From assembly GCA_020832455.1 (NCBI GenBank), contig JAFIEQ010000003.1, positions 1,393-65,392 of the forward strand: DNA of 64,000 nt, read 5' to 3'. The notes under the pieces are model-generated. The model made no database searches. It saw nothing but the letters and a program-made list of their open reading frames with translations, and was not told where the DNA came from. The position numbers and the translations under genes were made by a program. Below, in pieces: positions 1 through 64,000 of this stretch. The stretch is from Nitriliruptoraceae bacterium. Lineage in GTDB: Bacteria; Actinomycetota; Nitriliruptoria; Nitriliruptorales; Nitriliruptoraceae. The stretch's first letter is position 1. Each line of letters opens with the position of its first letter.

Positions 1-2469
1 CGCGACCGTCGACCGACGGTGAGCGTCGCCGGCACGAGCGCAGCGCGTCACGTCCCGCTCGGCGCGTTCGGACCGGTGCTGCGCGCCGATCTGCCCGGCG
101 CCGCGTTCGACCGACTCCAGGCGGCCCGCGCCTGGATCGCCGACGCGACCACGCTGCTGGTCGTGGACGACGCCCATCTGCTCGATCCGCTCAGCGCCGC
201 GCTGGTCCTGCAGTTGATCGCGGCCCGACCGGTGTCGGTCGTCGCGACCGCGCGGAGCGACGTCGCCTGCGATCCGGCGGTCGCTGAACTGTGGGTGGGC
301 GGCCGGACCGAGCGCATCGCGCTGGCACCGCTGGAGCGATCACGCACCAGCGCACTGCTGCGCGCGGTGCTCGGCGGGCCCGTGACCCCGAGCACCGAGC
401 GCGAGATCTGGGATCGGACCCGCGGGAACGCCCTCGCACTGCGCGAGCTGGTGACCACGACCCTGGAGGTCGGGGCGCTGGCCGAGGTCGACGGGGTCTG
501 GCGGCTCGACGCCGACATCGCGCTGCCGCGGGAGACGGCCGAGGTCATCGCCGCCCGGCTCGCCACCCTGGACGGTCCGGAACGGGATGCCTTCGAACTC
601 GTCGCGCTCGGTGACCCGCTGCCCCTGGCCGCGCTCGTCGCCGCGGGATCGGCCACCGCCTGCGAGGCGCTCGAGCGGCGCGGGCTCGTCCACGTCGTCG
701 AGCGTGCGGACGGTCCCTGGGTCCGACCGCACCACCCGTTGCACGGCGAGGCGATCCGGGCTGCCGTGAAACCGCTGCGCCGCGCCCGACACGAACGCAC
801 GCTCGCACGGATCGCACCCCACCTCACCGACCTCGATCCGCTCCGCGCGGCCCGCTGGCAGCTCGAGGCCTCGATCGAGCCCGACCACGACCTGCTTCGC
901 CGCGCCGCACTCGCAGCACGCGGTGCCGACCCTCCGCTGCACCGACGCCTCGCCGAGGCGCTCGTGGCGCGGGCACCCAACGCGTCCAACCTCTGTCTCG
1001 CCGCGCAGGCGGCGGCCTCGACCGGACACGGCGCGGACGCGCTGCGTCTGCTCGAGCAGGCGGAGGCAGCCGCCACGGACGACCGTGACCGCGAGGAGAT
1101 CGCCGCGACGGCGATCGACTGGGCCGGTGCGCTCGACGAGGTCGCCGAGGACGCATCGCAGCTCGCGAGGCGACTCGCGGACGCCATCAGCGATCCGGAC
1201 GCCGCCGCGCGGGTGGCGACGACGTTCGCGACCGCAGCGGCACTGAGCGGACGCCGTGACGAGGTGCTGCGAGCGGTCGAACGGATCCTCGCGGCCGACG
1301 ACGTCACCCCGACGACCGTGCTCGCGGCAGCGACCGAACGATCGGTGTTCGGGCTGTTCTCCGGGCGGACGGATGCGCTCGATGAGGAGTTCGACCGGTT
1401 GGCGGAGCTCGCGCTCCAGGTCGGGGACGTCACGACGACGCCCATGATCGAGGCGGGCCGGAGCACGTGGTACTGCCTGGTCGGTCGGCTCCCCGACGCG
1501 ATCGACCAGGACCGGCGGACCCTCGCGGCGGCCATCGAGTCCGGTGACGTCCGTCGGCGGTGGATGGCATCCATCTGGCTGGCGGTCGCCCTGGAACTCT
1601 CCGGCGCCCTGGACGAGGCGCTCGCGGTCCTGGCCGACCTCCAACCCCTCCTGAGCCTCACGGAGCCGGCGGCACTGCGTCACTTCCACCCCGCACTGAG
1701 CGCGACCGTGCACCTGCAGCGGGGTACGGCCGGGCCGGCACGTCGGCTGCTCGCGTCGCTGCCTGCGACGGCCCGCGATGACGTCCGCGTCCACGCGCTG
1801 GCAGGCCGCGCGGAGGCGTGGTCGGCGGGCCTCGACGGTGACCTCGACCAGGTCGCGCGGCGGGCCGGGGAACTCGGTGAGGAACTGCGGGACGCGGGGT
1901 GGGCGGTGTTCGCCGGGCTCTGCCTCTTCGACGCGGTCCGACTCGGCCGGCCCGGTGCCGTAGCCGGGCCGTTGACCGAGTTGGCTGCGGCCGCTGACCC
2001 CTCGACGGAACTGCTGCACGCGCACGCAGCCCACGCCCGGGCGGCGCACGAAGGCGACGCCCAGGCACTGGATGCCGTGGCCGTTCGCTGGGCACGAGCC
2101 GGCGCGTACCTGGTCGCCGCGGAGGCCGGCGGCGCCGCGGCCACCCGGCACGCGCTCGACGGTCGGCCCGACCTGGCGGCCAGAGCCGCCCTGCGCGCGA
2201 CGGGGTGGCTCCAGCGCTGCGGCGCGGCGGCGACCCCTGGCCTCCTCGGCTGGCGCTCACCGTTGACCCCGCGCGAACGGGAGGTCGCCGGGGCGGCGGC
2301 GAGCGGGCGAACCTCTCCGCAGATCGCTGCGCGGCTCGTCCTGTCCGTGCGGACCGTGGACAACCACCTCGCGAACACCTACCGCAAGCTCGGCATCACC
2401 TCCCGCACCGAACTCGCGGACGTCCTCGGTCCCGGAGCCTGGGACCCGGACAGCGAGGGCCGAGGGTGA
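1..2469 (+). CDS. LuxR-family transcriptional regulator, large ATP-binding (LAL/MalT-like) type; 5' end runs off the window
   Basis: ORF 19..2469 stays open back to base 1. Walker-B-like LLVVDDAHLLD near the N-terminus, a long Ala/Leu-rich helical middle, and a C-terminal LuxR HTH (LTPREREV...SPQIAARLVLSVRTVDNHLANTYRKLGITSRTELA). Confidence 0.85.
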   Translation, partial: RDRRPTVSVAGTSAARHVPLGAFGPVLRADLPGAAFDRLQAARAWIADATTLLVVDDAHLLDPLSAALVLQLIAARPVSVVATARSDVACDPAVAELWVGGRTERIALAPLERSRTSALLRAVLGGPVTPSTEREIWDRTRGNALALRELVTTTLEVGALAEVDGVWRLDADIALPRETAEVIAARLATLDGPERDAFELVALGDPLPLAALVAAGSATACEALERRGLVHVVERADGPWVRPHHPLHGEAIRAAVKPLRRARHERTLARIAPHLTDLDPLRAARWQLEASIEPDHDLLRRAALAARGADPPLHRRLAEALVARAPNASNLCLAAQAAASTGHGADALRLLEQAEAAATDDRDREEIAATAIDWAGALDEVAEDASQLARRLADAISDPDAAARVATTFATAAALSGRRDEVLRAVERILAADDVTPTTVLAAATERSVFGLFSGRTDALDEEFDRLAELALQVGDVTTTPMIEAGRSTWYCLVGRLPDAIDQDRRTLAAAIESGDVRRRWMASIWLAVALELSGALDEALAVLADLQPLLSLTEPAALRHFHPALSATVHLQRGTAGPARRLLASLPATARDDVRVHALAGRAEAWSAGLDGDLDQVARRAGELGEELRDAGWAVFAGLCLFDAVRLGRPGAVAGPLTELAAAADPSTELLHAHAAHARAAHEGDAQALDAVAVRWARAGAYLVAAEAGGAAATRHALDGRPDLAARAALRATGWLQRCGAAATPGLLGWRSPLTPREREVAGAAASGRTSPQIAARLVLSVRTVDNHLANTYRKLGITSRTELADVLGPGAWDPDSEGRG

Positions 2470-2508
2470 GCCGGCCGCAGCCACGTCACCAGCCGGCGCC
2501 GCGTGTGC

Positions 2509-5500
2509 TCAGGGCGTCTCCTCGTCCACCGGCCAGACCCGGATGTCGGTGAGCATCTGGAACTGACCGTGCAGGCCATCGCCCATGTAGCTCGGCGCGT
2601 GCAACACGATGCTGGCCTGCCCTGCCTCCTCGACATCGTCGGCCAGCAGCACCGGCCGTCCCCCGTCGGCGGCGCTGGGCAGCGTGCCGTGGCGCAGGAA
2701 GTTCACGTCTCCCTTGCAGCGGTTGAACCCGTCGAGTGGGGTGAACGGGCCGCCGCGCAGCGACTCCATGCGCATGTGGGCCCGGACCGGGAGATGATCG
2801 CCGACCTCGACGACGGGCAGGATCTCGTCCCCGACCCGCAGGATGGCGCGACCGAGCGGATCGCCGGTGAGGCGGAAACGCTTGCCGCTCTGGTCGACGC
2901 ACGGGGTCGGCCCGTTCCCTCGACCACGACTGATGTGGATCGGTCCGGCGAGCGCCTCGACCTGGATGATGCGCGTCCGATCGGCCTCCACGCCACCCGG
3001 ACGTTCCACCCGCCCGGACGGGCCCTGCGGTGGTCCGGCGTACACCCCGGGGAACAGGGCGGTCTCCGGACGCATGTAGTCGACCCGCACCTCCCAGTCG
3101 ATCCGCCACTGCCGCCCCGGGGTGGTCACCCGGGGGTTCCACACCCCCGGCACGAGGTTGCCGTCCTGCAGCCACCCGACGACGTCCGGATGCTCCGTGC
3201 CGACGAGCCAGGTCAACGCATCGCCGTACACCGCGCGGTTGCCCCGCTCGTCCCGGAGCTCCAGCGCGAGGTGGTAGCCGGTGAGCGCGCACGCGGTGTC
3301 GATCACGACGCGGGGTGCTTGTTCGAGGATGTCGGTGGTCGCGACGTGCGGGATGCGTTCCGCGGGACATCCCGGCGGCGGCGGGGAGGCCGCGTCGTAG
3401 GTCCCGCGTGGCCGGGCGACCAGGGTCGCGGTCACGGGCCGGTCCGCGACGATGTCGACCCCCAGCACGTTGCGATCCTGGCCGTCCACCCGGGTGAGCA
3501 CCTGCGTGCGGGCCCCGTCGAGCACCGGGAAGTCCCGATCCCGCACGTCGACGGGCACCGGGAACACGACCCACCCCGCCGGCGACGAGCGCCCGGTGGA
3601 GACCACGGCGACCTGGATCCGGCCGATCTGCCGACCGCTGTCGACCTCCGAGAGGGGCAGGTCGTAGAGGTCGACACACCGGTCGCAGGCCTGCCCGTGC
3701 CGCGGATGGGCCGGATCGGTCACCAGCCGGACCCGGAAGGTCCGTCGCTGGACGTCGCGGTAGTCCCCACGCACGCTGGTCAGCAGCTCGAGGCGCCCCC
3801 CCTGCAACCCGTCGGTCACCTCGAACCGGCACAGCTCGTGCGGGAGCGGATCGAGCGTCGCGCCCGGGATGCGCGCCATGGTGCATCGCTCGTCGGACCC
3901 GTCCGCCTGGAACAGCACGATCGCGCCCCGCGGCAGCCCGGCCACCCGGTCGGGGTCGACGAACGACCCCTCCGTCGCGACGACCTGCACCGTCGGCCGT
4001 TCCGGCGGCTGCAGGATGTGGGCCTCACGGTCGACGACCCGGCGCGCGCCACCGACGAGCTCCTCCCACCGCAGGCACAGCTCGAAGATCGCCCCGTCGG
4101 ACGGATCGAGTTCCGTGGCGAACCGTTCGATCGCATCGAACGCCGGATCGCTCCCGACGGGTGCGACCACTCCGACCCTGCCCCCGGGCGCGAGCTCCAC
4201 GATGCGGTCCGGATCCGCCTCGAGCGAGCGGGACTCCACGCCCGGGCACTGCGAGGTCAGCGCAGGTTGCGAGGGATCGCGCACCACCACGGTCGCCGCC
4301 ACCTCGACCCCAGGACGGGTCCAGGCGTTGATGCGGACACGCCGGTCCGTGATGGTGTTCACCGTGGTCGCCGGCCGCTCGCCCGCGGGAGGCGCCGGCG
4401 CCAGCACGCGCGCCTCGAGGGGAGACCAGCCCTCCGCGATGGCATTGTGGGCGCGACCGCGGATCTCCAGCAGCTCCCCCGGTGTCGGCGGACGGGCCAC
4501 GGCGACGCAGTGGTCCACGATGCGGTTGCCCCGGGCGCGCTGCTCCGCGATCCGGGTCGGATCGACGCGCTGCGGGAGCACGATGTCGTACCAGGGCGCG
4601 TCCTCGCCCACCGCGGTGACCGTCAAGCCGATCCAATCCGGGTACCCATCGAACGTGAGGCGTAGCGGGAACTGATCGTCGTCCCAGTCGAGAAGCCTCG
4701 CGCAGCGCGGTCCCGGGTCGACGGCGGCCCCGATCAGGCGCAGCGGCGTGTTGAGCGGCAGCACCGTGGCCGAGGTCCCGTCCCCGCAGTCGACCGGCTC
4801 GCCGTCGAGCTCGGCCGCACAGACGTCGAGGAACTCGGGTTCGAACGCCCGCAGGACCATGTCCCGCAGCCTCGGGTCGTCGAACCCGAGCAGGGGCCCC
4901 GGGAGGAGGAACCGCTCGTCGTCGTCGCGCAACGCGTCGTCGTCGACCGCGGGCGGATCATCGCTCGGGACGGCCTCGTCGTCCGCCGGCGGGTCGGTGA
5001 CCTCGTGCAGGTCGAGGACGCGCGGCGGGGGTCCGTCGTCTCCCTCGACCGGCGCGTCGCCATCTGCCGGACCGCCAGCGTCATCGGCACGGCCGGCGGC
5101 GTCAGGGGCGACGGGATCGTCATCGGTGGTCGGGGCGGCCCCGGCCGTGCCCTGCGCCGGTGCCGGAGCGGGCCTCGCCGCCGCGAGTGCGGCCTCGACG
5201 ATCCCGTCGGGATCCTCGGGGGTGTGACCCCAGGCGCGCAGGTCGACGGAGTCGGGCCGGGGCGCCCCCCCCCCCGGGCCCCGCCCCGCCGCCGGGGGGG
5301 GGCCCCCCGCGCGGCCGGGCGGGCGGGGGGGCGGCGGCCCCCCCGACCCCCGGGGGCAGCGGCCCGGAGGCCGGGAGCTCGATCAGCGGCTCGTCGTCGA
5401 CGACGGTGCCCTCCTCGCCGACCACCGTGAGGGCCTCCTCGAGGTCGAACTCGGCGGGCACCACGCCCGTCGCCGCCAGCGCCTCCTCCAGCGGGTGCTC

Positions 5501-5689
5501 GGGGTGCAGATCGAAGGAGCCGACGGGCTCCGCGACCGGTACGACCCAGGGCTCGGGCGGTGGGTCGGTCGCGATCGCCCGGCTGACGGTGAACGCCAGC
5601 AGGCCGAGGGCGACCGCACCGACCACGGTCAACGCCAGGGGGACCACCGTGCCGAAGCGGCCGGTCGCCAGGGGACCTCGAGCGGTCAT
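2509..5689 (-). pseudogene. Large single-pass membrane-anchored Cys-containing protein of unknown function (paralog 1); frame broken by the GC-only tract at 5253..5345
   Basis: ORF 5120..5689 supplies an N-terminal TM anchor (VVPLALTVVGAVALGLLAF) and WVVPVAEPVGSFDLHPEHPLEEA, matching the N-terminus of the downstream paralog. ORF 2509..4932 supplies the rest, and its frame is open upstream to the tract (..PDSVDLRAWGHTPEDPDG..). The two parts differ by one frame. GGAG lies 6 nt before the ATG at 5689. Confidence 0.7.
5253..5345. repeat. GC-only homopolymer-rich tract 1 (93 nt with no A or T)
   Basis: Direct reading: 5253..5345 contains only G and C, with runs up to C11 and G9, and sits inside the paralog-1 gene. 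Confidence 0.9.
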
Positions 5690-5710
5690 GGGGAGCTCCT
5701 CACAGGTCGA

Positions 5711-8700
5711 TCAGGACCGGCGGTCACGCGGGTCCGGGGTGATGCGCAGGACCCCGTCGACGAGGTAGAGGTAGGGGATGTCCCAGTCCTCGAAGCCGCG
5801 CGGTGTCGACGGCGTCCGTGGCGGTCGGTCCGCCACCCAGAGGGTCTCGCTGCGCGCGACGAGCGGGACCGTGGGGCGTGCGGCGAGCTCCTGGGCGGCG
5901 TAGCGGCGGGTCGGTGCGTTGAAGTCGTCGCCGAACGCGCCGACGACCCGCATCGGCTTGGTCGCCACCTGACGGTTGCCATGGCTGTGGAAGCCGCAAC
6001 CCCCGACCATCCACATCTCGAGGTGGCCGGTGCCGCCGATCACGACCTCGTCGGGAACCTCGACCTCGAAGGTCCGCGCGGGGTGCTCCGCGCGGGGGTC
6101 GATGCACCGACGTCCGTCGCCGGCATCCTCGCCTGCGCGCAGCACGGCCGGTCCGAGCCGGACCTCCAACGAGCCGAGGAACGAGTGCGCCGCGCGACGG
6201 CGTGGCGTCTCCATCCAGCTCCGAGAGATCCGGGCGGGATCACCCTGCCAGGTGAGCTCCGGGGCGACCTCGAGCCGGATCTGGGTCTCGACCTCCCACC
6301 GGTGTCCGTCGGTGGTGTGCACGGGCCGCCATCCCGACGCGCGGTAGTCATCACCCGCGGCCGGCAGATCCTCGTGGACCCGCGTCGCGAGCAGCCACGT
6401 GACCAGGTCGCCCTGGACCGTGCGCGCCCCGTCCTCGTCGATCAGTTCGACAGCCAGGCGGTAGCGCGTCAGGGCACACGCATCCTCGATGCGCAGCTGC
6501 CCACCGACGCGGAACTGCTCCGAGCCGACCAGGTGGGGCAGCCGCTCCGCCGGGCAGCCGAGGGGGACGGGGGCGTCCGCGTCGCGCTGGGTGATGGGGC
6601 GCGCCGCGAGGCGGACCTGCACCGGCCGGTCCGCCCGGTAGTCGAAGACGATCCCGCGCCGGGCGTCGTCCAGGTCGGCCGTGATGGTGCTGCGGACCGT
6701 GTCCAACACGGGACGATCGGGCGTGACGTCCTCGTGGGACAGCGGGAACGTCAGCCAGCTCCCGTGGGGGTCACCCCCCACGGCCACACTGATCCGGACC
6801 GCCCCGGCGGGGACCAGCCCGCGCGCATGCGATCGGGACGAGGACCAGCCGTAGACGGTGTAGGTGTCTCCACAGGCCAGGCAGTCGCCGTGGTGTCGCG
6901 AGCTCAGGTGGGACGGCAGTCGGATCAGGTGGTCCGCCGCGTGGACCTCGCGACCGCCGGAGCCCTCGGACTCCATCGGCAGACTCAGGATCACCTGCTG
7001 CCGCTCGTCGGTCAGCTCGAACCGACAGAGCCGGACGTGCTCCGCGAGCTCGCCACGCAGCACGTCGGTCACGCTACGGGTGCACGTCTCGGCGAGCGGG
7101 ACGTCCTGGATCAGGTGGTTCGTGCCCAGTGTCGTGCCGTTGCCGGCCGCCCGCAGCTGCCGGACGTCGGCCCAGGCCCGGCCGGTGACGCGCCGACCGT
7201 CCGCGCCGACCTCCCGGAAGAAGGACTCCGTGCTCGGGTGCAGGAGGACCTCGACGACGGGCCGCTCCGGTGGGGCGACGAGGTGCGACTCACGTTCGAT
7301 CACGACCCGGTCCCCGTCGAGTACGCGGGTCCAGGTGAGGCAGAGCTCGAAGACCGGCGGTTGCGCGTCGAGGTCGGACGTGCGGAAGGCCAGGTCGTAG
7401 ATCAGCTCGGTCGTGAACGACGCGTCGAACGCGCGCCCAGGAGCGGACGCCAACCGCTGGACGGGTCGGATGCGCACGGGTGCACCCGGCCGGGCGTAGG
7501 AGCCGCTGGCCTGCCAGGCGGCCCCTTCGAGCTGCTGGGGATCGCACTGCGTCCCCAGTCCGCGCACGGCGGGATCACGGACCACGAGGTGCGCGGCGAC
7601 GAGCCGCTCACGGCCGGACGCGACCCGCGCGAGCAGCCGACGGTCGCCGACCGGCTCCAGCACCGTCGGTGGCCGACCCTCCACCTGCGTCAGCGGCAGG
7701 GGGAGCGTGAACCGCACCCGCTCGTAGCCCCAGTCCTGTCCGCGGGCCTGGACGTGCAGCTCGTAGCTGTTCGCGCCCGCCTGCCGGGGCAAGCGTTGGC
7801 AGTGGTGGTAGACGCGCTGTCCCCAGCCGAGGAACTGCTGGGCCGCGCGCAGGGGGACCTGGGTCCGCTCCTCGGTCACCGAGCGGTCGCGATCTCCCTG
7901 CCAGCGCAGGACGATCTCCCGCGGCGGCTGGTTGAACGAGACCCGGACCGGGACACCGGGGCCCTCCTCGAGATCCGCACACCGCGGGCCGTGGTCGATG
8001 GCCGCGGTGACGACCTCGAGCGGTGGGAACAGCGCAGCGATGGTGCCGCCCATGCCCTCCCCGCAATCGATCGGCTCGTCGTCGATCGTCCCGGCGCAGA
8101 CGTCGAGGAAGTCGGGATCCGACGCGGGGCCGAGCAGCAGCCCGGCGCCGTCGTCCGCGATCCGCTCGTCGGGCACGGTACGCATCGACTCCGCGAGCAG
8201 CGCATCGAACACCGCCGGGTCGCTGCCCTCGCCGCCCCCCTCGTCAGCGAGCACGTCGTCGTCGGGCGGCTCGGGGTCGGACCCGGAGCCGCGCGCCACG
8301 ATGCCGACCCCGGCGGGGACCTCGGCCCACCGGCTCGAGCCGGTTCCAGCCGTGTCCGGGTCCGGCGTCCCGGGACGGTCGTAGCCCTGCGCGGAGAGGT
8401 CCACCCGGGGGGTGTCCACGCCGGGCACGACCAGCGAGGTCACCGTGTCCGGCGATGCCTCGAGCCGAGGATCGACCAGCAGCGCACCGACCGCTTCCAG
8501 GAGCTCGGAGGTGGGTCCGTCCTGATCCGGGGCCGCCAGCTCGGAGACCTCACCCCCGGATGCAGCAGCGGCCCGCCCGAAGGCCTCGTCAAGGGGCAGC
8601 TCCGGGTCGAGTGGGAACGAACGGATCGGTTCGGCGACCGCCGCGATCCAGTCCTGACGGGGATCGGCCGACGCGCCGGCGACGGCCCGCGTGAGCCCGA

Positions 8701-8779
8701 AGGACGCGACACCGACGAGCACGATGCCAACGAGCACCACCGCGATCGTCCGCGGACGGGAGCGGGACAGGGCACTCAT
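5711..8779 (-). CDS. Large single-pass membrane-anchored Cys-containing protein of unknown function (paralog 2), about 1,022 aa
   Basis: Continuous ORF. The ATG at 8779 overlaps the upstream stop (ATGA). N-terminal signal anchor RTIAVVLVGIVLVGVASFGL, an acidic/Pro-rich linker, then about 800 aa sharing collinear blocks with 2509..5689 (FLDVCAG..DCGEG, FELCLTW..PPERP, LCRFELTD, GCPAERLPH..ACALTRYRLAVEL). Confidence 0.75.
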   Translation of the reverse strand: MSALSRSRPRTIAVVLVGIVLVGVASFGLTRAVAGASADPRQDWIAAVAEPIRSFPLDPELPLDEAFGRAAAASGGEVSELAAPDQDGPTSELLEAVGALLVDPRLEASPDTVTSLVVPGVDTPRVDLSAQGYDRPGTPDPDTAGTGSSRWAEVPAGVGIVARGSGSDPEPPDDDVLADEGGGEGSDPAVFDALLAESMRTVPDERIADDGAGLLLGPASDPDFLDVCAGTIDDEPIDCGEGMGGTIAALFPPLEVVTAAIDHGPRCADLEEGPGVPVRVSFNQPPREIVLRWQGDRDRSVTEERTQVPLRAAQQFLGWGQRVYHHCQRLPRQAGANSYELHVQARGQDWGYERVRFTLPLPLTQVEGRPPTVLEPVGDRRLLARVASGRERLVAAHLVVRDPAVRGLGTQCDPQQLEGAAWQASGSYARPGAPVRIRPVQRLASAPGRAFDASFTTELIYDLAFRTSDLDAQPPVFELCLTWTRVLDGDRVVIERESHLVAPPERPVVEVLLHPSTESFFREVGADGRRVTGRAWADVRQLRAAGNGTTLGTNHLIQDVPLAETCTRSVTDVLRGELAEHVRLCRFELTDERQQVILSLPMESEGSGGREVHAADHLIRLPSHLSSRHHGDCLACGDTYTVYGWSSSRSHARGLVPAGAVRISVAVGGDPHGSWLTFPLSHEDVTPDRPVLDTVRSTITADLDDARRGIVFDYRADRPVQVRLAARPITQRDADAPVPLGCPAERLPHLVGSEQFRVGGQLRIEDACALTRYRLAVELIDEDGARTVQGDLVTWLLATRVHEDLPAAGDDYRASGWRPVHTTDGHRWEVETQIRLEVAPELTWQGDPARISRSWMETPRRRAAHSFLGSLEVRLGPAVLRAGEDAGDGRRCIDPRAEHPARTFEVEVPDEVVIGGTGHLEMWMVGGCGFHSHGNRQVATKPMRVVGAFGDDFNAPTRRYAAQELAARPTVPLVARSETLWVADRPPRTPSTPRGFEDWDIPYLYLVDGVLRITPDPRDRRS

Positions 8780-9990
8780 GCGAAGTCGCACCAGAAGAGC
8801 TGGACGCGGTTCCCACTGCTCGACGCCAGGGTCCGGGTAGGGCCGTCGACCGGCACGGCGCGGGCCTCCCACCGGATCGTCGCGTTCCCGAACACCTCGA
8901 TCCCGTTGGCGCTCGGCTGGTAGGGGCCGAGCTCACGGCGGTAGCGGTTGGCGGGGCCGCTCACGAGCGGGCTCATCGTCTGCCAGGAGGTCCAGCTGCC
9001 ATCGCCGACCCGGGAGCGCAGCTGCACCGAGGCCAGCCCGCTCGGGTGGCTCGCCTCCACGGTGATCGCGGAGGTCAGGGGCAGGTTGGTGTCACAGGCG
9101 CCGATGTTCGCGGCGACGGCCTCCCTGATCTGGGCGTTGGAGCGGCTCACGAACGTCAGCGTCGGTTCGACGACAGGCGGCGGCTCGGGCGCCGGCTCCG
9201 GTGCGGGAGACGGTGGGGGCGGGCTCGGGGACGGCGAAGGAGACGGGCTCGGCGACGGTGCGGGACTCGGCGACGGAGACGGGCTCGGCGACGGTGAGGG
9301 ACTCGGCGACGGCGAGGGATCCGGGCTCGGCGACGGCGAGGGACTCGGCGACGGCGAGGGATCCGGGCTCGGCGACGGCGAGGGATCCGTCGAGGGCGCC
9401 GGCGCCGCGGTGACGGGCGCGTCGTCGCTCGGGGTCGGGTCCTGGTCCGGCGCGGAGTCCTCCTCCAGCTCGTCCTCGACCGGCTCAGGGTCGTCCGGTT
9501 CCTCGGCGGCGCCCGGCTCCTCGGTGCTCGGAGGCTCGTCCGATCCGTCCGTGTCGGGCAGTGCCACCACGACCTCGGTGACCACGCAGTCGGGCTCGAC
9601 GACAGCCAGGGACGCGAGCTCCTCGTCCGGGACGACCATCGCCGTGGGCATCCACACGCGGTCCGACCCGTCGGTCGGCGCGCGCAGTTCGACCCACGAC
9701 CCGTCCTCGGACCGACCCGTCAGGAAGATCCGATCGCCGCGGGAGAGCTCGCCGGCGACCAGGTCGTCGGGACAGGCGTGGTAGGGCACCCCGCCGGTGG
9801 ACGGCGGGACCACGTCCACGTCGGCAGCCGACATCGCGATGCCGGCACCGACGCCGACCGCGGTCGCGGCCGCACCGACGGCGAGTCCGATCAGGATCCG
9901 GTTCATGCGTCGCAACCTCCGTCCGCGGGTCAGCACCCGCGCGTAGATCTCGGTCCGTGGCGTCGGAGCGGGCCAGCGCAGATCACTCAT
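8776..9990 (-). CDS. Membrane-anchored protein with an SH3-like segment, a long (Ser-Pro)n linker and a C-terminal Cys-bounded domain; cotranscribed with the ECF sigma factor
   Basis: The ATG at 9990 overlaps the sigma-factor stop (ATGA). After 30 cytoplasmic residues comes the TM helix ILIGLAVGAAATAVGVGAGIAM, then GDRIFLTGRSEDGSWVELRAP (SH3b-like), about 70 residues of SP/DP repeats, and a C-terminal domain ending QLFWCDFA. Confidence 0.7.
   Translation of the reverse strand: MSDLRWPAPTPRTEIYARVLTRGRRLRRMNRILIGLAVGAAATAVGVGAGIAMSAADVDVVPPSTGGVPYHACPDDLVAGELSRGDRIFLTGRSEDGSWVELRAPTDGSDRVWMPTAMVVPDEELASLAVVEPDCVVTEVVVALPDTDGSDEPPSTEEPGAAEEPDDPEPVEDELEEDSAPDQDPTPSDDAPVTAAPAPSTDPSPSPSPDPSPSPSPSPSPSPDPSPSPSPSPSPSPSPSPSPAPSPSPSPSPSPSPPPPSPAPEPAPEPPPVVEPTLTFVSRSNAQIREAVAANIGACDTNLPLTSAITVEASHPSGLASVQLRSRVGDGSWTSWQTMSPLVSGPANRYRRELGPYQPSANGIEVFGNATIRWEARAVPVDGPTRTLASSSGNRVQLFWCDFA
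9181..9402 (-). repeat. In-frame tandem nucleotide repeats encoding the (Ser-Pro)n linker
   Basis: Repeated ctcggcgacgg(c/t)ga(g/c)gg units. Includes a 42-nt period duplication (9311..9352 versus 9353..9394) whose first 33 nt are identical. Confidence 0.85.
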
Positions 9991-10517
9991 CGCCCCACCA
10001 CCTCCAGCCGCCGATCGACGTCCTCGCCGAGCCGTGCCCGCAACCGCTGGACGCCCCGGTGCAGGTGGGTCTTGACCGACCCGGCGGAGACCTGCATCGC
10101 CTCGGCGACCTGCGCCTCCGACAGCCCGGCGAGGTAGCGCAGCGACACCGCCTCCCGCTGTCGACGCGGCAAGCGACGCAGCGCTGCAACCAGGGTCAGG
10201 CGCAGGACCACCACCTCGTCGGTGTGGTCGTCCACGGTGACCGTGTCCGGCTCCGTCGGTCGATCGCTCACCCGGCTGCCGCGTCGAGCGACGTCGATCG
10301 CCAGGTTGGTCGCGACCCGCACGACCCACCCCTCACGCCAGGGTCGGTCCCCGATCCGTGACCAGTGCGCGAAGGCGCGTGCCATGGCCTCCGCCGCGAC
10401 ATCCTCCGCGCTGGTCGGATCACCCAGGATCCGCCGCGCGACCAGGAAGGCACGCCGGAACAGCGGGTCGAAGGCGTCCTCGAACCCGTCGGGAGTCGGT
10501 GGCGGGGTCTGCATCAT
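9987..10517 (-). CDS. ECF-family RNA polymerase sigma factor (sigma-70 regions 2 and 4)
   Basis: FDPLFRRAFLVARRILGDPTSAEDVAAEAMARAFAHW (region 2) and LPRRQREAVSLRYLAGLSEAQVAEAMQVSAGSVKTHLHRGVQRLR (region 4 HTH). Start placed at the MMQTPPP ATG at 10517. Confidence 0.85.
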   Translation of the reverse strand: MMQTPPPTPDGFEDAFDPLFRRAFLVARRILGDPTSAEDVAAEAMARAFAHWSRIGDRPWREGWVVRVATNLAIDVARRGSRVSDRPTEPDTVTVDDHTDEVVVLRLTLVAALRRLPRRQREAVSLRYLAGLSEAQVAEAMQVSAGSVKTHLHRGVQRLRARLGEDVDRRLEVVGR

Positions 10518-10809
10518 GACCGGGAAACGCCCCGGAGCACGTTCCGGTTGACATGGATCACGGCGGCGGTCGCGATGGTCTCCACATCCCGCCCCGTCAG
10601 CCGGTGCGTCCGGCACGGCCCCGAGCACCTGCGGGGATCCCGGCCACCGATCGCATCCCCACGCTCCCCTCGAGCGATCCACGATGCGGCGGGCGGTGGT
10701 CGCCGGCGCACGCTCCGTCGCAGCACTGCACCACGCACGTCCGGAGGCGGCATGAGTAGCCGCCTACTCGGTTCGGTCCCCGCCGTTACTCAACGGACCC
10801 GCGGCGGGC

Positions 10810-11289
10810 TCAGCGCGTCAGCAGCTTGGCGTAGTACAGGGCACGCTCGTCGGTGTCGAGGTCGCCGGCCACGAACCCCTGCCGGGTGTAGAAGCGCTGC
10901 GCATCGACGTCGCCCTCGTCGACGTTGATCTCGACCAGTTCGACCGCTCGTGCACCAGCCGTCGTCAGGACGAGGTCCAGGACATCCGCGCCGATCCTTC
11001 GCCCCCGCAGCGCGGGTCGAACGTAGAGCTCGTCGAGCAACGCGACCGGCCCGTCGAACCACACGTTCGGTCGCAGCGTGACGAGCGCCACCCCCACCGC
11101 GGGACGACCGGCGAGGACCGCGAACGTGGACGCCCCGGCGAGCAGCGACCGCAACCGCGTCGCGAGCACGGCCACGCCGGGCGTCTCCGTGTCGAACTCG
11201 CGGTTGAAGTCGTCCAACAGCTCAGCGACCTCGACGGCGTCCTGCACCGTCGCGACCCGGGGTGGCCACCCACCCGACGTGCCCACCAT
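10810..11289 (-). CDS. GNAT-family N-acetyltransferase
   Basis: LDELYVRPALRGRRIGADVLDLV..ARAVELVEINVDEGDVDAQRFYTRQGF is a typical acetyl-CoA-binding GNAT core. Start chosen at MVGTSGG (11289). Confidence 0.75.
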   Translation of the reverse strand: MVGTSGGWPPRVATVQDAVEVAELLDDFNREFDTETPGVAVLATRLRSLLAGASTFAVLAGRPAVGVALVTLRPNVWFDGPVALLDELYVRPALRGRRIGADVLDLVLTTAGARAVELVEINVDEGDVDAQRFYTRQGFVAGDLDTDERALYYAKLLTR

Positions 11290-11438
11290 CCGACCTCCCG
11301 TACCCGGTCCGATCCGTGCCGGGGACCGCGCCCGCGACCTGCACCCTCGCGCTCGATCCGCGCTCCCGCAGGAGCATCCCACGCGGTGCCGCGCGGCGAC
11401 ACCGTCCGCCGGGGGGCGGACGGCCGTATCGTGCGCCG

Positions 11439-13475
11439 ATGCCGCGACCGGGCGGCGCCCTCGGAGGTGATCCCGTGGCGTTCGATCTCCCGACCCTGCC
11501 GCTGAGCGAGCCCGGCATCGTCTTCGCCGCACTGCTGGCCGCCGTGCTGTTGGCCCCGATGCTTGCCCGGCGTCTGCGGCTGCCCGAGGTCGTGGTGGTC
11601 CTGGTCGTCGGCTTCGCGATCGGGCCGACCGGGATCGGGCTGCTCGAACGCGTCGGGGTGGTGCAGAGCCTCGGCTACGCGGGCCTGCTGTACCTGATGT
11701 TCGTGGCCGGGCTCGAGCTCGACCTCGACGACTTCATCGAACACCGCACGGACTCCCTCGCCTTCGGCACGATGACGTTCGTCGTCCCCATGGTGCTGGG
11801 CACGGCCACCTCGCTGGCGCTGGGCTACGGCCCGCTCGCCTCGCTGCTGCTCGCCTCCTGCTGGGCCTCGCACACGCTGGTCACCTACCCGATCTTCCAG
11901 CGGGTGGGCACGGTCGGCAACCGTGCGGTCGCGACCTCCGTCGGCGCCACCATCATCACCGACACCGCCGCGCTGCTCGTGCTCGCGGTCGTCGCCCGGG
12001 CCCACCAGGGGGAGCTCTCCGCGGTCTTCTGGGCCACGCTGCTGCCGTCGCTGGCGATCGTCACGTCCGGGGTCGTGGCGGGCCTACCTCGACTCGCGCG
12101 GTGGTTCTTCTCCGGCTGGGGGCAGGACCGCTCGCTGCGGTTCCTGTTCGTGCTGGTCGCCCTGTTCACGACCGCGTCGCTGTTCGACGCGATCGGCATC
12201 GAAGCGATCGTCGGCGCCTTCCTCGCCGGGCTCGTCCTCAACCGCAGCGTCCCCAACAGCGGGGCGTTGATGGGACGTCTCACGTTCTTCGGCGAGACGT
12301 TCTTCATCCCGCTGTTCCTGGTCGCCACCGGCATGCTCATCGACCTGCAGGTGCTGCTGGAGCCACGCACCCTGCTCATCGGCGGCGCCTTCACGGCGGT
12401 GGCGCTCGTGGCGAAGCTGCTGGCTGCGCTCGGCGCGGGCCGACTGCTGGGCTACAACCGCCCGGAGATCGGGGCGATGTTCTCCCTGTCCGCCGCCCAG
12501 GCCGCCGCCACCCTGGCGGCCATCGTCGTCGGGCTCGAGATCGGCCTGCTGGACGAGAGCACCGTCAACGCCGTGATGATGGTCATCCTCATCACGTGTC
12601 TGGTGGCCCCCGCCGCGGCCAGCCGCTACGCGGCCGCACTGCCCCGTCCCCCGCGGACCCGGGATCTCGGCGACGTCGTGGTCGTGCCGGTGGCCAACCC
12701 CCGGTCGGTGCCGCACCTGATCGACATCGCCTCCCGCTTCGCGCGGGCGGATGGGGGGATCGTCGTCCCCGTCACCATCGCCGCTGCCGGCACCGGCGCC
12801 GAGGAGCTCCAGGCCGTCCGCGACCTCGACCTGGAGGTCATCGAGGTGGCGCACTCCGCCGGCGCGGAAGCCCGGACGGTGTTCCGCATCGACGCGACCG
12901 CGGCGACCGGCATCGCCCACACGGTGGTCGAACAGGAGGCGACCCTGCTCGTGCTGGGGTGGACCGGGACCACGGAGAGCAGAGGCGCCACGTTCGGCGC
13001 GGTCATCGACGACGTGCTGTCCCACACCAACCTGCCCACGCTGCTGTCCTACGACGGGGGCGAGCCGATCGGGCGGATCCTGATCATCGTCGACCGGTCC
13101 GTGACGACCCCGGCCGGTGGTCCCGCCGTGGAGCTGGCCCTCGAGGCCGCCAAGCTGCTGGCGCGGCCCCGCAACCTGCCCATCGAGGTCGTGGGGGACC
13201 GTGAGGATCAGCGGTCCACGGCGCGCATCGAACAGCAGCTCGGTCGTGAGGTACAGCACGACACCCGACGACGGGCCGCCACGGTGACCGACCACGCGCG
13301 CCCCAACGATCTGATCATCGTGCCGACGATCGGTGACGAGCCGAACCTGCGCTCGGTCGCGGCGCCGATCGCCGCGGCGGCCCCGCCCGGCGCGTCGCTG
13401 CTCATCGCGCTCGACACCTCGCCGATCACCCTCGATCACCCGTCCGACGCAGCCACCGGGGACCACGCCGACTGA
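11439..13475 (+). CDS. Cation:proton antiporter (CPA2/Kef-like) with a C-terminal tandem universal-stress-protein-like region
   Basis: About 400 aa of polytopic membrane domain (LPEVVVVLVVGFAIGPTGIGLL..), followed by two USP-like alpha/beta segments (VVVPVANPRSVPHLIDIA.., ILIIVDRSVTTPAG..). The start could instead be the GTG at 11475. Confidence 0.85.
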   Translation: MPRPGGALGGDPVAFDLPTLPLSEPGIVFAALLAAVLLAPMLARRLRLPEVVVVLVVGFAIGPTGIGLLERVGVVQSLGYAGLLYLMFVAGLELDLDDFIEHRTDSLAFGTMTFVVPMVLGTATSLALGYGPLASLLLASCWASHTLVTYPIFQRVGTVGNRAVATSVGATIITDTAALLVLAVVARAHQGELSAVFWATLLPSLAIVTSGVVAGLPRLARWFFSGWGQDRSLRFLFVLVALFTTASLFDAIGIEAIVGAFLAGLVLNRSVPNSGALMGRLTFFGETFFIPLFLVATGMLIDLQVLLEPRTLLIGGAFTAVALVAKLLAALGAGRLLGYNRPEIGAMFSLSAAQAAATLAAIVVGLEIGLLDESTVNAVMMVILITCLVAPAAASRYAAALPRPPRTRDLGDVVVVPVANPRSVPHLIDIASRFARADGGIVVPVTIAAAGTGAEELQAVRDLDLEVIEVAHSAGAEARTVFRIDATAATGIAHTVVEQEATLLVLGWTGTTESRGATFGAVIDDVLSHTNLPTLLSYDGGEPIGRILIIVDRSVTTPAGGPAVELALEAAKLLARPRNLPIEVVGDREDQRSTARIEQQLGREVQHDTRRRAATVTDHARPNDLIIVPTIGDEPNLRSVAAPIAAAAPPGASLLIALDTSPITLDHPSDAATGDHAD

Positions 13476-13573
13476 CGGACCGGCCCAACGGTCAGCGGGC
13501 AGCGTCGAGGTGCCGCCGTAGCCTGCCCGCTCCGCCACCACCGGACCCGCGCTGCGGGTGGAGCTCCCCCACC

Positions 13574-16297
13574 ATGGATCACGGCACCGCACACGCGCGC
13601 ACGCCCGCGGACGTCCTCGACGCCCTGGACACGACCGACGGCGGCCTGTCCGCCGACGACGCCAGGGCACGTCTCGAACGTGACGGCCCCAACGAGCTGC
13701 CCTCGTCCCCGCCCGATCCCGCCTGGCTGCGGCTCGCGCGGCACTTCAACGACGTGTTGATCTACGTCCTGCTGGCTGCGGCGGTGCTCAAGGCCGCGCT
13801 CGGCGAGTGGGTCGACTTCGGGGTGATCCTCACGGTCGCGGTGGTCAACGCCGTCATCGGGTTCGTCCAGGAGGGGCGCGCGGCCAAGGCCCTCGAGGGG
13901 TTGCGCGACATGCTCTCGCTCACGGCCGAGGCCCGACGGGACGGCGACTGGGTCGAGGTCGAGGCCGCCGAGCTGGTCGTCGGTGACGTGGTCCGGCTCC
14001 GTTCCGGTGACCGCATCCCGGCGGACCTGCGGTTGGTGGAGACCAACGAGCTGCGCGCCGAGGAGTCCGGGCTGACCGGGGAGTCCGAGCCGGTCGACAA
14101 GCGCGTCGACGCGGTCGACGACGACGCGGAGCTCGGTGACCGGGCCAGCATGGCCTACTCCGGCAGCCTCGTGGCCGCCGGTCGTGGGGTCGGGGTGGTG
14201 ACCGCCACCGGTGCCGACACCCAGATCGGGCGGATCAGCTCGATGATGGACGAGGCCGACGACCGGGCGACCCCGCTGGAGCGCCAGATCCAACGGTTCA
14301 GCATCCTGCTGTCGAAGATCATCCTCGCCACCGCGGTCTTCCTGATGGCCTTCGGGTGGACCGTGCACGACATGGAGATCGCGCTGCTGCTCACCGCCGC
14401 GGTCGCCTTCGCGGTCGCCGCGATCCCGGAGGGACTGCCGGCGGTGGTGACCATCACCCTGGCCCGAGGGGTGCGGCACATGGCACGCCGCAACGCGATC
14501 ACGCGCAGCCTGAACGCCGTGGAGACGCTCGGCTCGGTCACCGTGATCTGCTCGGACAAGACCGGGACCCTGACCCGCAACGAGATGACGGTGCAGCGGA
14601 TCGTCACCCCGGCGCGCCGTTACGAGGTCGAGGGCATCGGCTACGAGCCGCGCGGACAGGTCCGCACCGACGACCGGGACGCGGACCTCGGCGCCGACCC
14701 GGATCTCGAGGCGCTGGTCCGGGTCAACGCCGCGGCCAACGACGCCAGCCTCTCCGAGGAGGACGGCGCCTGGCAGCTGTTGGGCGAACCGACCGAGGGG
14801 GCGCTGGTCACCCTGGCGGCCAAGGTCGGGATCGACACCGACGGCATCACGCGGCGGGGGGTCGTGCCGTTCGAGTCGGAGCACAAGCTCATGGCCACCC
14901 TGGACGAGCTCGAGGACGGCAGCCGCTGGATCCACGTCAAGGGGGCGCCGGACCGGATCCTCGAGCGGTGCTCGGGCGAACTGCGTGGGGACGGGTCCAC
15001 CGGCGACCTCGACGTCGACACCTGGAGCGCCACCGTCGACGAACTCAGCGATCGCGGGTTGCGGGTCCTCGCCGCGGCCCAGCTCGCCGTCGACGGGGAC
15101 CGCGAGGAGCTGTCCCTCGACACGCTGCAGGACCTGGTGTTCGTCGGGGTGGTCGGGATCCTCGACCCGCCCCGTCCGGAGGCCACGGAGGCGGTCGCGG
15201 AGGCCAAGCGTGCCGGCATCCGCGTGAAGATGATCACCGGCGACCACGCCGGGACCGCCACCGCCATCGGACGGGAGATGGGCATCATCGATCCGGACGA
15301 CCCGGCCTCCGAGGGCCACGCCGATCGGGCCATCACGGGCCGCGAACTCGACGAGGTGGACGACGAGGAGCTGCGCGACATCGCCGACCGCTACGACACG
15401 TTCGCGCGGGTCAGCCCCGAGCACAAACTGCGCCTGGTACGGGCACTACAGGCCAGCGGCGAGGTGGTCGCCATGACCGGGGACGGTGTCAACGACGCCC
15501 CGGCGCTCCGTCAGGCCGACGTCGGCGTCGCGATGGGGATCAAGGGCACCGAGGCGACCAAGGAGGCCGCCTCCATCGTGCTGGCCGACGACAACTTCGC
15601 CACCATCGAGCGCGCCGTCGAGGAGGGCCGACGGACCTTCGACAACATCCAGAAGTCGATCGTGTTCCTGCTCCCGACGAACGGCGCGCAGTCGCTGGTG
15701 CTGTTGACCGCGGTCCTGTTCGGGCTGGCGCTCCCGCTCGAACCCGTCCAGATCCTGTGGGTCAACCTGATCGCCGCCATCACGCTGTCGTTGGCGCTCG
15801 CGTTCGAGCCGGCCGAGCCCGACATCATGCGCCGTCCACCTCGACCCCCGGACGCCGGGATGGTGGAGCGGTCCTCGATCGTGCTGATCGTGCTGGCGTC
15901 CCTGCTCATCGGTGGGGCGACCCTGGGCGTGTACGCCTTCGCCGGCACCCAGGACCTCGACGGAGCCCAGCAGCAGACCATCGCGGTCACCATGCTCGCC
16001 GTCGGCCAGATCGCCTACCTGTTCAACTGCCGCAACCTGCGCGGCACCAGCCTGCGACCCGACCGGCTGTTCAACAACCCGGTCGCCTGGCTCTCGGTGG
16101 GCGCGCTGCTGCTGTTGCAGGCGCTGTTCGTGTACGTCCCGGTGATGCACACCCTGTTCGGCTCGGCGCCCATCGGTGGGCGCGAGTGGGCGATCACCGC
16201 GGCGGCGGCCATCGCGATCCTGTTGGTCGTCGAGGTCGCGAAGTCCCTGCTCGTCCGTCGCGAGACGGCCGGGTCTCGTCCCACCGGTCCGGGCTGA
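13574..16297 (+). CDS. Cation-transporting P-type ATPase (type II, Ca2+/Mg2+-ATPase-like)
   Basis: Signature motifs CSDKTGTLT (phosphorylation site), TGES, MITGDH and MTGDGVNDAPAL, with 10-TM-type hydrophobic segments; 907 aa. Confidence 0.95.
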   Translation: MDHGTAHARTPADVLDALDTTDGGLSADDARARLERDGPNELPSSPPDPAWLRLARHFNDVLIYVLLAAAVLKAALGEWVDFGVILTVAVVNAVIGFVQEGRAAKALEGLRDMLSLTAEARRDGDWVEVEAAELVVGDVVRLRSGDRIPADLRLVETNELRAEESGLTGESEPVDKRVDAVDDDAELGDRASMAYSGSLVAAGRGVGVVTATGADTQIGRISSMMDEADDRATPLERQIQRFSILLSKIILATAVFLMAFGWTVHDMEIALLLTAAVAFAVAAIPEGLPAVVTITLARGVRHMARRNAITRSLNAVETLGSVTVICSDKTGTLTRNEMTVQRIVTPARRYEVEGIGYEPRGQVRTDDRDADLGADPDLEALVRVNAAANDASLSEEDGAWQLLGEPTEGALVTLAAKVGIDTDGITRRGVVPFESEHKLMATLDELEDGSRWIHVKGAPDRILERCSGELRGDGSTGDLDVDTWSATVDELSDRGLRVLAAAQLAVDGDREELSLDTLQDLVFVGVVGILDPPRPEATEAVAEAKRAGIRVKMITGDHAGTATAIGREMGIIDPDDPASEGHADRAITGRELDEVDDEELRDIADRYDTFARVSPEHKLRLVRALQASGEVVAMTGDGVNDAPALRQADVGVAMGIKGTEATKEAASIVLADDNFATIERAVEEGRRTFDNIQKSIVFLLPTNGAQSLVLLTAVLFGLALPLEPVQILWVNLIAAITLSLALAFEPAEPDIMRRPPRPPDAGMVERSSIVLIVLASLLIGGATLGVYAFAGTQDLDGAQQQTIAVTMLAVGQIAYLFNCRNLRGTSLRPDRLFNNPVAWLSVGALLLLQALFVYVPVMHTLFGSAPIGGREWAITAAAAIAILLVVEVAKSLLVRRETAGSRPTGPG

Positions 16298-16321
16298 GGG
16301 CGCTGCCGGGGCGCAGCGCCC
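16298..16321 (+). terminator. Candidate intrinsic terminator hairpin after the P-type ATPase gene
   Basis: Perfect 9-bp stem gggcgctgc / gcagcgccc with a 6-nt loop, starting 1 nt after the TGA. There is no U-tract, which is common in high-GC actinobacteria. Confidence 0.45.
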
Positions 16322-16466
16322 GGCCACGGGCACCCCACGGATGGGACCATCCCCCCCGCGGCGCGAGGACCTCGGTCCCTGTTGCACGCCCCGCGCGGCG
16401 CACAGACTGGTCGCGACGGTCGCGTCGCTGCCCGCGCGACGCGCGCACCGGTCCGGAGGGTCGTCC

Positions 16467-17141
16467 ATGTCCTCGTCCGCCGCCACCTCGCCACCATCCG
16501 CGCCGGTCCCGGGCGAGGCACCCGGACCCCGTCCACCCGATCCGCCGGGGTCAGCGGACGGACGCCCCCGCGCACTGGCGGTCGTCCTCCTCGTCGTGGG
16601 CGTGGCATGGCTGCTGGCCCTGACGGGTGTCGCCGTGCCTTGGTCGGTGGTCCTGCCGGGCGGGGTGCTGGCGATCGGGATCGCCGTGCTCGTCGGCGGC
16701 GAGCGGGTGACCCGACACGGTCTCGGGGGGCTCGGCATCGCGCTCGCCGCGATCGCGCTGCTGCTCCCCGCAGCGCCGTCCGGGATCAGCCCGGTCGCGG
16801 GCGAACGGACCGTGGTGGTCACCGACGACACGGCGCTGCAGGCGGGCTACGGGCTCGGGATGGGGACGATGGTCCTCGACCTGCGTGCGATCGATCTCGA
16901 GGAGGCGGTCACCGCGGTGGCCGCGACCGTCGGCCTGGGTGAGCTGACGGTGCTGGTCCCGGAGGGGGCCGCGGTCCGGGGCACCGCACAGGTGGGGGCC
17001 GGCGAGGCGGTCGCGTTCGGCGCGACCAGCGCCGGCATCGGACCCCGCCGATCGTTCGACACGGCCAGCGATGGTGACGAGGGCCCCGTGCTCGAACTGA
17101 CGCTGCGCGTCGGGCTCGGCCAGATCGAGGTGGACCGATGA
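16467..17141 (+). CDS. LiaF-like / DUF2154-type membrane protein (cell-wall-active antibiotic response family)
   Basis: N-terminal TM helices (ALAVVLLVVGVAWLLALTGV.., VLAIGIAVLVGG..). C-terminal beta-rich repeat pattern GLGELTVLVPEGAAV..LRVGLGQIEVDR. Confidence 0.65.
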   Translation: MSSSAATSPPSAPVPGEAPGPRPPDPPGSADGRPRALAVVLLVVGVAWLLALTGVAVPWSVVLPGGVLAIGIAVLVGGERVTRHGLGGLGIALAAIALLLPAAPSGISPVAGERTVVVTDDTALQAGYGLGMGTMVLDLRAIDLEEAVTAVAATVGLGELTVLVPEGAAVRGTAQVGAGEAVAFGATSAGIGPRRSFDTASDGDEGPVLELTLRVGLGQIEVDR

Positions 17142-17845
17142 ACACGCCGATGACCCGCTCCCGGTTGGTGCTCGGCACCACCCTGACGCTCCTCGGGGGA
17201 CTGCTCCTCGCCGATCAGGCCGGCCTCGTCGATGCCTGGGCCGTGCTGCGCGTCGGGTGGCCCAGCGTCATCCTGCTCGCCGGATCCGCCCAGGTGCTGA
17301 CCCGTCCCCGCAACCTCCTCGGCGCCGCCGTCACGGTCACCATCGGCACCGTGCTGCTGGCGTGGACGCTCGGCGGCATCGGCAGCCCGGTCGTGATCTG
17401 GCCGCTGCTGTTGATCGGCCTGGGGGCATGGCTGCTGTTCGGTCGAGGTCCACGGCCAACGGCCGCGCCCACCGGCGGCGGCAGTCGCGATGTCGTGGCC
17501 CTGTTCGACCGCCGCAGCCTGCGACCGACCGGGACGCTCACGGACGGCAGCGCGACGGCGGTGTTCGACGACGTCCGGCTGGATCTCACCGGGTGCGTGC
17601 TGGAACCCGACGGTGCCCGTTGGCAGCTCACCTCGGTCTTCGGTGACATCGACCTCGATCTGCCCGCCAACTGTCGGGTCGAGGTGACGGGTCCGGAACT
17701 GCTCGGCGACGTCCGGTGGCGTGGTCCCGTCGAGCCCGCATCCGACCCCGAGGCGCCCGTGCTGCGCCTGCGGGTGTGCACGGTCTTCGGGGACGTCGAT
17801 CTGGCGCCCACCGGTGTCACGACCACCGCAGGGGCCGCTGACTAG
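17138..17845 (+). CDS. LiaF-like / DUF2154-type membrane protein, second copy
   Basis: ATGA overlap with the previous gene. Four TM segments, then SVFGDIDLDLP..VEVTGPELLGDVRW..VCTVFGDVDLAP, typical of the LiaF C-terminal domain. Confidence 0.7.
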   Translation: MNTPMTRSRLVLGTTLTLLGGLLLADQAGLVDAWAVLRVGWPSVILLAGSAQVLTRPRNLLGAAVTVTIGTVLLAWTLGGIGSPVVIWPLLLIGLGAWLLFGRGPRPTAAPTGGGSRDVVALFDRRSLRPTGTLTDGSATAVFDDVRLDLTGCVLEPDGARWQLTSVFGDIDLDLPANCRVEVTGPELLGDVRWRGPVEPASDPEAPVLRLRVCTVFGDVDLAPTGVTTTAGAAD

Positions 17846-17884
17846 GGTCGGTGGCGACGACTGACGGCCGGTCCGGGAGCGCCC

Positions 17885-20185
17885 ATGCCACGTCGCCACC
17901 GCAACGCACGCCGCGACGTCGGGATGTCGGTGCGCGCGTCGCCGGCCGACGGCGTGGACGCATCGTCAGCAAGGGACCGCCCGGACCTGCCCGCCCTGGA
18001 GGTGATCCAGCGCCGACTGCTCGGGCTGGCGGTGCGGATGGTCGACCACGCCAACCGGGAACGGGCCAACCCGGATGCGATCAAGGTGGGCGGGCACCAG
18101 GCGTCCAGCGCCAGCCTGGTCAGCATCATGACGGCGTTGTGGTTCCACCACCTCGATGCCGACGACCGCACCAGCGTGAAGCCGCACGCCTCCCCGGTCC
18201 TGCACGCCATCAACTACCTGCTCGGACAGCTCGAGCGTGACGCGCTGACGACGCTGCGCGCCTACCGGGGGCTACAGGCCTACCCGAGCCGGACCAAGGA
18301 CCCCGACCGCATCGACTTCTCCACGGGGTCGGTGGGACTCGGGGCCGTGGCACCGCTGTTCGCCGCGGTCACCCGCCGCTACGTCGACACGCGCTTCGGA
18401 CCGCGACCCACCAGCCGGTTCGTGTCATTGCTCGGCGATGCAGAACTCGACGAGGGCACCGTCTGGGAGGCGGTCAACGACCCGATCTCCGAGGGGCTCG
18501 GGGACGTGCTGTGGGTCGTGGACTTCAACCGCCAGTCGCTGGACCGGGTCATCCCCGGGGTGCGCATCGACCACTGGCGGGCGCAGTTCGAGGCAGCCGG
18601 CTGGCACGTGCTCGAGGTGAAGTACGGCTCACGGCTGCTCGAGGCCTACACCCATGCGGGGGGGGCGCGGCGCTGCGCAGGTGGATCGACGACATGCCCA
18701 ACGAGCGCTACCAGGCGCTGTTCGCCTGCCCGGAACCGGAACTGCGTGCACGGTTCTTCGAGGACGCTCCCGACGAGGTCGTCGCCACGGTGGCCGAGGT
18801 CCCCGACGACCAGCTCCGGCGACTGGTCACCGACCTCGGCGGCCACGACCTCGCGCAGCTGATCCGTGCCTTCGAGGCCTGTGACCACGTGACCGATTGC
18901 CCGAGCGTCGTGTTCGCCTACACGGTGAAGGGGTGGGGCCTGCCGATCGCGGGCGATCCCCGCAACCACGGCGCGCAGCTCAGCGGGGGTCAGATCGACG
19001 CCCTGCGTGTGGAACTCGGGATCGGCGACGACGACTGGGCCGCTCTCGACGGCGACTCCCCGGCCGGGATCCTCACGGCGCGGCGGGCGGCGGAGCTCAC
19101 CCGCTCGCCCCACCCGGCCGCGCCCGAGCCGCGTTCCGCGCCGAGCGCCACCCTGCCGAGCTCGCCGGGGCGTTCGCGCCGACGGACCGACCGAGCTGGA
19201 GCGAGGACGGTCTCATCGCCTGGCGGGAGGGGCCCGGCGGTCAGCACCTGGAGCTCGGCATCGGGGAGATCAACTTCTTCCTGCTGCTCGGGCAGTTGGG
19301 CCTGGCGGGCCCCATATCGGATCAGCCGCTCGTCCCCATCGGCACCGTCTACGACCCGTTCGTGCTGCGCGGGCTCGATGCGTTCGTGTACGCGAACTAC
19401 CTCGGCTCACGCTTCATCCTGGCGGGACCCCGTCGGGCATCACCCTGGCACCGGAGGGTGGCGCGCACCAGTCGACCATCACCCCGTCCGTCGGGTTGGA
19501 GACGCCCGGGGTGAGCTTCATGGAACCCGCCTACGCACGGGCGGTGGACTGGCTGCTGTGCGACGCGGTCGCGAGCATCGCCGGTACGGCGCGGACCTCG
19601 GGCAGCGATGCGGCGGGAACGGAGGCCGGCTCCTACTACCTGCGCCTGAGCACGCGACCGATCGATCAGGCCCCCTTCGAACGGGCGGTGGCGCGCCTCG
19701 GCCCACAGACGCTGCGTCGTCAGGTGCTGGCCGGGGCCTACCGGCTCCACGACCCCGCACCCGACGGGCCGGGAGCCGGCGAGGGGCCGGTGATCAACCT
19801 CGCGACCAGCGGGGCGCTCGTGCCGGAGGTGCTGGCCGTCGCGGACCAGCTCGCCCTCGAGGGGGTCCGGGCCTGCGTCGTCGACGTCACGTCCTCGAGC
19901 TGCCTCTACCGCGCCTGGCGCGCCACGATCCGTCGAGCCGTCCGTCAGGCGACGGTGCGTGACCGTCCCGGGGCTCTGCACGCCCCGTTCGTCCCCGGCG
20001 CACCGGTGGTCACGGTGCACGACGCGTCCCCACACGCGATGGCCTGGCTCGGGGGCGCGCTCGGTGTCGAGGTCCTGAGTCTCGGCGTGGACGGCTTCGG
20101 CGAGTCGGGCACGATCGGGGAGCTCTACCGGGCGCACGACCTCGACGCGGACCACATCACCAACGTGGCGCTCGCGGCCCTGTGA
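17885..20185 (+). pseudogene. AceE-like (homodimeric 2-oxoacid dehydrogenase E1 / transketolase-like) gene with at least three frameshifts
   Basis: Homology runs through four successive frames: 17885..18862 (..KVGGHQASSASLVSIMTALWFHH..GDAELDEGTVWEA..), 18511..19962 (..AALRRWIDDMPNERYQALF..VVFAYTVKGWGLP..), 18897..19514 (..LELGIGEINFFLLLGQLGL..TVYDPFV..) and 19007..20185 (..TPSGITLAPEGGAHQS..FGESGTIGELY..). The first shift is at a G8 run, 18658..18665. Confidence 0.75.
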
Positions 20186-20189
20186 CTCC

Positions 20190-20831
20190 TCAGCGGCAGG
20201 CGACCGCGTCGGACTCCGCCAACACGGGCAGGTCGTAGGTGATCTCGAGCAGCTCACCCTCCCCGAAGGCATCCTCGATGACGACGGTCGACGCCGCACG
20301 GTCCCCGCTGAGCCCAAGGTCGATCTCCTCCTGGTTGCCGAAGATCCCCTCCTCCCCGGCCCAGCTCGCCTGATCGAAGATCTCGTCGGCGTACAGGTCG
20401 AGCTGCCCCCGGCCATCGGGCCCCTGGGCGATGACCTGGTACTCCAGCTCCACCTCGAAGGGGAAGGCGCCGTCGTCCTCGCAGCGGCGCAGGTCGGTGA
20501 CCTGGTACTCGACCCCGTCCACCACCAACGTCGCGTCGGGGATGCCCGCCCCCTCCGCGTCCTGCGTCCCGGTGTCCTCGGCGGGTTCGTCGTCCGGCGC
20601 CGACCCCTCGTCCTCCTCGGTGGCCTCCGGCTCCGGATCCGGGTCGGCCGCCTGGTCCTCTTCGAGCGCTGCGTCGTCGTCCGGCTCCTCCGCGTCCTGC
20701 TCGACCGGCTCGTCGGGAGCCTGCTCGTCCGCGTCGCCGCAGCCCACGAGCAGCAGTGCGGTGACGGCCAGCAGCGCCACCGGCCGTCGGGTTCCACGAC
20801 GCAGGCGAGGGAGCAGGGGCGGGGTACGCAT
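20190..20831 (-). CDS. Acidic secreted lipoprotein, function unknown
   Basis: Signal peptide with lipobox (VALLAVTALLLVGCGD) from the ATG at 20831, an Asp/Glu/Pro-rich linker, then a C-terminal globular part ending ..ESDAVACR. Confidence 0.7.
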   Translation of the reverse strand: MRTPPLLPRLRRGTRRPVALLAVTALLLVGCGDADEQAPDEPVEQDAEEPDDDAALEEDQAADPDPEPEATEEDEGSAPDDEPAEDTGTQDAEGAGIPDATLVVDGVEYQVTDLRRCEDDGAFPFEVELEYQVIAQGPDGRGQLDLYADEIFDQASWAGEEGIFGNQEEIDLGLSGDRAASTVVIEDAFGEGELLEITYDLPVLAESDAVACR

Positions 20832-21031
20832 CGGGGACTCCGGGTCAGGTGGGACGTCGCCCGACGGACATCGGGCTCGAGCGGAGCCGGAACGTACGAC
20901 GCCGCCGGGCCGGCACGATCCGCCAGCCCCCCACGTGCCGCGCGTCCGACGCGCATCAGCGCGCGGCGGACGGCCGCGCCTCTCGCGCGCTGGCCGGGCC
21001 CGCGGCGGCCGTGGCCCGACCCACCTGCGAT

Positions 21032-21050
21032 ACTGGTTAGGCTCACCTAA
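21032..21050. promoter_or_regulatory. Candidate IdeR/DtxR iron box upstream of the ferritin gene
   Basis: actggTTAGGCTcACCTAA matches 15 of 19 positions of the recalled consensus TWAGGTWAGSCTWACCTWA. It contains the inverted repeat TTAGG-N4-CCTAA and ends 18 nt before the GTG start. Confidence 0.55.
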
Positions 21051-21068
21051 CGACACAGGAGCTCCGCG

Positions 21069-21569
21069 GTGGACGACCGACTTCAGGCACAGTTCAACGA
21101 CCAGATCGCCCTCGAGCACGCCTCCGAACGGGCGTACCTGCAGATGGCCGCCTGGGCCGAGGCCCACGACTTCTCCGGTTCCGCCGCGTGGCTGCGTGAC
21201 CAGGCCAGCGAGGAGTCGACCCACGCTGCGATGTTCATCGACTTCGTCCTCGATCGGGACGGCGAGGTGCGACTGCAGGCGCTCGATGCGCCCGACGCCG
21301 ACTTCGACACGCTGCTCGACGTCTTCCGCGCCGCCCTCGGGCACGAGCGGCGGGTCACCGCATCGATCGGGGCGCTGTACGCCACGGCCCACGAGGTCCG
21401 CGACTTCGCGAGCCTGCCGCTTCTCACCCGCTTCCTCGACGAGCAGGTGGAGGAGGAGGCCAGCGTCAGCACCATCGTCGGTGAGCTGGCGATGGTCGCC
21501 GACGACCCCAGCGCGGTCCTGATGTTGGATCGCGAACTGCCCGGCCGGCGCGCCGCCGAGGGTGGCTGA
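21069..21569 (+). CDS. Ferritin (non-haem, Ftn-type)
   Basis: FNDQIALEHASERAYLQMAAWAE..ASEESTHAAMFIDFVL..ALGHERRVTASI carries the ferroxidase-centre Glu/His pattern. AGGAG lies 7 nt upstream of the GTG. Confidence 0.9.
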   Translation: MDDRLQAQFNDQIALEHASERAYLQMAAWAEAHDFSGSAAWLRDQASEESTHAAMFIDFVLDRDGEVRLQALDAPDADFDTLLDVFRAALGHERRVTASIGALYATAHEVRDFASLPLLTRFLDEQVEEEASVSTIVGELAMVADDPSAVLMLDRELPGRRAAEGG

Positions 21570-21987
21570 GCCAGTACCGACCGCAGCGGTCCGCCCGTAC
21601 GACCCCCCGGAGGCCACGGTGGCCAGCAGCCTCGAACAGCGCACCTCCAAGGCCCGCATCGACACGATGCAGCGCCACGTGCTCGTGTGCGTGGACGACG
21701 ACTGCGGCGGGGGCAAGGTCGCGAAGGCGCTGCGACGGTCCATCGCCGCACACGGGCTGCGCAGCACCGTGTCGGTCGCGAAGGTGGACTGCCTCGGCAT
21801 CTGCCGGAAGGGCACCATCGCCGTCGTCTACCCGGAGGGCACCTGGTACGCGGGGCTCGCGGCGAAGAACGTCGACCGGCTCGTCTCCGAGCACCTGTTG
21901 CACGGGCGCGTCGTCGAGGAGATGGTCTTCCACCGCAACCCGCTCGGGGCGAGCTGCCTGACCGATCGCGCCGTGCGGACCGGCTGA
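21562..21987 (+). CDS. Thioredoxin-like [2Fe-2S] ferredoxin-domain protein
   Basis: RHVLVCVDDDCGGGKVAKAL....KVDCLGICRKGTIAVVYPEGTWY shows the CxxxxC...CxxxC spacing. The start is uncertain: the GTG at 21562 overlaps ferritin by 8 nt, and the alternative is the ATG at 21667. Confidence 0.7.
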   Translation: MAEPVPTAAVRPYDPPEATVASSLEQRTSKARIDTMQRHVLVCVDDDCGGGKVAKALRRSIAAHGLRSTVSVAKVDCLGICRKGTIAVVYPEGTWYAGLAAKNVDRLVSEHLLHGRVVEEMVFHRNPLGASCLTDRAVRTG

Positions 21988-22093
21988 CGAGCCAACGCGC
22001 CCGTCGTGGCGGCCACGGGGTGCCGCGGTCGTGCCGGTACGTTCAGCGGCGATCGCGCGACCACGTGACCGACCCCGACGACCCGAGAGCACC

Positions 22094-23170
22094 GTGACCA
22101 GCATCGACCCATCGCCCGCCCTCGTGGCTCAGCACCGGCACGTCACCTCCTTCGACGCCCTCCCGCGCCCGAGCGAGATCCGGGAGGAACTGCCGGTCGA
22201 CGAACCCCGCTTCGCCACGGTGGCGCGCGCCCGCGAGGAGGTCGCGGCCGCGCTGCGTGGCGCGGACGACCGGATGGTCGTGGTGGTCGGACCCTGCTCG
22301 ATCCACGACCCCGGGCTGGCGCTCGAGTACGCCCGGCTGCTGCGCGAGCAGGCCGACGCGCACCGCGACGAGCTCATCGTCGTGATGCGGACCTACTTCG
22401 AGAAGCCGCGGACCTCCATCGGGTGGAAGGGCCTCATCTACGACCCGTCGCTCGACGGGACCTCCGATGCGCTGCGGGGGCTGCGCACCGCCCGTCAGGT
22501 GCTGCTGGACGTGCTCGGTCTCGGCCTGCCGTGCGCCGTCGAGGTCCTGGACGCCATCACCCCGCAGTACTACGCCGACCTGGTCTCCTGGGCGGCGATC
22601 GGCGCCCGGACCGTGGAGAGCCAGGTCCACCGCCAACTCGCCTCCGGGCTGTCGATGCCGATCGGGTTCAAGAACGCCACCGACGGCCGGGTGGGCGTGG
22701 CGGTCAACGCGCTCGCCGCGTCGATCGAGCCGCACGCGTTCTTCGGGGTCGACGACGAGGGACGCAGCGCCGTGGTGCGCACCAGCGGCAACCCGGATGC
22801 CCACCTCGTGTTGCGGGGCGGCGACGACGGACCGAACTTCGCCCGCGCCCACGTCGAGGACGCCGCGCAACGCGCCCAGCCGGTCACGGGACACCAGCGC
22901 CCGGTGATGGTCGACGCCTCGCACGGCAACTCCGGCAAGGACCACCGTCGGCAGCGGGTGGTCGTCGAGGACCTGCTCGAGCAGTGGGGCCGTGCGGACC
23001 ACGGGCTGCTCGGGGTGATGCTGGAGAGCAACCTGCAGCCCGGGCGGCAGGACTGGCACCCCAACCAGCCGCTCGAGTACGGCGTGTCGATCACCGACGC
23101 CTGCGTCGGGTGGGACGAGACGGTCGAGCTGCTCGGCCGCTGCGCCGCCGCGGTCACCGCGACGCGCTGA
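22094..23170 (+). CDS. aroG: 3-deoxy-7-phosphoheptulonate (DAHP) synthase, class I
   Basis: VVVGPCSIHD, MRTYFEKPRTSIGWKGLIYDP, IGARTVESQVHRQLASGLSMPIGFKN, VMVDASHGNSGKD. The isozyme assignment (aroG/F/H) is not resolvable from sequence. Confidence 0.9.
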   Translation: MTSIDPSPALVAQHRHVTSFDALPRPSEIREELPVDEPRFATVARAREEVAAALRGADDRMVVVVGPCSIHDPGLALEYARLLREQADAHRDELIVVMRTYFEKPRTSIGWKGLIYDPSLDGTSDALRGLRTARQVLLDVLGLGLPCAVEVLDAITPQYYADLVSWAAIGARTVESQVHRQLASGLSMPIGFKNATDGRVGVAVNALAASIEPHAFFGVDDEGRSAVVRTSGNPDAHLVLRGGDDGPNFARAHVEDAAQRAQPVTGHQRPVMVDASHGNSGKDHRRQRVVVEDLLEQWGRADHGLLGVMLESNLQPGRQDWHPNQPLEYGVSITDACVGWDETVELLGRCAAAVTATR

Positions 23171-23263
23171 GCGACCCGGCCCGACCCGCCTCTCCGCGCG
23201 CCGAGCATCAGGCACCGCGCGCCAGCCACCACAGGATCGAGGGCGCGTGATGCGCCGGGCCCG

Positions 23264-24907
23264 TCAGTCGACGGCGGGCTCCGGCGCGGCCCGAGGCAGC
23301 AGGACGTGGAACGCCGAGCCGCCACCCTCGGCCTCCTCGACCCAGGCGCTGCCTCCGTGGAGCTCGGCGAACGCGGCGACCAACGACAGACCGATGCCCG
23401 TGCCGGGACGGTGGGCGAGCACGCGCTCGCCCTGGTGGAACGGCTGGAAGATGCGCTCGCGATCCTGGGGCGCGATCCCCTCCCCCCGGTCGGTGACGGT
23501 CAGCAGCGCCCCGTCGGCGCGTGGCGTCACCGCCACCTCGATGGGGGTTCCCGCCGGGGTGTGGACCGCGGCGTTCAGCACGAGGTTGGCCACGATCCGC
23601 TCGACCTTGACCGGGGCGAGGTCGAGATCGATGGGGGCGAGGTCGAACGCGACCGGATGGTCCCCGAGCTCGAGCTCGGTGACCGCCCGGCGCACCAGCT
23701 CCGCGAGGTCGACGGGCTCACGTCGCAGCTCGAGCGACCCGTGCGTGGAGCGGTTGAGGTCGAGCAGGTCCGTGAGCAGCCGGTCCAGGCGATCCGCGTG
23801 CACCGCCAGCCGGTCCAACAGCTCCGGGGTCGCATCGGGCTGGTGGCGACCGCTGCGCAGTAGTTCGGACGTGCCCTTGAGCACCGTGAGCGGGGTCCGC
23901 AGCTCGTGGGAGACGGCCGTCAGGAACGCGGCGCGCAGCCGGTCGACCCGGCGCAGCTGCTCCGCGGCCTCCTGCTCGATCGCCACGGTGGCCGCCAGAC
24001 GTTCCGCGGACTCCTGGTAGGTCGCGATGTCGTGCCCGTGCCACAGGATGCACGCACGCCCGGACGTGGACGTGAACCGCTGCGCCTGCACGTCCATGGC
24101 CGGCGCGCCGTCGACGGCTGGCTGGTGGTAGGTGACCGGCCACGCCCCGGGATCCTGCAACGGTGCGAGCTCACGACGCAGGGCCAGCTGCTCGAAGCAC
24201 CCGTGCAGCTCCCAGGGGGGACGACCCAGCAACGCCGAACGCTCACGACCCACCAGCTCGCACGCGGTGATGTTGGCGTACTCGACCTGCAGGGTGTCCA
24301 GATCCAGCAGCAGCGTGACGCTGTGGTTGGCATCGACCATCCGGCGGTAGACCTCGAGCTGGAGCTCCTGGGTCTCCACGACGTCGGTCAGCTGGGCGAC
24401 GCGGGCCGACAGCTCGCCCAGGTTGGCCTGGCCCTCCTCCAGCTGGGCCAGGTGGAGGCCGAGGATCTCCGCCAACGCCTCGGCGACCGCGACGTCCTGC
24501 TCACCGAGGTCCTCGCGTGGCGAGTGGTGCATGCAGCACAGCGTCCCGAACACCTCGCCGTCCGGGTCGCGCACGGGCACGCCGAGGTAGGCGGCGATGC
24601 CACCCTGCGCCGTGCCGGCGAGGTCGCAGACCAGCGGTTCGACACTGGTGTCGCGGATCAGCCACGACGCATCGCGCTCGACGACGTGGTGGCAGTAGCT
24701 GTCGAGCCGTGGCAAGCGGTCGCCGGGGCGCACCTTGAACGTCGCCGCACCGACGCCGTTGGTGACGAGGTGGATCTGCTCGGTGTCGGTCATCCTCGCG
24801 AAGAACGCCCCGTCCATCCGCAGGCGGTGGGTGAGCGCGTGGAGCAGGAACTCGACCGCGCGGCGGGTCCGTACGTCCGACACCCCGGCCGACGCCGCAT
24901 CGATCAT
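23264..24907 (-). CDS. Soluble sensor histidine kinase with GAF and PAS domains
   Basis: No TM segments. GAF-like N-terminus (..GIAAYLGVPVRDPDGEVFGTLCCMHH..), a PAS-like middle, the H-box SHELRTPLTVLKG, and a HATPase_c end (..GTGIGLSLVAAFAELHGGSAWVEE..). Confidence 0.85.
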   Translation of the reverse strand: MIDAASAGVSDVRTRRAVEFLLHALTHRLRMDGAFFARMTDTEQIHLVTNGVGAATFKVRPGDRLPRLDSYCHHVVERDASWLIRDTSVEPLVCDLAGTAQGGIAAYLGVPVRDPDGEVFGTLCCMHHSPREDLGEQDVAVAEALAEILGLHLAQLEEGQANLGELSARVAQLTDVVETQELQLEVYRRMVDANHSVTLLLDLDTLQVEYANITACELVGRERSALLGRPPWELHGCFEQLALRRELAPLQDPGAWPVTYHQPAVDGAPAMDVQAQRFTSTSGRACILWHGHDIATYQESAERLAATVAIEQEAAEQLRRVDRLRAAFLTAVSHELRTPLTVLKGTSELLRSGRHQPDATPELLDRLAVHADRLDRLLTDLLDLNRSTHGSLELRREPVDLAELVRRAVTELELGDHPVAFDLAPIDLDLAPVKVERIVANLVLNAAVHTPAGTPIEVAVTPRADGALLTVTDRGEGIAPQDRERIFQPFHQGERVLAHRPGTGIGLSLVAAFAELHGGSAWVEEAEGGGSAFHVLLPRAAPEPAVD

Positions 24908-25032
24908 GGTGGGCCCCCGTTGGTGGGTCGGGTGCTCCGACCGCCCAGTACCCGCAGCCTACGTGGTGACCGCGTGCGCCGACAGGTGCGCGGAGCGTCG
25001 CCGCGATCGGGACACCGCCGAGGCCACGCCGC

Positions 25033-26490
25033 TCACGACCGGCCGAACGGTCGCCAGGGGCTGTCGGCTTCCCGGCAGCGACGCTCGCCGAGCAGATCGC
25101 ACGGGTAGGGCTCGAGCGGCACGATCCAGTCGGCCGGGGGCAGCCGACCGGGCTCTGCCGCGAGGTCGACGCTCGGATCGATCAGCTCCTGCAACGGTCG
25201 GTCGTGCAGGGACGCACGGGCGATGGCACGCACGCGCACGTCCGGCCCACGTTCGTCACGCAGGTGGTGGGCGTGCTGACGGATCATCTCCGGGTAGGTC
25301 GCGATCTTGCGGTACTGCCGCGGGGTGAGGTGCTCGCGTGGGTCGACCCGTTCGGGGGGCTGCCCGGGCCGCTCGACCACGAAGTGCACCTCGCCGACCT
25401 TGGACCGCAGCAGCATGTGCCAGCTGAGCCGCATGCCCTCCTCGGTCCACATCGGCTCGCCCGCGTAGACGAACGGCCGCAGCGGCAGCACCAGCATCAG
25501 CACGAGCCACACGGTCAGCACGACACGCACCGGACGGGAGGCCGCACGCTCCACCCCGGGATGGGCCCGCACCCCACTGCCGGCCCGCCGGCTCCCGACG
25601 CCTCCCGCCCCGGCACTCCAACCGAACCGGGCGACGAGCCGCCGCGGCCAGTCCGCATCGAGGAACAACAGGGTCGCCGCGATGCCGAGGTAGGGGAAGA
25701 TCCCGATCCCGAACATGTCCCGGTTGAGCGCGTGGAAGGCGATCGCGAGCCCGAGCCCGAGCCACCGGGTGCGGCGCCACAGCAGCAGCGGCACCACGAA
25801 CAGGTCGAACAGCATCCCGCCCCAGGACATCGCCACGGCCAACCACACCGTGTCCGCGACGTCGGACAGGCCGGGCACGCTCAGCGAGCCGGGCAGCCAG
25901 TGCCGCATCGGCCAGCCCTGCAACCAGTCGCCCTGCAGCTTGGCGAGCCCGGCCACCACGTAGACGATCGCCATCTGGGTCCGCAGCACCCACAGGTGCC
26001 ACGCGGGCGCGAGCGTGAACGCGCCGCGACGCCAGGCCCGAAGCGACCAGCACCCGTCGGTCGGCACGACGGCCAGCAGGGCCACGTACAGGATCGTCAA
26101 CCAGAAGTGGTTGAGGTAGTTCGTGGCCTCGAGCAGGAACTGGTAGGTGAAGACCAGCGCGAGCAGGCCGGCACTCGGGCGGGTCGCGACGCCCAGGGCG
26201 ATCAGCAGACCCAGCACCGCCACGACGAGCACCCCGGCGTACAGCACGGGCTCCGGGGGGACGGGGACCCAGGCGAAGCCCCGGTAGGTGAAGCGGTAGG
26301 TCGGCTCGATCCACAGCGCCGACACCCACCCGTAGCTCCAGTAGCGGGCGGCCTCCCAGACCATCAGCAGCCCGAACAGGATCCGGAACACGGCCAACGA
26401 ACCCGTGTCGATCCCACGCAGCGCTGCCGCCGTCACCCGCAACGTCAGCGAACGTGCCACCGTCACCGGTCGGCTGGTCTGGGACACCAT
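25033..26490 (-). CDS. HTTM-domain membrane protein (vitamin K-dependent gamma-carboxylase homolog)
   Basis: SLAVFRILFGLLMVWEAARYW..WIEPTYRFTYRGFAWV.. is the characteristic HTTM N-terminus, followed by a polytopic membrane region and a soluble C-terminal domain. Start at MVSQTS (26490). Confidence 0.8.
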   Translation of the reverse strand: MVSQTSRPVTVARSLTLRVTAAALRGIDTGSLAVFRILFGLLMVWEAARYWSYGWVSALWIEPTYRFTYRGFAWVPVPPEPVLYAGVLVVAVLGLLIALGVATRPSAGLLALVFTYQFLLEATNYLNHFWLTILYVALLAVVPTDGCWSLRAWRRGAFTLAPAWHLWVLRTQMAIVYVVAGLAKLQGDWLQGWPMRHWLPGSLSVPGLSDVADTVWLAVAMSWGGMLFDLFVVPLLLWRRTRWLGLGLAIAFHALNRDMFGIGIFPYLGIAATLLFLDADWPRRLVARFGWSAGAGGVGSRRAGSGVRAHPGVERAASRPVRVVLTVWLVLMLVLPLRPFVYAGEPMWTEEGMRLSWHMLLRSKVGEVHFVVERPGQPPERVDPREHLTPRQYRKIATYPEMIRQHAHHLRDERGPDVRVRAIARASLHDRPLQELIDPSVDLAAEPGRLPPADWIVPLEPYPCDLLGERRCREADSPWRPFGRS

Positions 26491-26546
26491 GCCCCGACGG
26501 TACCGGCTCCCGGAACGGTTCCCAGTCTCCCCGTGGATCGTGACGG

Positions 26547-27326
26547 TTACCCGGCCGTGGCCGCGTCGAAGGCCGCCACACGGTCGAGGAAGCGGGTGGG
26601 GTCGACCAGGTGGGGGTAGTGCCCGTGATCCGGCCAGACCTCGACGGCGGCCGTCGGGATCCGCTCGGCCAGCCACCCCGCGTAGGCGGGACCGGGGTCG
26701 ATGCCGTGCAGCGACAGCACGGGCGTGCGGACCCCGGCGGCGATCTCCCCGACCATCGCGTCGAGCGCCTCCGCGGGCTGCTCAAGCAGGGGTCCCCACA
26801 CGCCGAGCACGACGTCGCGGTCCGCGCGCCGGAGCGTGTCGAGCCGTGCCACCTCGGCGGTGTCGAGGGGACCGGTCATCGCGCCGAAGACCATCGCGAT
26901 CGCCTCGTCGAACCCGTCCCCGCGCAGCAGCGGTTCGAGCTGGCGGACCTGCGCCTGGAACCCCGCGAGATCCAGGGGCTGGTCCACGTCGATCACCCCC
27001 CGGGTCGGGAACGCGCTCGCGTAGGCGACCGCCACCAGCCCACCCATCGAATGCCCGATCACCAGCGGGTCACCCTCGGCCAGCTCCAGGCCCGCCAGCG
27101 TGCGGTGGACGTCGGCTGCCATCGACGCCGGGTCGTAGACTTCGGCCGTGGGGGAACGACCGTGACCGCGCAGGTCGACGCGAACGACGGTCCCCCGCGT
27201 CGCCAGGGCGCCGACCAGCGGCGCGAAGCTCTCCATCGACTCCGTGATGCCGTGGAGCAGCACCGTGACCGGGCCGGAACCCGTCACGTCCGCCTGCAGT
27301 TCCATGCCCTGGTCCGATGCGCTCAT
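26547..27326 (-). CDS. Alpha/beta-fold hydrolase
   Basis: VTVLLHGITES.., nucleophile elbow VIGHSMGG, and a C-terminal ..PDHGHYPHLVDP histidine motif. Confidence 0.85.
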   Translation of the reverse strand: MSASDQGMELQADVTGSGPVTVLLHGITESMESFAPLVGALATRGTVVRVDLRGHGRSPTAEVYDPASMAADVHRTLAGLELAEGDPLVIGHSMGGLVAVAYASAFPTRGVIDVDQPLDLAGFQAQVRQLEPLLRGDGFDEAIAMVFGAMTGPLDTAEVARLDTLRRADRDVVLGVWGPLLEQPAEALDAMVGEIAAGVRTPVLSLHGIDPGPAYAGWLAERIPTAAVEVWPDHGHYPHLVDPTRFLDRVAAFDAATAG

Positions 27327-27517
27327 CCGACGTCCTCCCGGTCGACCACCGTGTGGTGCGCCGCATCCAAGCACCCCGGACCCGCTGCCGTCGTGCGAGC
27401 GACTGTGAGCATCGGGGGACGGTTGGTCTACCGTCACCGTCACGCCGCACGTGGCCGTCGCCCCGTCCCTCGACCGAACGACGCCCGCACGTCCCGTGCC
27501 CCACCAGGAGTCCGCGC

Positions 27518-28975
27518 ATGAGCCCCACCGATGCCACCTCGACCCTGCCAACCGGCGCCCCGACCGGGTTGCTGATCGACGGGACCTGGACCACCGCCGC
27601 CCGCCAGCTCCGGGTCGAGGACCCGGCAACCCTCGCCACGCTGGCCGAGGTCGGCGACGCCGAGGTGGCCGACGGCCTCGCGGCGGTCGATGCGGCGTAC
27701 GCGGCGTTCGACCCCTGGGCACACAGGCCCGCACGGGAGCGCGCCGAGGTGCTGCGCCGCGCCTTCGAGATCATGACCGACGAGATCGAGGACTGCGCCC
27801 GGCTGATCGTGCTCGAGAACGGCAAGGCCTGGGCGGACGCGATCGGGGAGGCCCGCTACGCGGCGGAGTTCTTCCGCTGGTTCGCCGAGGAGGCCGTCCG
27901 CGTCGCCGGAGGCTTCCGTGAGGCCCCCGCGGGCGACAAGATGATCATCACCGACCACACGCCGATCGGGGTGGCCTACCTGATCACACCGTGGAACTTC
28001 CCGGCCGCGATGGCGACCCGCAAGCTCGCGCCGGCGCTCGCCGCGGGGTGCACCGCCGTGCTGAAGCCGGCCGCGCAGACCCCACTGACCGCCCTGTGGG
28101 TCGGGGAGGTGCTCCGCCGGGCGGGCGCACCCAACGGCACCGTCAACATCGTGACCACCTCGGACCCCGGGTCGGTCTCCGAGGCGATCCTGGCCGACGA
28201 GCGCGTGCGGACCCTGTCGTTCACCGGCTCCACGCCGGTCGGCAAGGTCCTGCTCGAACAGACCGCGAAGCGGGTGCTCGTCTCGTCGATGGAGCTCGGC
28301 GGCAACGCTCCCTTCCTGGTGCTGGAGGGCGCCGACGTGGACGCCGCGGTCGAGGGCGCGATGCTCGCCAAGATGCGCAACGGCGGCGCGGCCTGTACCG
28401 CCGCCAACCGCTTCTACGTGCACGCCTCACTGGTCGGGGACTTCACCGCCCGCTTCCGCGAGGCGCTGGCGAGCCTGAAGGTCGGCCCCGGGATCGACCG
28501 GGGCAACGACCTGGGCGCCATGGTCTCGACCCACGAGCGGGACAAGATCCTGGAGCTGCTCGGACAGGCGGAGGACGACGGTGGCCGGCCGGACGCGATC
28601 TCCGCGACGCCGGACGGCGGCGCGTTCGTCGCGCCGCACCTGGTCCACGACGTGACCCACGGTTCCACGCTCACCCGCACCGAGGTGTTCGGGCCGGTCG
28701 CCCCGATCGTGACCTTCGAGGACACCGACGACGCGGTCAGGATGGCCAACGACACCGAGTTCGGGCTGATGGCCTACGTGTACGGTCCGGACAAGGGCAC
28801 CGGGATCGCCGTGGCACGTCGGATGGATGCGGGGATGGTCGGCATCGACCGCGGTCTGCTCTCGGACGCCGCCGCGCCGTTCGGCGGGATGAAGGAGTCC
28901 GGACTCGGGCGCGAGGGCGGGTTCCACGGTATCCACGAGTTCCTGGAGACCCGCTACCTGGGCGTCAGCCTCTGA
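27518..28975 (+). CDS. gabD: NAD(P)-dependent aldehyde dehydrogenase, succinate-semialdehyde dehydrogenase-like
   Basis: ITPWNFPAAMATRKLAPALAAGCT, FTGSTPVGK, ELGGNAPFLV, and a catalytic Cys context ..NGGAACTAANRFYV. The symbol is tentative. Confidence 0.8.
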   Translation: MSPTDATSTLPTGAPTGLLIDGTWTTAARQLRVEDPATLATLAEVGDAEVADGLAAVDAAYAAFDPWAHRPARERAEVLRRAFEIMTDEIEDCARLIVLENGKAWADAIGEARYAAEFFRWFAEEAVRVAGGFREAPAGDKMIITDHTPIGVAYLITPWNFPAAMATRKLAPALAAGCTAVLKPAAQTPLTALWVGEVLRRAGAPNGTVNIVTTSDPGSVSEAILADERVRTLSFTGSTPVGKVLLEQTAKRVLVSSMELGGNAPFLVLEGADVDAAVEGAMLAKMRNGGAACTAANRFYVHASLVGDFTARFREALASLKVGPGIDRGNDLGAMVSTHERDKILELLGQAEDDGGRPDAISATPDGGAFVAPHLVHDVTHGSTLTRTEVFGPVAPIVTFEDTDDAVRMANDTEFGLMAYVYGPDKGTGIAVARRMDAGMVGIDRGLLSDAAAPFGGMKESGLGREGGFHGIHEFLETRYLGVSL

Positions 28976-29621
28976 GGGCGTCCTGGGGCACCCGCGGCGC
29001 CGGCCGTGCGGTCGCGTCCCCGAGGTCGGCGATGGCGCGGGTGACCCCGTCACGGTGGTGGCGCCGGCACAGGACCTCGTAGGCGACCTCCGCGTCACCG
29101 ATGTCGCCGACCACGACCTGCGCGCCCTCGCGCTGGATCCTGCCATCGACCGTGCGCGCGTTGGTCGTCCCACGCTCGCCGCACCAGCACCGTGCCTCGA
29201 CCTGCAACTCGATGCGGCGGTCGGCGAGTTCGAGCAGCCGCTGCGAGCCGGGGAACAGCCGCGTCTGGAAGTCAGCGAGCAACCCGTAGGCCTGCACCTC
29301 GATGTCGAGGTCGTCGACGATCGCCGCGAGCTGCTCGACCTGGGCCGGGGTGTAGAACTGGGCCTCGTCGGCGATGAGCACGTCGACCGGCCGGCCCGCG
29401 GACAGCCGCGCCGCGACATGCGCCCGCAGGTCGAGCTCGTCGGTGACCACCTGCGCCGGTTGCGACAGGCCGATCCGGCTGGAGATGCGGCCACCCTCGC
29501 GGTCGTGCTTGGTGCACAGCAGCACGTGCTTGCCGGCTGCGGTGGCGTTGTGGTGGTTCTGCAGCGCGAGGGTCGACTTCCCGCAGTTCATGGTCCCGTA
29601 GAAGAACTGCAACTCGGCCAT
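28965..29621 (-). CDS. tdk: Thymidine kinase
   Basis: LQFFYGTMNCGKSTLALQ (P-loop), VLIADEAQF, and a C-terminal zinc-ribbon Cys pattern (..ARCWCGERGT..VLCRRHH). Its 3' end overlaps gabD by 11 nt. Confidence 0.95.
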   Translation of the reverse strand: MAELQFFYGTMNCGKSTLALQNHHNATAAGKHVLLCTKHDREGGRISSRIGLSQPAQVVTDELDLRAHVAARLSAGRPVDVLIADEAQFYTPAQVEQLAAIVDDLDIEVQAYGLLADFQTRLFPGSQRLLELADRRIELQVEARCWCGERGTTNARTVDGRIQREGAQVVVGDIGDAEVAYEVLCRRHHRDGVTRAIADLGDATARPAPRVPQDALRG

Positions 29622-29714
29622 CGGTCTCCCTCACCTGCGCGACAGCCCACGTTGTAGCAAGGACGGCCTGCCCCTCCCACCACCCGGGACCGTGCCACAG
29701 CCCGGCGGCGTCGC

Positions 29715-32700
29715 TCAGCGCGTGCCGGCGGCGTCGACGGCCCGGCACGCGGCGACGAACCGGGGGTGCGGGGCCACCCCGAGGTGCTCGAGCGCCGTCG
29801 AGGTGGCCGCGAGCACCGCCCGCGCATCGCCGGCACGTCCGGCATCGACGAGCCGCCGGGCGGCCCGCACGGCCCGCCGTTCGTCGTGGAGATCGGCTCG
29901 ATGCGCCTCGACGAGCCAGGTCAGCACCTGCTCGTCGTCCCCCCGGGCCTGCGCCGCTGCGACGAGCTGGTCGAGCAGCCCGAGGCGACGGACCGCGACG
30001 TGCCGACGGACCGCATCGAGCGGCACGCTGGTGGTCGCGAGGGACACGTCCGCCAGCACCTCCCCCCGCACCAGCGCCAAGGCATCGAGGGCCGCGTCCG
30101 TGTCCCCGTCCCGGGTCACGCTGCCGGCGAGCCGATCGAAGCGGGCGAGGTCGGTGTCGACCGTGGCCCCGAGCACCAGTTGATCGTCGCCGAGACGCTC
30201 CACCAGCTCCGGCGCCACAGCCCGCAACCGGTACAGGATCTGGCGCAACCGCGCCCGGGCGTCCGCGGTGTCCAGCCCCGGCCAAAGCGTCTCCACCAGC
30301 GCGTCGATCCGCTGCGGGCCCTGCGCGATCGCGAGCAGGCCAACCACCGCGCGGGGCAGCCCACCCGGCAGCTTGAGGACCTCCTCCCCGCGACGCAGCC
30401 GCAGCGGCCCGAGGATCTCCAGGGTGCAGCCCGCCTGTGCTGCCTCCCGCCACCGATCGAGGGCCTCCGCAGCCTCCGGTTCCAGCCACCGTCCGAGCTC
30501 CGGGTGGCCGTACGCGTCCGCGTCCGCGGCCGCCTCGGTGCACAACCGTTCCACCCCGGGATCCCCGGCACGCAAGGCCGCGTAGGCTCGCAGCAGGCGG
30601 CAGCGGACCCGCTCGAAGCGCTCGATGCCCGCATCCGCCTCGATCGACGGCCACAACCGGATGGCCTCGTCCGGGTCACCCCGCCGCGCGGCGACCACGA
30701 ACTCGGCCAGGACGACCAGCTCGGGTTGCTCAGCACGGCGCGCGCGGGCGCGGGCGAGGAACGCATCCGCCTCCTCGTGCGCACCGGCGCGGTCGATCAG
30801 GTCGACCATCGTCGCGAGGTAGGTCGCGAAGACCCCGGTCTCCTCCCACGCCGCCAGGTGGTCGCCGGCCTCCCGTGCCCAGGCCACGGTGCGGACCGGA
30901 TCGCGTTCCAGCGACGACTGCAACGCCAGCCCCCAGGCGGCGTAGGCCCGCGCCCCCCCGGCCCCCCCCCCCCGGGGGCGGGGCCCCCCCGGCGCCCGGG
31001 GCCGCCCCCCCCCCAGGGGGCCGGCCCGCCCCCCCGGGCCCCGCCCACGGGGGGCCCGGCAGCGGTTTCCCGCCACGACTGCAACGCCAGCCCCCAGGCG
31101 GGTTAGGCCCGCGCCCGCGCGTCCCGCACCGCGCGGGCGAGTTCCAACGCCTGCTCGAGGTCAGCCGAGCCCTCCTGGGGACGGCCGAGCCAGACCTTGA
31201 CCTCACCGAGGTAGGTCAGCGCCGTCGCCCGGGCCCGGCCGTCCTGCTCCGCCAGCGAGACCGCGGCCGCGAAGGTCTCCTCCGCCCGCGCGAGGTCCCC
31301 GTGCAGGTCGACGTTGAACCCGAGTTGCACCAGCGCACGGGAGGCCTCGTGGGGCTCGCCGCACGCGCGGAACAGCTGTGCCGCCCGACGCAGCGACCGA
31401 CGCGCGACCCCGCGGTCTCCCTGCCAGGCGTGGAGCATGCCCCGGACGACGAGCGCGCGTGCCACGGTCCCCGACTCGGCGTCGTCGGCGGCGCGCAGGG
31501 CCGCATCGATCCGGGCCGCCACCTCGTCCCGCGGCTGGGAGTAGACGTCCATCGCCAACTGCTCGACCTCGAGGGCGCGACGCAACACCGGGTCGGACGG
31601 CGCCCGGCCGTCGGCGGCAGCGGTGCGCTCCTCGGCATCCAGCAACGTGCGGAGGCGTCCGAGCACCGCCGCGTGGTCGTCGGGTTCCCCGGCCCGCGAG
31701 TAGGCCCGGGCGAGCTCGAGCAGCACCCGCGGGTAGCGGTCGACCACCCGACGGGGCAGGACGTCGATCGCGGCGATGATCTCGTCGGCGGTCAGGTGGG
31801 CGCGGGCGCCGGTCGGCAACGCGCTGAACAGCCGACCGAGGTCCTCGAGCGCACCGGCGGACCGCAGGATGGCGATGGCCTCTTCCGGGCGATCGCGGTC
31901 CAGATGGCAGCCCGCGATCGCACGCGCCACCTCGACCCGCATCGGCGCCACCCGACGCAGCACGTCCGCGATCGCCCCCGGGAAGTGGGAGCGGCCCTGC
32001 GTATCGGTGGTGATCGGCAACCCCGCACGGAGCAGCCCATCGACGAGCGGTTCGGCGTCCCCCGGCGACGCGGCCGACGGAGCCTGGGTCGCGCGACCCA
32101 TCGTCCGCTGCACGACGTTCGCGAGCTCCTCGTCCATCCAGGGCAGATGGGCCAGGTTCGCGGCCAGCAGGCGCAACTCGGCGGGCAGCGCGGACGCCAC
32201 CTGGTCGGAGAAACGGGACGCTGCGTCGACCGGAAGACGCCGGGCCGGTGCGGCCGACGTGGCCCGCGTACCCGGTGCGGCCCCGTTCGTCGACGCGACC
32301 GCATCGGGGCCCTCGAGCCGCCGCGCGGCCTGGGCCACGACGAAGGTCAGCGCCGCCGGCCAGCCCTCGGTCGCTGCCAGCAACCGATCGGCGTCGAGCG
32401 TCGTCGCCTCCAGCCCGAAGCCGTCCTCGATCAGCCGCGTCACGTCGTCGACGTCGAAGCGCAACTGCTCCGGGCCGAGCAGACGCACGTCGGGACGCGT
32501 CCGGAGCCGCGCCGCGCCGGACGGCAGCCGGCGGGCCGCGATCACGAGACGCAGCGGGGTCGGCCGGTGCTCGACCACCTGCACGAGCAGGGCCCCGTCG
32601 TCCCCCAACAGGTGGGCATCGTCGACGACCAGCAACAACGGCGCGGTGCCGTCGAGCACCTCTAGCGCCGCCTGCAAGGCCTCCGCCGCCCCGTCACCCG

Positions 32701-32962
32701 GCTCGGCGAGCGCGGCCGCGGCCGCGTCCTCCCCGAGCCCGATGAGCGCACGACGCAGCGGATGCAGCACCCGACGATCCCCGCCACCGTCCCCGTGCAC
32801 GGTCACCTGGGCGACGCGCGTCGGACCCAACGAGCTGCGCAGTTCCACCGCCAGCGTGGACTTGCCGAACCCCGACGGCGCCTCGATGACCACGACCGGA
32901 ACGGTGTCGAGCCCGGCGAGCAGTCGCTCACGCCGCACGTGGTGCGTCGGGAGTTCGAACAT
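29715..32962 (-). pseudogene. Large regulator: N-terminal MalT-like AAA ATPase, TPR region, C-terminal SARP-type winged helix plus BTAD; frame broken by GC-only tract 2
   Basis: ORF 31103..32962: VVVIEAPSGFGKST (Walker A), LLLVVDDAHLL (Walker B), then TPR-like repeats. ORF 29715..31076: LEILGPLRLRRGEEVLKLPGG..RIDALVETLWPG..ARARLRQILYRLR plus a BTAD-like helical tail. Deleting 161 nt (one repeat copy plus the tract) gives a single 1,028-aa ORF. Confidence 0.75.
30945..31060. repeat. GC-only homopolymer-rich tract 2 (116 nt with only 2 A and no T), bracketed by a 42-nt direct repeat (30914..30955 and 31075..31116, 40/42 identical)
   Basis: Direct reading of the sequence. Runs up to C13. The repeat copies are offset by 161 nt. 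Confidence 0.9.
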
Positions 32963-33177
32963 GGGCGTCTCGTCCGCTCAGCACCCAGCTGAACGGACCA
33001 CCGGGCGCGCCCCTCGTGACCGATCGGCGACGTGGATCGATCGCGCGCGACGGATGCTACCGAGCGGACCCGCCCCGACGTCGGGCGGAACGGGAGCCCG
33101 CACGGCGGTCGGCGCGGGCTCCCCGGGTGCACATCGGCGCGGGAGCCAGGGTGGCCACGCGCCCGACATCGTCGCCC

Positions 33178-33540
33178 CTAGGTGGTGATGTCCGGGTACG
33201 GCAGCGAGAAGTGCGACAACTTCTGCGCGTACTCCTTCTGGAACGCGAGCGGCTCGTCGTAGTCCCGCTCGAACATGGCGATGAACAGCGTCAGCGTCAG
33301 GAACGGATGCGCACCCATCCCGAACAGGGTCGGGTAGTCGTGCTCGATCAGCGCGGTGCGCTCGTCGTCGTCGAACGCGAGCCAGGTCGAGTCCTCGCCG
33401 CCGTGGCAGTTGAGCAGCTTGTTGGCCATGTGCTGCTCCCACCAGGCGACGGTCTCGGCCGGCTCCTCGCGGTAGCGCTCCACCAGGTCCGGGTCGCGGT
33501 CGACGGTGAACAGGAACTTGTTCAGCAGGTACGTGCTCAT
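33178..33540 (-). CDS. LigA-like small subunit of a class III extradiol ring-cleavage dioxygenase
   Basis: MSTYLLNKFLFTVDRDPDLVERYREEP... resembles the LigA family N-terminus. ATGA overlap with the upstream LigB-like gene. Confidence 0.75.
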   Translation of the reverse strand: MSTYLLNKFLFTVDRDPDLVERYREEPAETVAWWEQHMANKLLNCHGGEDSTWLAFDDDERTALIEHDYPTLFGMGAHPFLTLTLFIAMFERDYDEPLAFQKEYAQKLSHFSLPYPDITT

Positions 33541-34400
33541 GCCGGCGCTCCGTTCGGGTACCAGGTGAAGTACGCCTCCATCGTGTGGAACAGATCCAGG
33601 TTGTCGACGTAGTCGGCCGGGTTGTCGTCGCCGGCGACGCCCATCATCAGCATGAAGTCCATGAACCCGTGCGTGGCGTTGCCCGGCGTCCACAGCGAGT
33701 CGAGCGTGACCTCGCTCAGTGCCCCGCCGATGTCGCCCTTGCTGATCCATTCGATCGCGCGAGCGTCGAACTCCGGGTCGGGCCCGTGCGGTCCGAACTG
33801 ACGCGGCCCCCCGAGCTCGAGCGACAGGTGTCCGGTCCCGATGATCGCGACCTTGAGATCCGATTCCCACGACTCGACCATCCTGCGGATCGCCCGGCCG
33901 AGTTCGACGAAGCGCTTGGGCTGGGGCAGTGGCGGCGCGAAGATGTTGGTGTACACAGGCACGATCGGCAGGTCCGCGTCCGGGCGCAGCGTGATGATCG
34001 GACACGTGATCGAGTGGTCGATCCGCAGCTCGTTGGAGAACGCGAGGTCGAAGCCCTGGTCGAGCCCGTTGCGGAGCAGATGGTCGGAGAGCGCGAGGTC
34101 CCCGTCGAAGCGCATCCGCGGCAACCCGAACTCGCGCTCCTCGTTGTACCAATTGGCGTCGTACATGGGTGCCCGGCCGACCAGGAACTGCGGCATGTTG
34201 TCGAGCCACAGCTGGTGGAAGTGGTCGCTGCCGACCATGACCAGCACGTCGGGGTCCGCTGTTGTGAGCGTTTCCCGGAAGCTCATGATCTTGCTGACCC
34301 ACTCGTCCGCGAACGGGGGGCGTTCCTCGGGCGGCGCCGTGGACGCCTTGTAGTAGAACGGGTGGTGGGTGGAGGCCACCACCGCGACGATCTCAGCCAT
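33537..34400 (-). CDS. Class III extradiol dioxygenase catalytic subunit (LigB family)
   Basis: VAVVASTHHPFYY.., VLVMVGSDHFH.., IDHSITCPI.., IIGTGHLS are the conserved His-containing blocks of LigB-type dioxygenases. Confidence 0.85.
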   Translation of the reverse strand: MAEIVAVVASTHHPFYYKASTAPPEERPPFADEWVSKIMSFRETLTTADPDVLVMVGSDHFHQLWLDNMPQFLVGRAPMYDANWYNEEREFGLPRMRFDGDLALSDHLLRNGLDQGFDLAFSNELRIDHSITCPIITLRPDADLPIVPVYTNIFAPPLPQPKRFVELGRAIRRMVESWESDLKVAIIGTGHLSLELGGPRQFGPHGPDPEFDARAIEWISKGDIGGALSEVTLDSLWTPGNATHGFMDFMLMMGVAGDDNPADYVDNLDLFHTMEAYFTWYPNGAPA

Positions 34401-34477
34401 AGGTCGTTGCTCCCTCTCCCTCGTGATGGGTCCGGCAGGCGCCGGTCCCTCCCCGGCACGACACCCGCTCGTCGGGG

Positions 34478-35278
34478 CTAGGCGCCCCTGGGGTCCACGT
34501 AGCGGGTGTTGCCGTGGACCGACAGGTAGATGTCGTTGGCGATCGGGTGCTCGACCTCCTCGGCGATCTGGCCGAGCACACCCGCGGTCCGCGCGAGCAG
34601 CGCGACCCCCCGCAACAACGGCAGCGGGACCCCGGCGTCCACCAGCGCGGCACCGCCCACCCCGGCACCGTTCAGCGGCAGGGTGCGACCGATGATGTCG
34701 CCGTGGACCCGGCCGATCGCCTCGAAGAGCCGCAGATGGGGGCCCTTGAGCCCCTCCTCGTCGGCGATCTGCAGCAGGCGCGGCACCCGGGGGTCCGAGG
34801 TGTGCGTCGGGTGACCCAGACCCGGGATGATGCGCTTGGCGGCGCGTTCCCGGGTGACGATGGACCGGGCGAGCTCGTCGTAGCCGTCGTCGTCGGTCGG
34901 GAGCGCACCGTCCACCGCGTCCAGCTCCGCGGCCAGGAACTGCCCACAGTCCTCGGTGACCCCGAGGAAGCGCGACCCGCCGCCGAGGATCCCGGCGGCG
35001 ACCGCGCCCTGCAGGGCGTCGGGGGCGCTCAGGTAGGTCAGCCGGGCCGCGATCGAGGTGGGTACGAACCCGTGGTCGGCGAGCGAGGCCAGCACGGCCT
35101 CGAACACGCGCGCCTGGCCGGGCGTGGGACGCCGACGGAGCATCAGCCAGTAGGCGAGCTCCCCGAACCCGACCTCGCCCATGATGTCGGTCGCGAGATC
35201 CTCGCCGAGCAGCGTGATGGTCGTCGCGTCGGACGCACCCAGGGAGGTGCGGTACCCGTCCGGGGCCTGGTCGCTCAC
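34478..35278 (-). CDS. Citryl-CoA lyase-like protein (short citrate-synthase family)
   Basis: ITLLGEDL..FGELAYWLMLRRRPT.., IPGLGHPTHTSDPRVPRL (citrate-synthase His motif), ..LPLNGAGVGGA... Start placed at the GTG at 35278. Confidence 0.75.
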   Translation of the reverse strand: MSDQAPDGYRTSLGASDATTITLLGEDLATDIMGEVGFGELAYWLMLRRRPTPGQARVFEAVLASLADHGFVPTSIAARLTYLSAPDALQGAVAAGILGGGSRFLGVTEDCGQFLAAELDAVDGALPTDDDGYDELARSIVTRERAAKRIIPGLGHPTHTSDPRVPRLLQIADEEGLKGPHLRLFEAIGRVHGDIIGRTLPLNGAGVGGAALVDAGVPLPLLRGVALLARTAGVLGQIAEEVEHPIANDIYLSVHGNTRYVDPRGA

Positions 35279-35359
35279 AGCTGGTCCTGGTCGTCGGTGG
35301 TGCGGGAGGTGGTGCACCGCGCCGGCCGGTCGGGGGACCCAGCCGGCGCGGGCGCTTGT

Positions 35360-36598
35360 TCAGTCTCGGTCGCCGGCGAGCCAGGCACGGACCTCGTCAC
35401 GGTGCTCGTCCAGGCTCGGTGGGGCGTAGCGGTACGACGGCGGGGTGGCCGACAGGGTGATCGGGTTGCGCACGGAGGGCATCGGGGTGCCCTCGCCGAC
35501 CTCGACGACGGGCTCCAGCCCGATCTGCTCGGCGAAGGCCACGCCCTCGGGCACGGTGTAGACGGGTCCGCCCGGCAGACCAGCGGCCCGGAACCGCTCG
35601 AACCAGGCGGTGGAACCGTGGGCGGCCAGCGCGTCGATCAGCAACGGTTTGAGCTCGTCCCGTCGTGCGGTGCGCTCCTCGTTGGAGCCGAACCGGTCGT
35701 CCTCGGCGAGCTCCGGGATGCCCAGGACCTCGCACAGCAACCGGAACTGCCCGTTGTTGCCGGCGATGACGATGATCTCCCCGTCAGCGGTCGGCAACGG
35801 CTCGTAGGGGAACAGGCTCGGGTGGGCGTTGCCCATCCGGAACGGGGTGACATCGCCGGCGACCGCGGCGCTCGAGTGGTTGACGAGTCCGGACAGCGCC
35901 GAGGACAGCAGGTTGACCTCCACGTGCTGGCCCTCACCGCTGGTGTGCCGGTGGTTGATCGCCGAGAGGATGCCGATCGTGGCGTGCATCCCCGCCATCA
36001 CGTCGAACACCGAGATGCCCGCGCGGTAGGCCTGGCCCTCCGGGTCACCGGTGAGGCTCATCAGACCGGAGATCCCCTGGACCATCAGGTCGTAGCCCGG
36101 CATCTTCGCGCCCGCTTCGGTGGACCCGAACCCGGAGATCGACGCGTAGACGATGCCCGGGTTGGACGCCCGGACGGTGTCGAAGTCCAGCCCGAACCGC
36201 GCCATGCCCCCGGGGCGCATGTTCTCGATCAGCACGTCCGCGCGGTCGGCCAGTTCACGGGCCAGCGCGAGGTCGGTGTCGTCCTTGAGGTTCAGCGCGA
36301 TGGAGCGCTTGTTGCGGTTGATGCCGAGGTAGTAGGTGGAGATCCCGTCACGGACCGGGGGCATCCAGGTGCGCGTGTCGTCGCCGCTCGGACCCTCGAC
36401 CTTGATGACGTCGGCACCCAGGTCCGCCAGCAGCATCGTGGCGTACGGGCCCGCGAGGATGCGGGAGAAGTCCGCGACCAGCAGCCCGTCGAGCGGCCCG
36501 TTCGAGCCAACGGCGGAGCGATCGGTGGACACGGCGTCGGACACGGCGACCTCGAGGTTCGGCGGCGGTTGATCCGCGGCTGACCGTACAGCGGACAT
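35360..36598 (-). CDS. Family III CoA-transferase (CaiB/BaiF type)
   Basis: LDGLLVADFSRILAGPYATMLLADLGADVIKVEGPSGDDTRTW and ..DVLIENMRPG.., the hallmark family III blocks. Confidence 0.9.
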   Translation of the reverse strand: MSAVRSAADQPPPNLEVAVSDAVSTDRSAVGSNGPLDGLLVADFSRILAGPYATMLLADLGADVIKVEGPSGDDTRTWMPPVRDGISTYYLGINRNKRSIALNLKDDTDLALARELADRADVLIENMRPGGMARFGLDFDTVRASNPGIVYASISGFGSTEAGAKMPGYDLMVQGISGLMSLTGDPEGQAYRAGISVFDVMAGMHATIGILSAINHRHTSGEGQHVEVNLLSSALSGLVNHSSAAVAGDVTPFRMGNAHPSLFPYEPLPTADGEIIVIAGNNGQFRLLCEVLGIPELAEDDRFGSNEERTARRDELKPLLIDALAAHGSTAWFERFRAAGLPGGPVYTVPEGVAFAEQIGLEPVVEVGEGTPMPSVRNPITLSATPPSYRYAPPSLDEHRDEVRAWLAGDRD

Positions 36599-36706
36599 CT
36601 GTCCGTAAGGCTGCGCTCCCGATCCATCGTTGTCAAGTCACCGATCGTGCGGAGCCGTCGACCGGCGCGGATGCCCCGGGACCGCCCGCGAACCCGCGGG
36701 GCACGC

Positions 36707-37525
36707 TCAGGACGGGCCGGATGCCGTGGTCACCTGCGGGACCCTGTCGCGGAGCGCGAGGTCCTCGCTGACGCGGCTCGCGGCGGCAAGCAGCAGCGGC
36801 AGGTGCTGCTCGGTCAGGACCTCCACGGGGGTCTCGGCCGCGTGGACGGTGACGTTCATCGCCGCGACGGTCCGCCCGGACCCGTCCCGCAACGGCACGG
36901 CCGCGGACCGGATCCCGGCGGCGAGGTGTTCGTCCGCCAACGACCATCCGCGTGCCCGGACCTCACGCAGGTGCTGCTCGCGCTCGGCGCGGTCGGGCTG
37001 CCACCTCGGTGCGATCCCGGACCGGCTCGGTTCGGCCAGCAGCGACTCGACCTGGTCGGGCTCGAGGGCGGCGAGCAGGACCTTGCCGAGCGAGGTCTGC
37101 AGCGCGGGGAACCGGGTCCCGATGGACACGGCGAAGGTGATGATCTTCGGCACCGCCACCCGGGCGACGTAGACGATGTCGGAGCCGTCGAGCTGGGCGA
37201 TCGAGGTGGACTCCCCGGTCTGGGCCACCAGCGCCTCCATGTGGGGGCGCGCCACCTCCCACAGCCCCTGCGACTGCACGTAGGCGACGCCGAGCTCCAG
37301 CACCCGCGGTGTGAGCGCCCAGCCCTGCGCCTCGGAGCGGGCGAGGCCGAGCTCCTCGAGGGTGAGCAGGATCCGCCGGGCGGTCGGCCGTGCCAACCCG
37401 GTGGCCTCCGCGACCTCCGTCAGGGACATGCGCGGGTGTTGCGGCCCGAACGCCCGGATGACGTCGATGCCACGCGCGAGCGCCTCGATGAAGTCCGGGC
37501 CGGTCTCGCCTCGTGCCGCCATCAT
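36707..37525 (-). CDS. IclR-family transcriptional regulator (PcaR/PobR-like)
   Basis: DFIEALARGIDVIRAFG..MSLTEVAEATGLARPTARRILLTLEELGL (wHTH), followed by an IclR effector domain. Confidence 0.9.
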   Translation of the reverse strand: MMAARGETGPDFIEALARGIDVIRAFGPQHPRMSLTEVAEATGLARPTARRILLTLEELGLARSEAQGWALTPRVLELGVAYVQSQGLWEVARPHMEALVAQTGESTSIAQLDGSDIVYVARVAVPKIITFAVSIGTRFPALQTSLGKVLLAALEPDQVESLLAEPSRSGIAPRWQPDRAEREQHLREVRARGWSLADEHLAAGIRSAAVPLRDGSGRTVAAMNVTVHAAETPVEVLTEQHLPLLLAAASRVSEDLALRDRVPQVTTASGPS

Positions 37526-37576
37526 CGGTCTCCTGGGGTCCGGGCGCCGCCGGGGGTACGTGCCACCGGTCGTCGG

Positions 37577-37975
37577 TCAGGCGTCGCTGTGAGGCTCGTC
37601 ACCACGGGCCAGGGCGCGTGCGCCTGCGATCGCCACGAGGCCGCCGACGAGGCCGACGTTCTTCAGGACCTGGATCCGGTTCACCTTGCGCTGCATCGGA
37701 TCGTCCATCTTCCAGTACGCGTGCCCCGCCACGGTCGTGGGGACCATCGACGCCACGAGACCGGCGGCGGCCGTGCGCGGCCAGATGCCCAACGCCAGCG
37801 CCACGCCACCCAGGGTCATGGCGGCGCCGTTCACCCGCACGGCGAGCTCGGGCTGAGGGACGCCGAGGTCCGCCGCGAGCTGGACCCGGGGGCCGGGTTC
37901 CGCCGCGGCCTCGTAGCCGAGGACGACGAACGGGGCGGCGAGCAGCGCTCGACCGACGGTGCTGATCAGGGACAC
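37577..37975 (-). CDS. DoxX-family membrane protein
   Basis: 132 aa with four hydrophobic segments; ..RALLAAPFVVLGYEA.. and ..NVGLVGGLVAIA.. are typical DoxX patterns. Confidence 0.8.
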   Translation of the reverse strand: MSLISTVGRALLAAPFVVLGYEAAAEPGPRVQLAADLGVPQPELAVRVNGAAMTLGGVALALGIWPRTAAAGLVASMVPTTVAGHAYWKMDDPMQRKVNRIQVLKNVGLVGGLVAIAGARALARGDEPHSDA

Positions 37976-38172
37976 GGCGGACTCCTCGGGGCAGGGATCG
38001 GGTGGGGCGCGGGGTGCGTGACCGCGACCGCAACGTGCGGTCCACGGCCGGCGGGTGGACGGCCATCCAACCAGCGGATCCCTCGGAACGGCGGGGCGAA
38101 GCGTGCCCGCCTCGGGCGGCCCGCGCGAGCGTCATCGCTCGAACCGGCGGCTCAGGACCGGAGATCGTCGTC

Positions 38173-38201
38173 TTGACAACCATCCTCATCGCACGCACCA
38201 T
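38173..38201 (+). promoter_or_regulatory. Candidate sigma-70-type promoter for the amidohydrolase gene
   Basis: A perfect TTGACA (38173..38178), a 17-nt spacer, then cACCAT (38196..38201), about 140 nt upstream of the ATG at 38341, in a locally AT-richer patch. Confidence 0.3.
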
Positions 38202-38340
38202 AGCGACCTGTCCGCTAGGCGGATAGCTGTCCGACGCGGTGGGAGCGCGCGCGGATCGCGGCCGGCAACGTGCGGTCGCGGTGTCGTCGGCCTCGACCTG
38301 GACGTCGGTCCGAGGAGACCCCACGACCGGGAGCACTGGC

Positions 38341-39813
38341 ATGGCTGACGCCACATCGACCGACATGACCACCGACCGACCCAAGGTCTTCCGTAACGGC
38401 CTCGTGCTGACGATGGACGCGTCCAACACCGTCATCGAAGGGGGCGACGTGCTCGTCGTCGGCAACCGCATCGAGGCCGTGGGGACCGACCTCGAGGTGC
38501 CCGAGGGCACCGTGGAGATCGACGCCGCCGGCGGCATCGTGATGCCGGGGATGATCGACACCCACCGGCACATGTGGCAGACCGCGATGCGTGGGTACGG
38601 CGCCGACTGGACCCTCACCCAGTACTTCGTCTTCTACTACCTCAACTACGGCAAGGTCTTCCGGCCGCAGGACATCGCCGCCGGCAACCGCCTCGCCGCG
38701 ATCGAGGCGATCGACGCCGGCGTGACCACGGTCGTCGACTGGTCGCACGGCCTGCAGACCGTCGACCACGCCGAGGCAGCCGCCGACGCCCTGAGCTCGG
38801 TGCCCGGCCGCTACGTGCTGGCCTACGGCAACATCCAGGCGGGTCCGTGGGAGTGGGCCCCGAGCCCGGAGGTCGGCGCGTTCCTCGAGCGCAACCGCGG
38901 CACCAAGGAGGACCTGCTGCAGGTGCAGCTCGCCTTCGACGTCACCGGCGACCCGGAGTTCCCCGAGAAGGCCGCGTTCGAGGCCGCCCGTGAGCTCGGC
39001 ATGCGGGTGACCACCCACGCTGGCGTGTGGGGCGCCACCAACGACAGGTCGATCTCGCTGATGGCCGAACACGGCTTCATGACCCCCGACGTCACCTACG
39101 TGCACGCCACCACGCTCTCGCCCGATTCGTACCACATGATCGCGGCCTCGGGTGCCTGGGCATCGGTCTCGACCGAGTCCGAGCAGAGCGCCGGGCAGGG
39201 CTACCCCTCGACCTGGCAGCTGCGCAAGTACGGCATCCCGATCTCCCTGTCGATGGACACCAGTGTCTGGTGGAGCGGTGACATGTTCAGCGCGATGCGC
39301 TCGACGCTCAGCGCGGACCGCTCCCGCGACCACCTCGAGCACCAGAAGGACGGCGACACGGTCGTGTTCAACGCGTTGCGTGCCGAGGACGTGGTGCAGT
39401 ACTGCACCTCCGACGGCGCCAAGGCGCTCGACCTCGACGCGGTCACCGGATCGCTCGAGCCCGGCAAGCGGGCGGACGTCGTGCTCATCAAGAACGACGC
39501 ATCGCCGGTGATGTACCCGATCCTCCACCCCTACGGCAGCGTCGTCTACCAGGCACAGCGCGGCGACGTCCACACGGTCATGGTCGACGGCCACGTCGCC
39601 AAGTACGACGGCTCGCTCGTCGACGTGGACCTGCAGCGGGCCAAGGACGAGGTCGGCCAGACACTGGACTTCCTGCGTGCCGAGATGGGCGAGGACGAGT
39701 GGACGGCCGGCATGTCGCCCGACCTGCCCGAGCAGCAGCTGTTCGACAACCCCTACCAGTACACCGACTTCGACGGCGGCCGCGGCGCCGTCGGCGTCAT
39801 CCCACCCAAGTGA
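38341..39813 (+). CDS. Metal-dependent amidohydrolase (TrzA/AtzA / aminohydrolase SsnA-like family)
   Basis: GIVMPGMIDTHRHMWQT (HxH metal motif), ..VTTHAG.., ..TYVHAT.., ..SLSMDTS.. and C-terminal ..GKRADVVLI.. blocks. Confidence 0.85.
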   Translation: MADATSTDMTTDRPKVFRNGLVLTMDASNTVIEGGDVLVVGNRIEAVGTDLEVPEGTVEIDAAGGIVMPGMIDTHRHMWQTAMRGYGADWTLTQYFVFYYLNYGKVFRPQDIAAGNRLAAIEAIDAGVTTVVDWSHGLQTVDHAEAAADALSSVPGRYVLAYGNIQAGPWEWAPSPEVGAFLERNRGTKEDLLQVQLAFDVTGDPEFPEKAAFEAARELGMRVTTHAGVWGATNDRSISLMAEHGFMTPDVTYVHATTLSPDSYHMIAASGAWASVSTESEQSAGQGYPSTWQLRKYGIPISLSMDTSVWWSGDMFSAMRSTLSADRSRDHLEHQKDGDTVVFNALRAEDVVQYCTSDGAKALDLDAVTGSLEPGKRADVVLIKNDASPVMYPILHPYGSVVYQAQRGDVHTVMVDGHVAKYDGSLVDVDLQRAKDEVGQTLDFLRAEMGEDEWTAGMSPDLPEQQLFDNPYQYTDFDGGRGAVGVIPPK

Positions 39814-39818
39814 GGGGT

Positions 39819-39899
39819 CGCGGGGGGGGGGCGCAGGCCGGCCCCCCCCCCCCCCCGGGGGGGGGGGGGGGGGCGCCCCCCCCGCCCCCCCCCCCCCGC
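39819..39899. repeat. GC-only homopolymer tract 3 (81 nt with a single A)
   Basis: G10 (39822..39831), C15 (39842..39856) directly abutting G17 (39857..39873), C8 (39876..39883) and C13 (39885..39897). It lies between two convergent stop codons. Confidence 0.9.
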
Positions 39900-39917
39900 A
39901 CCCGGGTGAGCTCGGGC

Positions 39918-40349
39918 TCAGCCCGCCTGCAGCGTCGCGTCGAGCTCGATGGTCGCACCGGCGAACAGCTTCGACACCGGACACCCCTCCTTCGCGGCCT
40001 GCGCGTGCCCGAGGAACGTCGCCTCGTCCATCCCGGGGACGATCCCGACCGTGGTCAGCACGACCGTGGTGATGGTCGGGGCACCGTCGACCATGTCCAG
40101 GGTCACCGCCGCGTTGGTGCGGACCGAGGTCGCGGGGGTCCCGCCCTGGGCGAGCATGTTGGACAGCGCCATGGAGTAACACGCGGCGTGGGCGGCCGCG
40201 AGCAACTCCTCGGGGTTGGTCTCCGTCCCATCCTCGAAACGGGAGACGAAGGTGTAGGGCCCGGAGAACAGCCCACTGCCCAGGCTGAGCTCGCCGCCAC
40301 CACCCTTCAGGTCGCCCTGCCACTGTGCGGAGGAGGTCCTGGTCGGCAC
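39918..40349 (-). CDS. osmC: OsmC-family peroxiredoxin
   Basis: ..AQWQGDLKGGGGELS..NPEELLAAAHAACYSMAL..AKEGCPVSKL.. carries the two conserved Cys. GTG start with GAAGGGA upstream. Confidence 0.85.
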   Translation of the reverse strand: MPTRTSSAQWQGDLKGGGGELSLGSGLFSGPYTFVSRFEDGTETNPEELLAAAHAACYSMALSNMLAQGGTPATSVRTNAAVTLDMVDGAPTITTVVLTTVGIVPGMDEATFLGHAQAAKEGCPVSKLFAGATIELDATLQAG

Positions 40350-40497
40350 GTTGGTCCCTTCGGTCGCGACGGGCGAACGGGTCGGGCCCCGTCGTCGGGA
40401 CCACGGTGGACGCCGATGCCCGTCCTCGCGGCGTCCTGCGGCCAGGCTAGTGAGCCCCATCCCGTGACCGCGACGGCCACGGGACCATCCGGACCGC

Positions 40498-42015
40498 TCA
40501 CCCCGGCTCGCCCACGGGGAGGTCGACCACGAAGCAGGCACCACCGGTCGCGGCGTCCTCGATCGCGACCGTCCCCCCGTGGAGGCGGACGAACTCGGCC
40601 ACCAACGTCAACCCGATGCCGGTCCCCGGCGAGGGCGCGTCGGCGGCCCCAGGCCCCTGCCGGAAGGGCTCGAACATCGTCGCGCGCAGGTGCTCCTCGA
40701 TGCCGGGTCCGTCGTCCTCCACCACGATCCGAACGCGGTCCGCGGTCGACGCGACCCGCACCACGACCGCGGCACCCGCCCCGGCGTGGCGGTAGGCGTT
40801 CGCGAGCAGGTTGACCACCACGCGCTCGACCTTCACGCGATCGATCCAGGCGACCGCCTCGACCAGCTCGAGCGCCGCGGTGGGCGCGTGCTCCGACGCG
40901 ATCCGATCCACGAGGGCTGCGACATCGACCCGGGTCCGGGTCAACGTGGTGACCCCGCGCCCGGCCCGCTCGATGTCGAGCAGGTCATCGAGCAGCCCAC
41001 GCAGTCGATCGGCCTGCCGGGCCAGCCGGGCGCTCAGATCCCGGACCTGCGCGGGCTCCAGGTCGTCGAGCCGGCTCGCGAGGGTCAGCGCGAAACCGTG
41101 GACCGCGGTCAGCGGCGTGCGCAGCTCGTGGGACACGGCCTGCAGGAACAACCGACGCAGCTCGTCGACCCGGCGCAACTGCCGCGTCGCCTCCCGCTCG
41201 CGGTGCAGCGCCTCCCGTTCGCGGTCCAGTGCCGCGCGCTCCCGGTCGAGGGCCTGCTCCAGGGTCTGCTTGGCCCGGCGTTCCTCGGTCACGTCCCGGC
41301 AGATCCCCAGGGCCGCCTTCAGCCGGCCCTCCGCGTCGTGGATCGGGACCTCGGTGACGGAGATCGTCCGCACCGTGCCGTCCTTGCGCGTCCAGTCCCA
41401 CTCGAGCGGCCAGTCCGGGTCCGCGCCGAGCCGGTTCTGCGCGAACCGCTCGACGATGTCCGCTGGGACGTTGGTCCACAGCGGGGAGGGGTGCGCGAGC
41501 AGCTCCTCGGCGGAGAACCCCATGATGGAGACGAAGGCGGGGTTCAGGTCCGCGAGGTGCATCCGTGGGACGAACCCGAAGCGGTACATGCCCACGTCCG
41601 ACGACGCCGAGAGCGCGCGGGTGCTGGCCGCGAGCTCGGCGAGCTCCTGCTCGACGGCGATCCGGTCGCGGATGTCACGCCCCATCAGGACCAGCCCGCG
41701 GCGCGCACCGTCGACCATCAGCGGCGCCGCGCTGAAGCCGACTTGCACGCGGCCGGCGGGGGTCACGACGTCCATCTGCAGGTGGGCGCGGGAGGCGACC
41801 GCCACCTCGAGGAGCCGGCGCTGGGCCGCGGCGCGCTCCTCCTCGGCGATCAGCTCGAGCGCGTCGGATCCCACCAGCTCCGCCCCCGGACGTTGCAGCA
41901 ACGTCTCGGCGGCCGGGTTCGCCTGCTGGATCAGCCCGCCCTCGTCGAGCACGAGGACCGCGAGCGGACCACAGGTGACCACGGCCTCGGCCACCGACTG
42001 CGGATCCTCCGCCAC
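40498..42015 (-). CDS. Soluble sensor histidine kinase with two PAS domains
   Basis: No TM segments. PAS-like LAVLVLDEGGLIQQANPAAETLL and ..WDWTRKDGTVRTISVTEVPI.., the H-box SHELRTPLTAVHGF, and a HATPase_c end GTGIGLTLVAEFVRLHGG. GGGAGG precedes the GTG at 42015. Confidence 0.85.
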   Translation of the reverse strand: MAEDPQSVAEAVVTCGPLAVLVLDEGGLIQQANPAAETLLQRPGAELVGSDALELIAEEERAAAQRRLLEVAVASRAHLQMDVVTPAGRVQVGFSAAPLMVDGARRGLVLMGRDIRDRIAVEQELAELAASTRALSASSDVGMYRFGFVPRMHLADLNPAFVSIMGFSAEELLAHPSPLWTNVPADIVERFAQNRLGADPDWPLEWDWTRKDGTVRTISVTEVPIHDAEGRLKAALGICRDVTEERRAKQTLEQALDRERAALDREREALHREREATRQLRRVDELRRLFLQAVSHELRTPLTAVHGFALTLASRLDDLEPAQVRDLSARLARQADRLRGLLDDLLDIERAGRGVTTLTRTRVDVAALVDRIASEHAPTAALELVEAVAWIDRVKVERVVVNLLANAYRHAGAGAAVVVRVASTADRVRIVVEDDGPGIEEHLRATMFEPFRQGPGAADAPSPGTGIGLTLVAEFVRLHGGTVAIEDAATGGACFVVDLPVGEPG

Positions 42016-42074
42016 CGTGACCTCCCGGTCGCACCGACAGGGAGCTGCCCGCGGCGCCGAGCAGAGCCTAACGT

Positions 42075-42162
42075 CGCCGGCGGGCCCCCGCGGCGCCCCC
42101 CCCCCCCCCCCCCCCGCGCTCCGGCAGGATCAGCCCCCACCCCCCCCCCCCCCCGCCCCCGG
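42075..42162. repeat. GC-rich homopolymer tract 4 (C20 at 42096..42115 and C15 at 42140..42154)
   Basis: 42075..42119 and 42140..42162 contain no A or T. The octamer ggatcagc occurs at 42127..42134 and again at 42161..42168, where it covers the aceE stop codon. Confidence 0.9.
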
Positions 42163-42163
42163 A

Positions 42164-44917
42164 TCAGCGGGTCACGTCATCGGTCGAGCCACCCTGCCCG
42201 AAGAAGGGGATGCGCTCGAAGGCGAGCTCGTAGCGCTCGATCACCTTGGGCAGCACGTCCGCGTCGAGCGCCCCCTGCTTGACCAGCTCCGCGAGCACGC
42301 AGTAGGTGATCGACGCCGCGTCCACCCGGTGGTAGCGGCGCAGCGCCTCACGCGTGTCCGAGCGACCGAAGCCGTCGGTCCCGAGGACGGCGAACGGTCC
42401 CGGCACCCAGTCGGCGATCTGGAAGGGCGTGGCCCGCATCCAGTCGCTGACCGCCACGTAGGGACCCTCGGTGCCCTCGAGGATGCGGGTGACCAACGGG
42501 ACCCGGGGATCGCCGTCGGGGTTGGTGCGGTTCCAGGCCTCGGTCGCGACGCCGTCCCGCAGCAGCCGGTTCCAGCCGGGAGCCGACCACACGTCCGCCG
42601 CGACGTCCCAGTCCTCGGCCAACAGCTGCTGGGCACGCAGCGCTTCGTTCATGATCGTCCCGGAGGACAGGATGTTCGCGCGGTGCTGGCCCTGCTCGCC
42701 CTCACGGAACCGGTAGAGGCCGTCGATGACCTGCTGATCGTCGACGTGCTCCGGCATCGCCGGCTGCACGGCCGGCTCGTTGTAGACGGTGAGGTAGAAG
42801 ATGACGTCCTCGCCGCCCTCGACGGTCTCGTCGGAGTACATGCGCTTGAGGCCGTGCTCGACCAGGACCGCGAGCTCGTAGGCGAACGACGGGTCGTAGG
42901 CCTCGACACCCGGGTTGGACTGCGCCATCAGCAGCGAGTGTCGGTCCTGGTGCTGCAACCCCTCACCGTTGAGCGTGGTGCCCCCGGCGGTGGCGCCGAT
43001 CAGGAAGCCACGCGAGCGCTGGTCGGCGGCCGACCAGATCGAGTCGGCGGTGCGCTGGAACCCGAACATGGAGTAGAAGATGTACAGCGGGATCAACGGC
43101 TCGCCGTGGGTGGCGTAGCTCGTGCCGACGGCGTGGAACGACGCCATCGAACCGGCCTCGGTGATCCCCTCGTGGATGATCTGGCCGTCCTTGGCCTGCT
43201 TGTAGGACAGCAGCAGTTCCTGATCGACGGGCTCGTAGGTCTGTCCGAGGTGGTCGTAGATCTTCGCCGTCGGGAACCAGGAGTCCATCCCGAAGGTGCG
43301 CGCCTCGTCCGGGATGATCGGCACGATCCGCTTGCCGAACTCCTTGGTCCGGAGCAGGTCCTTGAACAGGCGCACGAGCGCCATGGTCGTGGCGACCTGC
43401 TGCTTGCCGGACCCCTCCTTGAGGCCACCGAACGCGTCGTGCTCGGGCAACGTCGGGACGGTGAACACCGTGCGGCGCTCCGGCACCGCCCCCCCGAGTG
43501 CCGATCGACGCTCCTTGAGGTACTCGATCTCCTCCGCGTCGTCACCCGGGTGGGAGTAGGGCGGCAGGTCGCCCTCCAGTGCCTCGTCGGAGACGTCGAG
43601 ACCCAGCCGGTCCCGGAAGGCCTTCAGCGAGTCCGACGACAGCTTCTTCATCTGGTGGACGGCGTTGCGCGCCTCGAAGTCGGGACCGAGCGTCCAACCC
43701 TTGACCGTCTGTGCCAGGATCACGGTCGGTGCACCGCTGGTCTGCATGGCCGCCTGGTAGGCGGCGTACACCTTGCGGTAGTCGTGACCGCCGCGCCGCA
43801 GGTGGGCGATGTCGTCGTCGGACCAGTCGTCGATCAGCTTCTTGAGCTTCGGGTTGGCGCCGAAGAAGCCCTCGCGGATGTGCTTGGGCCCGCGTGCGGG
43901 ATAGGTCTGCAGCTCGCCATCCGGCACCTCGTTCATCCGGGCGATCAGGGCGCCGTCGACGTCCTTGGCGAGCAGCGGATCCCACTCCCGGCCCCACAGC
44001 ACCTTGACGACGTTCCAGCCCGCACCGCGGAAGACGCCCTCGAGTTCCTGGACGATCTTGCCGTTTCCGCGCACCGGACCGTCGAGCTGCTGCAGGTTGC
44101 AGTTGATCACGAAGGTCAGGTTGTCGAGGCCCTCGCGGCTGGCCACGGCCAACGCCCCGAGCGTCTCGGGCTCCGCGGTCTCCCCGTCGCCACCGAAGAA
44201 CCACACGTGCTGGTCGGAGGTGTCGGAGAAGCCCCGGTTGTGCAGGTAGCGGTTGAAGCGCGCCTGGTAGATCGCGTGCAGCGGCCCGAGCCCCATGGAC
44301 ACGGTCGGGAACTCCCAGAACTCGGGCATCAGCCGCGGGTGCGGGTAGGAGGACAGGCCCCCCGGTTCCACCTCGGCGCGGAAGCGGTCGAGCTGCTGCT
44401 CGTCGAGCCGTCCCTCGAGGAACGCGCGGGCGTAGATCCCCGGCGAGGCGTGCCCCTGGAAGAAGACCTGGTCACCACCGCCCGGGTGGTCCTTGCCGCG
44501 GAAGAAGTGGTTGAACCCGACCTCGTACAGCGACGCGGCCGAGGCGTAGGTGCCGATGTGCCCGCCGGTGCCACGTTCCACGTTGGTGCGGTGCACCATG
44601 ACGGCCGCGTTCCAGCGGATGTGGTGGCGGATGCGGCGTTCGATGTCCTCGTCGCCGGGGAACGACGGCTCACGCTCCGGGGGGATCGTGTTGATGTAGT
44701 CCGTCGTGGTCAGCGACGGGATCCCGATGTTCTGCTGACGGGCGCGCTCGAGCACCTTGAGCAGCAGGAACCGACCCCGCGCCTTGCCGTGTTCCTCGAC
44801 GACGGCATCGAACGACTGGAGCCACTCGGTGGTCTCCACCTCGTCGATGTCGGGGTACTGCGCGGGGAACCCATCGGTGATGATGGGGTTGTCCACGAAC
44901 TGCTGCTGTTCACGCAT
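42164..44917 (-). CDS. aceE: Pyruvate dehydrogenase E1 component, homodimeric type
   Basis: Full-length AceE-type sequence (..[23 protein letters not shown].., ..GDGETAEPE.., ..[11 protein letters not shown].., ..[16 protein letters not shown]..). Start chosen at MREQQQ (44917); the ORF is open to 45019. Confidence 0.95.
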
Positions 44918-45103
44918 CTCGGCCACGACGGCTCCTCGAGCAACGAAGATCTCGACGGTTCTGGACCGCATCGTCACGGGTCGGGCGGGACCCGACGGGT
45001 GGGCCGTTGGGGCTGTCACGGCGCGCGGACGACCGATCGACGTGCGCTCACGGTAACCGCTCGAACCTCGGGACGTGTCGGCGGCCGGCGGTACCGTCGT
45101 CCC

Positions 45104-45544
45104 ATGCGTGCACCCAGCCCCGCCTCCCCATCCGCGTCACGACGTTGGGTGGCGGGTGCTGCGTTCATCACGATGTGGTCGGTGCTGGCCGCGGGCTGTG
45201 CGCAACTGCCCAGCGACCTCGACGAGTTGCGCCGCTCCGCGGAGGAGGGGGTCGACCGCCTCCAGGAGGTGACCGACGGGCGTCCGGGCTCGGACCAGGC
45301 GGGCGACACGGAGGGGTTCTGTCTGGTGCTGACCCGCACCGTGACCGCGATCGAGTCCGGCGCACGAACCACCGCCAGGGAGGCCGCGGAGGAGCTGCTC
45401 GCCCGTGCGCCCGAGGCGATCGAGGACGACGCGACCCGGCTGGTCGAGGAGTTGCGGGCCCGGGACACCGGCGAGGTGGCCGACGACGACGTCCGCGACG
45501 CCGCCGAGCGGCTGCGCGACGCGGCCGACGAGGTCTGCGGCTGA
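45104..45544 (+). CDS. Small helical lipoprotein, function unknown
   Basis: Signal peptide with lipobox ([11 protein letters not shown]), then an Ala/Glu/Asp/Arg-rich helical sequence. Confidence 0.6.
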
Positions 45545-46128
45545 TGACGCCACCACTGGTGACCCGTGCCGGGGCGGACCGGCTGCGCCGCGCCCTGGCC
45601 GACGCACCCTCGACCGCCGATCCCGCTGGCGGGACCGGCACGATCGGGACCGACCCGCCACCGCTGCCTGCGGGGCACCACCACGCCGTGCGCATCCGGA
45701 CCCTCGGGGACCGCGCCGGGCTGCTGGAGCGGGCCACCTCGGTGCTGTGCGGCTACGAGATGCACCGTCGGGCCGGGTTCCGGGTGGATGCGGACCACCC
45801 GTTCGCGCGCGCGGGCGACGTCGTCGTCGCGACCGCGCCGGCGCTCGGCCCCCTCGGGGTCGCGGTGCCCTGCCGCGTCACCCAGGTCGTCACCACCGGG
45901 GACCGGCGCGGCATGACGCTCGCGACCCTGCCCGGGCACCCGGTGGCGGGCGAGGAACGCTTCGAGCTGCGCCGGGGGGCCGACGGGATCGTGCGCGTCG
46001 TCATCACCGCCTACTCCCGTCCCGCCACCTCCCTGATCGCGCGCACCGCGCCGGCGATGCGCCTCGGCCAGCAGGTGGTCACCCGCGCCTTCCTCGCGGC
46101 CCTGCGTCGCGGCGTGGCCCGCAGCTGA
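45544..46128 (+). CDS. DUF1990-family protein
   Basis: ..LCGYEMHRRAGFRV.. and ..LPGHPVAGEERFEL.. resemble the conserved DUF1990 blocks. The start overlaps the previous stop (TGATG). Confidence 0.65.
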   Translation: MTPPLVTRAGADRLRRALADAPSTADPAGGTGTIGTDPPPLPAGHHHAVRIRTLGDRAGLLERATSVLCGYEMHRRAGFRVDADHPFARAGDVVVATAPALGPLGVAVPCRVTQVVTTGDRRGMTLATLPGHPVAGEERFELRRGADGIVRVVITAYSRPATSLIARTAPAMRLGQQVVTRAFLAALRRGVARS

Positions 46129-46166
46129 CGGGCACTACCCTTGAGGCCCGAGACGCAAGGACCGCC

Positions 46167-46640
46167 GTGCCACGCAGAACCGCCAAACTCGCCACCCCGG
46201 AACAGAAGCTGCGGGACCTCGCCAAGGACTTCCGCACGCTCGAACGCGAGGACCCGAGCCCCGACCGCGCTCAGCGGCTCGCCGACCTCACCCGCACGGC
46301 CGGCGACGCCCGCCAGGTGAACCTCGCCATGCAGGCGGCGACCCGCTGCCTCGAGGACGACCCGGCCCCGCCGACGATGCTGCTCGCCGCCTACACGGAG
46401 GCCGACGAGGACCTGGAATCCCGGCTCGACGCGCTCGCGGACCTGGTCGATCTCGCCCGCTACATCGAGCAGCCCGAGCTCGGGACCCGGGCCCAGGAGC
46501 ACCTCGAGGCCACCGCCCGCGCCTGGGTCGCCAGCGGCGACGAGGGTGAGCGTCGCTACCGGCTGCGGACCGTGCAGTCCGTGGTATCGCGCGAGTTCGC
46601 CGACACGGTGCGCGACGAGCTCCGCGACACGCCTGCATGA
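46167..46640 (+). CDS. Hypothetical helical protein
   Basis: GTG start with AAGGA 5 nt upstream, coding-like composition, and an ATGA overlap with the downstream dehydratase gene. Confidence 0.55.
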   Translation: MPRRTAKLATPEQKLRDLAKDFRTLEREDPSPDRAQRLADLTRTAGDARQVNLAMQAATRCLEDDPAPPTMLLAAYTEADEDLESRLDALADLVDLARYIEQPELGTRAQEHLEATARAWVASGDEGERRYRLRTVQSVVSREFADTVRDELRDTPA

Positions 46641-47644
46641 ACACGCTGCCGATCGACGCGGACGCGGTGGCACGCGCCGCGGACCGGCTCGCGGGGGTGG
46701 CGCACCGCACCCCCGTGCTGCGATCCGCGACCCTCGATCGGTGCACCGGGGCGCAGGTGGTGTGCAAGGCCGAGCACCTGCAACGCATCGGCGCCTTCAA
46801 GTTCCGCGGTGGCTACAACGCCCTGGCCGCGCTGCCCGTCGACGTGCGGGCCCGTGGCGTGGTCGCGTTCTCGTCCGGCAACCACGCGCAGGCGGTCGCC
46901 GCCGCCGCCCGCATGCTCGACGTGTCGGCCACGATCGTCATGCCCGACGACGCCCCGGCCGTCAAGGTGGAGGCCACGATCGGGTACGGCGCCGAGGTCG
47001 TGCGCTACGACCGCTACACGCAGGACCGGGCGGCGATCGGGGCTCGGCTCGCGGACGAGCGCGGCGCGACGGTGATCCCGCCCTACGACGACCCGGAGGT
47101 CATGGCCGGCCAGGGCACCGTGGCCTCGGAGCTGCTCGACGAGGTCGGCGCGCTCGACGTGCTGGTCGTCCCGGTGGGCGGCGGCGGGCTCATCGGCGGC
47201 TGCGCGGTGGCGGCAGCGGCGCACCGCGGCGCGACCCGGATCATCGGGGTGGAGCCGGCCGGACGGCGGGCCGCCCGCGACGCCCTCGCACGCGGCGAGG
47301 TGGTCGAGGTCCCCGTCCCGCAGACCGTGCTCGACGGCCAGCAGACCCCCAACGTCGGAACGCGACCGCTGGCGGTCATGCAGGCGCTGGTGGACGAGGT
47401 CGTCGGGGTCAGCGACGCCGAGGTGGCGGTCGCGATGCGGTTCGCCGCCCTGCGGATGAAGCAGTTCCTCGAGCCCTCGGGTGCCTCCGCGCTCGCCGCG
47501 GTGCTCGCGGGCCACCTCGACGTCGCGGGGCAGCGCGTCGGGATCGTGTGCTCCGGCGGCAACGTCGCCCCGGAACGTTTCGCGGCGCTGGTCGGCACCG
47601 CAGCCGACGTCGCGGACCCCGGCGTTCACCACCGGGACCGCTGA
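46637..47644 (+). CDS. PLP-dependent serine/threonine dehydratase (fold type II, no ACT domain)
   Basis: KAEHLQRIGAFKFRGGYN (PLP lysine), FSSGNHAQAVA, VPVGGGGLIGG. Confidence 0.9.
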   Translation: MNTLPIDADAVARAADRLAGVAHRTPVLRSATLDRCTGAQVVCKAEHLQRIGAFKFRGGYNALAALPVDVRARGVVAFSSGNHAQAVAAAARMLDVSATIVMPDDAPAVKVEATIGYGAEVVRYDRYTQDRAAIGARLADERGATVIPPYDDPEVMAGQGTVASELLDEVGALDVLVVPVGGGGLIGGCAVAAAAHRGATRIIGVEPAGRRAARDALARGEVVEVPVPQTVLDGQQTPNVGTRPLAVMQALVDEVVGVSDAEVAVAMRFAALRMKQFLEPSGASALAAVLAGHLDVAGQRVGIVCSGGNVAPERFAALVGTAADVADPGVHHRDR

Positions 47645-47666
47645 GGTCCGTCCGACCGGGTGGCGT

Positions 47667-48479
47667 TCAGCTCGTGTGCTGACGGGCACGGGCCCGGGAC
47701 CACCAGGACCGCGCCACCTCGTACGAGCCGATCGCCGCCGCGAGATCGCCCTGCTCGAGCGCCTCCACCGCATCCCACAGCTGCGCGCAGGTCCGCTCCG
47801 CACGCAGCTCGTCGGCGCCGTAGGTGCCGGCGGCCGCGCCGTAGTCCAGCTCGAGCAGCGACCCGGGGTCGAACACGTCGAGCCAGGTGACGAGTTCCGC
47901 GAGCTCGATCAGGATCTCCTCGCCGTCCTCGATGCGGGTCTCCACCACGTCGATGGCCCGGTCGAGCCGGTCGAGCGCCTGCGCCACGGTCGTGAGGTGG
48001 ATGACCCGCGGCGCGATGCCCGCCGGCCCCGAACGCACCCGCCGATCGCCCGGGGTGAAGAGCAGGAACCACAGCAGCGGCACCGCGAAGGGGGCGTCGA
48101 GGATGTGGGGGGCCCGGCCGCTCGCCGCGAGGCGCTCCAGGGTGGCCCGACTCCGCTCGTCGGGGAGGAAGGCCGGCAGCACCGTCGCAGGCACCGCCCG
48201 GGCGAAGTTGGCCAGGGCGACCGCGGCCCGCAGGTCGAGTTCGAGCGGGCACACCAGCACCTGACGACCCATGCGCCGCACGAGGGCCGCATCCCCGCGC
48301 GCGACGCCCGTCCGGCCGGTGACCAGTCGCGCGACCGTCGAGCCGGCCTCGGCATCCACCAGCTGTGCGCGCGTCAACCCGCGCCCGGCGTCGACGTAGG
48401 CACGCCAACGCTCCCGGTCGCGTGGTGGGAAGCTGTCGAGCGGCGCGAAGACGCGCAGCTGGACCCGTGGGACGAGCAT
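47667..48479 (-). CDS. Conserved hypothetical protein
   Basis: 270-aa ORF with ordinary, non-shadow composition, divergent from the dehydrogenase gene. I recognise no domain. Confidence 0.55.
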   Translation of the reverse strand: MLVPRVQLRVFAPLDSFPPRDRERWRAYVDAGRGLTRAQLVDAEAGSTVARLVTGRTGVARGDAALVRRMGRQVLVCPLELDLRAAVALANFARAVPATVLPAFLPDERSRATLERLAASGRAPHILDAPFAVPLLWFLLFTPGDRRVRSGPAGIAPRVIHLTTVAQALDRLDRAIDVVETRIEDGEEILIELAELVTWLDVFDPGSLLELDYGAAAGTYGADELRAERTCAQLWDAVEALEQGDLAAAIGSYEVARSWWSRARARQHTS

Positions 48480-48667
48480 GCCCCCGACGCTAGCGGGACC
48501 GTTAGGGTTGGGAACAGCCCGAACCGACCGTGACCCGGTCGCGGGCTCGGCACGTCGAGCGGCAGACCACGCCGGCGCCTCGCCCCCGTGGGCCGCGCAC
48601 CGACGCCTGCCACACGCGTCGCGGCGTGGACGGGAACCGGCACGCCGCTCGATCAGGGAGAACCACC

Positions 48668-49741
48668 GTGGAGACCATCTTCGGTCGCTTCAGCGGCCAC
48701 GAACAGGTCGTGTTCGGACAGGACGAGGCCACCGGGTTGCGGTGCATCATCGCGATCCACTCGACGAAGCTCGGACCCGCGGTCGGTGGGACGCGCTTCC
48801 GGCCCTACCCCGATGATGCCACCGCGCTCGACGACGTCCTGCGCCTGTCCGAGGCGATGACCTACAAGTCCGCGTGCGCGGGGCTGGATGCCGGCGGGGG
48901 CAAGGCCGTCATCATCGGCGACCCGGCGACGGACGCCACCGAGGGGCTGCTGCGCGCCTACGGGCGGGTGATCGCCAGCCTCGACGGTCGCTACGTCACC
49001 GCCTGCGACGTCGGGACGACCCCGGCGCACATGGCCATCATCCGGCGGGAGACCCGGTGGGCGACCGGCATGGATCCGGTCGACGGCGGCTCGGGGGACT
49101 CCGGGGTGCTGACCGCCATCGGCGTCCACCTCGCCATGAAGGCCAGCGCCGCAGCTGCGTTCGGGGACCCGGATCTCGCCGGGCGGCACGTGGCCGTCCA
49201 GGGGCTGGGCAAGGTCGGTCGACGGCTGGTCGAACACCTCGTCGACGAGGGCGCCAAGGTCACCGTCGCCGACGTCTCGGAGACCGCCATCGACGGGGTC
49301 GCGTCGCTGCCCGGGGTCGAGGTCGCACCCGTCGACGATGTGTTGTTCGTCGATGCGGACATCGTGTCGCCCAACGCGCTCGGCGGTGTGCTGTCCGCAC
49401 GCACGATCGAGGGGCTGCAGGCGAAGGTGGTCTGCGGCGGGGCCAACAACCAGCTGGTCGAGCCCGACGACGGCGTCCGACTGCACGAGCGCGGCATCCT
49501 CTACGCCCCCGACTACGTGGTCAACGCCGGCGGGGTCATCAACGTGACCGACGAACTGCACCCCGACGGCCACGACCCGGCGCGGGCGCGGCGTAAGGCG
49601 GAGACGATCCCCGCGACCCTGGCCGCGATCTTCGCGCGGTCCGCCGAGGACGACGTCCCCACGGAGACCGCGGCGCGGGCGGTCGCTCAGGCCCGGATCG
49701 ACGCCGTCGGTGGTGTGCGGAGGTTCTGGCTCCCCCGCTGA
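48668..49741 (+). CDS. Leu/Val/Phe dehydrogenase (Glu/Leu/Phe/Val dehydrogenase family)
   Basis: IAIHSTKLGPAVGGTRF.., AMTYKSACAGLDAGGGKAVI (catalytic Lys region), VQGLGKVGRRLV (Rossmann). GTG start preceded by GGGAGA. Confidence 0.9.
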   Translation: METIFGRFSGHEQVVFGQDEATGLRCIIAIHSTKLGPAVGGTRFRPYPDDATALDDVLRLSEAMTYKSACAGLDAGGGKAVIIGDPATDATEGLLRAYGRVIASLDGRYVTACDVGTTPAHMAIIRRETRWATGMDPVDGGSGDSGVLTAIGVHLAMKASAAAAFGDPDLAGRHVAVQGLGKVGRRLVEHLVDEGAKVTVADVSETAIDGVASLPGVEVAPVDDVLFVDADIVSPNALGGVLSARTIEGLQAKVVCGGANNQLVEPDDGVRLHERGILYAPDYVVNAGGVINVTDELHPDGHDPARARRKAETIPATLAAIFARSAEDDVPTETAARAVAQARIDAVGGVRRFWLPR

Positions 49742-49771
49742 GCCGCCATCGGCGACGCCGGACGCGTCCGG

Positions 49772-50875
49772 TCAGACCGGATCGACGATGCGGACGGGCG
49801 GGGCACCCTCGTCGCGGGTGACGATCGAACCCAGCTGCCACGCCTCGACCCCGCGCGCGGCCAGCAGCTCGATCGCCGCGTCCGCCGCGTCAGGCGGCAA
49901 CGCCGCCACCATGCCCACCCCGCAGTTGAAGGTGCGCCACATCTCGCCGTCCTCGACCGGACCCTGCTCGGCCAGCCACCGGAAGATCGGCGGCCAGTCG
50001 CGGGGGCTCGCGACCACCTCGGCGGCGAGGTGGTCGGGCAGCACCCGCGGCAGGTTCCCGGGCAGGCCACCACCCGTGACGTGGCACAACGCGTGCACGT
50101 CGACCGCGACGAGCAGCGCCAGGCAGTCCGGCGCGTGGATGCGGGTCGGCTCCAACAGCTCCACACCCAGCGGACGGTCGAGGCCGTGGTGCGCCTCGAG
50201 GTCCAACCCGGCGACGATGCGACGGATCAGGCTGTAGCCGTTGCTGTGCGGCCCGCTGCTCGGCAGGGCGAGCAGCACATCGCCGGGCTGCACCCGGTGC
50301 GGGCCGAGCATCGCGTCACGCTCCACGACGCCGACGCCGAAGCCGGCGAGGTCGAACTCGTCCTCGCCGAGCAGCCCCGGGTGCTCCGCGGTCTCCCCAC
50401 CGACGAGCGCACAGTTGGCCTCCGCACAGCCCTCCGCGATGCCACGCACCAGGTCGGCCACGCGCTGCGGATCCAACGCCCCGACGGAGACGTAGTCGTT
50501 GAAGAACAGCGGCTCCGCGCCGGTGACGACCAGGTCGTCCACCACCATCGCGACCAGGTCCCGGCCCACGGTGTCGAGCACGCCGAGCTGGCGGGCGAGG
50601 TCGACCTTGGTGCCGACCCCGTCCGTGGACGACACCAGCACCGGCTGCTCGTAGCGGTGGACGTCGAGCTGGAACAGCCCGCCGAAGCCGCCGATGCCGC
50701 CCAGCACCTCCGGTCGGGTGGCCCGCTCGAGCACCCCGCTGAGCAGCTCGACGCTGCGGTCGGCTGCGTCGAGGTCGACCCCGGCGTCGGCGTAGGAGAG
50801 CGAGCGACGGGCGTCCGCGTCGCCGTCCGCGACATCGCCGCCGGGCGCGTCGCCGCTGGTCCCGTCACCGCTCAT
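49772..50875 (-). CDS. purM: Phosphoribosylformylglycinamidine cyclo-ligase (AIR synthetase)
   Basis: SYADAGVDLDAADR.., GGFGGLF.., VSSTDGVGTK.., NDYVSVG.., HSNGYSL. Confidence 0.95.
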   Translation of the reverse strand: MSGDGTSGDAPGGDVADGDADARRSLSYADAGVDLDAADRSVELLSGVLERATRPEVLGGIGGFGGLFQLDVHRYEQPVLVSSTDGVGTKVDLARQLGVLDTVGRDLVAMVVDDLVVTGAEPLFFNDYVSVGALDPQRVADLVRGIAEGCAEANCALVGGETAEHPGLLGEDEFDLAGFGVGVVERDAMLGPHRVQPGDVLLALPSSGPHSNGYSLIRRIVAGLDLEAHHGLDRPLGVELLEPTRIHAPDCLALLVAVDVHALCHVTGGGLPGNLPRVLPDHLAAEVVASPRDWPPIFRWLAEQGPVEDGEMWRTFNCGVGMVAALPPDAADAAIELLAARGVEAWQLGSIVTRDEGAPPVRIVDPV

Positions 50876-51309
50876 ACCGTCGGCTCTCCCCGCTCACGGG
50901 GCAGCTTCCACGCCCGGCGCCAGGCGCGCTCCGCGTCCGCGAAGCTGTCGAGCGGCTCGATCACGTCCTGGACCGACTCGAGCAGCTCCTCGAGCTCATC
51001 GGTCGAGGCGGCCTCTCGCTCGACGCCCTCGAGGGCCGCCTCGGCCTCGTCGAGGGCCTGCTGGCAGTCGCGCCAGTCGTCCTCCAGGTCCTCGAGGCGC
51101 CACCGGGGCATCCAGGCGCGCGCGTCCGCGATCGCACGACGCACCGCCTCGGTCCCCACCGCGATCGGGGCGGGCTCCACCCGACCGGTCGGCAGGACCC
51201 CGAGCAGGACCCGACGGCCGCCCTCGATGACCTCCGCGCAGTCGACGAAGGACCACCACGCATCGTGGAGGTCGGCGGGAAGGTCGGGCTTGCGCGAGAA
51301 GAGGGCCAT
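50872..51309 (-). CDS. Hypothetical acidic helical protein, translationally coupled to purM
   Basis: ATGA overlap with the purM start. MALFSRKPDLPADLHDAWWSFVDCAEVIEGG...; a truncated paralog lies at 52562..52669. Confidence 0.6.
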   Translation of the reverse strand: MALFSRKPDLPADLHDAWWSFVDCAEVIEGGRRVLLGVLPTGRVEPAPIAVGTEAVRRAIADARAWMPRWRLEDLEDDWRDCQQALDEAEAALEGVEREAASTDELEELLESVQDVIEPLDSFADAERAWRRAWKLPRERGEPTV

Positions 51310-51380
51310 GGTGGCGCGGAGTATCGCGAACCGGGCAGCCAACGTCGAACCCGACCGTCGACGGGTCGGTCCGGGGAGGC

Positions 51381-52565
51381 TCAGCGGCTGACCACCTGAC
51401 TGCGCAGCCGGTCGTCGCCGACGTAGACGAGTGCCCCGTCGCGCAGGGCGATGCCCCGCTCGAGCTCGCGGTCCAGCCGCACCACCCGGGAGACGCTGCC
51501 GTCCGTGGGATCGAGCACCCGCAGGTCGGTCGTCGCGGCGGCTGGGACACCGTTCAGCTCGAGCAGCGTGCCCGGATGCTCCCAGGGGTTCTCCTGCCGA
51601 CCGAGCGGAAGCTGTGCGTCCCGCTGCTCCCACCGGATGGCACCGTCGTCGCGGTCGTAGGCCCGCAGGATCGGCTCGCGGGACTGGGCACGCCAGGCAC
51701 CGACGAGGACATCGTCGACCAGCACGGGGGTGAGGGCCGGCTGCGTGAGGACACCCAGACCGTCCGGGCCGTCCCGGACCTCGGCCGACCAGCGCTCGTG
51801 ACCGTCGAGGTCGATGGCCCGGACGGTGGCGTGGGTGGCGAGGTAGACGGCGTCGTCGATGAGGACACCCGGGAGTCGGAAGGACGGGTTGGACTCGGCG
51901 ATGTCGAAGAGGACCTCCCCGTCGTCCAGCGCGAACCCGCGGACCCCGAGGCTGTCGGTCGCCACCGCGAGCCCGGATCCCGCGGTGAGCGAGGTCACGC
52001 CGGTCACCGCCGAGCCCTCGATCCCGCCCCGCCAGCGCTCGGTGCCGTCGACGGCGTCCAGGGCCACCACCTCGTCGCTCGGGCTCACGACGAGCACGGC
52101 GTCCTCGGTGACGGCGAGTCCGGCGGTGAAGTCCGTCGTGGCCCCGGAGCTCGCGAGGAGCCGGATCGCCGGTTCGGGGAAGTGGGCGGTCCACCGCTGC
52201 TGACCGTCGACGGCGTCGTAGGCGACGACGGTCCACGCAGGCTCGTCGTCGCGTCCATCGCGGGCGAGGACCGCGACCAGGTCGCCGCCGACATCGACGG
52301 ACATCGGGAAGATGCGGGTCGGGCCATCACCGAAGACGTCACGGTTGTCGAGCCGGCGCTGCCACCGGAGTTCGCCCTCGAGGTCGTGGGCGCGGACGCC
52401 TGCCTCGAACACGGTCACGACGAGGTCGTCGCCGGCGACCATCCCCCAGGCGTCCTCGACGTCGGCGGTCCAGTCGTCTCCGCAGGCGGTCAGCGTCACC
52501 GCCATCGCCACCACGAGTACGCGCAGGGGGCGACGGGGACCGCGCCGTGACCAAGCCGTCGTCAT
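51381..52565 (-). CDS. PQQ-like beta-propeller repeat lipoprotein (BamB-like fold)
   Basis: Lipobox VAMAVTLTACGD. Repeated ..A.D..DG..RW.. blades (AYDAVDGQQRWTA, ALDAVDGTERWRG, AIDLDGHERWSA, AYDRDDGAIRWEQ). Confidence 0.8.
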   Translation of the reverse strand: MTTAWSRRGPRRPLRVLVVAMAVTLTACGDDWTADVEDAWGMVAGDDLVVTVFEAGVRAHDLEGELRWQRRLDNRDVFGDGPTRIFPMSVDVGGDLVAVLARDGRDDEPAWTVVAYDAVDGQQRWTAHFPEPAIRLLASSGATTDFTAGLAVTEDAVLVVSPSDEVVALDAVDGTERWRGGIEGSAVTGVTSLTAGSGLAVATDSLGVRGFALDDGEVLFDIAESNPSFRLPGVLIDDAVYLATHATVRAIDLDGHERWSAEVRDGPDGLGVLTQPALTPVLVDDVLVGAWRAQSREPILRAYDRDDGAIRWEQRDAQLPLGRQENPWEHPGTLLELNGVPAAATTDLRVLDPTDGSVSRVVRLDRELERGIALRDGALVYVGDDRLRSQVVSR

Positions 52566-52669
52566 CGGGCGTGCTCCTCGGCCGCGCCGATGACCTCCGC
52601 ACGGTCGGCGCAGGACGACCAAGCGTCGTGAGGGTCGGCGCGCAGGTCGGACGTGCGCGTGCGGATCAT
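52562..52669 (-). CDS. Possible 35-codon upstream ORF, a truncated paralog of 50872..51309
   Basis: MIRTRTSDLRADPHDAWSSCADRAEVIGAAEEHAR aligns with residues 1-33 of the 145-aa protein (DL.AD.HDAW.S..D.AEVI). Its stop overlaps the propeller gene start (ATGA). Confidence 0.3.
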   Translation of the reverse strand: MIRTRTSDLRADPHDAWSSCADRAEVIGAAEEHAR

Positions 52670-52807
52670 GCGCGCAGTATCGCCCGCCGTCCGCGCAGGA
52701 GCGAACGCGCGGACCGGGCCGGGGTGGTCGGGCGAGCCATGCCCTCGGTAGCCTCGTACGACTAGTGGCGGTCCGGAGTCCCGGTCCCGCGCGCACCCTG
52801 CTCCCAC

Positions 52808-56531
<3,724 letters not shown>

Positions 56532-56545
<14 letters not shown>

Positions 56546-57056
56546 CAGGCCACGGCCCGTCGCCGCCCTCCACCTCGGCGTGCCAGTCGGCCCAGGAGAT
56601 GTCCCGGCCGACGATGCGCGGTCGTTCGAGCGGCCATGCGTCGTCGAGCCACCGCGCGATCGCGCCCTCGAGCACGCGGTCCAGCGGGCCGTCGACCTCC
56701 TCGTCGACGACCCACCAGCACACCTCGGCGTCGTGCGCCGGCGACTCCGGCGGGTCGACGTAGACGCACCCGAGCAGGTGGCGTTCGTCCGGGTCGAAGA
56801 TGGCGAAGTTGAACGACTCGTTGCGGGACATCTCGTCCACGTGCCGGATCAGGTCGTCCCGGTCCTGCTCGAGCGTCATGTCCGGCGGTGGCCACCCCCA
56901 GACCGGCCCGAACCGCGCCCACAGCCGGGGCTGGCAGCGCATCACGGTCGGGTGGTCGACGGCCAGGTCCTCGACCCGGATCGGGCGCAGGTGGTGCCCG
57001 GTCGGCAGGTCCAGTCGGACCGGAGCCCGCCACCGCGGTGACAGCCAACCGTCCAC
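56532..57056 (-). CDS. GNAT-family acetyltransferase-like protein
   Basis: 174 aa with ..FNFAIFDPDERHLLGCVYV.. and a beta-alpha pattern resembling GNAT. Its 3' end overlaps metH by 14 nt. Confidence 0.6.
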
Positions 57057-57084
57057 GGGCAGCTCCTGGGGTGACGACGCGCGA

Positions 57085-57291
57085 CTACGTGCGGCGGGGA
57101 CGACCGACGGCGAGGTAGATGATCGCCCCGATGATGTGGGCGAACAGCACCACGAGCACCCAGATCAGCTGCGTCCCGACCCGGTACCGCTCGTCGGGGG
57201 TCCGGATCACGTCGATGAGGGCGTAGACCCACACGACGAACCCGACGACCCCCAGGATGAAGACCAGGAACGCAGCGACCGCGACCTCCAC
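57085..57291 (-). CDS. PLD nuclease N-terminal (PLDc_N) domain small membrane protein
   Basis: Two TM helices flanking WVYALIDVIRTPDERYRVGTQLIWVLVVLF..GAIIYLAVGRP. Confidence 0.8.
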   Translation of the reverse strand: MEVAVAAFLVFILGVVGFVVWVYALIDVIRTPDERYRVGTQLIWVLVVLFAHIIGAIIYLAVGRPRRT

Positions 57292-57367
57292 CGTCCACCC
57301 TTCTCATCGGGAGGTGCGGACGCTAGCGCGGAGCGGGCGGCGGACCCCCGCGAGGTGCGGCAACGCA

Positions 57368-57401
57368 GGACGCCCGCGACCGACGTGCGGTGCGGGCGTC
57401 C
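57368..57401 (-). terminator. Candidate terminator hairpin downstream of the csbD-like gene
   Basis: 10-bp perfect stem ggacgcccgc / gcgggcgtcc, with an additional inner accg/cggt pairing, about 20 nt past the stop at 57422. Confidence 0.45.
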
Positions 57402-57421
57402 CGGGTGCGCGCGAGGGGTGC

Positions 57422-57631
57422 TCAGCTGTTGCGGGTCTCGTCGGCCTTGTGGCCGGCAGCCTGGTTGCGCTTGTGCTCCGCTTCCTGCTGGAGACGCTCG
57501 GCCTCCTCGCCCTTCTGGGCCTTCTTCTGCTGGGCCTCGCCTTCGCGCACCTTGTCGTCCTGACCGGTGGCCTTGCCCAGCACCTCCTTGCCCATGCCCT
57601 TCAGCTTCTCGGTGGTCTTCTCGTCACTCAT
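57422..57631 (-). CDS. CsbD-family general stress protein
   Basis: MSDEKTTEKLKGMGKEVLGKATGQDDKVREGEAQQ.. is a typical CsbD sequence; 69 aa. Confidence 0.9.
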   Translation of the reverse strand: MSDEKTTEKLKGMGKEVLGKATGQDDKVREGEAQQKKAQKGEEAERLQQEAEHKRNQAAGHKADETRNS

Positions 57632-57931
57632 GGTCGCTCCTGATCTCGTGGGGTCGATGGCGCTGACGCCGCTCCCCTGGCGTGCAGGTGCGTCATCCGC
57701 CGGGTGGAACCCGGCATCTCACACGGTGTCACCTCCCGCCACCGCCCGGTACGCGTCGCCACGCCCGCATGGACAGCCGGTCGAACGGCCCCGCCACCGG
57801 GAGGGGACGCACGCCACGTGGCTGCGCGGCACCGCACGACGCCGACACACGGCACCATGGCGGCCGCCGGCGGGTCGATCAGCGACCACCGCCGCTGCTC
57901 CGTCCGGACCCACACCGTCCGGACGCGCACC

Positions 57932-58606
57932 ATGCCGACGACAGGGCCGACCGTGACCACCCCGACCGACGATCCGCTCGAGCCGCTCGAGCCGCTCGAG
58001 TTCGACCTCGACGGCCAACCGGCGGCCACGGTCTACGCCCTGCTCACGTCCGTCATCGTCCCCCGACCGATCGCCTGGGTGTCCACCGTGTCGACCGACG
58101 GGGTCGCCAACCTCGCCCCGCACTCCTGGTTCACCCAGGCGAGCATCGACCCGCCGTGCGTGGTGTTCACCTCCGCCGGCGAGAAGGACACGCTGCGCAA
58201 CGTGCGGTCCACGGGCGCGTTCGTGGTCAACCTCGTGGACGAGGCGATGCGCGAGGCGATGAACCTCACCGCCGCCGACGCACCCCCCGACATCGACGAG
58301 TTCGAGCTCGCCGCGTTGCGCACGCGACCCGGTGTCCGGGTGTCCGTCCCCCGGGTCGCGGACGCGCCGGCCCACCTGGAGTGCACCCTGGAACAGCTGG
58401 TCCCCGTCGGCGACAGCACGCTGGTCGTCGGTCGCGTCCGACATGCCCACCTCGCGGCACGTGTCCGGCGCGCCGACGGGGCGGCCGCGGCGGATGTCCA
58501 CCGGTTCCGGCCCGTGGCCCGGCTGAGCGGCGGCTGGTACGCGACGCCGGGCGAGCCCGTCGAGGTCGCGCGCCCGAGCTGGGCCTCGCTGGACACGCGC
58601 ACCTGA
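57932..58606 (+). CDS. Flavin reductase-like FMN-binding protein
   Basis: ..LLTSVIVPRPIAWVSTVSTDGVANLAPHSWFT.. and ..VPRVADAPAHLECTL.. are split-barrel flavin reductase blocks. Start at the ATG at 57932. Confidence 0.85.
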   Translation: MPTTGPTVTTPTDDPLEPLEPLEFDLDGQPAATVYALLTSVIVPRPIAWVSTVSTDGVANLAPHSWFTQASIDPPCVVFTSAGEKDTLRNVRSTGAFVVNLVDEAMREAMNLTAADAPPDIDEFELAALRTRPGVRVSVPRVADAPAHLECTLEQLVPVGDSTLVVGRVRHAHLAARVRRADGAAAADVHRFRPVARLSGGWYATPGEPVEVARPSWASLDTRT

Positions 58607-58672
58607 CCCGGGGCCGAGGACCGTGTCCGACCACGCCCCGCCGCGGTGGTCACGGTCGCCGGCGCGCGCCCG

Positions 58673-59167
58673 TCAGTCGCCGACGCCCTGCTCCCACTCC
58701 TCCCAACGGACCCCCTCCTCGAGGTCGTCGGCATCGGGCGTGTCGCAGGTGGCCTGCTCGAGCAGGGCGGTGTCGTCGCTGAACTCCAGGACGCCCGCCT
58801 GCCCGTCCTCGACGTCGTCGACGTGGACGGCGGCGACCCGCCACCAGCTCGTCCCGTCGTGCTCGAACAGCACCCCGATGTGCTCGGTACCGGTGTAACC
58901 GCGGACCAGGCAGCAGCTCGGCCGGCGCTCCCACAGACCCTGCAGCGCGCCGGGCACGTTGGCCCGCTCGTAGCCGAGCAGGCCGGGCACCTCGACGTCG
59001 TCGTTGAGCAGTTCCATCAACCCGTCGAGGTCGCGCGCGTTGAAGGCCTCCGCGATCGAGTCCAACAGGTCGGCCTCACGGTCGTCGCGCAGGCCCGCAT
59101 CGAGGTCCTCGTCGAGCAGATCGCCGTCCGGGTCGTCGACGTGGATGCCGTAGTCGTCGGGGGCCAC
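58673..59167 (-). CDS. Acidic NTF2/SnoaL-like protein (start uncertain)
   Basis: ..LLDSIAEAFNARDLDGLMELLNDDVEV.. resembles the N-terminal helix of SnoaL-like folds. The GTG at 59167 was chosen; upstream in-frame sequence is Arg/Pro-rich and looks non-coding. Confidence 0.45.
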   Translation of the reverse strand: MAPDDYGIHVDDPDGDLLDEDLDAGLRDDREADLLDSIAEAFNARDLDGLMELLNDDVEVPGLLGYERANVPGALQGLWERRPSCCLVRGYTGTEHIGVLFEHDGTSWWRVAAVHVDDVEDGQAGVLEFSDDTALLEQATCDTPDADDLEEGVRWEEWEQGVGD

Positions 59168-59525
59168 CGCTCGGCCGACCGCTCCCCGCACGAGCCGATC
59201 GTCCTCCACGCGCCGCGGATCGAGCGTGGCATCCGCCTCGTCATCGATCCGGTCGAGGTCGCGCTCCGCTGCAGCCTGGTGTCGATCGACGGCGTCCACG
59301 AGGTGCACTCCCAGCCGGTGGACACCGATGCTGCCCGCCGGGCGGGCTCGGCACAAGGGGCCGACCGCCCTGGACACGGCGGTGGCGGAGCTGGTGCCTT
59401 GGCGTCGGCGCCGCGGACGCGCGAGGATGCGACCTGCGGGCGGCACCCGTCGTGCCGCTCCGGTGACGTGCCGGCGGCCCGTCTCCTGCCCCGCCGACGC
59501 CCGCCAACGACCGTCGAGGCCTGCG

Positions 59526-62210
59526 ATGGACCACACGTTCGACCACGTGCTCAAGGACGGGACCACCGTCCACGTCCGGACGATCCGGCCGGACGACGGT
59601 GAGCGGCTGCTCGGGATGTGGGCACGCACCTCTGCGGAGTCCCGACGGCTGCGCTTCCACGGACCGTTCAACCTCGACGAGCACAACGTCCGCCGGTTCA
59701 TCGACCTGGACCCGGCGCTGCAGTTCGCCGTCGTGGCGACCCGGGGGCGTGGCGAGCACGAGCGGATCGTCGCCGTGGCCCGCTACGAGCGGGACCCGGA
59801 TCACCCCGAACAGGCCGAGTTCGCGGCGTTGGTCCAGGACGACCTGCAGGGCAAGGGCGTGGGCACGGTGCTGGTCCGCCAGGTCGCACTGGCCGCGGAG
59901 GCCGCCGGCATCACCCACCTCTCGGGTGACATCCTCGCCGACAACGTGCGGATGCTGAACCTCGTGCGTGAGCTCGGGTTGGAGTACACCTCCGGCAACG
60001 ACATGGGCGTGGTGCGTTCCGACCTCGACACCCAGGTGACCGACCACTTCCTCGACGTGGTCGACGCCGAGGAGCGACGCGCCGCCCAGGCGGCACTCGG
60101 ACGGTTCTTCCGGCCGGAGAAGGTGGCCATCGTCGGTGCGTCACGCGACCGGACCTCGATCGGTGGTCTGCTCCTCGACAACGTGCTGCAGGGCGGGTTC
60201 GAGGGGGTCGTCTACCCGGTCAACCCCAACGCCCGCTACGTCCAGAGCGTGGCCGCCTACCCCAGCCTGCGTGCGTGCCCGGAGGTCCCGGACCTGGTGG
60301 TGGTCGCCGTGCCGGGCCCGCTGGTGGCCGAGGTCGTCGACGAAGCGGGCGAACTGGGGGTCAGCGCGGTGTGCGTCATCTCCGCCGGGTTCGCGGAGAT
60401 GGGTGGCGAGGGGGTCGCGCGCCAGCAGCACCTGCTCGACACGGCCAGCAACCACGGGTTGCGCCTGGTCGGCCCGAACTGCATGGGCCTGATGAACGGC
60501 AACGCCGCCGTGCGCCTCAACGCCACCTTCTCCACGACGTTCCCCTCGCCGGGGCGAGTGTCGATGTCCTCGCAGTCCGGCGCGTTGGGTCTGGCCGTGC
60601 TCGAGCACGTGCACGCGCGGGAACTCGGGATCGCCAGCTTCGTGTCGGTGGGCAACAAGGTCGACATCTCCGGCAACGACCTGTTGCTGTACTGGGAGGA
60701 CGACCCGGACACCGAGGTCTGCGTGATGTACCTCGAGTCCTTCGGCAACCCCCGCCGGTTCTCCCGGATCGCCCGCCGGATCTCGCGGCGCAAGCCGATC
60801 GTGGTCGTCAAGTCCGGGCGGACCAGCTCCGGGGCCCGTGCCGCGTCGTCGCACACCGCGGCCATCGGGACCGGCGACACGGCCGTGGAGGCGCTGTTCG
60901 AGCAGACCGGGGTGATCCGCACCGACACCCTGGAGGAGATGTTCGACGTGGCGACCCTGCTGTCGAGCCAGGGGCTCCCCCGCGGTCGCAAGGTCGGCGT
61001 ACTGACCAACGCCGGCGGACCGGCCATCCTGGCGGCCGACGCGCTGGAGTCCAACGGTCTCGAGGTCCCGCGGCTCTCCGACCGCACGGTGGCCCAGCTC
61101 GCCGAGTTCCTGCCCGCCGAGGCAGGGATCAACAACCCGGTGGACATGATCGCCTCCGCCTCACCGGCGTCCTACGGCCGCGCGCTTGAGATCCTGGGCC
61201 ACGCCGACGAGATCGACATGGTCTTCGTGATCTACATCCCCACCGCGCAGACCACGGTCGACTCCGTGGCGCAGGCGCTGGTCGAGGCCGCAGCCGGTCT
61301 GCCCGACGACGTCCCGGTCGTCAGCGTCGTGATGTCCACGAGCGGGATCCCAGCGCCACTGACGCGCGCCCACATCCCCACCTTCGCGTTCCCGGAGGCC
61401 GCGGCGCGCGCCATGGGCCGTGTCGCCCGCTACGCCACCTGGCGACGCCAGACACTCGGTACCCCGATCGAGCCGGACGGCATCGATCGTGCCGGGGCGC
61501 GCGCGGTCGTCGACCGGGCGCTCGCGAGCACCGGCCGAGAGGACGGCGCGGTGTGGCTGCCCGCGGGGCAGGCCGCGTCGTTGCTCGGGGCCTACGGCAT
61601 CCCGCTGGCGCGGGCCGAGGTGGCCACCACCGCCGAGGCAGCTGCCGGGATCGCGGCCGAGCTGCAGGGTCCCGTCGCGGTCAAGGTCGCGGCGCCGATC
61701 CACAAGGCGGACGTCGGCGGGGTCCGCCTCGGGCTGCACGGCGCCGAGGAGGTCCGGGCCGCGGTGGCGGACATGCGTGACCAGCTCATCGGGCAGGGAC
61801 TGGGACACCACGCCGACGCGTTCCTCATCCAGGAGATGGTCGACGAGGGCGTCGAGATGGTGGTCGGTGTCACGCACGACCCGAGCTTCGGACCCATCGT
61901 GGTCACCGGGGCCGGCGGCACGCTCGTGGAGCTGCTGAAGGACGTGAGCGTGCGCATCACCCCGCTGACCGACCGGGACGTGGATGGCATGCTGTCGAGC
62001 CTGCGCATGGCGCCGCTGCTGTCCGGCTACCGGGGGAGTCCTCCCGCCGACATCGACGCACTCAAGGACCTGTTGCACCGGGTCAACGCGATGGTGGAGG
62101 ACATCCCCGAGGTGGCCGAGTTGGACCTCAACCCCGTGTTCGTCCGCCCGGAAGGACAGGGGGTCGTCGCCGTCGACGTCCGGCTGAAGCTGGCTCCCGT
62201 CCCCGCGTGA
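59526..62210 (+). CDS. Bifunctional GNAT acetyltransferase / ADP-forming acyl-CoA synthetase-like protein (Pat-type protein acetyltransferase, GNAT at the N-terminus)
   Basis: N-terminal GNAT (..VQDDLQGKGVGTVLV..), CoA-binding (VAIVGASRD..), ligase-CoA domains (..VGPNCMG..) and a C-terminal ATP-grasp. Confidence 0.9.
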   Translation: MDHTFDHVLKDGTTVHVRTIRPDDGERLLGMWARTSAESRRLRFHGPFNLDEHNVRRFIDLDPALQFAVVATRGRGEHERIVAVARYERDPDHPEQAEFAALVQDDLQGKGVGTVLVRQVALAAEAAGITHLSGDILADNVRMLNLVRELGLEYTSGNDMGVVRSDLDTQVTDHFLDVVDAEERRAAQAALGRFFRPEKVAIVGASRDRTSIGGLLLDNVLQGGFEGVVYPVNPNARYVQSVAAYPSLRACPEVPDLVVVAVPGPLVAEVVDEAGELGVSAVCVISAGFAEMGGEGVARQQHLLDTASNHGLRLVGPNCMGLMNGNAAVRLNATFSTTFPSPGRVSMSSQSGALGLAVLEHVHARELGIASFVSVGNKVDISGNDLLLYWEDDPDTEVCVMYLESFGNPRRFSRIARRISRRKPIVVVKSGRTSSGARAASSHTAAIGTGDTAVEALFEQTGVIRTDTLEEMFDVATLLSSQGLPRGRKVGVLTNAGGPAILAADALESNGLEVPRLSDRTVAQLAEFLPAEAGINNPVDMIASASPASYGRALEILGHADEIDMVFVIYIPTAQTTVDSVAQALVEAAAGLPDDVPVVSVVMSTSGIPAPLTRAHIPTFAFPEAAARAMGRVARYATWRRQTLGTPIEPDGIDRAGARAVVDRALASTGREDGAVWLPAGQAASLLGAYGIPLARAEVATTAEAAAGIAAELQGPVAVKVAAPIHKADVGGVRLGLHGAEEVRAAVADMRDQLIGQGLGHHADAFLIQEMVDEGVEMVVGVTHDPSFGPIVVTGAGGTLVELLKDVSVRITPLTDRDVDGMLSSLRMAPLLSGYRGSPPADIDALKDLLHRVNAMVEDIPEVAELDLNPVFVRPEGQGVVAVDVRLKLAPVPA

Positions 62211-62228
62211 GCCGGCGGTCGGCGTCGC

Positions 62229-63362
62229 TCAGCGTTCGGGGACCCGCTGGCCGCGGCCGGCCAGGTCGATGACCCGGCTGGCGCCGTCGGGGTCGGACGA
62301 GCGGTCCGTGTCGGGGAGGCGGATGGTCGCGATGGTGCCGCCGTGCGACGCGGTCCCGACCAGCACGTCCCCACCGAGCTGCCGCGCCAGCCGGCGGGCG
62401 GTGTAGAGCCCCATCCCGATGCCCGCGTGCGAGCGCCGCAGCGAGGCGTCCGCCTGGGTGAACGGCTCGAACGCGAGCCGTTCGTACCCCGATGGCAGCC
62501 CGGGCCCGTGATCGGTCAGCGAGAGCTCGAGGTGGCCACCGTCACGATGGCACGCCACCTCGATCGGGGAGTCGGGCGGGGAGAACTTGGCCGCGTTGTC
62601 GAGCAGGCAGCGCAGCGCCACCCACAGGTAGGGCTCCACGGTCACGATGCGGCAGTCGGCGGGGAGGTCGACCTCGAGCCGCTCCTCGAGGTCCGCCCGC
62701 AACGACCCGGCGACCTGTTCGATCAGGGCGGGCACGGCGATCTCCACCAACGACGCGTCGTCGGCGGTGACCGCATCCGCGTCGAGGCGGCGGCGCATCA
62801 GCTGCTGCAGGTCCCCGTCGGTCGTCCCCGGCGGCACCTCGCTGCCACTGGCCTCCGCGGCGGCGAGCACCACGTGGACCATCGACTCCAGCCGGAGCGT
62901 CGCCCGCCAGGTCGCGTCCAACAGCCGGTGGTGCGCGGGGTCCAGCGTGCCCGCCTCCGAGCGGTTGAGGATCTCCACCCCACCTCGGATCACCGTCAGC
63001 GGGGTGCGCAGCTCGTGGCTCACCAACTGCACGAGCGCCGCCCGGTCGTCACCGAGCGATCGTTCACGCGCCGCGAGCTGGCGCTCCCGACGCCGCTGGC
63101 GGGCCCCGCCGATGCACTGGGCCGCACCCGCACCGACCAGCAGCCCCCCGACCACGGCGATACCCACCTTCGCCAACGCCACCGAGGTGGACGGGCCCGC
63201 GCCGGGCGCCGCGAGCAGGGACCCGACCACGACGAGTACGCCGCCGACTAGGACGAGGGCGACACCGATCCGTCGATCGGACCACGCGGGGCGGGCCGCC
63301 CCGGTCGGGGCGGCCTCGGACGAACGCGGCGACGGCTCGGTCGCGGGGGCGTCGGCGGTCAT
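62229..63362 (-). CDS. Membrane sensor histidine kinase
   Basis: Two TM segments (IGVALVLVGGVLVVVGSLL, IAVVGGLLVGAGAA), the H-box SHELRTPLTVIRGG, and HATPase_c (..GIGMGLYTARRLARQLGGDV..). Confidence 0.85.
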   Translation of the reverse strand: MTADAPATEPSPRSSEAAPTGAARPAWSDRRIGVALVLVGGVLVVVGSLLAAPGAGPSTSVALAKVGIAVVGGLLVGAGAAQCIGGARQRRRERQLAARERSLGDDRAALVQLVSHELRTPLTVIRGGVEILNRSEAGTLDPAHHRLLDATWRATLRLESMVHVVLAAAEASGSEVPPGTTDGDLQQLMRRRLDADAVTADDASLVEIAVPALIEQVAGSLRADLEERLEVDLPADCRIVTVEPYLWVALRCLLDNAAKFSPPDSPIEVACHRDGGHLELSLTDHGPGLPSGYERLAFEPFTQADASLRRSHAGIGMGLYTARRLARQLGGDVLVGTASHGGTIATIRLPDTDRSSDPDGASRVIDLAGRGQRVPER

Positions 63363-63490
63363 CACGCTCCTCGTCCACGGTCCGGGGGAACCGGCGCCGC
63401 CGTCGATCCAGGGGACGATCGACGGCGGGAGGTCGGGCATCCCCCGACAGGAATGACGCGGGAGGGGTGACCGCGTCTCGTACCCGACCT

Positions 63491-63521
63491 CGTCATCGCA
63501 TCGGGGCGCGAGGCGATGACG
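63491..63521 (-). terminator. Candidate terminator hairpin after the small signal-peptide ORF
   Basis: Perfect 9-bp inverted repeat cgtcatcgc / gcgatgacg with a 13-nt loop, starting 11 nt past the TAG at 63532. Confidence 0.45.
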
Positions 63522-63531
63522 CCGGAGGTCT

Positions 63532-63627
63532 CTAGAAGCCCATGTTGCTGAGGCCGGCGAACGCGGGGGTGGCGGCCAGGGTCAGCAGCGCGGACGAGAG
63601 GACGATGGTGGTGAGACGACGCTTCAC
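63532..63627 (-). CDS. Putative 31-aa secreted pre-peptide (not in the ORF track)
   Basis: Hand translation gives V(M)KRRLTTIVLSSALLTLAATPAFAGLSNMGF*. GGAG lies 8 nt upstream of the GTG. The sequence has a KRR n-region, a hydrophobic core and an AFA cleavage-type motif; 28 of 30 third positions are G/C; a hairpin follows. Confidence 0.45.
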   Translation of the reverse strand: MKRRLTTIVLSSALLTLAATPAFAGLSNMGF

Positions 63628-63764
63628 GGCGGGGACTCCTCGGGCTCGACGGGCGGCGGGGGGATCGCCGCGGACCGCCTCGGGGGCTCGGCGGCAGCCG
63701 CATCATGGGACAGCGGTGTCTCGGAGGTGTCTCAGCAGCCCGACAACGGCGCGCGACCTCGCGC

Positions 63765-63980
63765 TCACCGAGCGCGGTGGCCCCGGGTCCGCACGCGCCG
63801 CCCGTCCTCACGCAGCGCGGCCAGATCCCGGCGGACCGTGGCCTCACTGACGTCCAGCACCCCGGCGAGGTCGCCCACGGTCGGCACGCCGTCCGCGGCC
63901 TCGATGCTGCGCACGACGGCCAACAGCGTGGCCCGACGCGCCGCCACCGGGTCGGCATCGGTCTCCTCCGGGAGCTCCAC
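63765..63980 (-). CDS. Small DeoR-like HTH protein (may extend beyond the window edge)
   Basis: ..VPTVGDLAGVLDVSEATVRRDLAALREDG.. is a DeoR-type HTH. The frame remains open upstream to base 64000. Confidence 0.5.
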   Translation of the reverse strand: MELPEETDADPVAARRATLLAVVRSIEAADGVPTVGDLAGVLDVSEATVRRDLAALREDGRRVRTRGHRAR

Positions 63981-64000
63981 GACGACCTCGAGCCGCTCGT

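Follow-up and report, generated by a model that had tools for sequence, protein, structure and literature searches.

Assemblers based on de Bruijn graphs and gap fillers join overlapping sequence ends, and such joins can be made by short spurious overlap of low-quality extremities. The usual products of gap fillers are stretches of N or clean tandem duplications, and two-colour Illumina chemistry is known for poly-G read tails. Sequence-specific Illumina errors, in turn, start at inverted repeats and at GGC and depend on read direction; at terminator hairpins of a high-GC genome, errors of opposite directions meet, resulting in loss of coverage and assembly gaps (PMC3141275).

The four tracts of almost pure G/C found in the window (the whole 64-kb stretch of DNA analysed here) resemble the pattern described by Nakamura et al. 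2011 (PMC3141275) in their onset at a G/C-rich inverted repeat, the meeting of opposite-direction errors and the breaking of assemblies. The terminator hairpins of that study have their counterparts in a 10-bp GC-only hairpin at site 2 and, at site 3, in a position matching the terminator hairpin of a relative. However, gaps and false SNPs were reported there, whereas here erroneous read ends appear to have been joined, leaving 80-160 nt of false sequence in a contig. The likeness to tip joining lies in a duplicated junction, a 42-nt repeat with degraded extensions that meet at a shared 13-mer, although, unlike in the usual products of gap fillers, the duplicated parts have decayed strongly toward G/C. 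Three of the five tips seen in Logan contigs are poly-G in reading direction (tract 3 left G10 and right G24, tract 4 right G18). In contrast, tracts 1 and 2 are built of both C and G runs, in which the true sequence can still be followed, and the site-2 tip in contig L006 runs into poly-C in reading direction; dark-cycle G calls alone therefore do not explain the pattern. Our analysis indicates, with a probability of about 0.93, that the four tracts all arose from errors of sequencing and assembly in a metagenome-assembled genome (MAG) built from short reads.

Four A/T-free tracts in the window

The tracts are arranged as follows:

Tract 1: 5253..5345, a 93-nt A/T-free run inside a minus-strand gene
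Tract 2: 30945..31060, with A/T-free runs at 30945-31014 (70 nt) and 31016-31046
Tract 3: 39819..39899, longest A/T-free run at 39836-39899 (64 nt)
Tract 4: 42075..42162, with A/T-free runs at 42075-42119 (45 nt) and 42140-42162

A sequence-only reading of the window had reported these four coordinate ranges together with homopolymers of C20, G17, C15 and C13, all of which were found again, and gene coordinates confirmed its placement of tracts 1 and 2 within large genes and of tracts 3 and 4 at gene boundaries. Its judgement that such tracts are far beyond expectation even at high GC was upheld by both a chance estimate and control loci. Apart from the four tracts, no A/T-free run in the window exceeds 25 nt, and the chance expectation in 64 kb at 72.7% GC is 0.01 runs of at least 45 nt and 2e-9 runs of at least 93 nt. 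The control set comprised 80 loci of other high-GC Actinobacteria from 80 other assemblies (1.50 Mb in total), in which no A/T-free run reached 40 nt; the maxima were 37 nt for A/T-free runs and 8 for G/C homopolymers. The tracts take up about 0.6% of the window and have no detectable common sequence, their pairwise similarity not exceeding that of run-order shuffles (z -1.2 to 0.6).

Comparison with independent assemblies

The product of the amidohydrolase gene in the window is 100% identical to MCC5946971.1 of a Nitriliruptoraceae MAG (locus tags JJT89_). Logan contigs of three runs from the same population (SRR13422627, SRR13422628 and SRR13422629) covered about 36 kb of the window; these runs probably belong to the same project as the MAG, such that the assemblies are independent and the underlying data perhaps not. 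Outside the tracts, the window and the Logan contigs showed 0 mismatches over about 36 kb, and the seven mismatches, found in four contigs, all lay within tracts 3 and 4. Together with two errors in the second copy of the 42-nt repeat at site 2, this combination of identical flanks and non-reproducible interiors is what an artefact would leave. Breakage of independent assemblies, a second such sign, was seen at all four tracts: 7 of 16 Logan contig ends fell at tract edges (5344, 30959, 39821, 39833, 39874, 42080 and 42138). Only site 2 was crossed, and no contig among the assemblies of the three runs spanned sites 1, 3 or 4.

A false insertion in a regulator gene

At site 2, the Logan contig L005 (SRR13422628) runs cleanly through the junction without tract 2, and thus the feature is missing from an independent assembly. 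The contig is collinear with the window at an offset of 23280 and then of 23441, a difference of 161. The site comprises the following elements:

29715..32962, minus strand: AAA ATPase / TPR gene, truly 1028 aa, whose homologues carry a BTAD transcriptional-activator domain
30914..30955: 42-nt repeat, copy 1, the correct copy, identical to L005
30956..31116: 161-nt insertion (tract 2 and the second repeat copy), missing from L005
30956..31025, plus strand: left tip of tract 2, a degraded copy of true 31117-31186, A/T replaced by G/C
31010..31074, minus strand: right tip of tract 2, a degraded copy of true 30849-30913, meeting the left tip at CCAGGGGGCCGGC
31075..31116: 42-nt repeat, copy 2, with two errors relative to L005 at 31102-31103

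The two repeat copies are 40/42 identical, as had been noted from the sequence, and deletion of the 161 nt gives the same result in any register inside the repeat. Read from the left, the window first deviates from the true sequence at 30956; read from the right, it does so at 31103/31102. Removal of the insertion restores a conserved gene without any indel: the resulting translation matches the Logan protein P0140 (1028 aa) exactly, and the collapsed gene aligns gap-free over the junction with seven homologues. JJT89_00795 (619 aa) and JJT89_00790 (402 aa), both annotated as hypothetical proteins in GenBank, are therefore two halves of one 1028-aa gene that has been falsely split.

The interior of the insertion consists of degraded copies of the opposite flanks. 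The right half of tract 2 resembles the true left flank (z = 6.1, 0/3000 decoys) and the left half the true right flank (z = 2.9, 18/3000 decoys), while controls with swapped flanks were null, and the two tips overlap in the 13-mer CCAGGGGGCCGGC. Most differences between copy and flank involve the loss of an A or a T, as was proposed from the sequence: in the left tip no true A/T position survived, 15 being changed to G/C and one deleted, and over the whole tract 23 of 30 became G/C, with 5 kept and 2 deleted. The substituted positions were A and T about equally (10 A, 13 T), and were accompanied by 17 G<>C swaps and several indels. The tract contains C12, C10 and several C7 runs, none of which occurs in the true sequence of the site, and L006, from another run, matches the first 4 nt of the insert and then ends. 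The true junction forms a GC-only hairpin of 10 bp (z = -2.4), and it is 3 nt inside the 5' arm of this hairpin that the window and the true sequence part. The artefact at site 2 thus follows from the absence of the tract in L005, the restored reading frame and the degraded flank copies, and is shown directly.

A frameshift in a second large gene

Tract 1 interrupts one gene:

2509..5689, minus strand: gene of ~1035 aa with an N-terminal hydrophobic anchor, falsely broken by tract 1

This gene, in which no Pfam domain was found, is represented in GenBank by the 807-aa fragment JJT89_00685 (MCC5946942.1). The tract acts as a frameshift, the coding frame upstream differing from that downstream, and a single open reading frame would be restored by a deletion of n = 1 mod 3 (e.g., 76, 79, 82 or 85 nt). 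Where the window has GPLPPGV[tract]RPDSVDLRAWGH, the full-length homologues P0137 (1063 aa, 57% identity) and P0138 (1004 aa) have GPLPPGLS---RPDEPVDLRAYGH, and in P0137 the two flanks are at most 3 residues apart. Contig L008 (SRR13422629) ends at 5344, the right edge of the tract, and has 0 mismatches up to 9325. The frameshift, the homologue alignment and the contig break at the tract edge are all consistent with an artefact at this site also. Copying of the flanks is moderately supported by alignment: the left half of the tract (5263-5300) resembles the right flank (z = 3.0, 11/3000 decoys), the other direction gave z = 1.5 in the same decoy test, and local alignment of the whole tract with the left flank gave z = 4.2.

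Intergenic spacers at sites 3 and 4

The remaining tracts fill two spacers with G/C sequence that is not reliable:

39815..39899: tract 3, between the convergent amidohydrolase (stop 39811-39813) and OsmC-like (stop 39918-39920) genes
42081..42160: tract 4, between the aceE stop (42164-42166, minus strand) and the start of a PAS histidine kinase (42015, minus strand)

The aceE product is pyruvate dehydrogenase E1. Logan contigs stop at 39821, 39833 and 39874 in tract 3, with mismatches at 39833, 39875 and 39884, and at 42080 and 42138 in tract 4, with mismatches at 42139 and 42155-42157. One contig has C24 in tract 3 versus C8GC13 in the window, and at the right of tract 4 the Logan contig has C18GACCCGGATCAGC versus C15GCCCCCGGATCAGC in the window. 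Because contigs break on both sides and the interiors differ between assemblies, the artefact reading extends to these two tracts. It is more likely that both sites hold a real GC-rich spacer that has been replaced or padded by junk, and the real elements are probably terminator hairpins; in the closest relative, the syntenic L009, the 67-nt spacer at site 3 has a perfect 13-bp GC hairpin of mixed sequence, which is a terminator. The short repeats previously noted are present (cacccAAgtgag / cacccGGgtgag at tract 3 and ggatcagc twice at tract 4), but in two independent assemblies the first copy at tract 3 continues into gggtcgcgggggggggg and not into the sequence 3' of the second copy. Flank copying was not significant at either tract in the decoy test (z -0.3 to 0.7).

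For these two sites only, it seems quite unlikely that the spacers truly hold long G/C homopolymers or G-quadruplex / i-motif sequence, noisy but real, or, at either or both of them, that such an intergenic tract of at least 15 nt beside a terminator blocks short reads. The first ~20 nt of tract 3 (ggggtcgcgggggggggg, G10 included) were reproduced at its left edge by two runs, C24 and C18 directly adjoin unique sequence in Logan contigs of two runs, and the intergenic position means that the reading frame gives no argument against extra sequence. Tracts 3 and 4 also fit the G-quadruplex pattern (at least four G- or C-runs of at least 3 nt, loops of at most 7 nt) on the minus strand, and tract 3 on the plus strand as well; all four tracts match this pattern on at least one strand, including tract 2, which is not genomic. 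Against this reading, similar runs in tract 2 are absent from the known true sequence, the interiors of tracts 3 and 4 show substitutions and not only length differences between assemblies, the 80 control assemblies contain no G/C homopolymer above 8, and L009 has an ordinary hairpin at site 3. If real tracts do exist at these sites, what the window shows as junk would reflect, in blurred form, a real and unusual element.

Unlikely biological origins of the tracts

A real GC-only mobile or templated element present in part of the population, with the 42-nt repeat as its target-site duplication, is highly improbable. The direct repeat that flanks the insert at site 2, the one run that lacks the insert and the contig of another run (L006) that follows its first 4 nt would be consistent with such an element. 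However, the four tracts share only run composition, no transposition mechanism predicts an insert interior made of degraded copies of both flanks, known target-site duplications do not resemble a 42-nt repeat of which one copy has two errors, and the assembled consensus would have lost the function of two large genes that look essential. Neither a common sequence with defined ends nor a short exact target-site duplication, as in IS or MITE-like elements, was found. Targeted hypermutation of the diversity-generating retroelement type, or AT-to-GC conversion of a local duplication, would account for the loss of A or T in most differences between copy and flank, but almost certainly did not operate here, given that A and T were both hit rather than adenine only, that G<>C swaps and indels occur, that the duplication is missing from an independent assembly and that no variable-repeat / template-repeat architecture is present.

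A proposed model for the origin of the tracts

The artefact reading can be framed as three steps, in which we infer that the errors come from dephasing and that the assembly went wrong by joining tips. At G/C-only palindromes or hairpins, reads of both directions would lose register, and the drifting calls would take the locally dominant base, giving runs of C or G in DNA of 73% GC. Correct spanning reads would then be scarce, and the error-laden read ends would persist as two tips in the graph. Finally, the assembler or a gap closer may join these tips by a short chance overlap of their G/C-rich tails. At sites 1 and 2, where the true flanks are directly adjacent, this would duplicate the junction and leave a degraded copy of each flank in between; at sites 3 and 4, where genes are separated by a genuine GC-rich spacer, the true sequence would be replaced or padded by junk. 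In an exploratory comparison, a local-majority model with a lag of 3-5 nt reproduced 85-87% of tip calls, against a plain identity of 51-58% and a null of 56-62%. The polarity of the runs, G versus C relative to read direction, was inconsistent, and a simple "dark cycle = G" explanation therefore does not cover all tips.

The sequence-only reading had favored a consensus or gap-closure artefact, which the absence of tract 2 from L005 and the 161-nt insertion bear out, over a new class of GC-only insertions, which was not supported. Its proposed copying of both flanks over the junction is supported strongly at tract 2 and moderately at tract 1, and is not supported at tracts 3 and 4 (z at most 0.7); the alignment of tracts with flanks that it called for placed tract 2 in both directions and tract 1 in one direction above decoys, and tracts 3 and 4 not. 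Similarly, the picture of two ends running past a join and decaying into G/C is supported directly at site 2 and is consistent with site 1, but the overlapping flanks it implies are not supported at sites 3 and 4.

Implications

These results bear on curation and not on biology: in a public GenBank MAG, at least four stretches are false sequence, and two large genes appear there as fragments, among them the ~1035-aa gene of which JJT89_00685 covers 807 aa. A screen for A/T-free runs of at least 40 nt with homopolymers of at least 10 nt could detect this class of error in high-GC MAGs. Large-scale scans could mistake such tracts, if they are not flagged, for pseudogenes, new insertions or G-quadruplex elements.

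Four G/C-only tracts in the record

The four near A/T-free tracts of the window are not a real genomic feature. A whole-window scan bore out the tracts and homopolymer runs that a sequence-only reading had described, and delimited the A/T-free runs within them as follows.

A/T-free runs of the four tracts, from the whole-window scan
Tract 1: 5253-5345, run of 93 nt
Tract 2: 30945-31014, run of 70 nt, then 31 nt at 31016-31046
Tract 3: 39836-39899, run of 64 nt
Tract 4: 42075-42119, run of 45 nt, then 23 nt at 42140-42162

Outside the four tracts the longest A/T-free run in the whole window is 25 nt, and all homopolymers of at least 9 nt lie within them, including C20, G17, two C15 and C13. At the G+C content of the window (72.7%), chance would yield 0.01 runs of at least 45 nt in 64 kb and 2e-9 runs of at least 93 nt. 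An empirical base rate was taken from 80 loci (1.50 Mb) of other actinobacterial assemblies, collected for a different purpose, with at least 70% GC in 59 of the 80 and with neither the MAG itself nor a close strain among them; their maxima were 37 nt for an A/T-free run and 8 for a G/C homopolymer. Because of this chance expectation and these control maxima, the tracts are real features of the record and, as the earlier reading had held, far beyond expectation.

Comparison with independent assemblies

Logan is a project that assembles public sequencing runs independently, and eight of its contigs (runs SRR13422627, SRR13422628 and SRR13422629) were retrieved via exact matches to proteins encoded beside the tracts. 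The amidohydrolase encoded at 38341-39813 matches MCC5946971.1, the amidohydrolase family protein of a Nitriliruptoraceae bacterium MAG, with 100% identity, and the identical protein was found on Logan contigs too. In gap-free placement the contigs equal the window at every base outside the tracts. Contigs L001 (36291-39821) and L008 (5344-9325) showed 0 mismatches, and L002, L003 and L004 a total of 7, each inside tract 3 or 4 (39833, 39875, 39884, 42139 and 42155-42157). The interiors thus differ between assemblies: at the right end of tract 3 the C8GC13 of the window corresponds to C24 in L003, and at the right end of tract 4 the C15GCCCCCGGATCAGC of the window corresponds to C18GACCCGGATCAGC in L004.

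Contigs broke at all four sites. Tract edges account for 7 of the 16 Logan contig ends (5344, 30959, 39821, 39833, 39874, 42080 and 42138), the tracts making up about 0.6% of the window, and L003 extends over exactly the 2.2 kb from tract 3 to tract 4. The remaining ends fall either in unremarkable sequence or inside a tandem repeat. The latter, at 9220-9404, is imperfect, with periods of 18, 24 and 42 nt and the consensus CTCGGCGACGGCGAGGGA...; the end of L008 at 9325 lies inside it, so that this break in the assembly was caused by the repeat and has no connection with the G/C tracts. Contigs L005 and L006, from two different runs, share an exact start at 23281, where the sequence looks ordinary (77% GC, without a long A/T-free run); this common start could reflect strain variation, or a further systematic read failure that was overcome by the MAG assembler.

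A false insertion at tract 2

Tract 2 is an artefact in which two ends overran a join. The 10,930-nt contig L005 (SRR13422628) runs through the site and is collinear with the window at an offset of 23280 to its left and 23441 to its right; the window therefore holds 161 extra nucleotides, corresponding to the tract plus one copy of a 42-nt repeat (30914-30955 and 31075-31116). L005 encodes an unbroken 1028-aa protein with AAA ATPase and TPR domains, several homologues of which also have a BTAD transcriptional-activator domain. Deleting the 161 nt from the window predicted this protein before the comparison with L005 was made, and the prediction equals the L005-encoded protein (P0140) at every residue. 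Seven homologues (916-1015 aa) align gap-free over the junction. GenBank splits this gene (29715-32962, minus strand) into JJT89_00790 (402 aa) and JJT89_00795 (619 aa), both annotated as hypothetical proteins, under the accessions MCC5946963.1 and MCC5946964.1.

Compared with the true sequence, the window first departs at 30956 when read from the left; from the right it departs at 31103 and 31102, both mismatches of the second repeat copy, with the departure growing from 31074. The earlier reading had proposed that each flank is copied across its junction with A/T positions collapsed into G/C, and we aligned each tract half to the opposite flank, scoring it against 3000 decoy segments. At tract 2 flank copying beat the decoys in both directions: the left part (30956-31025) reproduces in degraded form the true sequence 3' of the repeat (z = 2.9, 18/3000 decoys), and the right part (31010-31074) does the same for the true sequence preceding it (z = 6.1, 0/3000 decoys), swapped flank comparisons at this tract being null. 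Both copies join at a common 'CCAGGGGGCCGGC'. At the 30 true A/T positions, 23 were changed to G/C, 5 were kept and 2 were deleted, A and T being changed about equally often; further differences from the true flanks comprise 17 exchanges between G and C and a few indels. Adenine-specific mutagenesis of the DGR type was rejected because of this substitution spectrum and because L005 lacks the duplication. A mobile element was likewise rejected, as the tracts have nothing in common beyond the composition of their runs and what looks like an insert at site 2 is made up of its own flanks.

A frameshifted gene at tract 1

There is good support for explaining tract 1 in the same way, by two ends that overran a join. 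A minus-strand gene starting at 5689 (MTARGPLATGRFG..., with a hydrophobic anchor) enters the tract in one frame, and the clearly coding sequence below it, to a stop at 2509, lies in a different frame; deletion of a number of nucleotides equal to 1 mod 3 gives a single protein of about 1035 aa. A collection of 5.8 billion proteins contained only three relatives of this protein and no 100% full-length match to the intact form. One relative, JJT89_00685 (MCC5946942.1), is an 807-aa GenBank fragment, a truncated call of the tract-1 gene itself; the others are full-length, P0137 (1063 aa, 57% identity, 97% coverage) and P0138 (1004 aa). P0137 reads GPLPPGLS---RPDEPVDLRAYGH where the window reads GPLPPGV[tract]RPDSVDLRAWGH; in this homologue, therefore, no more than three residues separate the sequences on either side of the tract. 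One end of L008 falls exactly on the right tract edge. Flank copying was detected in the left half, whose sequence tracks the right flank (z = 3.0, 11/3000 decoys), and was weak in the opposite direction (z = 1.5 for the right half against the left flank in the decoy test); local alignment of the whole tract against the left flank gave z = 4.2.

This gene (2509-5689, minus strand) and its neighbour (5711-8779, minus strand) are tandem paralogues encoding proteins of about 1020-1035 aa, with similar N-termini (a hydrophobic anchor, then ...EPW/IAAVAEP..SF.L.PE.PL.EA...) and no Pfam domain in either. They look like members of a rare, uncharacterised family.

Intergenic spacers at tracts 3 and 4

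The amidohydrolase and OsmC-like genes converge on tract 3, which separates their stop codons. Tract 4 is bordered on one side by the aceE (pyruvate dehydrogenase E1) stop codon and on the other by a PAS histidine kinase gene, whose start is at 42015. The contig breaks and irreproducible interiors support an artefact here as well, in a modified form in which a spacer was filled with junk rather than two ends simply joined. The overlapping flanks proposed for both sites did not hold: alignment of halves to opposite flanks gave no significant signal at either tract (z between -0.3 and 0.7, 3000 decoys). The short repeat that the sequence-only reading proposed at tract 3 is passed by two runs, which read on into 'ggggtcgcgggggggggg'; the true flanks are therefore not directly joined to each other but have a stretch of genuine spacer between them.

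Among the relatives compared at orthologous sites, only contig L009 (CAYTLZ010000183.1), the closest syntenic relative (78% protein identity), was informative, and for site 3 alone. Synteny was absent downstream of the amidohydrolase gene in Egicoccus sp. AB-alg2 and in a JGI contig, and no orthologous site was found for site 4. In L009 a 67-nt spacer (5496-5562) lies between the converging amidohydrolase and OsmC genes and contains a perfect 13-bp GC hairpin, GAACGGGCGGCCC-gctg-GGGCCGCCCGTTC, which looks like a bidirectional terminator. By eye, the reproducible left edge of tract 3 (39814-39825, GGGGTCGCGGGG) is almost fully reverse-complementary to the right edge (39894-39903, CCCCGCACCC), with one bulged base; these edges could be the two arms of a real terminator hairpin. 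We infer that sites 3 and 4 are real GC-rich hairpin spacers that the reads did not resolve. That they carry a real G4, i-motif or homopolymer element is very improbable, as the same kinds of run are demonstrably false in tract 2, which counts against accepting the C15-C24 runs at face value.

Possible origin of the tracts

The false sequence may have arisen where reads lose register at G/C-rich structured sequence, so that calls shift towards whichever base predominates locally; correct k-mers spanning the site would become too rare, and error-laden ends would persist as tips and then join via a short chance overlap. This mechanism agrees with the sequence-specific errors published for Illumina data, which begin at inverted repeats and GGC motifs and depend on read direction; at terminator hairpins of a high-GC genome, where errors of opposite direction converge, they lead to lost coverage and to gaps in the assembly (PMC3141275). 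The true junction at site 2 folds as a 10-bp G/C-only hairpin (z = -2.4 vs shuffles), and the departure on the left side begins 3 nt inside its 5' arm. Flank folds at sites 1, 3 and 4 were no better than shuffles, and a hairpin trigger is thus shown only for site 2; the relative L009 suggests that one may have acted at site 3. In an exploratory analysis with several settings tried, a crude model that sets each call to the majority base among the most recent 3-5 true bases matched 85-87% of calls at both tips, compared with 51-58% for plain identity and 56-62% for the null. Two-colour chemistry yields dark-cycle G calls, which would also fit the poly-G found along the reading direction in three of five Logan tips; a simple dark-cycle explanation was rejected, the polarity being inconsistent across tips.

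The value of these results lies in curation: the public record contains sequence that is false, and three of its annotations are fragments of what are two intact genes.

What the first reader, a model, noticed from the sequence alone, without database searches (positions are those of the whole stretch)
2509..10517. Translationally coupled four-gene operon: ECF sigma factor, a Ser-Pro-linker membrane protein and two giant membrane-anchored paralogs with no recognisable domain
On the minus strand, the sigma stop overlaps the next start (ATGA at 9987..9990). That gene's stop overlaps the start of paralog 2 (ATGA at 8776..8779). Paralog 1 starts 21 nt after the paralog-2 stop, behind a GGAG. All three downstream products have a short cytoplasmic N-terminus and one TM helix, with the bulk outside the membrane. 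The two large proteins carry about 200 aa of acidic/Pro-rich linker followed by about 800 aa with regularly spaced Cys residues. I can match no catalytic or adhesin motif in them. ECF sigma factors are normally followed by a cognate anti-sigma factor. Here the position-2 protein has only about 30 cytoplasmic residues and no HxxxCxxC zinc motif. Together this suggests a sigma-controlled extracytoplasmic module of unknown function, and it is the most plausible undescribed system in the window.
Basis: partly seen in the sequence, partly recalled or inferred. Interest (0 to 1): 0.7.

Follow-up and report, generated by a model that had tools for sequence, protein, structure and literature searches.

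The report
Sigma-factor operon encoding giant envelope proteins
An alternative sigma factor with a conserved promoter of its own type is co-encoded with a small membrane protein (its probable inhibitor and sensor) and very large, all-beta surface proteins of an undescribed family; the module recurs in two classes of Actinomycetota, but one of the two large genes is broken in this assembly.

Summary
The layout is real. On the minus strand lie an ECF sigma gene (9987-10517), a 404-aa single-pass membrane protein (8776-9990) and a 1022-aa protein (5711-8779), joined by two ATGA overlaps. A paralog starts 21 nt later behind GGAG.

Its frame changes inside a 93-nt G/C-only stretch (5253-5345) that orthologs lack, and an independent assembly stops there.

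Gene order is conserved: sigma, gene 2 and large protein(s) occur on metagenome contigs of close relatives and in an Iamiaceae MAG (Acidimicrobiia).

All five loci that include the sigma upstream region carry GTCAACC-N16-CGTT-N11-ATG, an ECF-type promoter that probably makes the operon autoregulated.

Gene 2's roughly 25-residue cytoplasmic peptide (WPxPxPRxE...RVxxRGR) is its best-conserved part. That supports a minimal anti-sigma role, which is inferred, not tested.

The large proteins form a tiny family: 9 representatives among 1.84 billion, with no Pfam, NCBIfam or PDB match. The AlphaFold model (pLDDT 64) is a string of beta-sandwich domains, and 14 Cys columns are conserved. Their function remains unknown; the most likely role is surface binding or scaffolding, as output and/or co-sensor.

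This is a moderately interesting new variant of a known kind.

The parts
10526..10552 (-). ECF-type promoter GTCAACC-N16-CGTT. It lies 8 nt upstream of ATG 10517 and 11 nt upstream of the second ATG at 10514 (the conserved 'MQ' start). The transcript is probably leaderless or nearly so.
   Evidence: The same motif, spacing and distance to the start codon occur in L001, L002, L003 and the Iamiaceae locus L011. It is the only conserved block in the upstream alignment. It is the only site in the 64-kb window, even allowing 1 mismatch.
9987..10517 (-). ECF sigma factor, 176 aa (NCBI MCC5946946.1).
   Evidence: Pfam Sigma70_r2 (1.1e-9), Sigma70_r4_2 (1.5e-16) and Sigma70_ECF hits. The best NCBIfam hit is TIGR02983 at 125 bits, below its cut-off of 141.55. 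It is 60% identical to the Iamiaceae ortholog. The closest solved structures are SigW, SigE and SigL.
9901..9990 (-). Gene 2, residues 1-30: the conserved cytoplasmic peptide MS[DE]xxWP[AS]P[TS]PRxE..[AT]RV..RGR. This is the candidate sigma-binding (anti-sigma) element.
   Evidence: By my count on alignment A7, 15 of the first 24 residues are identical between Nitriliruptoraceae and Iamiaceae, whereas the rest of the protein is at most 33% identical or cannot be aligned. AlphaFold models a helix at residues 11-49, at low confidence.
9829..9900 (-). Gene 2 transmembrane segment (residues 31-54).
   Evidence: Kyte-Doolittle hydropathy maximum of 1.96.
9586..9774 (-). Gene 2 SH3-like beta domain, bracketed by Cys73 and Cys135.
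   Evidence: Conserved in window, P0002, P0003, L007 and L011, with GDR..[LI]TG...W.E[LI]R.P.D...R[VL]W. PDB matches to myosin SH3 domains are weak (E about 0.1). Beta strands are modelled at residues 77-115, at low pLDDT.
9175..9570 (-). Gene 2 acidic segment followed by an (SP)n low-complexity linker.
   Evidence: Direct reading of the translation. This linker caused most of the spurious database hits.
8776..9174 (-). Gene 2 C-terminal Ig-like beta-sandwich domain plus the stop codon.
   Evidence: pLDDT is 70-84 for residues about 307-396, with seven strands. Foldseek gives only generic Ig-like and CBM56 matches, none at E <= 0.001. The domain is conserved in L004, L008 and L009.
5711..8779 (-). 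Paralog 2, 1022 aa (MCC5946944.1). From the N-terminus: TM/signal-anchor (about residues 11-30), conserved juxtamembrane motif (about 40-67), acidic disordered stalk (about 68-215), and an ectodomain of about 800 aa.
   Evidence: The AlphaFold model of residues 215-1022 is all-beta, with pLDDT 63.7. Foldseek matches macroglobulin-domain and FN3 arrays at E about 2e-7 but TM-score about 0.1. There are 14 conserved Cys columns and a CxxC at 633-636.
5696..5699 (-). GGAG ribosome-binding site for paralog 1.
5346..5689 (-). Paralog 1, N-terminal part: TM/signal-anchor, juxtamembrane motif and the start of the stalk. It is in a different frame from the rest of the gene.
   Evidence: It matches the N-termini of P0123 and P0126.
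5253..5345 (-). G/C-only stretch of 93 nt with homopolymer runs. It holds about 79 extra nt compared with the orthologs and causes the frame change. It is either an assembly artefact or a real insertion.
   Evidence: The independent Logan contig L012 ends at window position 5344. The ortholog P0123 lacks the stretch.
2509..5252 (-). Paralog 1, remainder: stalk plus an ectodomain of about 800 aa. This frame is stop-free from 5382, and its first start codon is TTG at 4932.
   Evidence: It is 62% identical to the intact 1063-aa ortholog P0123.

Best explanation
This is a conserved extracytoplasmic-function (ECF) sigma signalling module of Actinomycetota.

1. The sigma factor probably transcribes its own operon from a promoter of the ECF AAC/CGT type, GTCAACC-N16-CGTT, placed so close to the start codon that the mRNA is leaderless or nearly so. 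The motif, its position and its conservation are shown. Recognition by this particular sigma is inferred.

2. The genes are tightly packed, with two 4-nt overlaps and one 21-nt gap with an SD sequence, and are probably co-transcribed and translationally coupled. The layout and its conservation are shown. Co-transcription is inferred.

3. The +1 protein is a single-pass membrane protein with its N-terminus inside the cell. Its conserved cytoplasmic peptide of about 25 residues, continuous with the TM helix, most likely holds the sigma factor at the membrane as a minimal anti-sigma element. Outside the membrane it has an SH3-like domain close to the membrane. A long Pro-rich linker then places an Ig-like domain further out, and these parts would act as the sensor. 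This step is inferred.

4. The large paralogs are exported and disulfide-rich. They are anchored by, or cleaved after, an N-terminal hydrophobic segment. They are carried on a disordered stalk of about 150-200 aa, long enough to cross the wall. Each ends in an array of beta-sandwich domains with no catalytic signature. They are most likely surface binding or scaffold proteins. They are the operon's main output and possibly also the partner that the +1 protein monitors. This step is inferred.

In this assembly the second paralog is interrupted by a G/C-only stretch of doubtful authenticity.
For: [quoted passage not shown]
- An identical promoter layout occurs in five loci from three lineages (73% and 58% GC). 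It is the only conserved upstream block, and each locus has exactly one site.
- The overlaps and the SD sequence were read directly.
- Gene order is conserved: sigma-gene2-large(-large) in L001-L003. Gene2-large-large is seen in L004 and L009, and gene2-large in L008. Sigma-gene2-large is seen in Iamiaceae L011, and gene2-large in L007.
- Between the two classes, the sigma is 60% identical and the gene-2 N-terminal peptide about 63% (15 of 24, my count). The large proteins are only about 20% identical.
- Casas-Pastor 2021 uses position +1 together with TM helices as criteria for putative anti-sigma factors. It notes that most such proteins match no Pfam domain of experimentally studied anti-sigma factors.
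- Two-helix class II anti-sigma domains show that short anti-sigma elements exist.
- The large proteins have an all-beta model, 14 conserved Cys columns, a single N-terminal hydrophobic segment and no LPxTG or CxEQ motif.
- In each lineage, both gene 2 and the large proteins carry long linkers of a composition typical of that lineage: acidic/SP in Nitriliruptoraceae and T/P-rich in Iamiaceae.
Against: - No binding test between the sigma factor and gene 2 was possible.
- The cytoplasmic peptide is shorter than the class I fold (three-helix bundle plus a fourth helix) and the minimal RsbN region (residues 1-91). It has no sequence match to any anti-sigma factor in Pfam, NCBIfam or the PDB.
- The AlphaFold model of gene 2 is poor (pLDDT 49.6, and about 30 at the N-terminus).
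- The large-protein model is only moderate (pLDDT 63.7, pTM 0.43). Its Foldseek hits have TM-scores of about 0.1, so they show 'strings of sandwiches' and nothing more specific.
- The sigma upstream region is available for only three lineages.
- No expression data exist.
- No relatives were found in the first scan of 185,579 GTDB species genomes or in the JGI metagenome scan. The sample of contexts is therefore small.
Confidence: 0.55

Rival explanations
1. Gene 2 is not an anti-sigma factor. It is an envelope partner, assembly factor or tether for the large proteins. The sigma factor would be controlled only at the level of its own transcription or by an unlinked regulator.
For: - The gene2-large pair is the most often observed unit: L004, L007, L008, L009 and L010 all show it.
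- There is no anti-sigma domain hit, and only about 30 cytoplasmic residues.
- Some ECF groups have no anti-sigma factor at all, for example ECF54 and ECF58 in PMC7826278.
Against: - Those contigs simply start inside gene 2, so the absence of a sigma gene is not shown. Wherever the upstream DNA exists, the sigma gene is there and overlaps gene 2.
- The cytoplasmic peptide is the best-conserved part of gene 2 across the two classes. A mere membrane anchor would not be expected to show this.
Confidence: 0.25
2. The large proteins are not membrane-anchored. Their N-terminal hydrophobic segment is a cleaved Sec signal peptide, and the mature proteins are released to form a wall-associated, S-layer-like or matrix layer.
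For: - Most members have an AxA-like motif 3-6 residues after the hydrophobic segment: RAVA|G, RAIA|T, RAVA|AP, RALA|AP.
- There is no C-terminal anchor or LPxTG motif.
Against: - The hydrophobic segment is about 20 residues long, which is TM-like.
- It is followed by a conserved Arg and then by a conserved juxtamembrane motif (PW.VP.AEP...LDPDLPL). That motif would make sense as a membrane-proximal element.
- No signal-peptide predictor was available.
Confidence: 0.3
3. The large proteins are bacterial alpha-2-macroglobulin-like protease traps.
For: The top Foldseek hits are TEP1, alpha-2-macroglobulin and complement C3/C4, with E about 2e-7 and probability up to 0.98.
Against: - TM-scores are about 0.1 and rmsd exceeds 30 A.
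- The model is all-beta, with no helical thioester domain.
- No CxEQ motif occurs in any member.
- No Pfam A2M or MG family hit occurs in any of the 9 members, even at E <= 5.
Confidence: 0.04
4. The interruption of paralog 1 is biological: a pseudogene, or an on/off switch through slippage in the G/C homopolymer tracts. It would not be an assembly artefact.
For: - The G11/C9 runs are the kind of tract that can slip. On the minus strand these are G11 and C9; one search reports them on the plus strand as C11 and G9.
- The stretch is present in the deposited contig.
- Both parts of the gene keep coding-like GC3 of about 0.9, so any inactivation would be recent.
Against: - Four such G/C-only stretches, with runs of up to 20, occur in this one 64-kb window. 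At least one is intergenic (39836-39899), and two others lie at junctions between neighbouring coding stretches.
- The intact ortholog P0123 has nothing comparable at this point, and the partial L001 ortholog reads straight through it.
- An independent assembly of the reads breaks exactly at the edge of the stretch.
- Poly-G runs are a well-known artefact of two-colour Illumina chemistry (this last point rests on my own knowledge).
Confidence: 0.25

Closest known systems
ECF sigma / single-pass anti-sigma pairs (general scheme: RseA-sigmaE, RsiW-sigmaW, RskA-sigmaK; class I anti-sigma domains)
   Same: - An ECF sigma factor is followed at +1 by a translationally coupled single-pass membrane protein with its N-terminus inside and its bulk outside.
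- The promoter is of the AAC/CGT type and is probably autoregulated.
   Different: - The cytoplasmic part is about 30 residues, whereas a class I domain is a three-helix bundle plus a fourth helix.
- There is no zinc motif and no Pfam, NCBIfam or PDB match.
Class II anti-sigma domains (CnrY of CnrH; NepR)
   Same: These are very short anti-sigma elements, built from only two helices that clamp the sigma factor (PMC6101532). They show that a short cytoplasmic element could be enough.
   Different: There is no detectable sequence similarity. AlphaFold models one long helix running into the TM segment rather than a two-helix clamp, but at pLDDT of about 30, so this is undecided.
BldN-RsbN of Streptomyces (class III anti-sigma; regulon = chaplin and rodlin surface proteins)
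   Same: An actinobacterial ECF sigma factor is controlled by a lineage-restricted single-pass anti-sigma factor with a large extracytoplasmic part. Its output is cell-surface structural proteins (PMC6101532).
   Different: - RsbN uses residues 1-91 (three helices) to bind the sigma factor.
- The chaplin and rodlin genes are not in the sigma operon.
- There is no sequence relationship.
SigI-RsgI of cellulolytic Clostridia, and FecI-FecR-FecA cell-surface signalling
   Same: - RsgI-like architecture (from my own knowledge): a short N-terminal cytoplasmic anti-sigma segment, one TM helix, a Pro/Thr-rich linker and a C-terminal beta-sandwich sensor domain.
- Cell-surface-signalling logic: sigma factor plus membrane transducer plus a large surface protein encoded together.
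   Different: These systems involve different sigma families or phyla, and there is no RsgI_N or FecR domain here. The surface partner is a TM- or signal-anchored beta-sandwich array, not a TonB-dependent barrel. A signalling role for the large proteins is speculation.
Macroglobulin-domain / FN3 tandem arrays (alpha-2-macroglobulin, TEP1, C3; fibronectin, cytokine receptors)
   Same: The predicted ectodomain is a string of sandwich domains whose 3Di profile matches these arrays.
   Different: There is no thioester motif, no helical TED and no Pfam MG or fn3 hit. TM-scores are about 0.1.

Membership tests
ECF (group 4) sigma-70 factors | [quoted passage not shown] | tested here: met
   Sigma70_r2 at 1.1e-9, Sigma70_r4_2 at 1.5e-16 and TIGR02937 sigma70-ECF at 70 bits against a cut-off of 42.9. 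The protein is 176 aa.
ECF (group 4) sigma-70 factors | Cognate promoter with 'AAC' in the -35 element and 'CGT' in the -10 element, often upstream of its own gene | tested here: met
   GTCAACC-N16-CGTT lies upstream of the sigma gene and is conserved exactly in 5 loci. Whether this sigma factor uses it is not testable here.
TIGR02983 'SigE family' sigma subfamily (NCBIfam) | Score at or above the curated cut-off of 141.55 bits | tested here: not met
   It is the best hit, but at 125.3 bits. ECF-Hub group assignment was not possible with these tools.
Class I anti-sigma domain (ASD / zinc-binding ZAS) | Cytoplasmic three-helix bundle plus a fourth helix; HxxxCxxC in the zinc-binding members; Pfam zf-HC2, RskA and related families | tested here: not met
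   There are only about 30 cytoplasmic residues and no cytoplasmic Cys or His motif. No Pfam or NCBIfam hit at E <= 1, and no PDB anti-sigma hit at E <= 10.
Class II anti-sigma domain (CnrY/NepR) | A short two-helix clamp that binds sigma-2 and sigma-4 | tested here: inconclusive
   The length is compatible. AlphaFold gives a single helix at residues 11-49 at pLDDT of about 30. No complex prediction was available.
Putative anti-sigma factor, operational criteria of Casas-Pastor 2021 | Typically encoded at +1 of the ECF gene; presence of transmembrane helices; conserved cytoplasmic region | tested here: met
   Gene 2 overlaps the sigma gene by 4 nt, has one TM segment, and its N-terminal peptide is conserved across two classes. 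The criteria are quoted.
Any anti-sigma factor | Physical binding to, and inhibition of, the cognate sigma factor | not testable with these tools
   This needs two-hybrid, co-purification or multimer structure prediction.
Bacterial alpha-2-macroglobulins | MG domains plus a bait region plus a helical thioester domain (CxEQ in class 1) | tested here: not met
   The model is all-beta. No CxEQ motif occurs in 9 members. No Pfam A2M or MG hit. Foldseek similarity is limited to sandwich arrays, with TM-scores of about 0.1.
Sortase-anchored surface adhesins (MSCRAMM-like) | N-terminal signal peptide plus a C-terminal LPxTG sorting signal | tested here: not met
   There is no C-terminal LPxTG. The only LPxTG match is internal, in P0127 at residue 244.
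Bacterial SH3 (SH3b) domains, for the gene 2 ectodomain | Match to the SH3_3 or SH3_4 profiles, or a confident SH3 beta-barrel model | tested here: inconclusive
   No Pfam hit. PDB phmmer matches myosin SH3 domains at E = 0.1-0.3 over residues 81-125. Five strands are modelled at low pLDDT.
Known anti-phage defence systems (ECF-regulated islands such as DdvS/DdvA) | A PADLOC model hit | tested here: not met
   No hits for gene 2 or for three large proteins.

The most novel reading that the evidence does not exclude
The module would be a monoderm counterpart of cell-surface signalling. A minimal peptide of about 25 residues (WPxPxPRxE..RV..RGR), fused directly to a TM helix, would be a new, fourth structural type of anti-sigma element. 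It would release its ECF sigma factor when the distal Ig-like domain of the same protein senses the state of the giant beta-sandwich proteins displayed beyond the wall: their presence, their integrity or ligand binding. Those proteins belong to a previously undescribed family with 14 conserved Cys columns and a CxxC motif in 8 of 9 members.
Probability: 0.15. Interest if true: 0.7.

Novelty: new variant of a known kind. Interest (0 to 1): 0.42.

Why it matters
ECF sigma factors are among the major signal-transduction mechanisms of bacteria, and for many groups the regulator and the output remain uncharacterised. This locus offers three things:

- A compact three-part module (sigma factor, minimal membrane partner, giant surface protein) conserved across two actinobacterial classes.
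- A precisely defined promoter.
- A conserved cytoplasmic peptide of about 25 residues, small enough for straightforward binding and mutagenesis tests.

If the peptide is the anti-sigma element, it extends the known structural range of anti-sigma factors. The large proteins define a rare, unannotated family of envelope proteins, so far found in uncultured Nitriliruptoraceae-like and Iamiaceae bacteria.

The practical yield is modest. The organisms are uncultured, the family is tiny, and the function of the large proteins remains a guess.

Tried and rejected
- **Pfam and NCBIfam** on all products gave hits only for the sigma factor. Pfam on all 9 family members at E <= 5 gave nothing meaningful. 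PADLOC gave nothing, and Rfam on 2000-11600 gave nothing.
- **Word-indexed protein searches.**
  - The large protein found only itself, both as a single sequence and as a profile. The third search was effectively wasted, probably because low-complexity words swamp the candidate list.
  - Gene 2 gave 127 hits. Nearly all came from the (SP)n linker; only P0002 and P0003 are real homologs.
- **PDB sequence searches.** The family profile gave 0 hits at E <= 1. Gene 2 gave only low-complexity hits and weak SH3 hits. The gene 2 N-terminus matched no anti-sigma factor.
- **Collection scans.** The GTDB and JGI metagenome scans with the family alignment found no confirmed relatives. The wider alignment had no stretch conserved enough to build patterns. 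The second GTDB scan, with P0129 alone, found the Iamiaceae MAG.
- **Alpha-2-macroglobulin reading** of the Foldseek hits: rejected, because there is no TED, no CxEQ and TM-scores of about 0.1.
- **ZAS-like HxxxCxxC** seen in paralog 1 (HGQACDRC): rejected. It is extracytoplasmic, and the His is not conserved (P0123 has F at that position).
- **Tat signal** reading of the gene 2 N-terminus (RGRRLRR): rejected, because the Iamiaceae ortholog has no twin arginine (KRGRTI).
- **Homology between the gene 2 domains and the large family:** none by hhalign.
- **Internal promoters and terminators:** no sigma-70-type promoter or intrinsic terminator was found in 2300-11000. The relaxed motif TCAACC-N15-18-CGT gave 4 matches against 1.4 expected, including one inside paralog 2, which I judge to be chance.
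- **Not run:** the third fold search (viral library), because the model is too weak for that to add anything.

Full report
**Source.** The window is 73% G+C. The 1022-aa product of 5711-8779 (minus strand) is identical to NCBI MCC5946944.1, 'MAG: hypothetical protein JJT89_00695 [Nitriliruptoraceae bacterium]'. The sigma product is identical to MCC5946946.1. Nitriliruptoraceae belong to the class Nitriliruptoria of Actinomycetota.

**Check of the observation.**
- The junctions are as described:
  - ATGA at 9990..9987.
  - ATGA at 8779..8776.
  - TGA at 5713..5711, then 21 nt containing GGAG (5699..5696), then ATG at 5689.
Orthologs start at the same residues.
- Hydropathy finds one N-terminal hydrophobic segment in each downstream product. 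The linkers are 21-25% acidic and 11-15% Pro.
- The two large proteins are true paralogs: 33% identity over 642 aa, E = 9e-65. Their TM and juxtamembrane regions are 43% identical.

- 2509..5689 is 3181 nt, so it cannot be one ORF. The N-terminal 115 codons or so are in one frame and the remainder in another.
- The switch falls in a 93-nt stretch made only of G and C (5253-5345), with runs of 11 and 9.
- The intact 1063-aa ortholog P0123 (62% identical) reads GPLPPG-LSRPDEP-VDLRAYGH at this point. The window reads GPLPPG, then about 100 nt, then VDLRAWGH. That is about 79 extra bases.
- Three more such stretches, with runs of up to 20, occur elsewhere in the window.
- An independent Logan assembly of SRR13422629 carries the identical paralog 2 and ends at window position 5344, exactly at the edge of the stretch.
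- I therefore regard the disruption as more likely an assembly problem than biology. This cannot be settled without the reads.

**The sigma factor and its promoter.**
[quoted passage not shown] Its best NCBIfam match is the actinobacterial TIGR02983 'SigE family' model, below the cut-off. The closest solved relatives are SigW, SigE and SigL.
- Upstream lies GTCAACC-N16-CGTT, 8 nt before ATG 10517 and 11 nt before the second ATG.
- The same heptamer, spacer, tetramer and distance to the 'M-Q/D' start occur in L001-L003, metagenome contigs of a relative whose gene 2 is 61% identical. They also occur in L011, an Iamiaceae MAG of 58% GC.
- In an alignment of the three upstream regions this is the only conserved block.
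- Each locus has exactly one site. The 64-kb window has no other site, even allowing one mismatch.
- The AAC/CGT pattern is the hallmark of ECF promoters (established knowledge). The short distance to the start codon implies a leaderless or nearly leaderless mRNA, which is an inference.
- No sigma-70-type promoter, intrinsic terminator or Rfam element lies within the cluster.

**Conservation of the module.** The observed gene orders are:

| Locus | Gene order |
|---|---|
| L001 | sigma (176 aa), gene 2 (387 aa), large (1069 aa), second large (cut by the contig end). Two 4-nt overlaps and an 11-nt gap. |
| L004-L006 | gene 2, P0123, P0128 |
| L009 | gene 2, P0127, a further large paralog |
| L008 | gene 2, P0125 |
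| L007 and L011 (Iamiaceae lineage) | a single large protein (P0129 type, 886-888 aa) follows gene 2, followed by ABC-transporter genes (two ATPase/permease pairs called in L007) |

- In L011 the ECF sigma gene precedes gene 2 and overlaps it by 8 nt.
- Iamiaceae belong to Acidimicrobiia. The three-gene core therefore spans two classes.
- Divergence is very uneven: sigma 60% identity, the gene-2 SH3-like region 33%, and the large proteins about 20%.

**Gene 2.**
- It has no family hit. Most database hits came from its (SP)n linker.
- Its parts, from the N-terminus:
  - A cytoplasmic peptide, MS[DE]xxWP[AS]P[TS]PRxE..[AT]RV..RGR. By my count on alignment A7, 15 of its first 24 residues are identical between the two classes.
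  - One TM segment.
  - A Cys-bracketed SH3-like segment.
  - A long low-complexity linker.
  - A C-terminal seven-stranded sandwich, modelled at pLDDT 70-84, which matches only generic Ig-like folds and CBM56.
- The cytoplasmic peptide is too short for a class I or class III anti-sigma domain, as summarised in PMC6101532. It matches no solved anti-sigma factor.
- It does fit the operational criteria used for putative anti-sigma factors: encoded at +1, and with a TM helix. That paper notes that in most cases such proteins match no Pfam domain of experimentally studied anti-sigma factors (PMC7826278).
- The strong conservation of this peptide alongside a strongly conserved sigma factor is my main argument for a minimal anti-sigma role. 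This is inference, not demonstration.

**The large proteins.**
- An exhaustive HMMER search of 1.84 billion representatives with a two-paralog profile found only 9 proteins, including the two query paralogs themselves.
- None of the nine has a Pfam hit. The family profile hits nothing in the PDB.
- All are about 890-1080 aa and share one plan:
  - A short basic N-terminus.
  - A hydrophobic segment of about 20 residues.
  - A conserved juxtamembrane motif.
  - A disordered stalk of about 150-200 aa.
  - About 800 aa with 14 conserved Cys columns, 10 of them invariant, including a CxxC in 8 of 9 members.
- AlphaFold2 with the 9-sequence alignment gives an all-beta model: pLDDT 63.7 overall, with several domains at 75-90.
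- Foldseek puts TEP1, alpha-2-macroglobulin, C3 and FN3 arrays on top, at E about 2e-7. TM-scores are about 0.1 and rmsd exceeds 30 A. This means 'a string of sandwich domains' and no more.
- There is no helical thioester domain, no CxEQ motif and no LPxTG motif. There is also no defence-system hit, and no relationship to the gene 2 domains.
- The even number of conserved Cys and the export signal argue for an oxidised extracytoplasmic protein.
- The stalk, up to about 60-70 nm if fully extended (my estimate at 0.35 nm per residue), could carry the array through and beyond the wall.

**Mechanism proposed.** The sigma factor drives its own operon from the conserved promoter, giving positive feedback. 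The +1 protein sequesters the sigma factor through its N-terminal peptide and senses the envelope through its SH3-like and Ig-like domains. The large proteins are the co-expressed surface output and possibly the structure being monitored. In both lineages gene 2 and the large proteins carry linkers of matching style, which is compatible with their distal domains meeting at the same level outside the membrane. That is a weak argument.

**Shown versus inferred.**
- Shown: the gene layout, the paralogy, the conservation of gene order, the conserved promoter motif, the conserved peptide, the export-type N-termini and the all-beta prediction.
- Inferred: co-transcription, promoter use by this sigma factor, anti-sigma function, anchoring as opposed to cleavage, and any role of the large proteins.

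**Novelty.** An ECF sigma factor with an unclassifiable +1 membrane protein is a familiar situation. Three things are new here:
- The deep conservation of a specific three-part module.
- The very small conserved cytoplasmic element.
- An unannotated, very rare family of giant sandwich-array proteins.

I file this as a new variant of a known kind, of moderate interest (0.42). [quoted passage not shown]

**Limits.**
- Only three lineages show the sigma-proximal part.
- Both structural models are weak to moderate.
- No relatives were found in the first scan of GTDB species representatives or in the JGI metagenome scan using the motif patterns.
- No signal-peptide predictor, multimer prediction, read data or ECF-group classifier was available.

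Noticed in passing
window 5253-5345, 30945-31014, 39836-39899, 42075-42154: Four stretches consist only of G and C and contain long homopolymer runs (up to C20 and G17). The first one breaks paralog 1. The stretch at 39836-39899 is intergenic. Those at 30945-31014 and 42075-42154 lie at junctions between neighbouring minus-strand coding stretches, so further genes may be split. They look like assembly or poly-G artefacts, but could be real G/C tracts.
   Followed up: partly
window 5711-8779, paralog 2 residues about 620-640 and 773-795 (and the same columns of the family alignment A2): Two conserved motifs occur in the large-protein family. One is DP.HPR.G..C.RC.D.Y, with a CxxC in 8 of 9 members. 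The other is Y[RH][LF]A[LVI]EL.DE[DE]GNRAVYGD, an acidic D-x-D-G-N loop. They could be metal- or Ca-binding sites or a redox-active site. Neither was tested.
   Followed up: no
L011 12737-14601 and L007 3569-7177: In the Iamiaceae-type loci the single large gene is followed by ABC-transporter genes: two ABC_tran ATPases and a weak ABC2_membrane permease are called in L007, and one ATPase-like and one membrane ORF were read in L011. This link is absent in the Nitriliruptoraceae-type loci, where a second large paralog follows instead.
   Followed up: partly
window 19-2469 (+): An 816-aa regulator with a C-terminal LuxR/GerE HTH domain converges on the end of paralog 1, leaving only about 40 nt between the two stop codons. 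Its size and layout resemble the large ATP-binding LuxR-family regulators. No link to the operon was found in relatives.
   Followed up: no
window 10810-16297: Upstream of the sigma promoter lie three genes: a GNAT acetyltransferase (minus strand), a Na+/H+ exchanger fused to a universal-stress-protein domain, and a P-type cation ATPase (plus strand). This fits a haloalkaliphilic lifestyle. They are not conserved next to the module in relatives; L002 and L003 have small membrane proteins there instead.
   Followed up: partly
L004 (gene2-P0123-P0128), L009 (gene2-P0127-second large), L001 (gene2-P0124-P0126): At least three paralog types of the large protein exist, and different lineages combine different pairs in tandem. 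Always having two in the Nitriliruptoraceae-like loci suggests a hetero-oligomer.
   Followed up: partly
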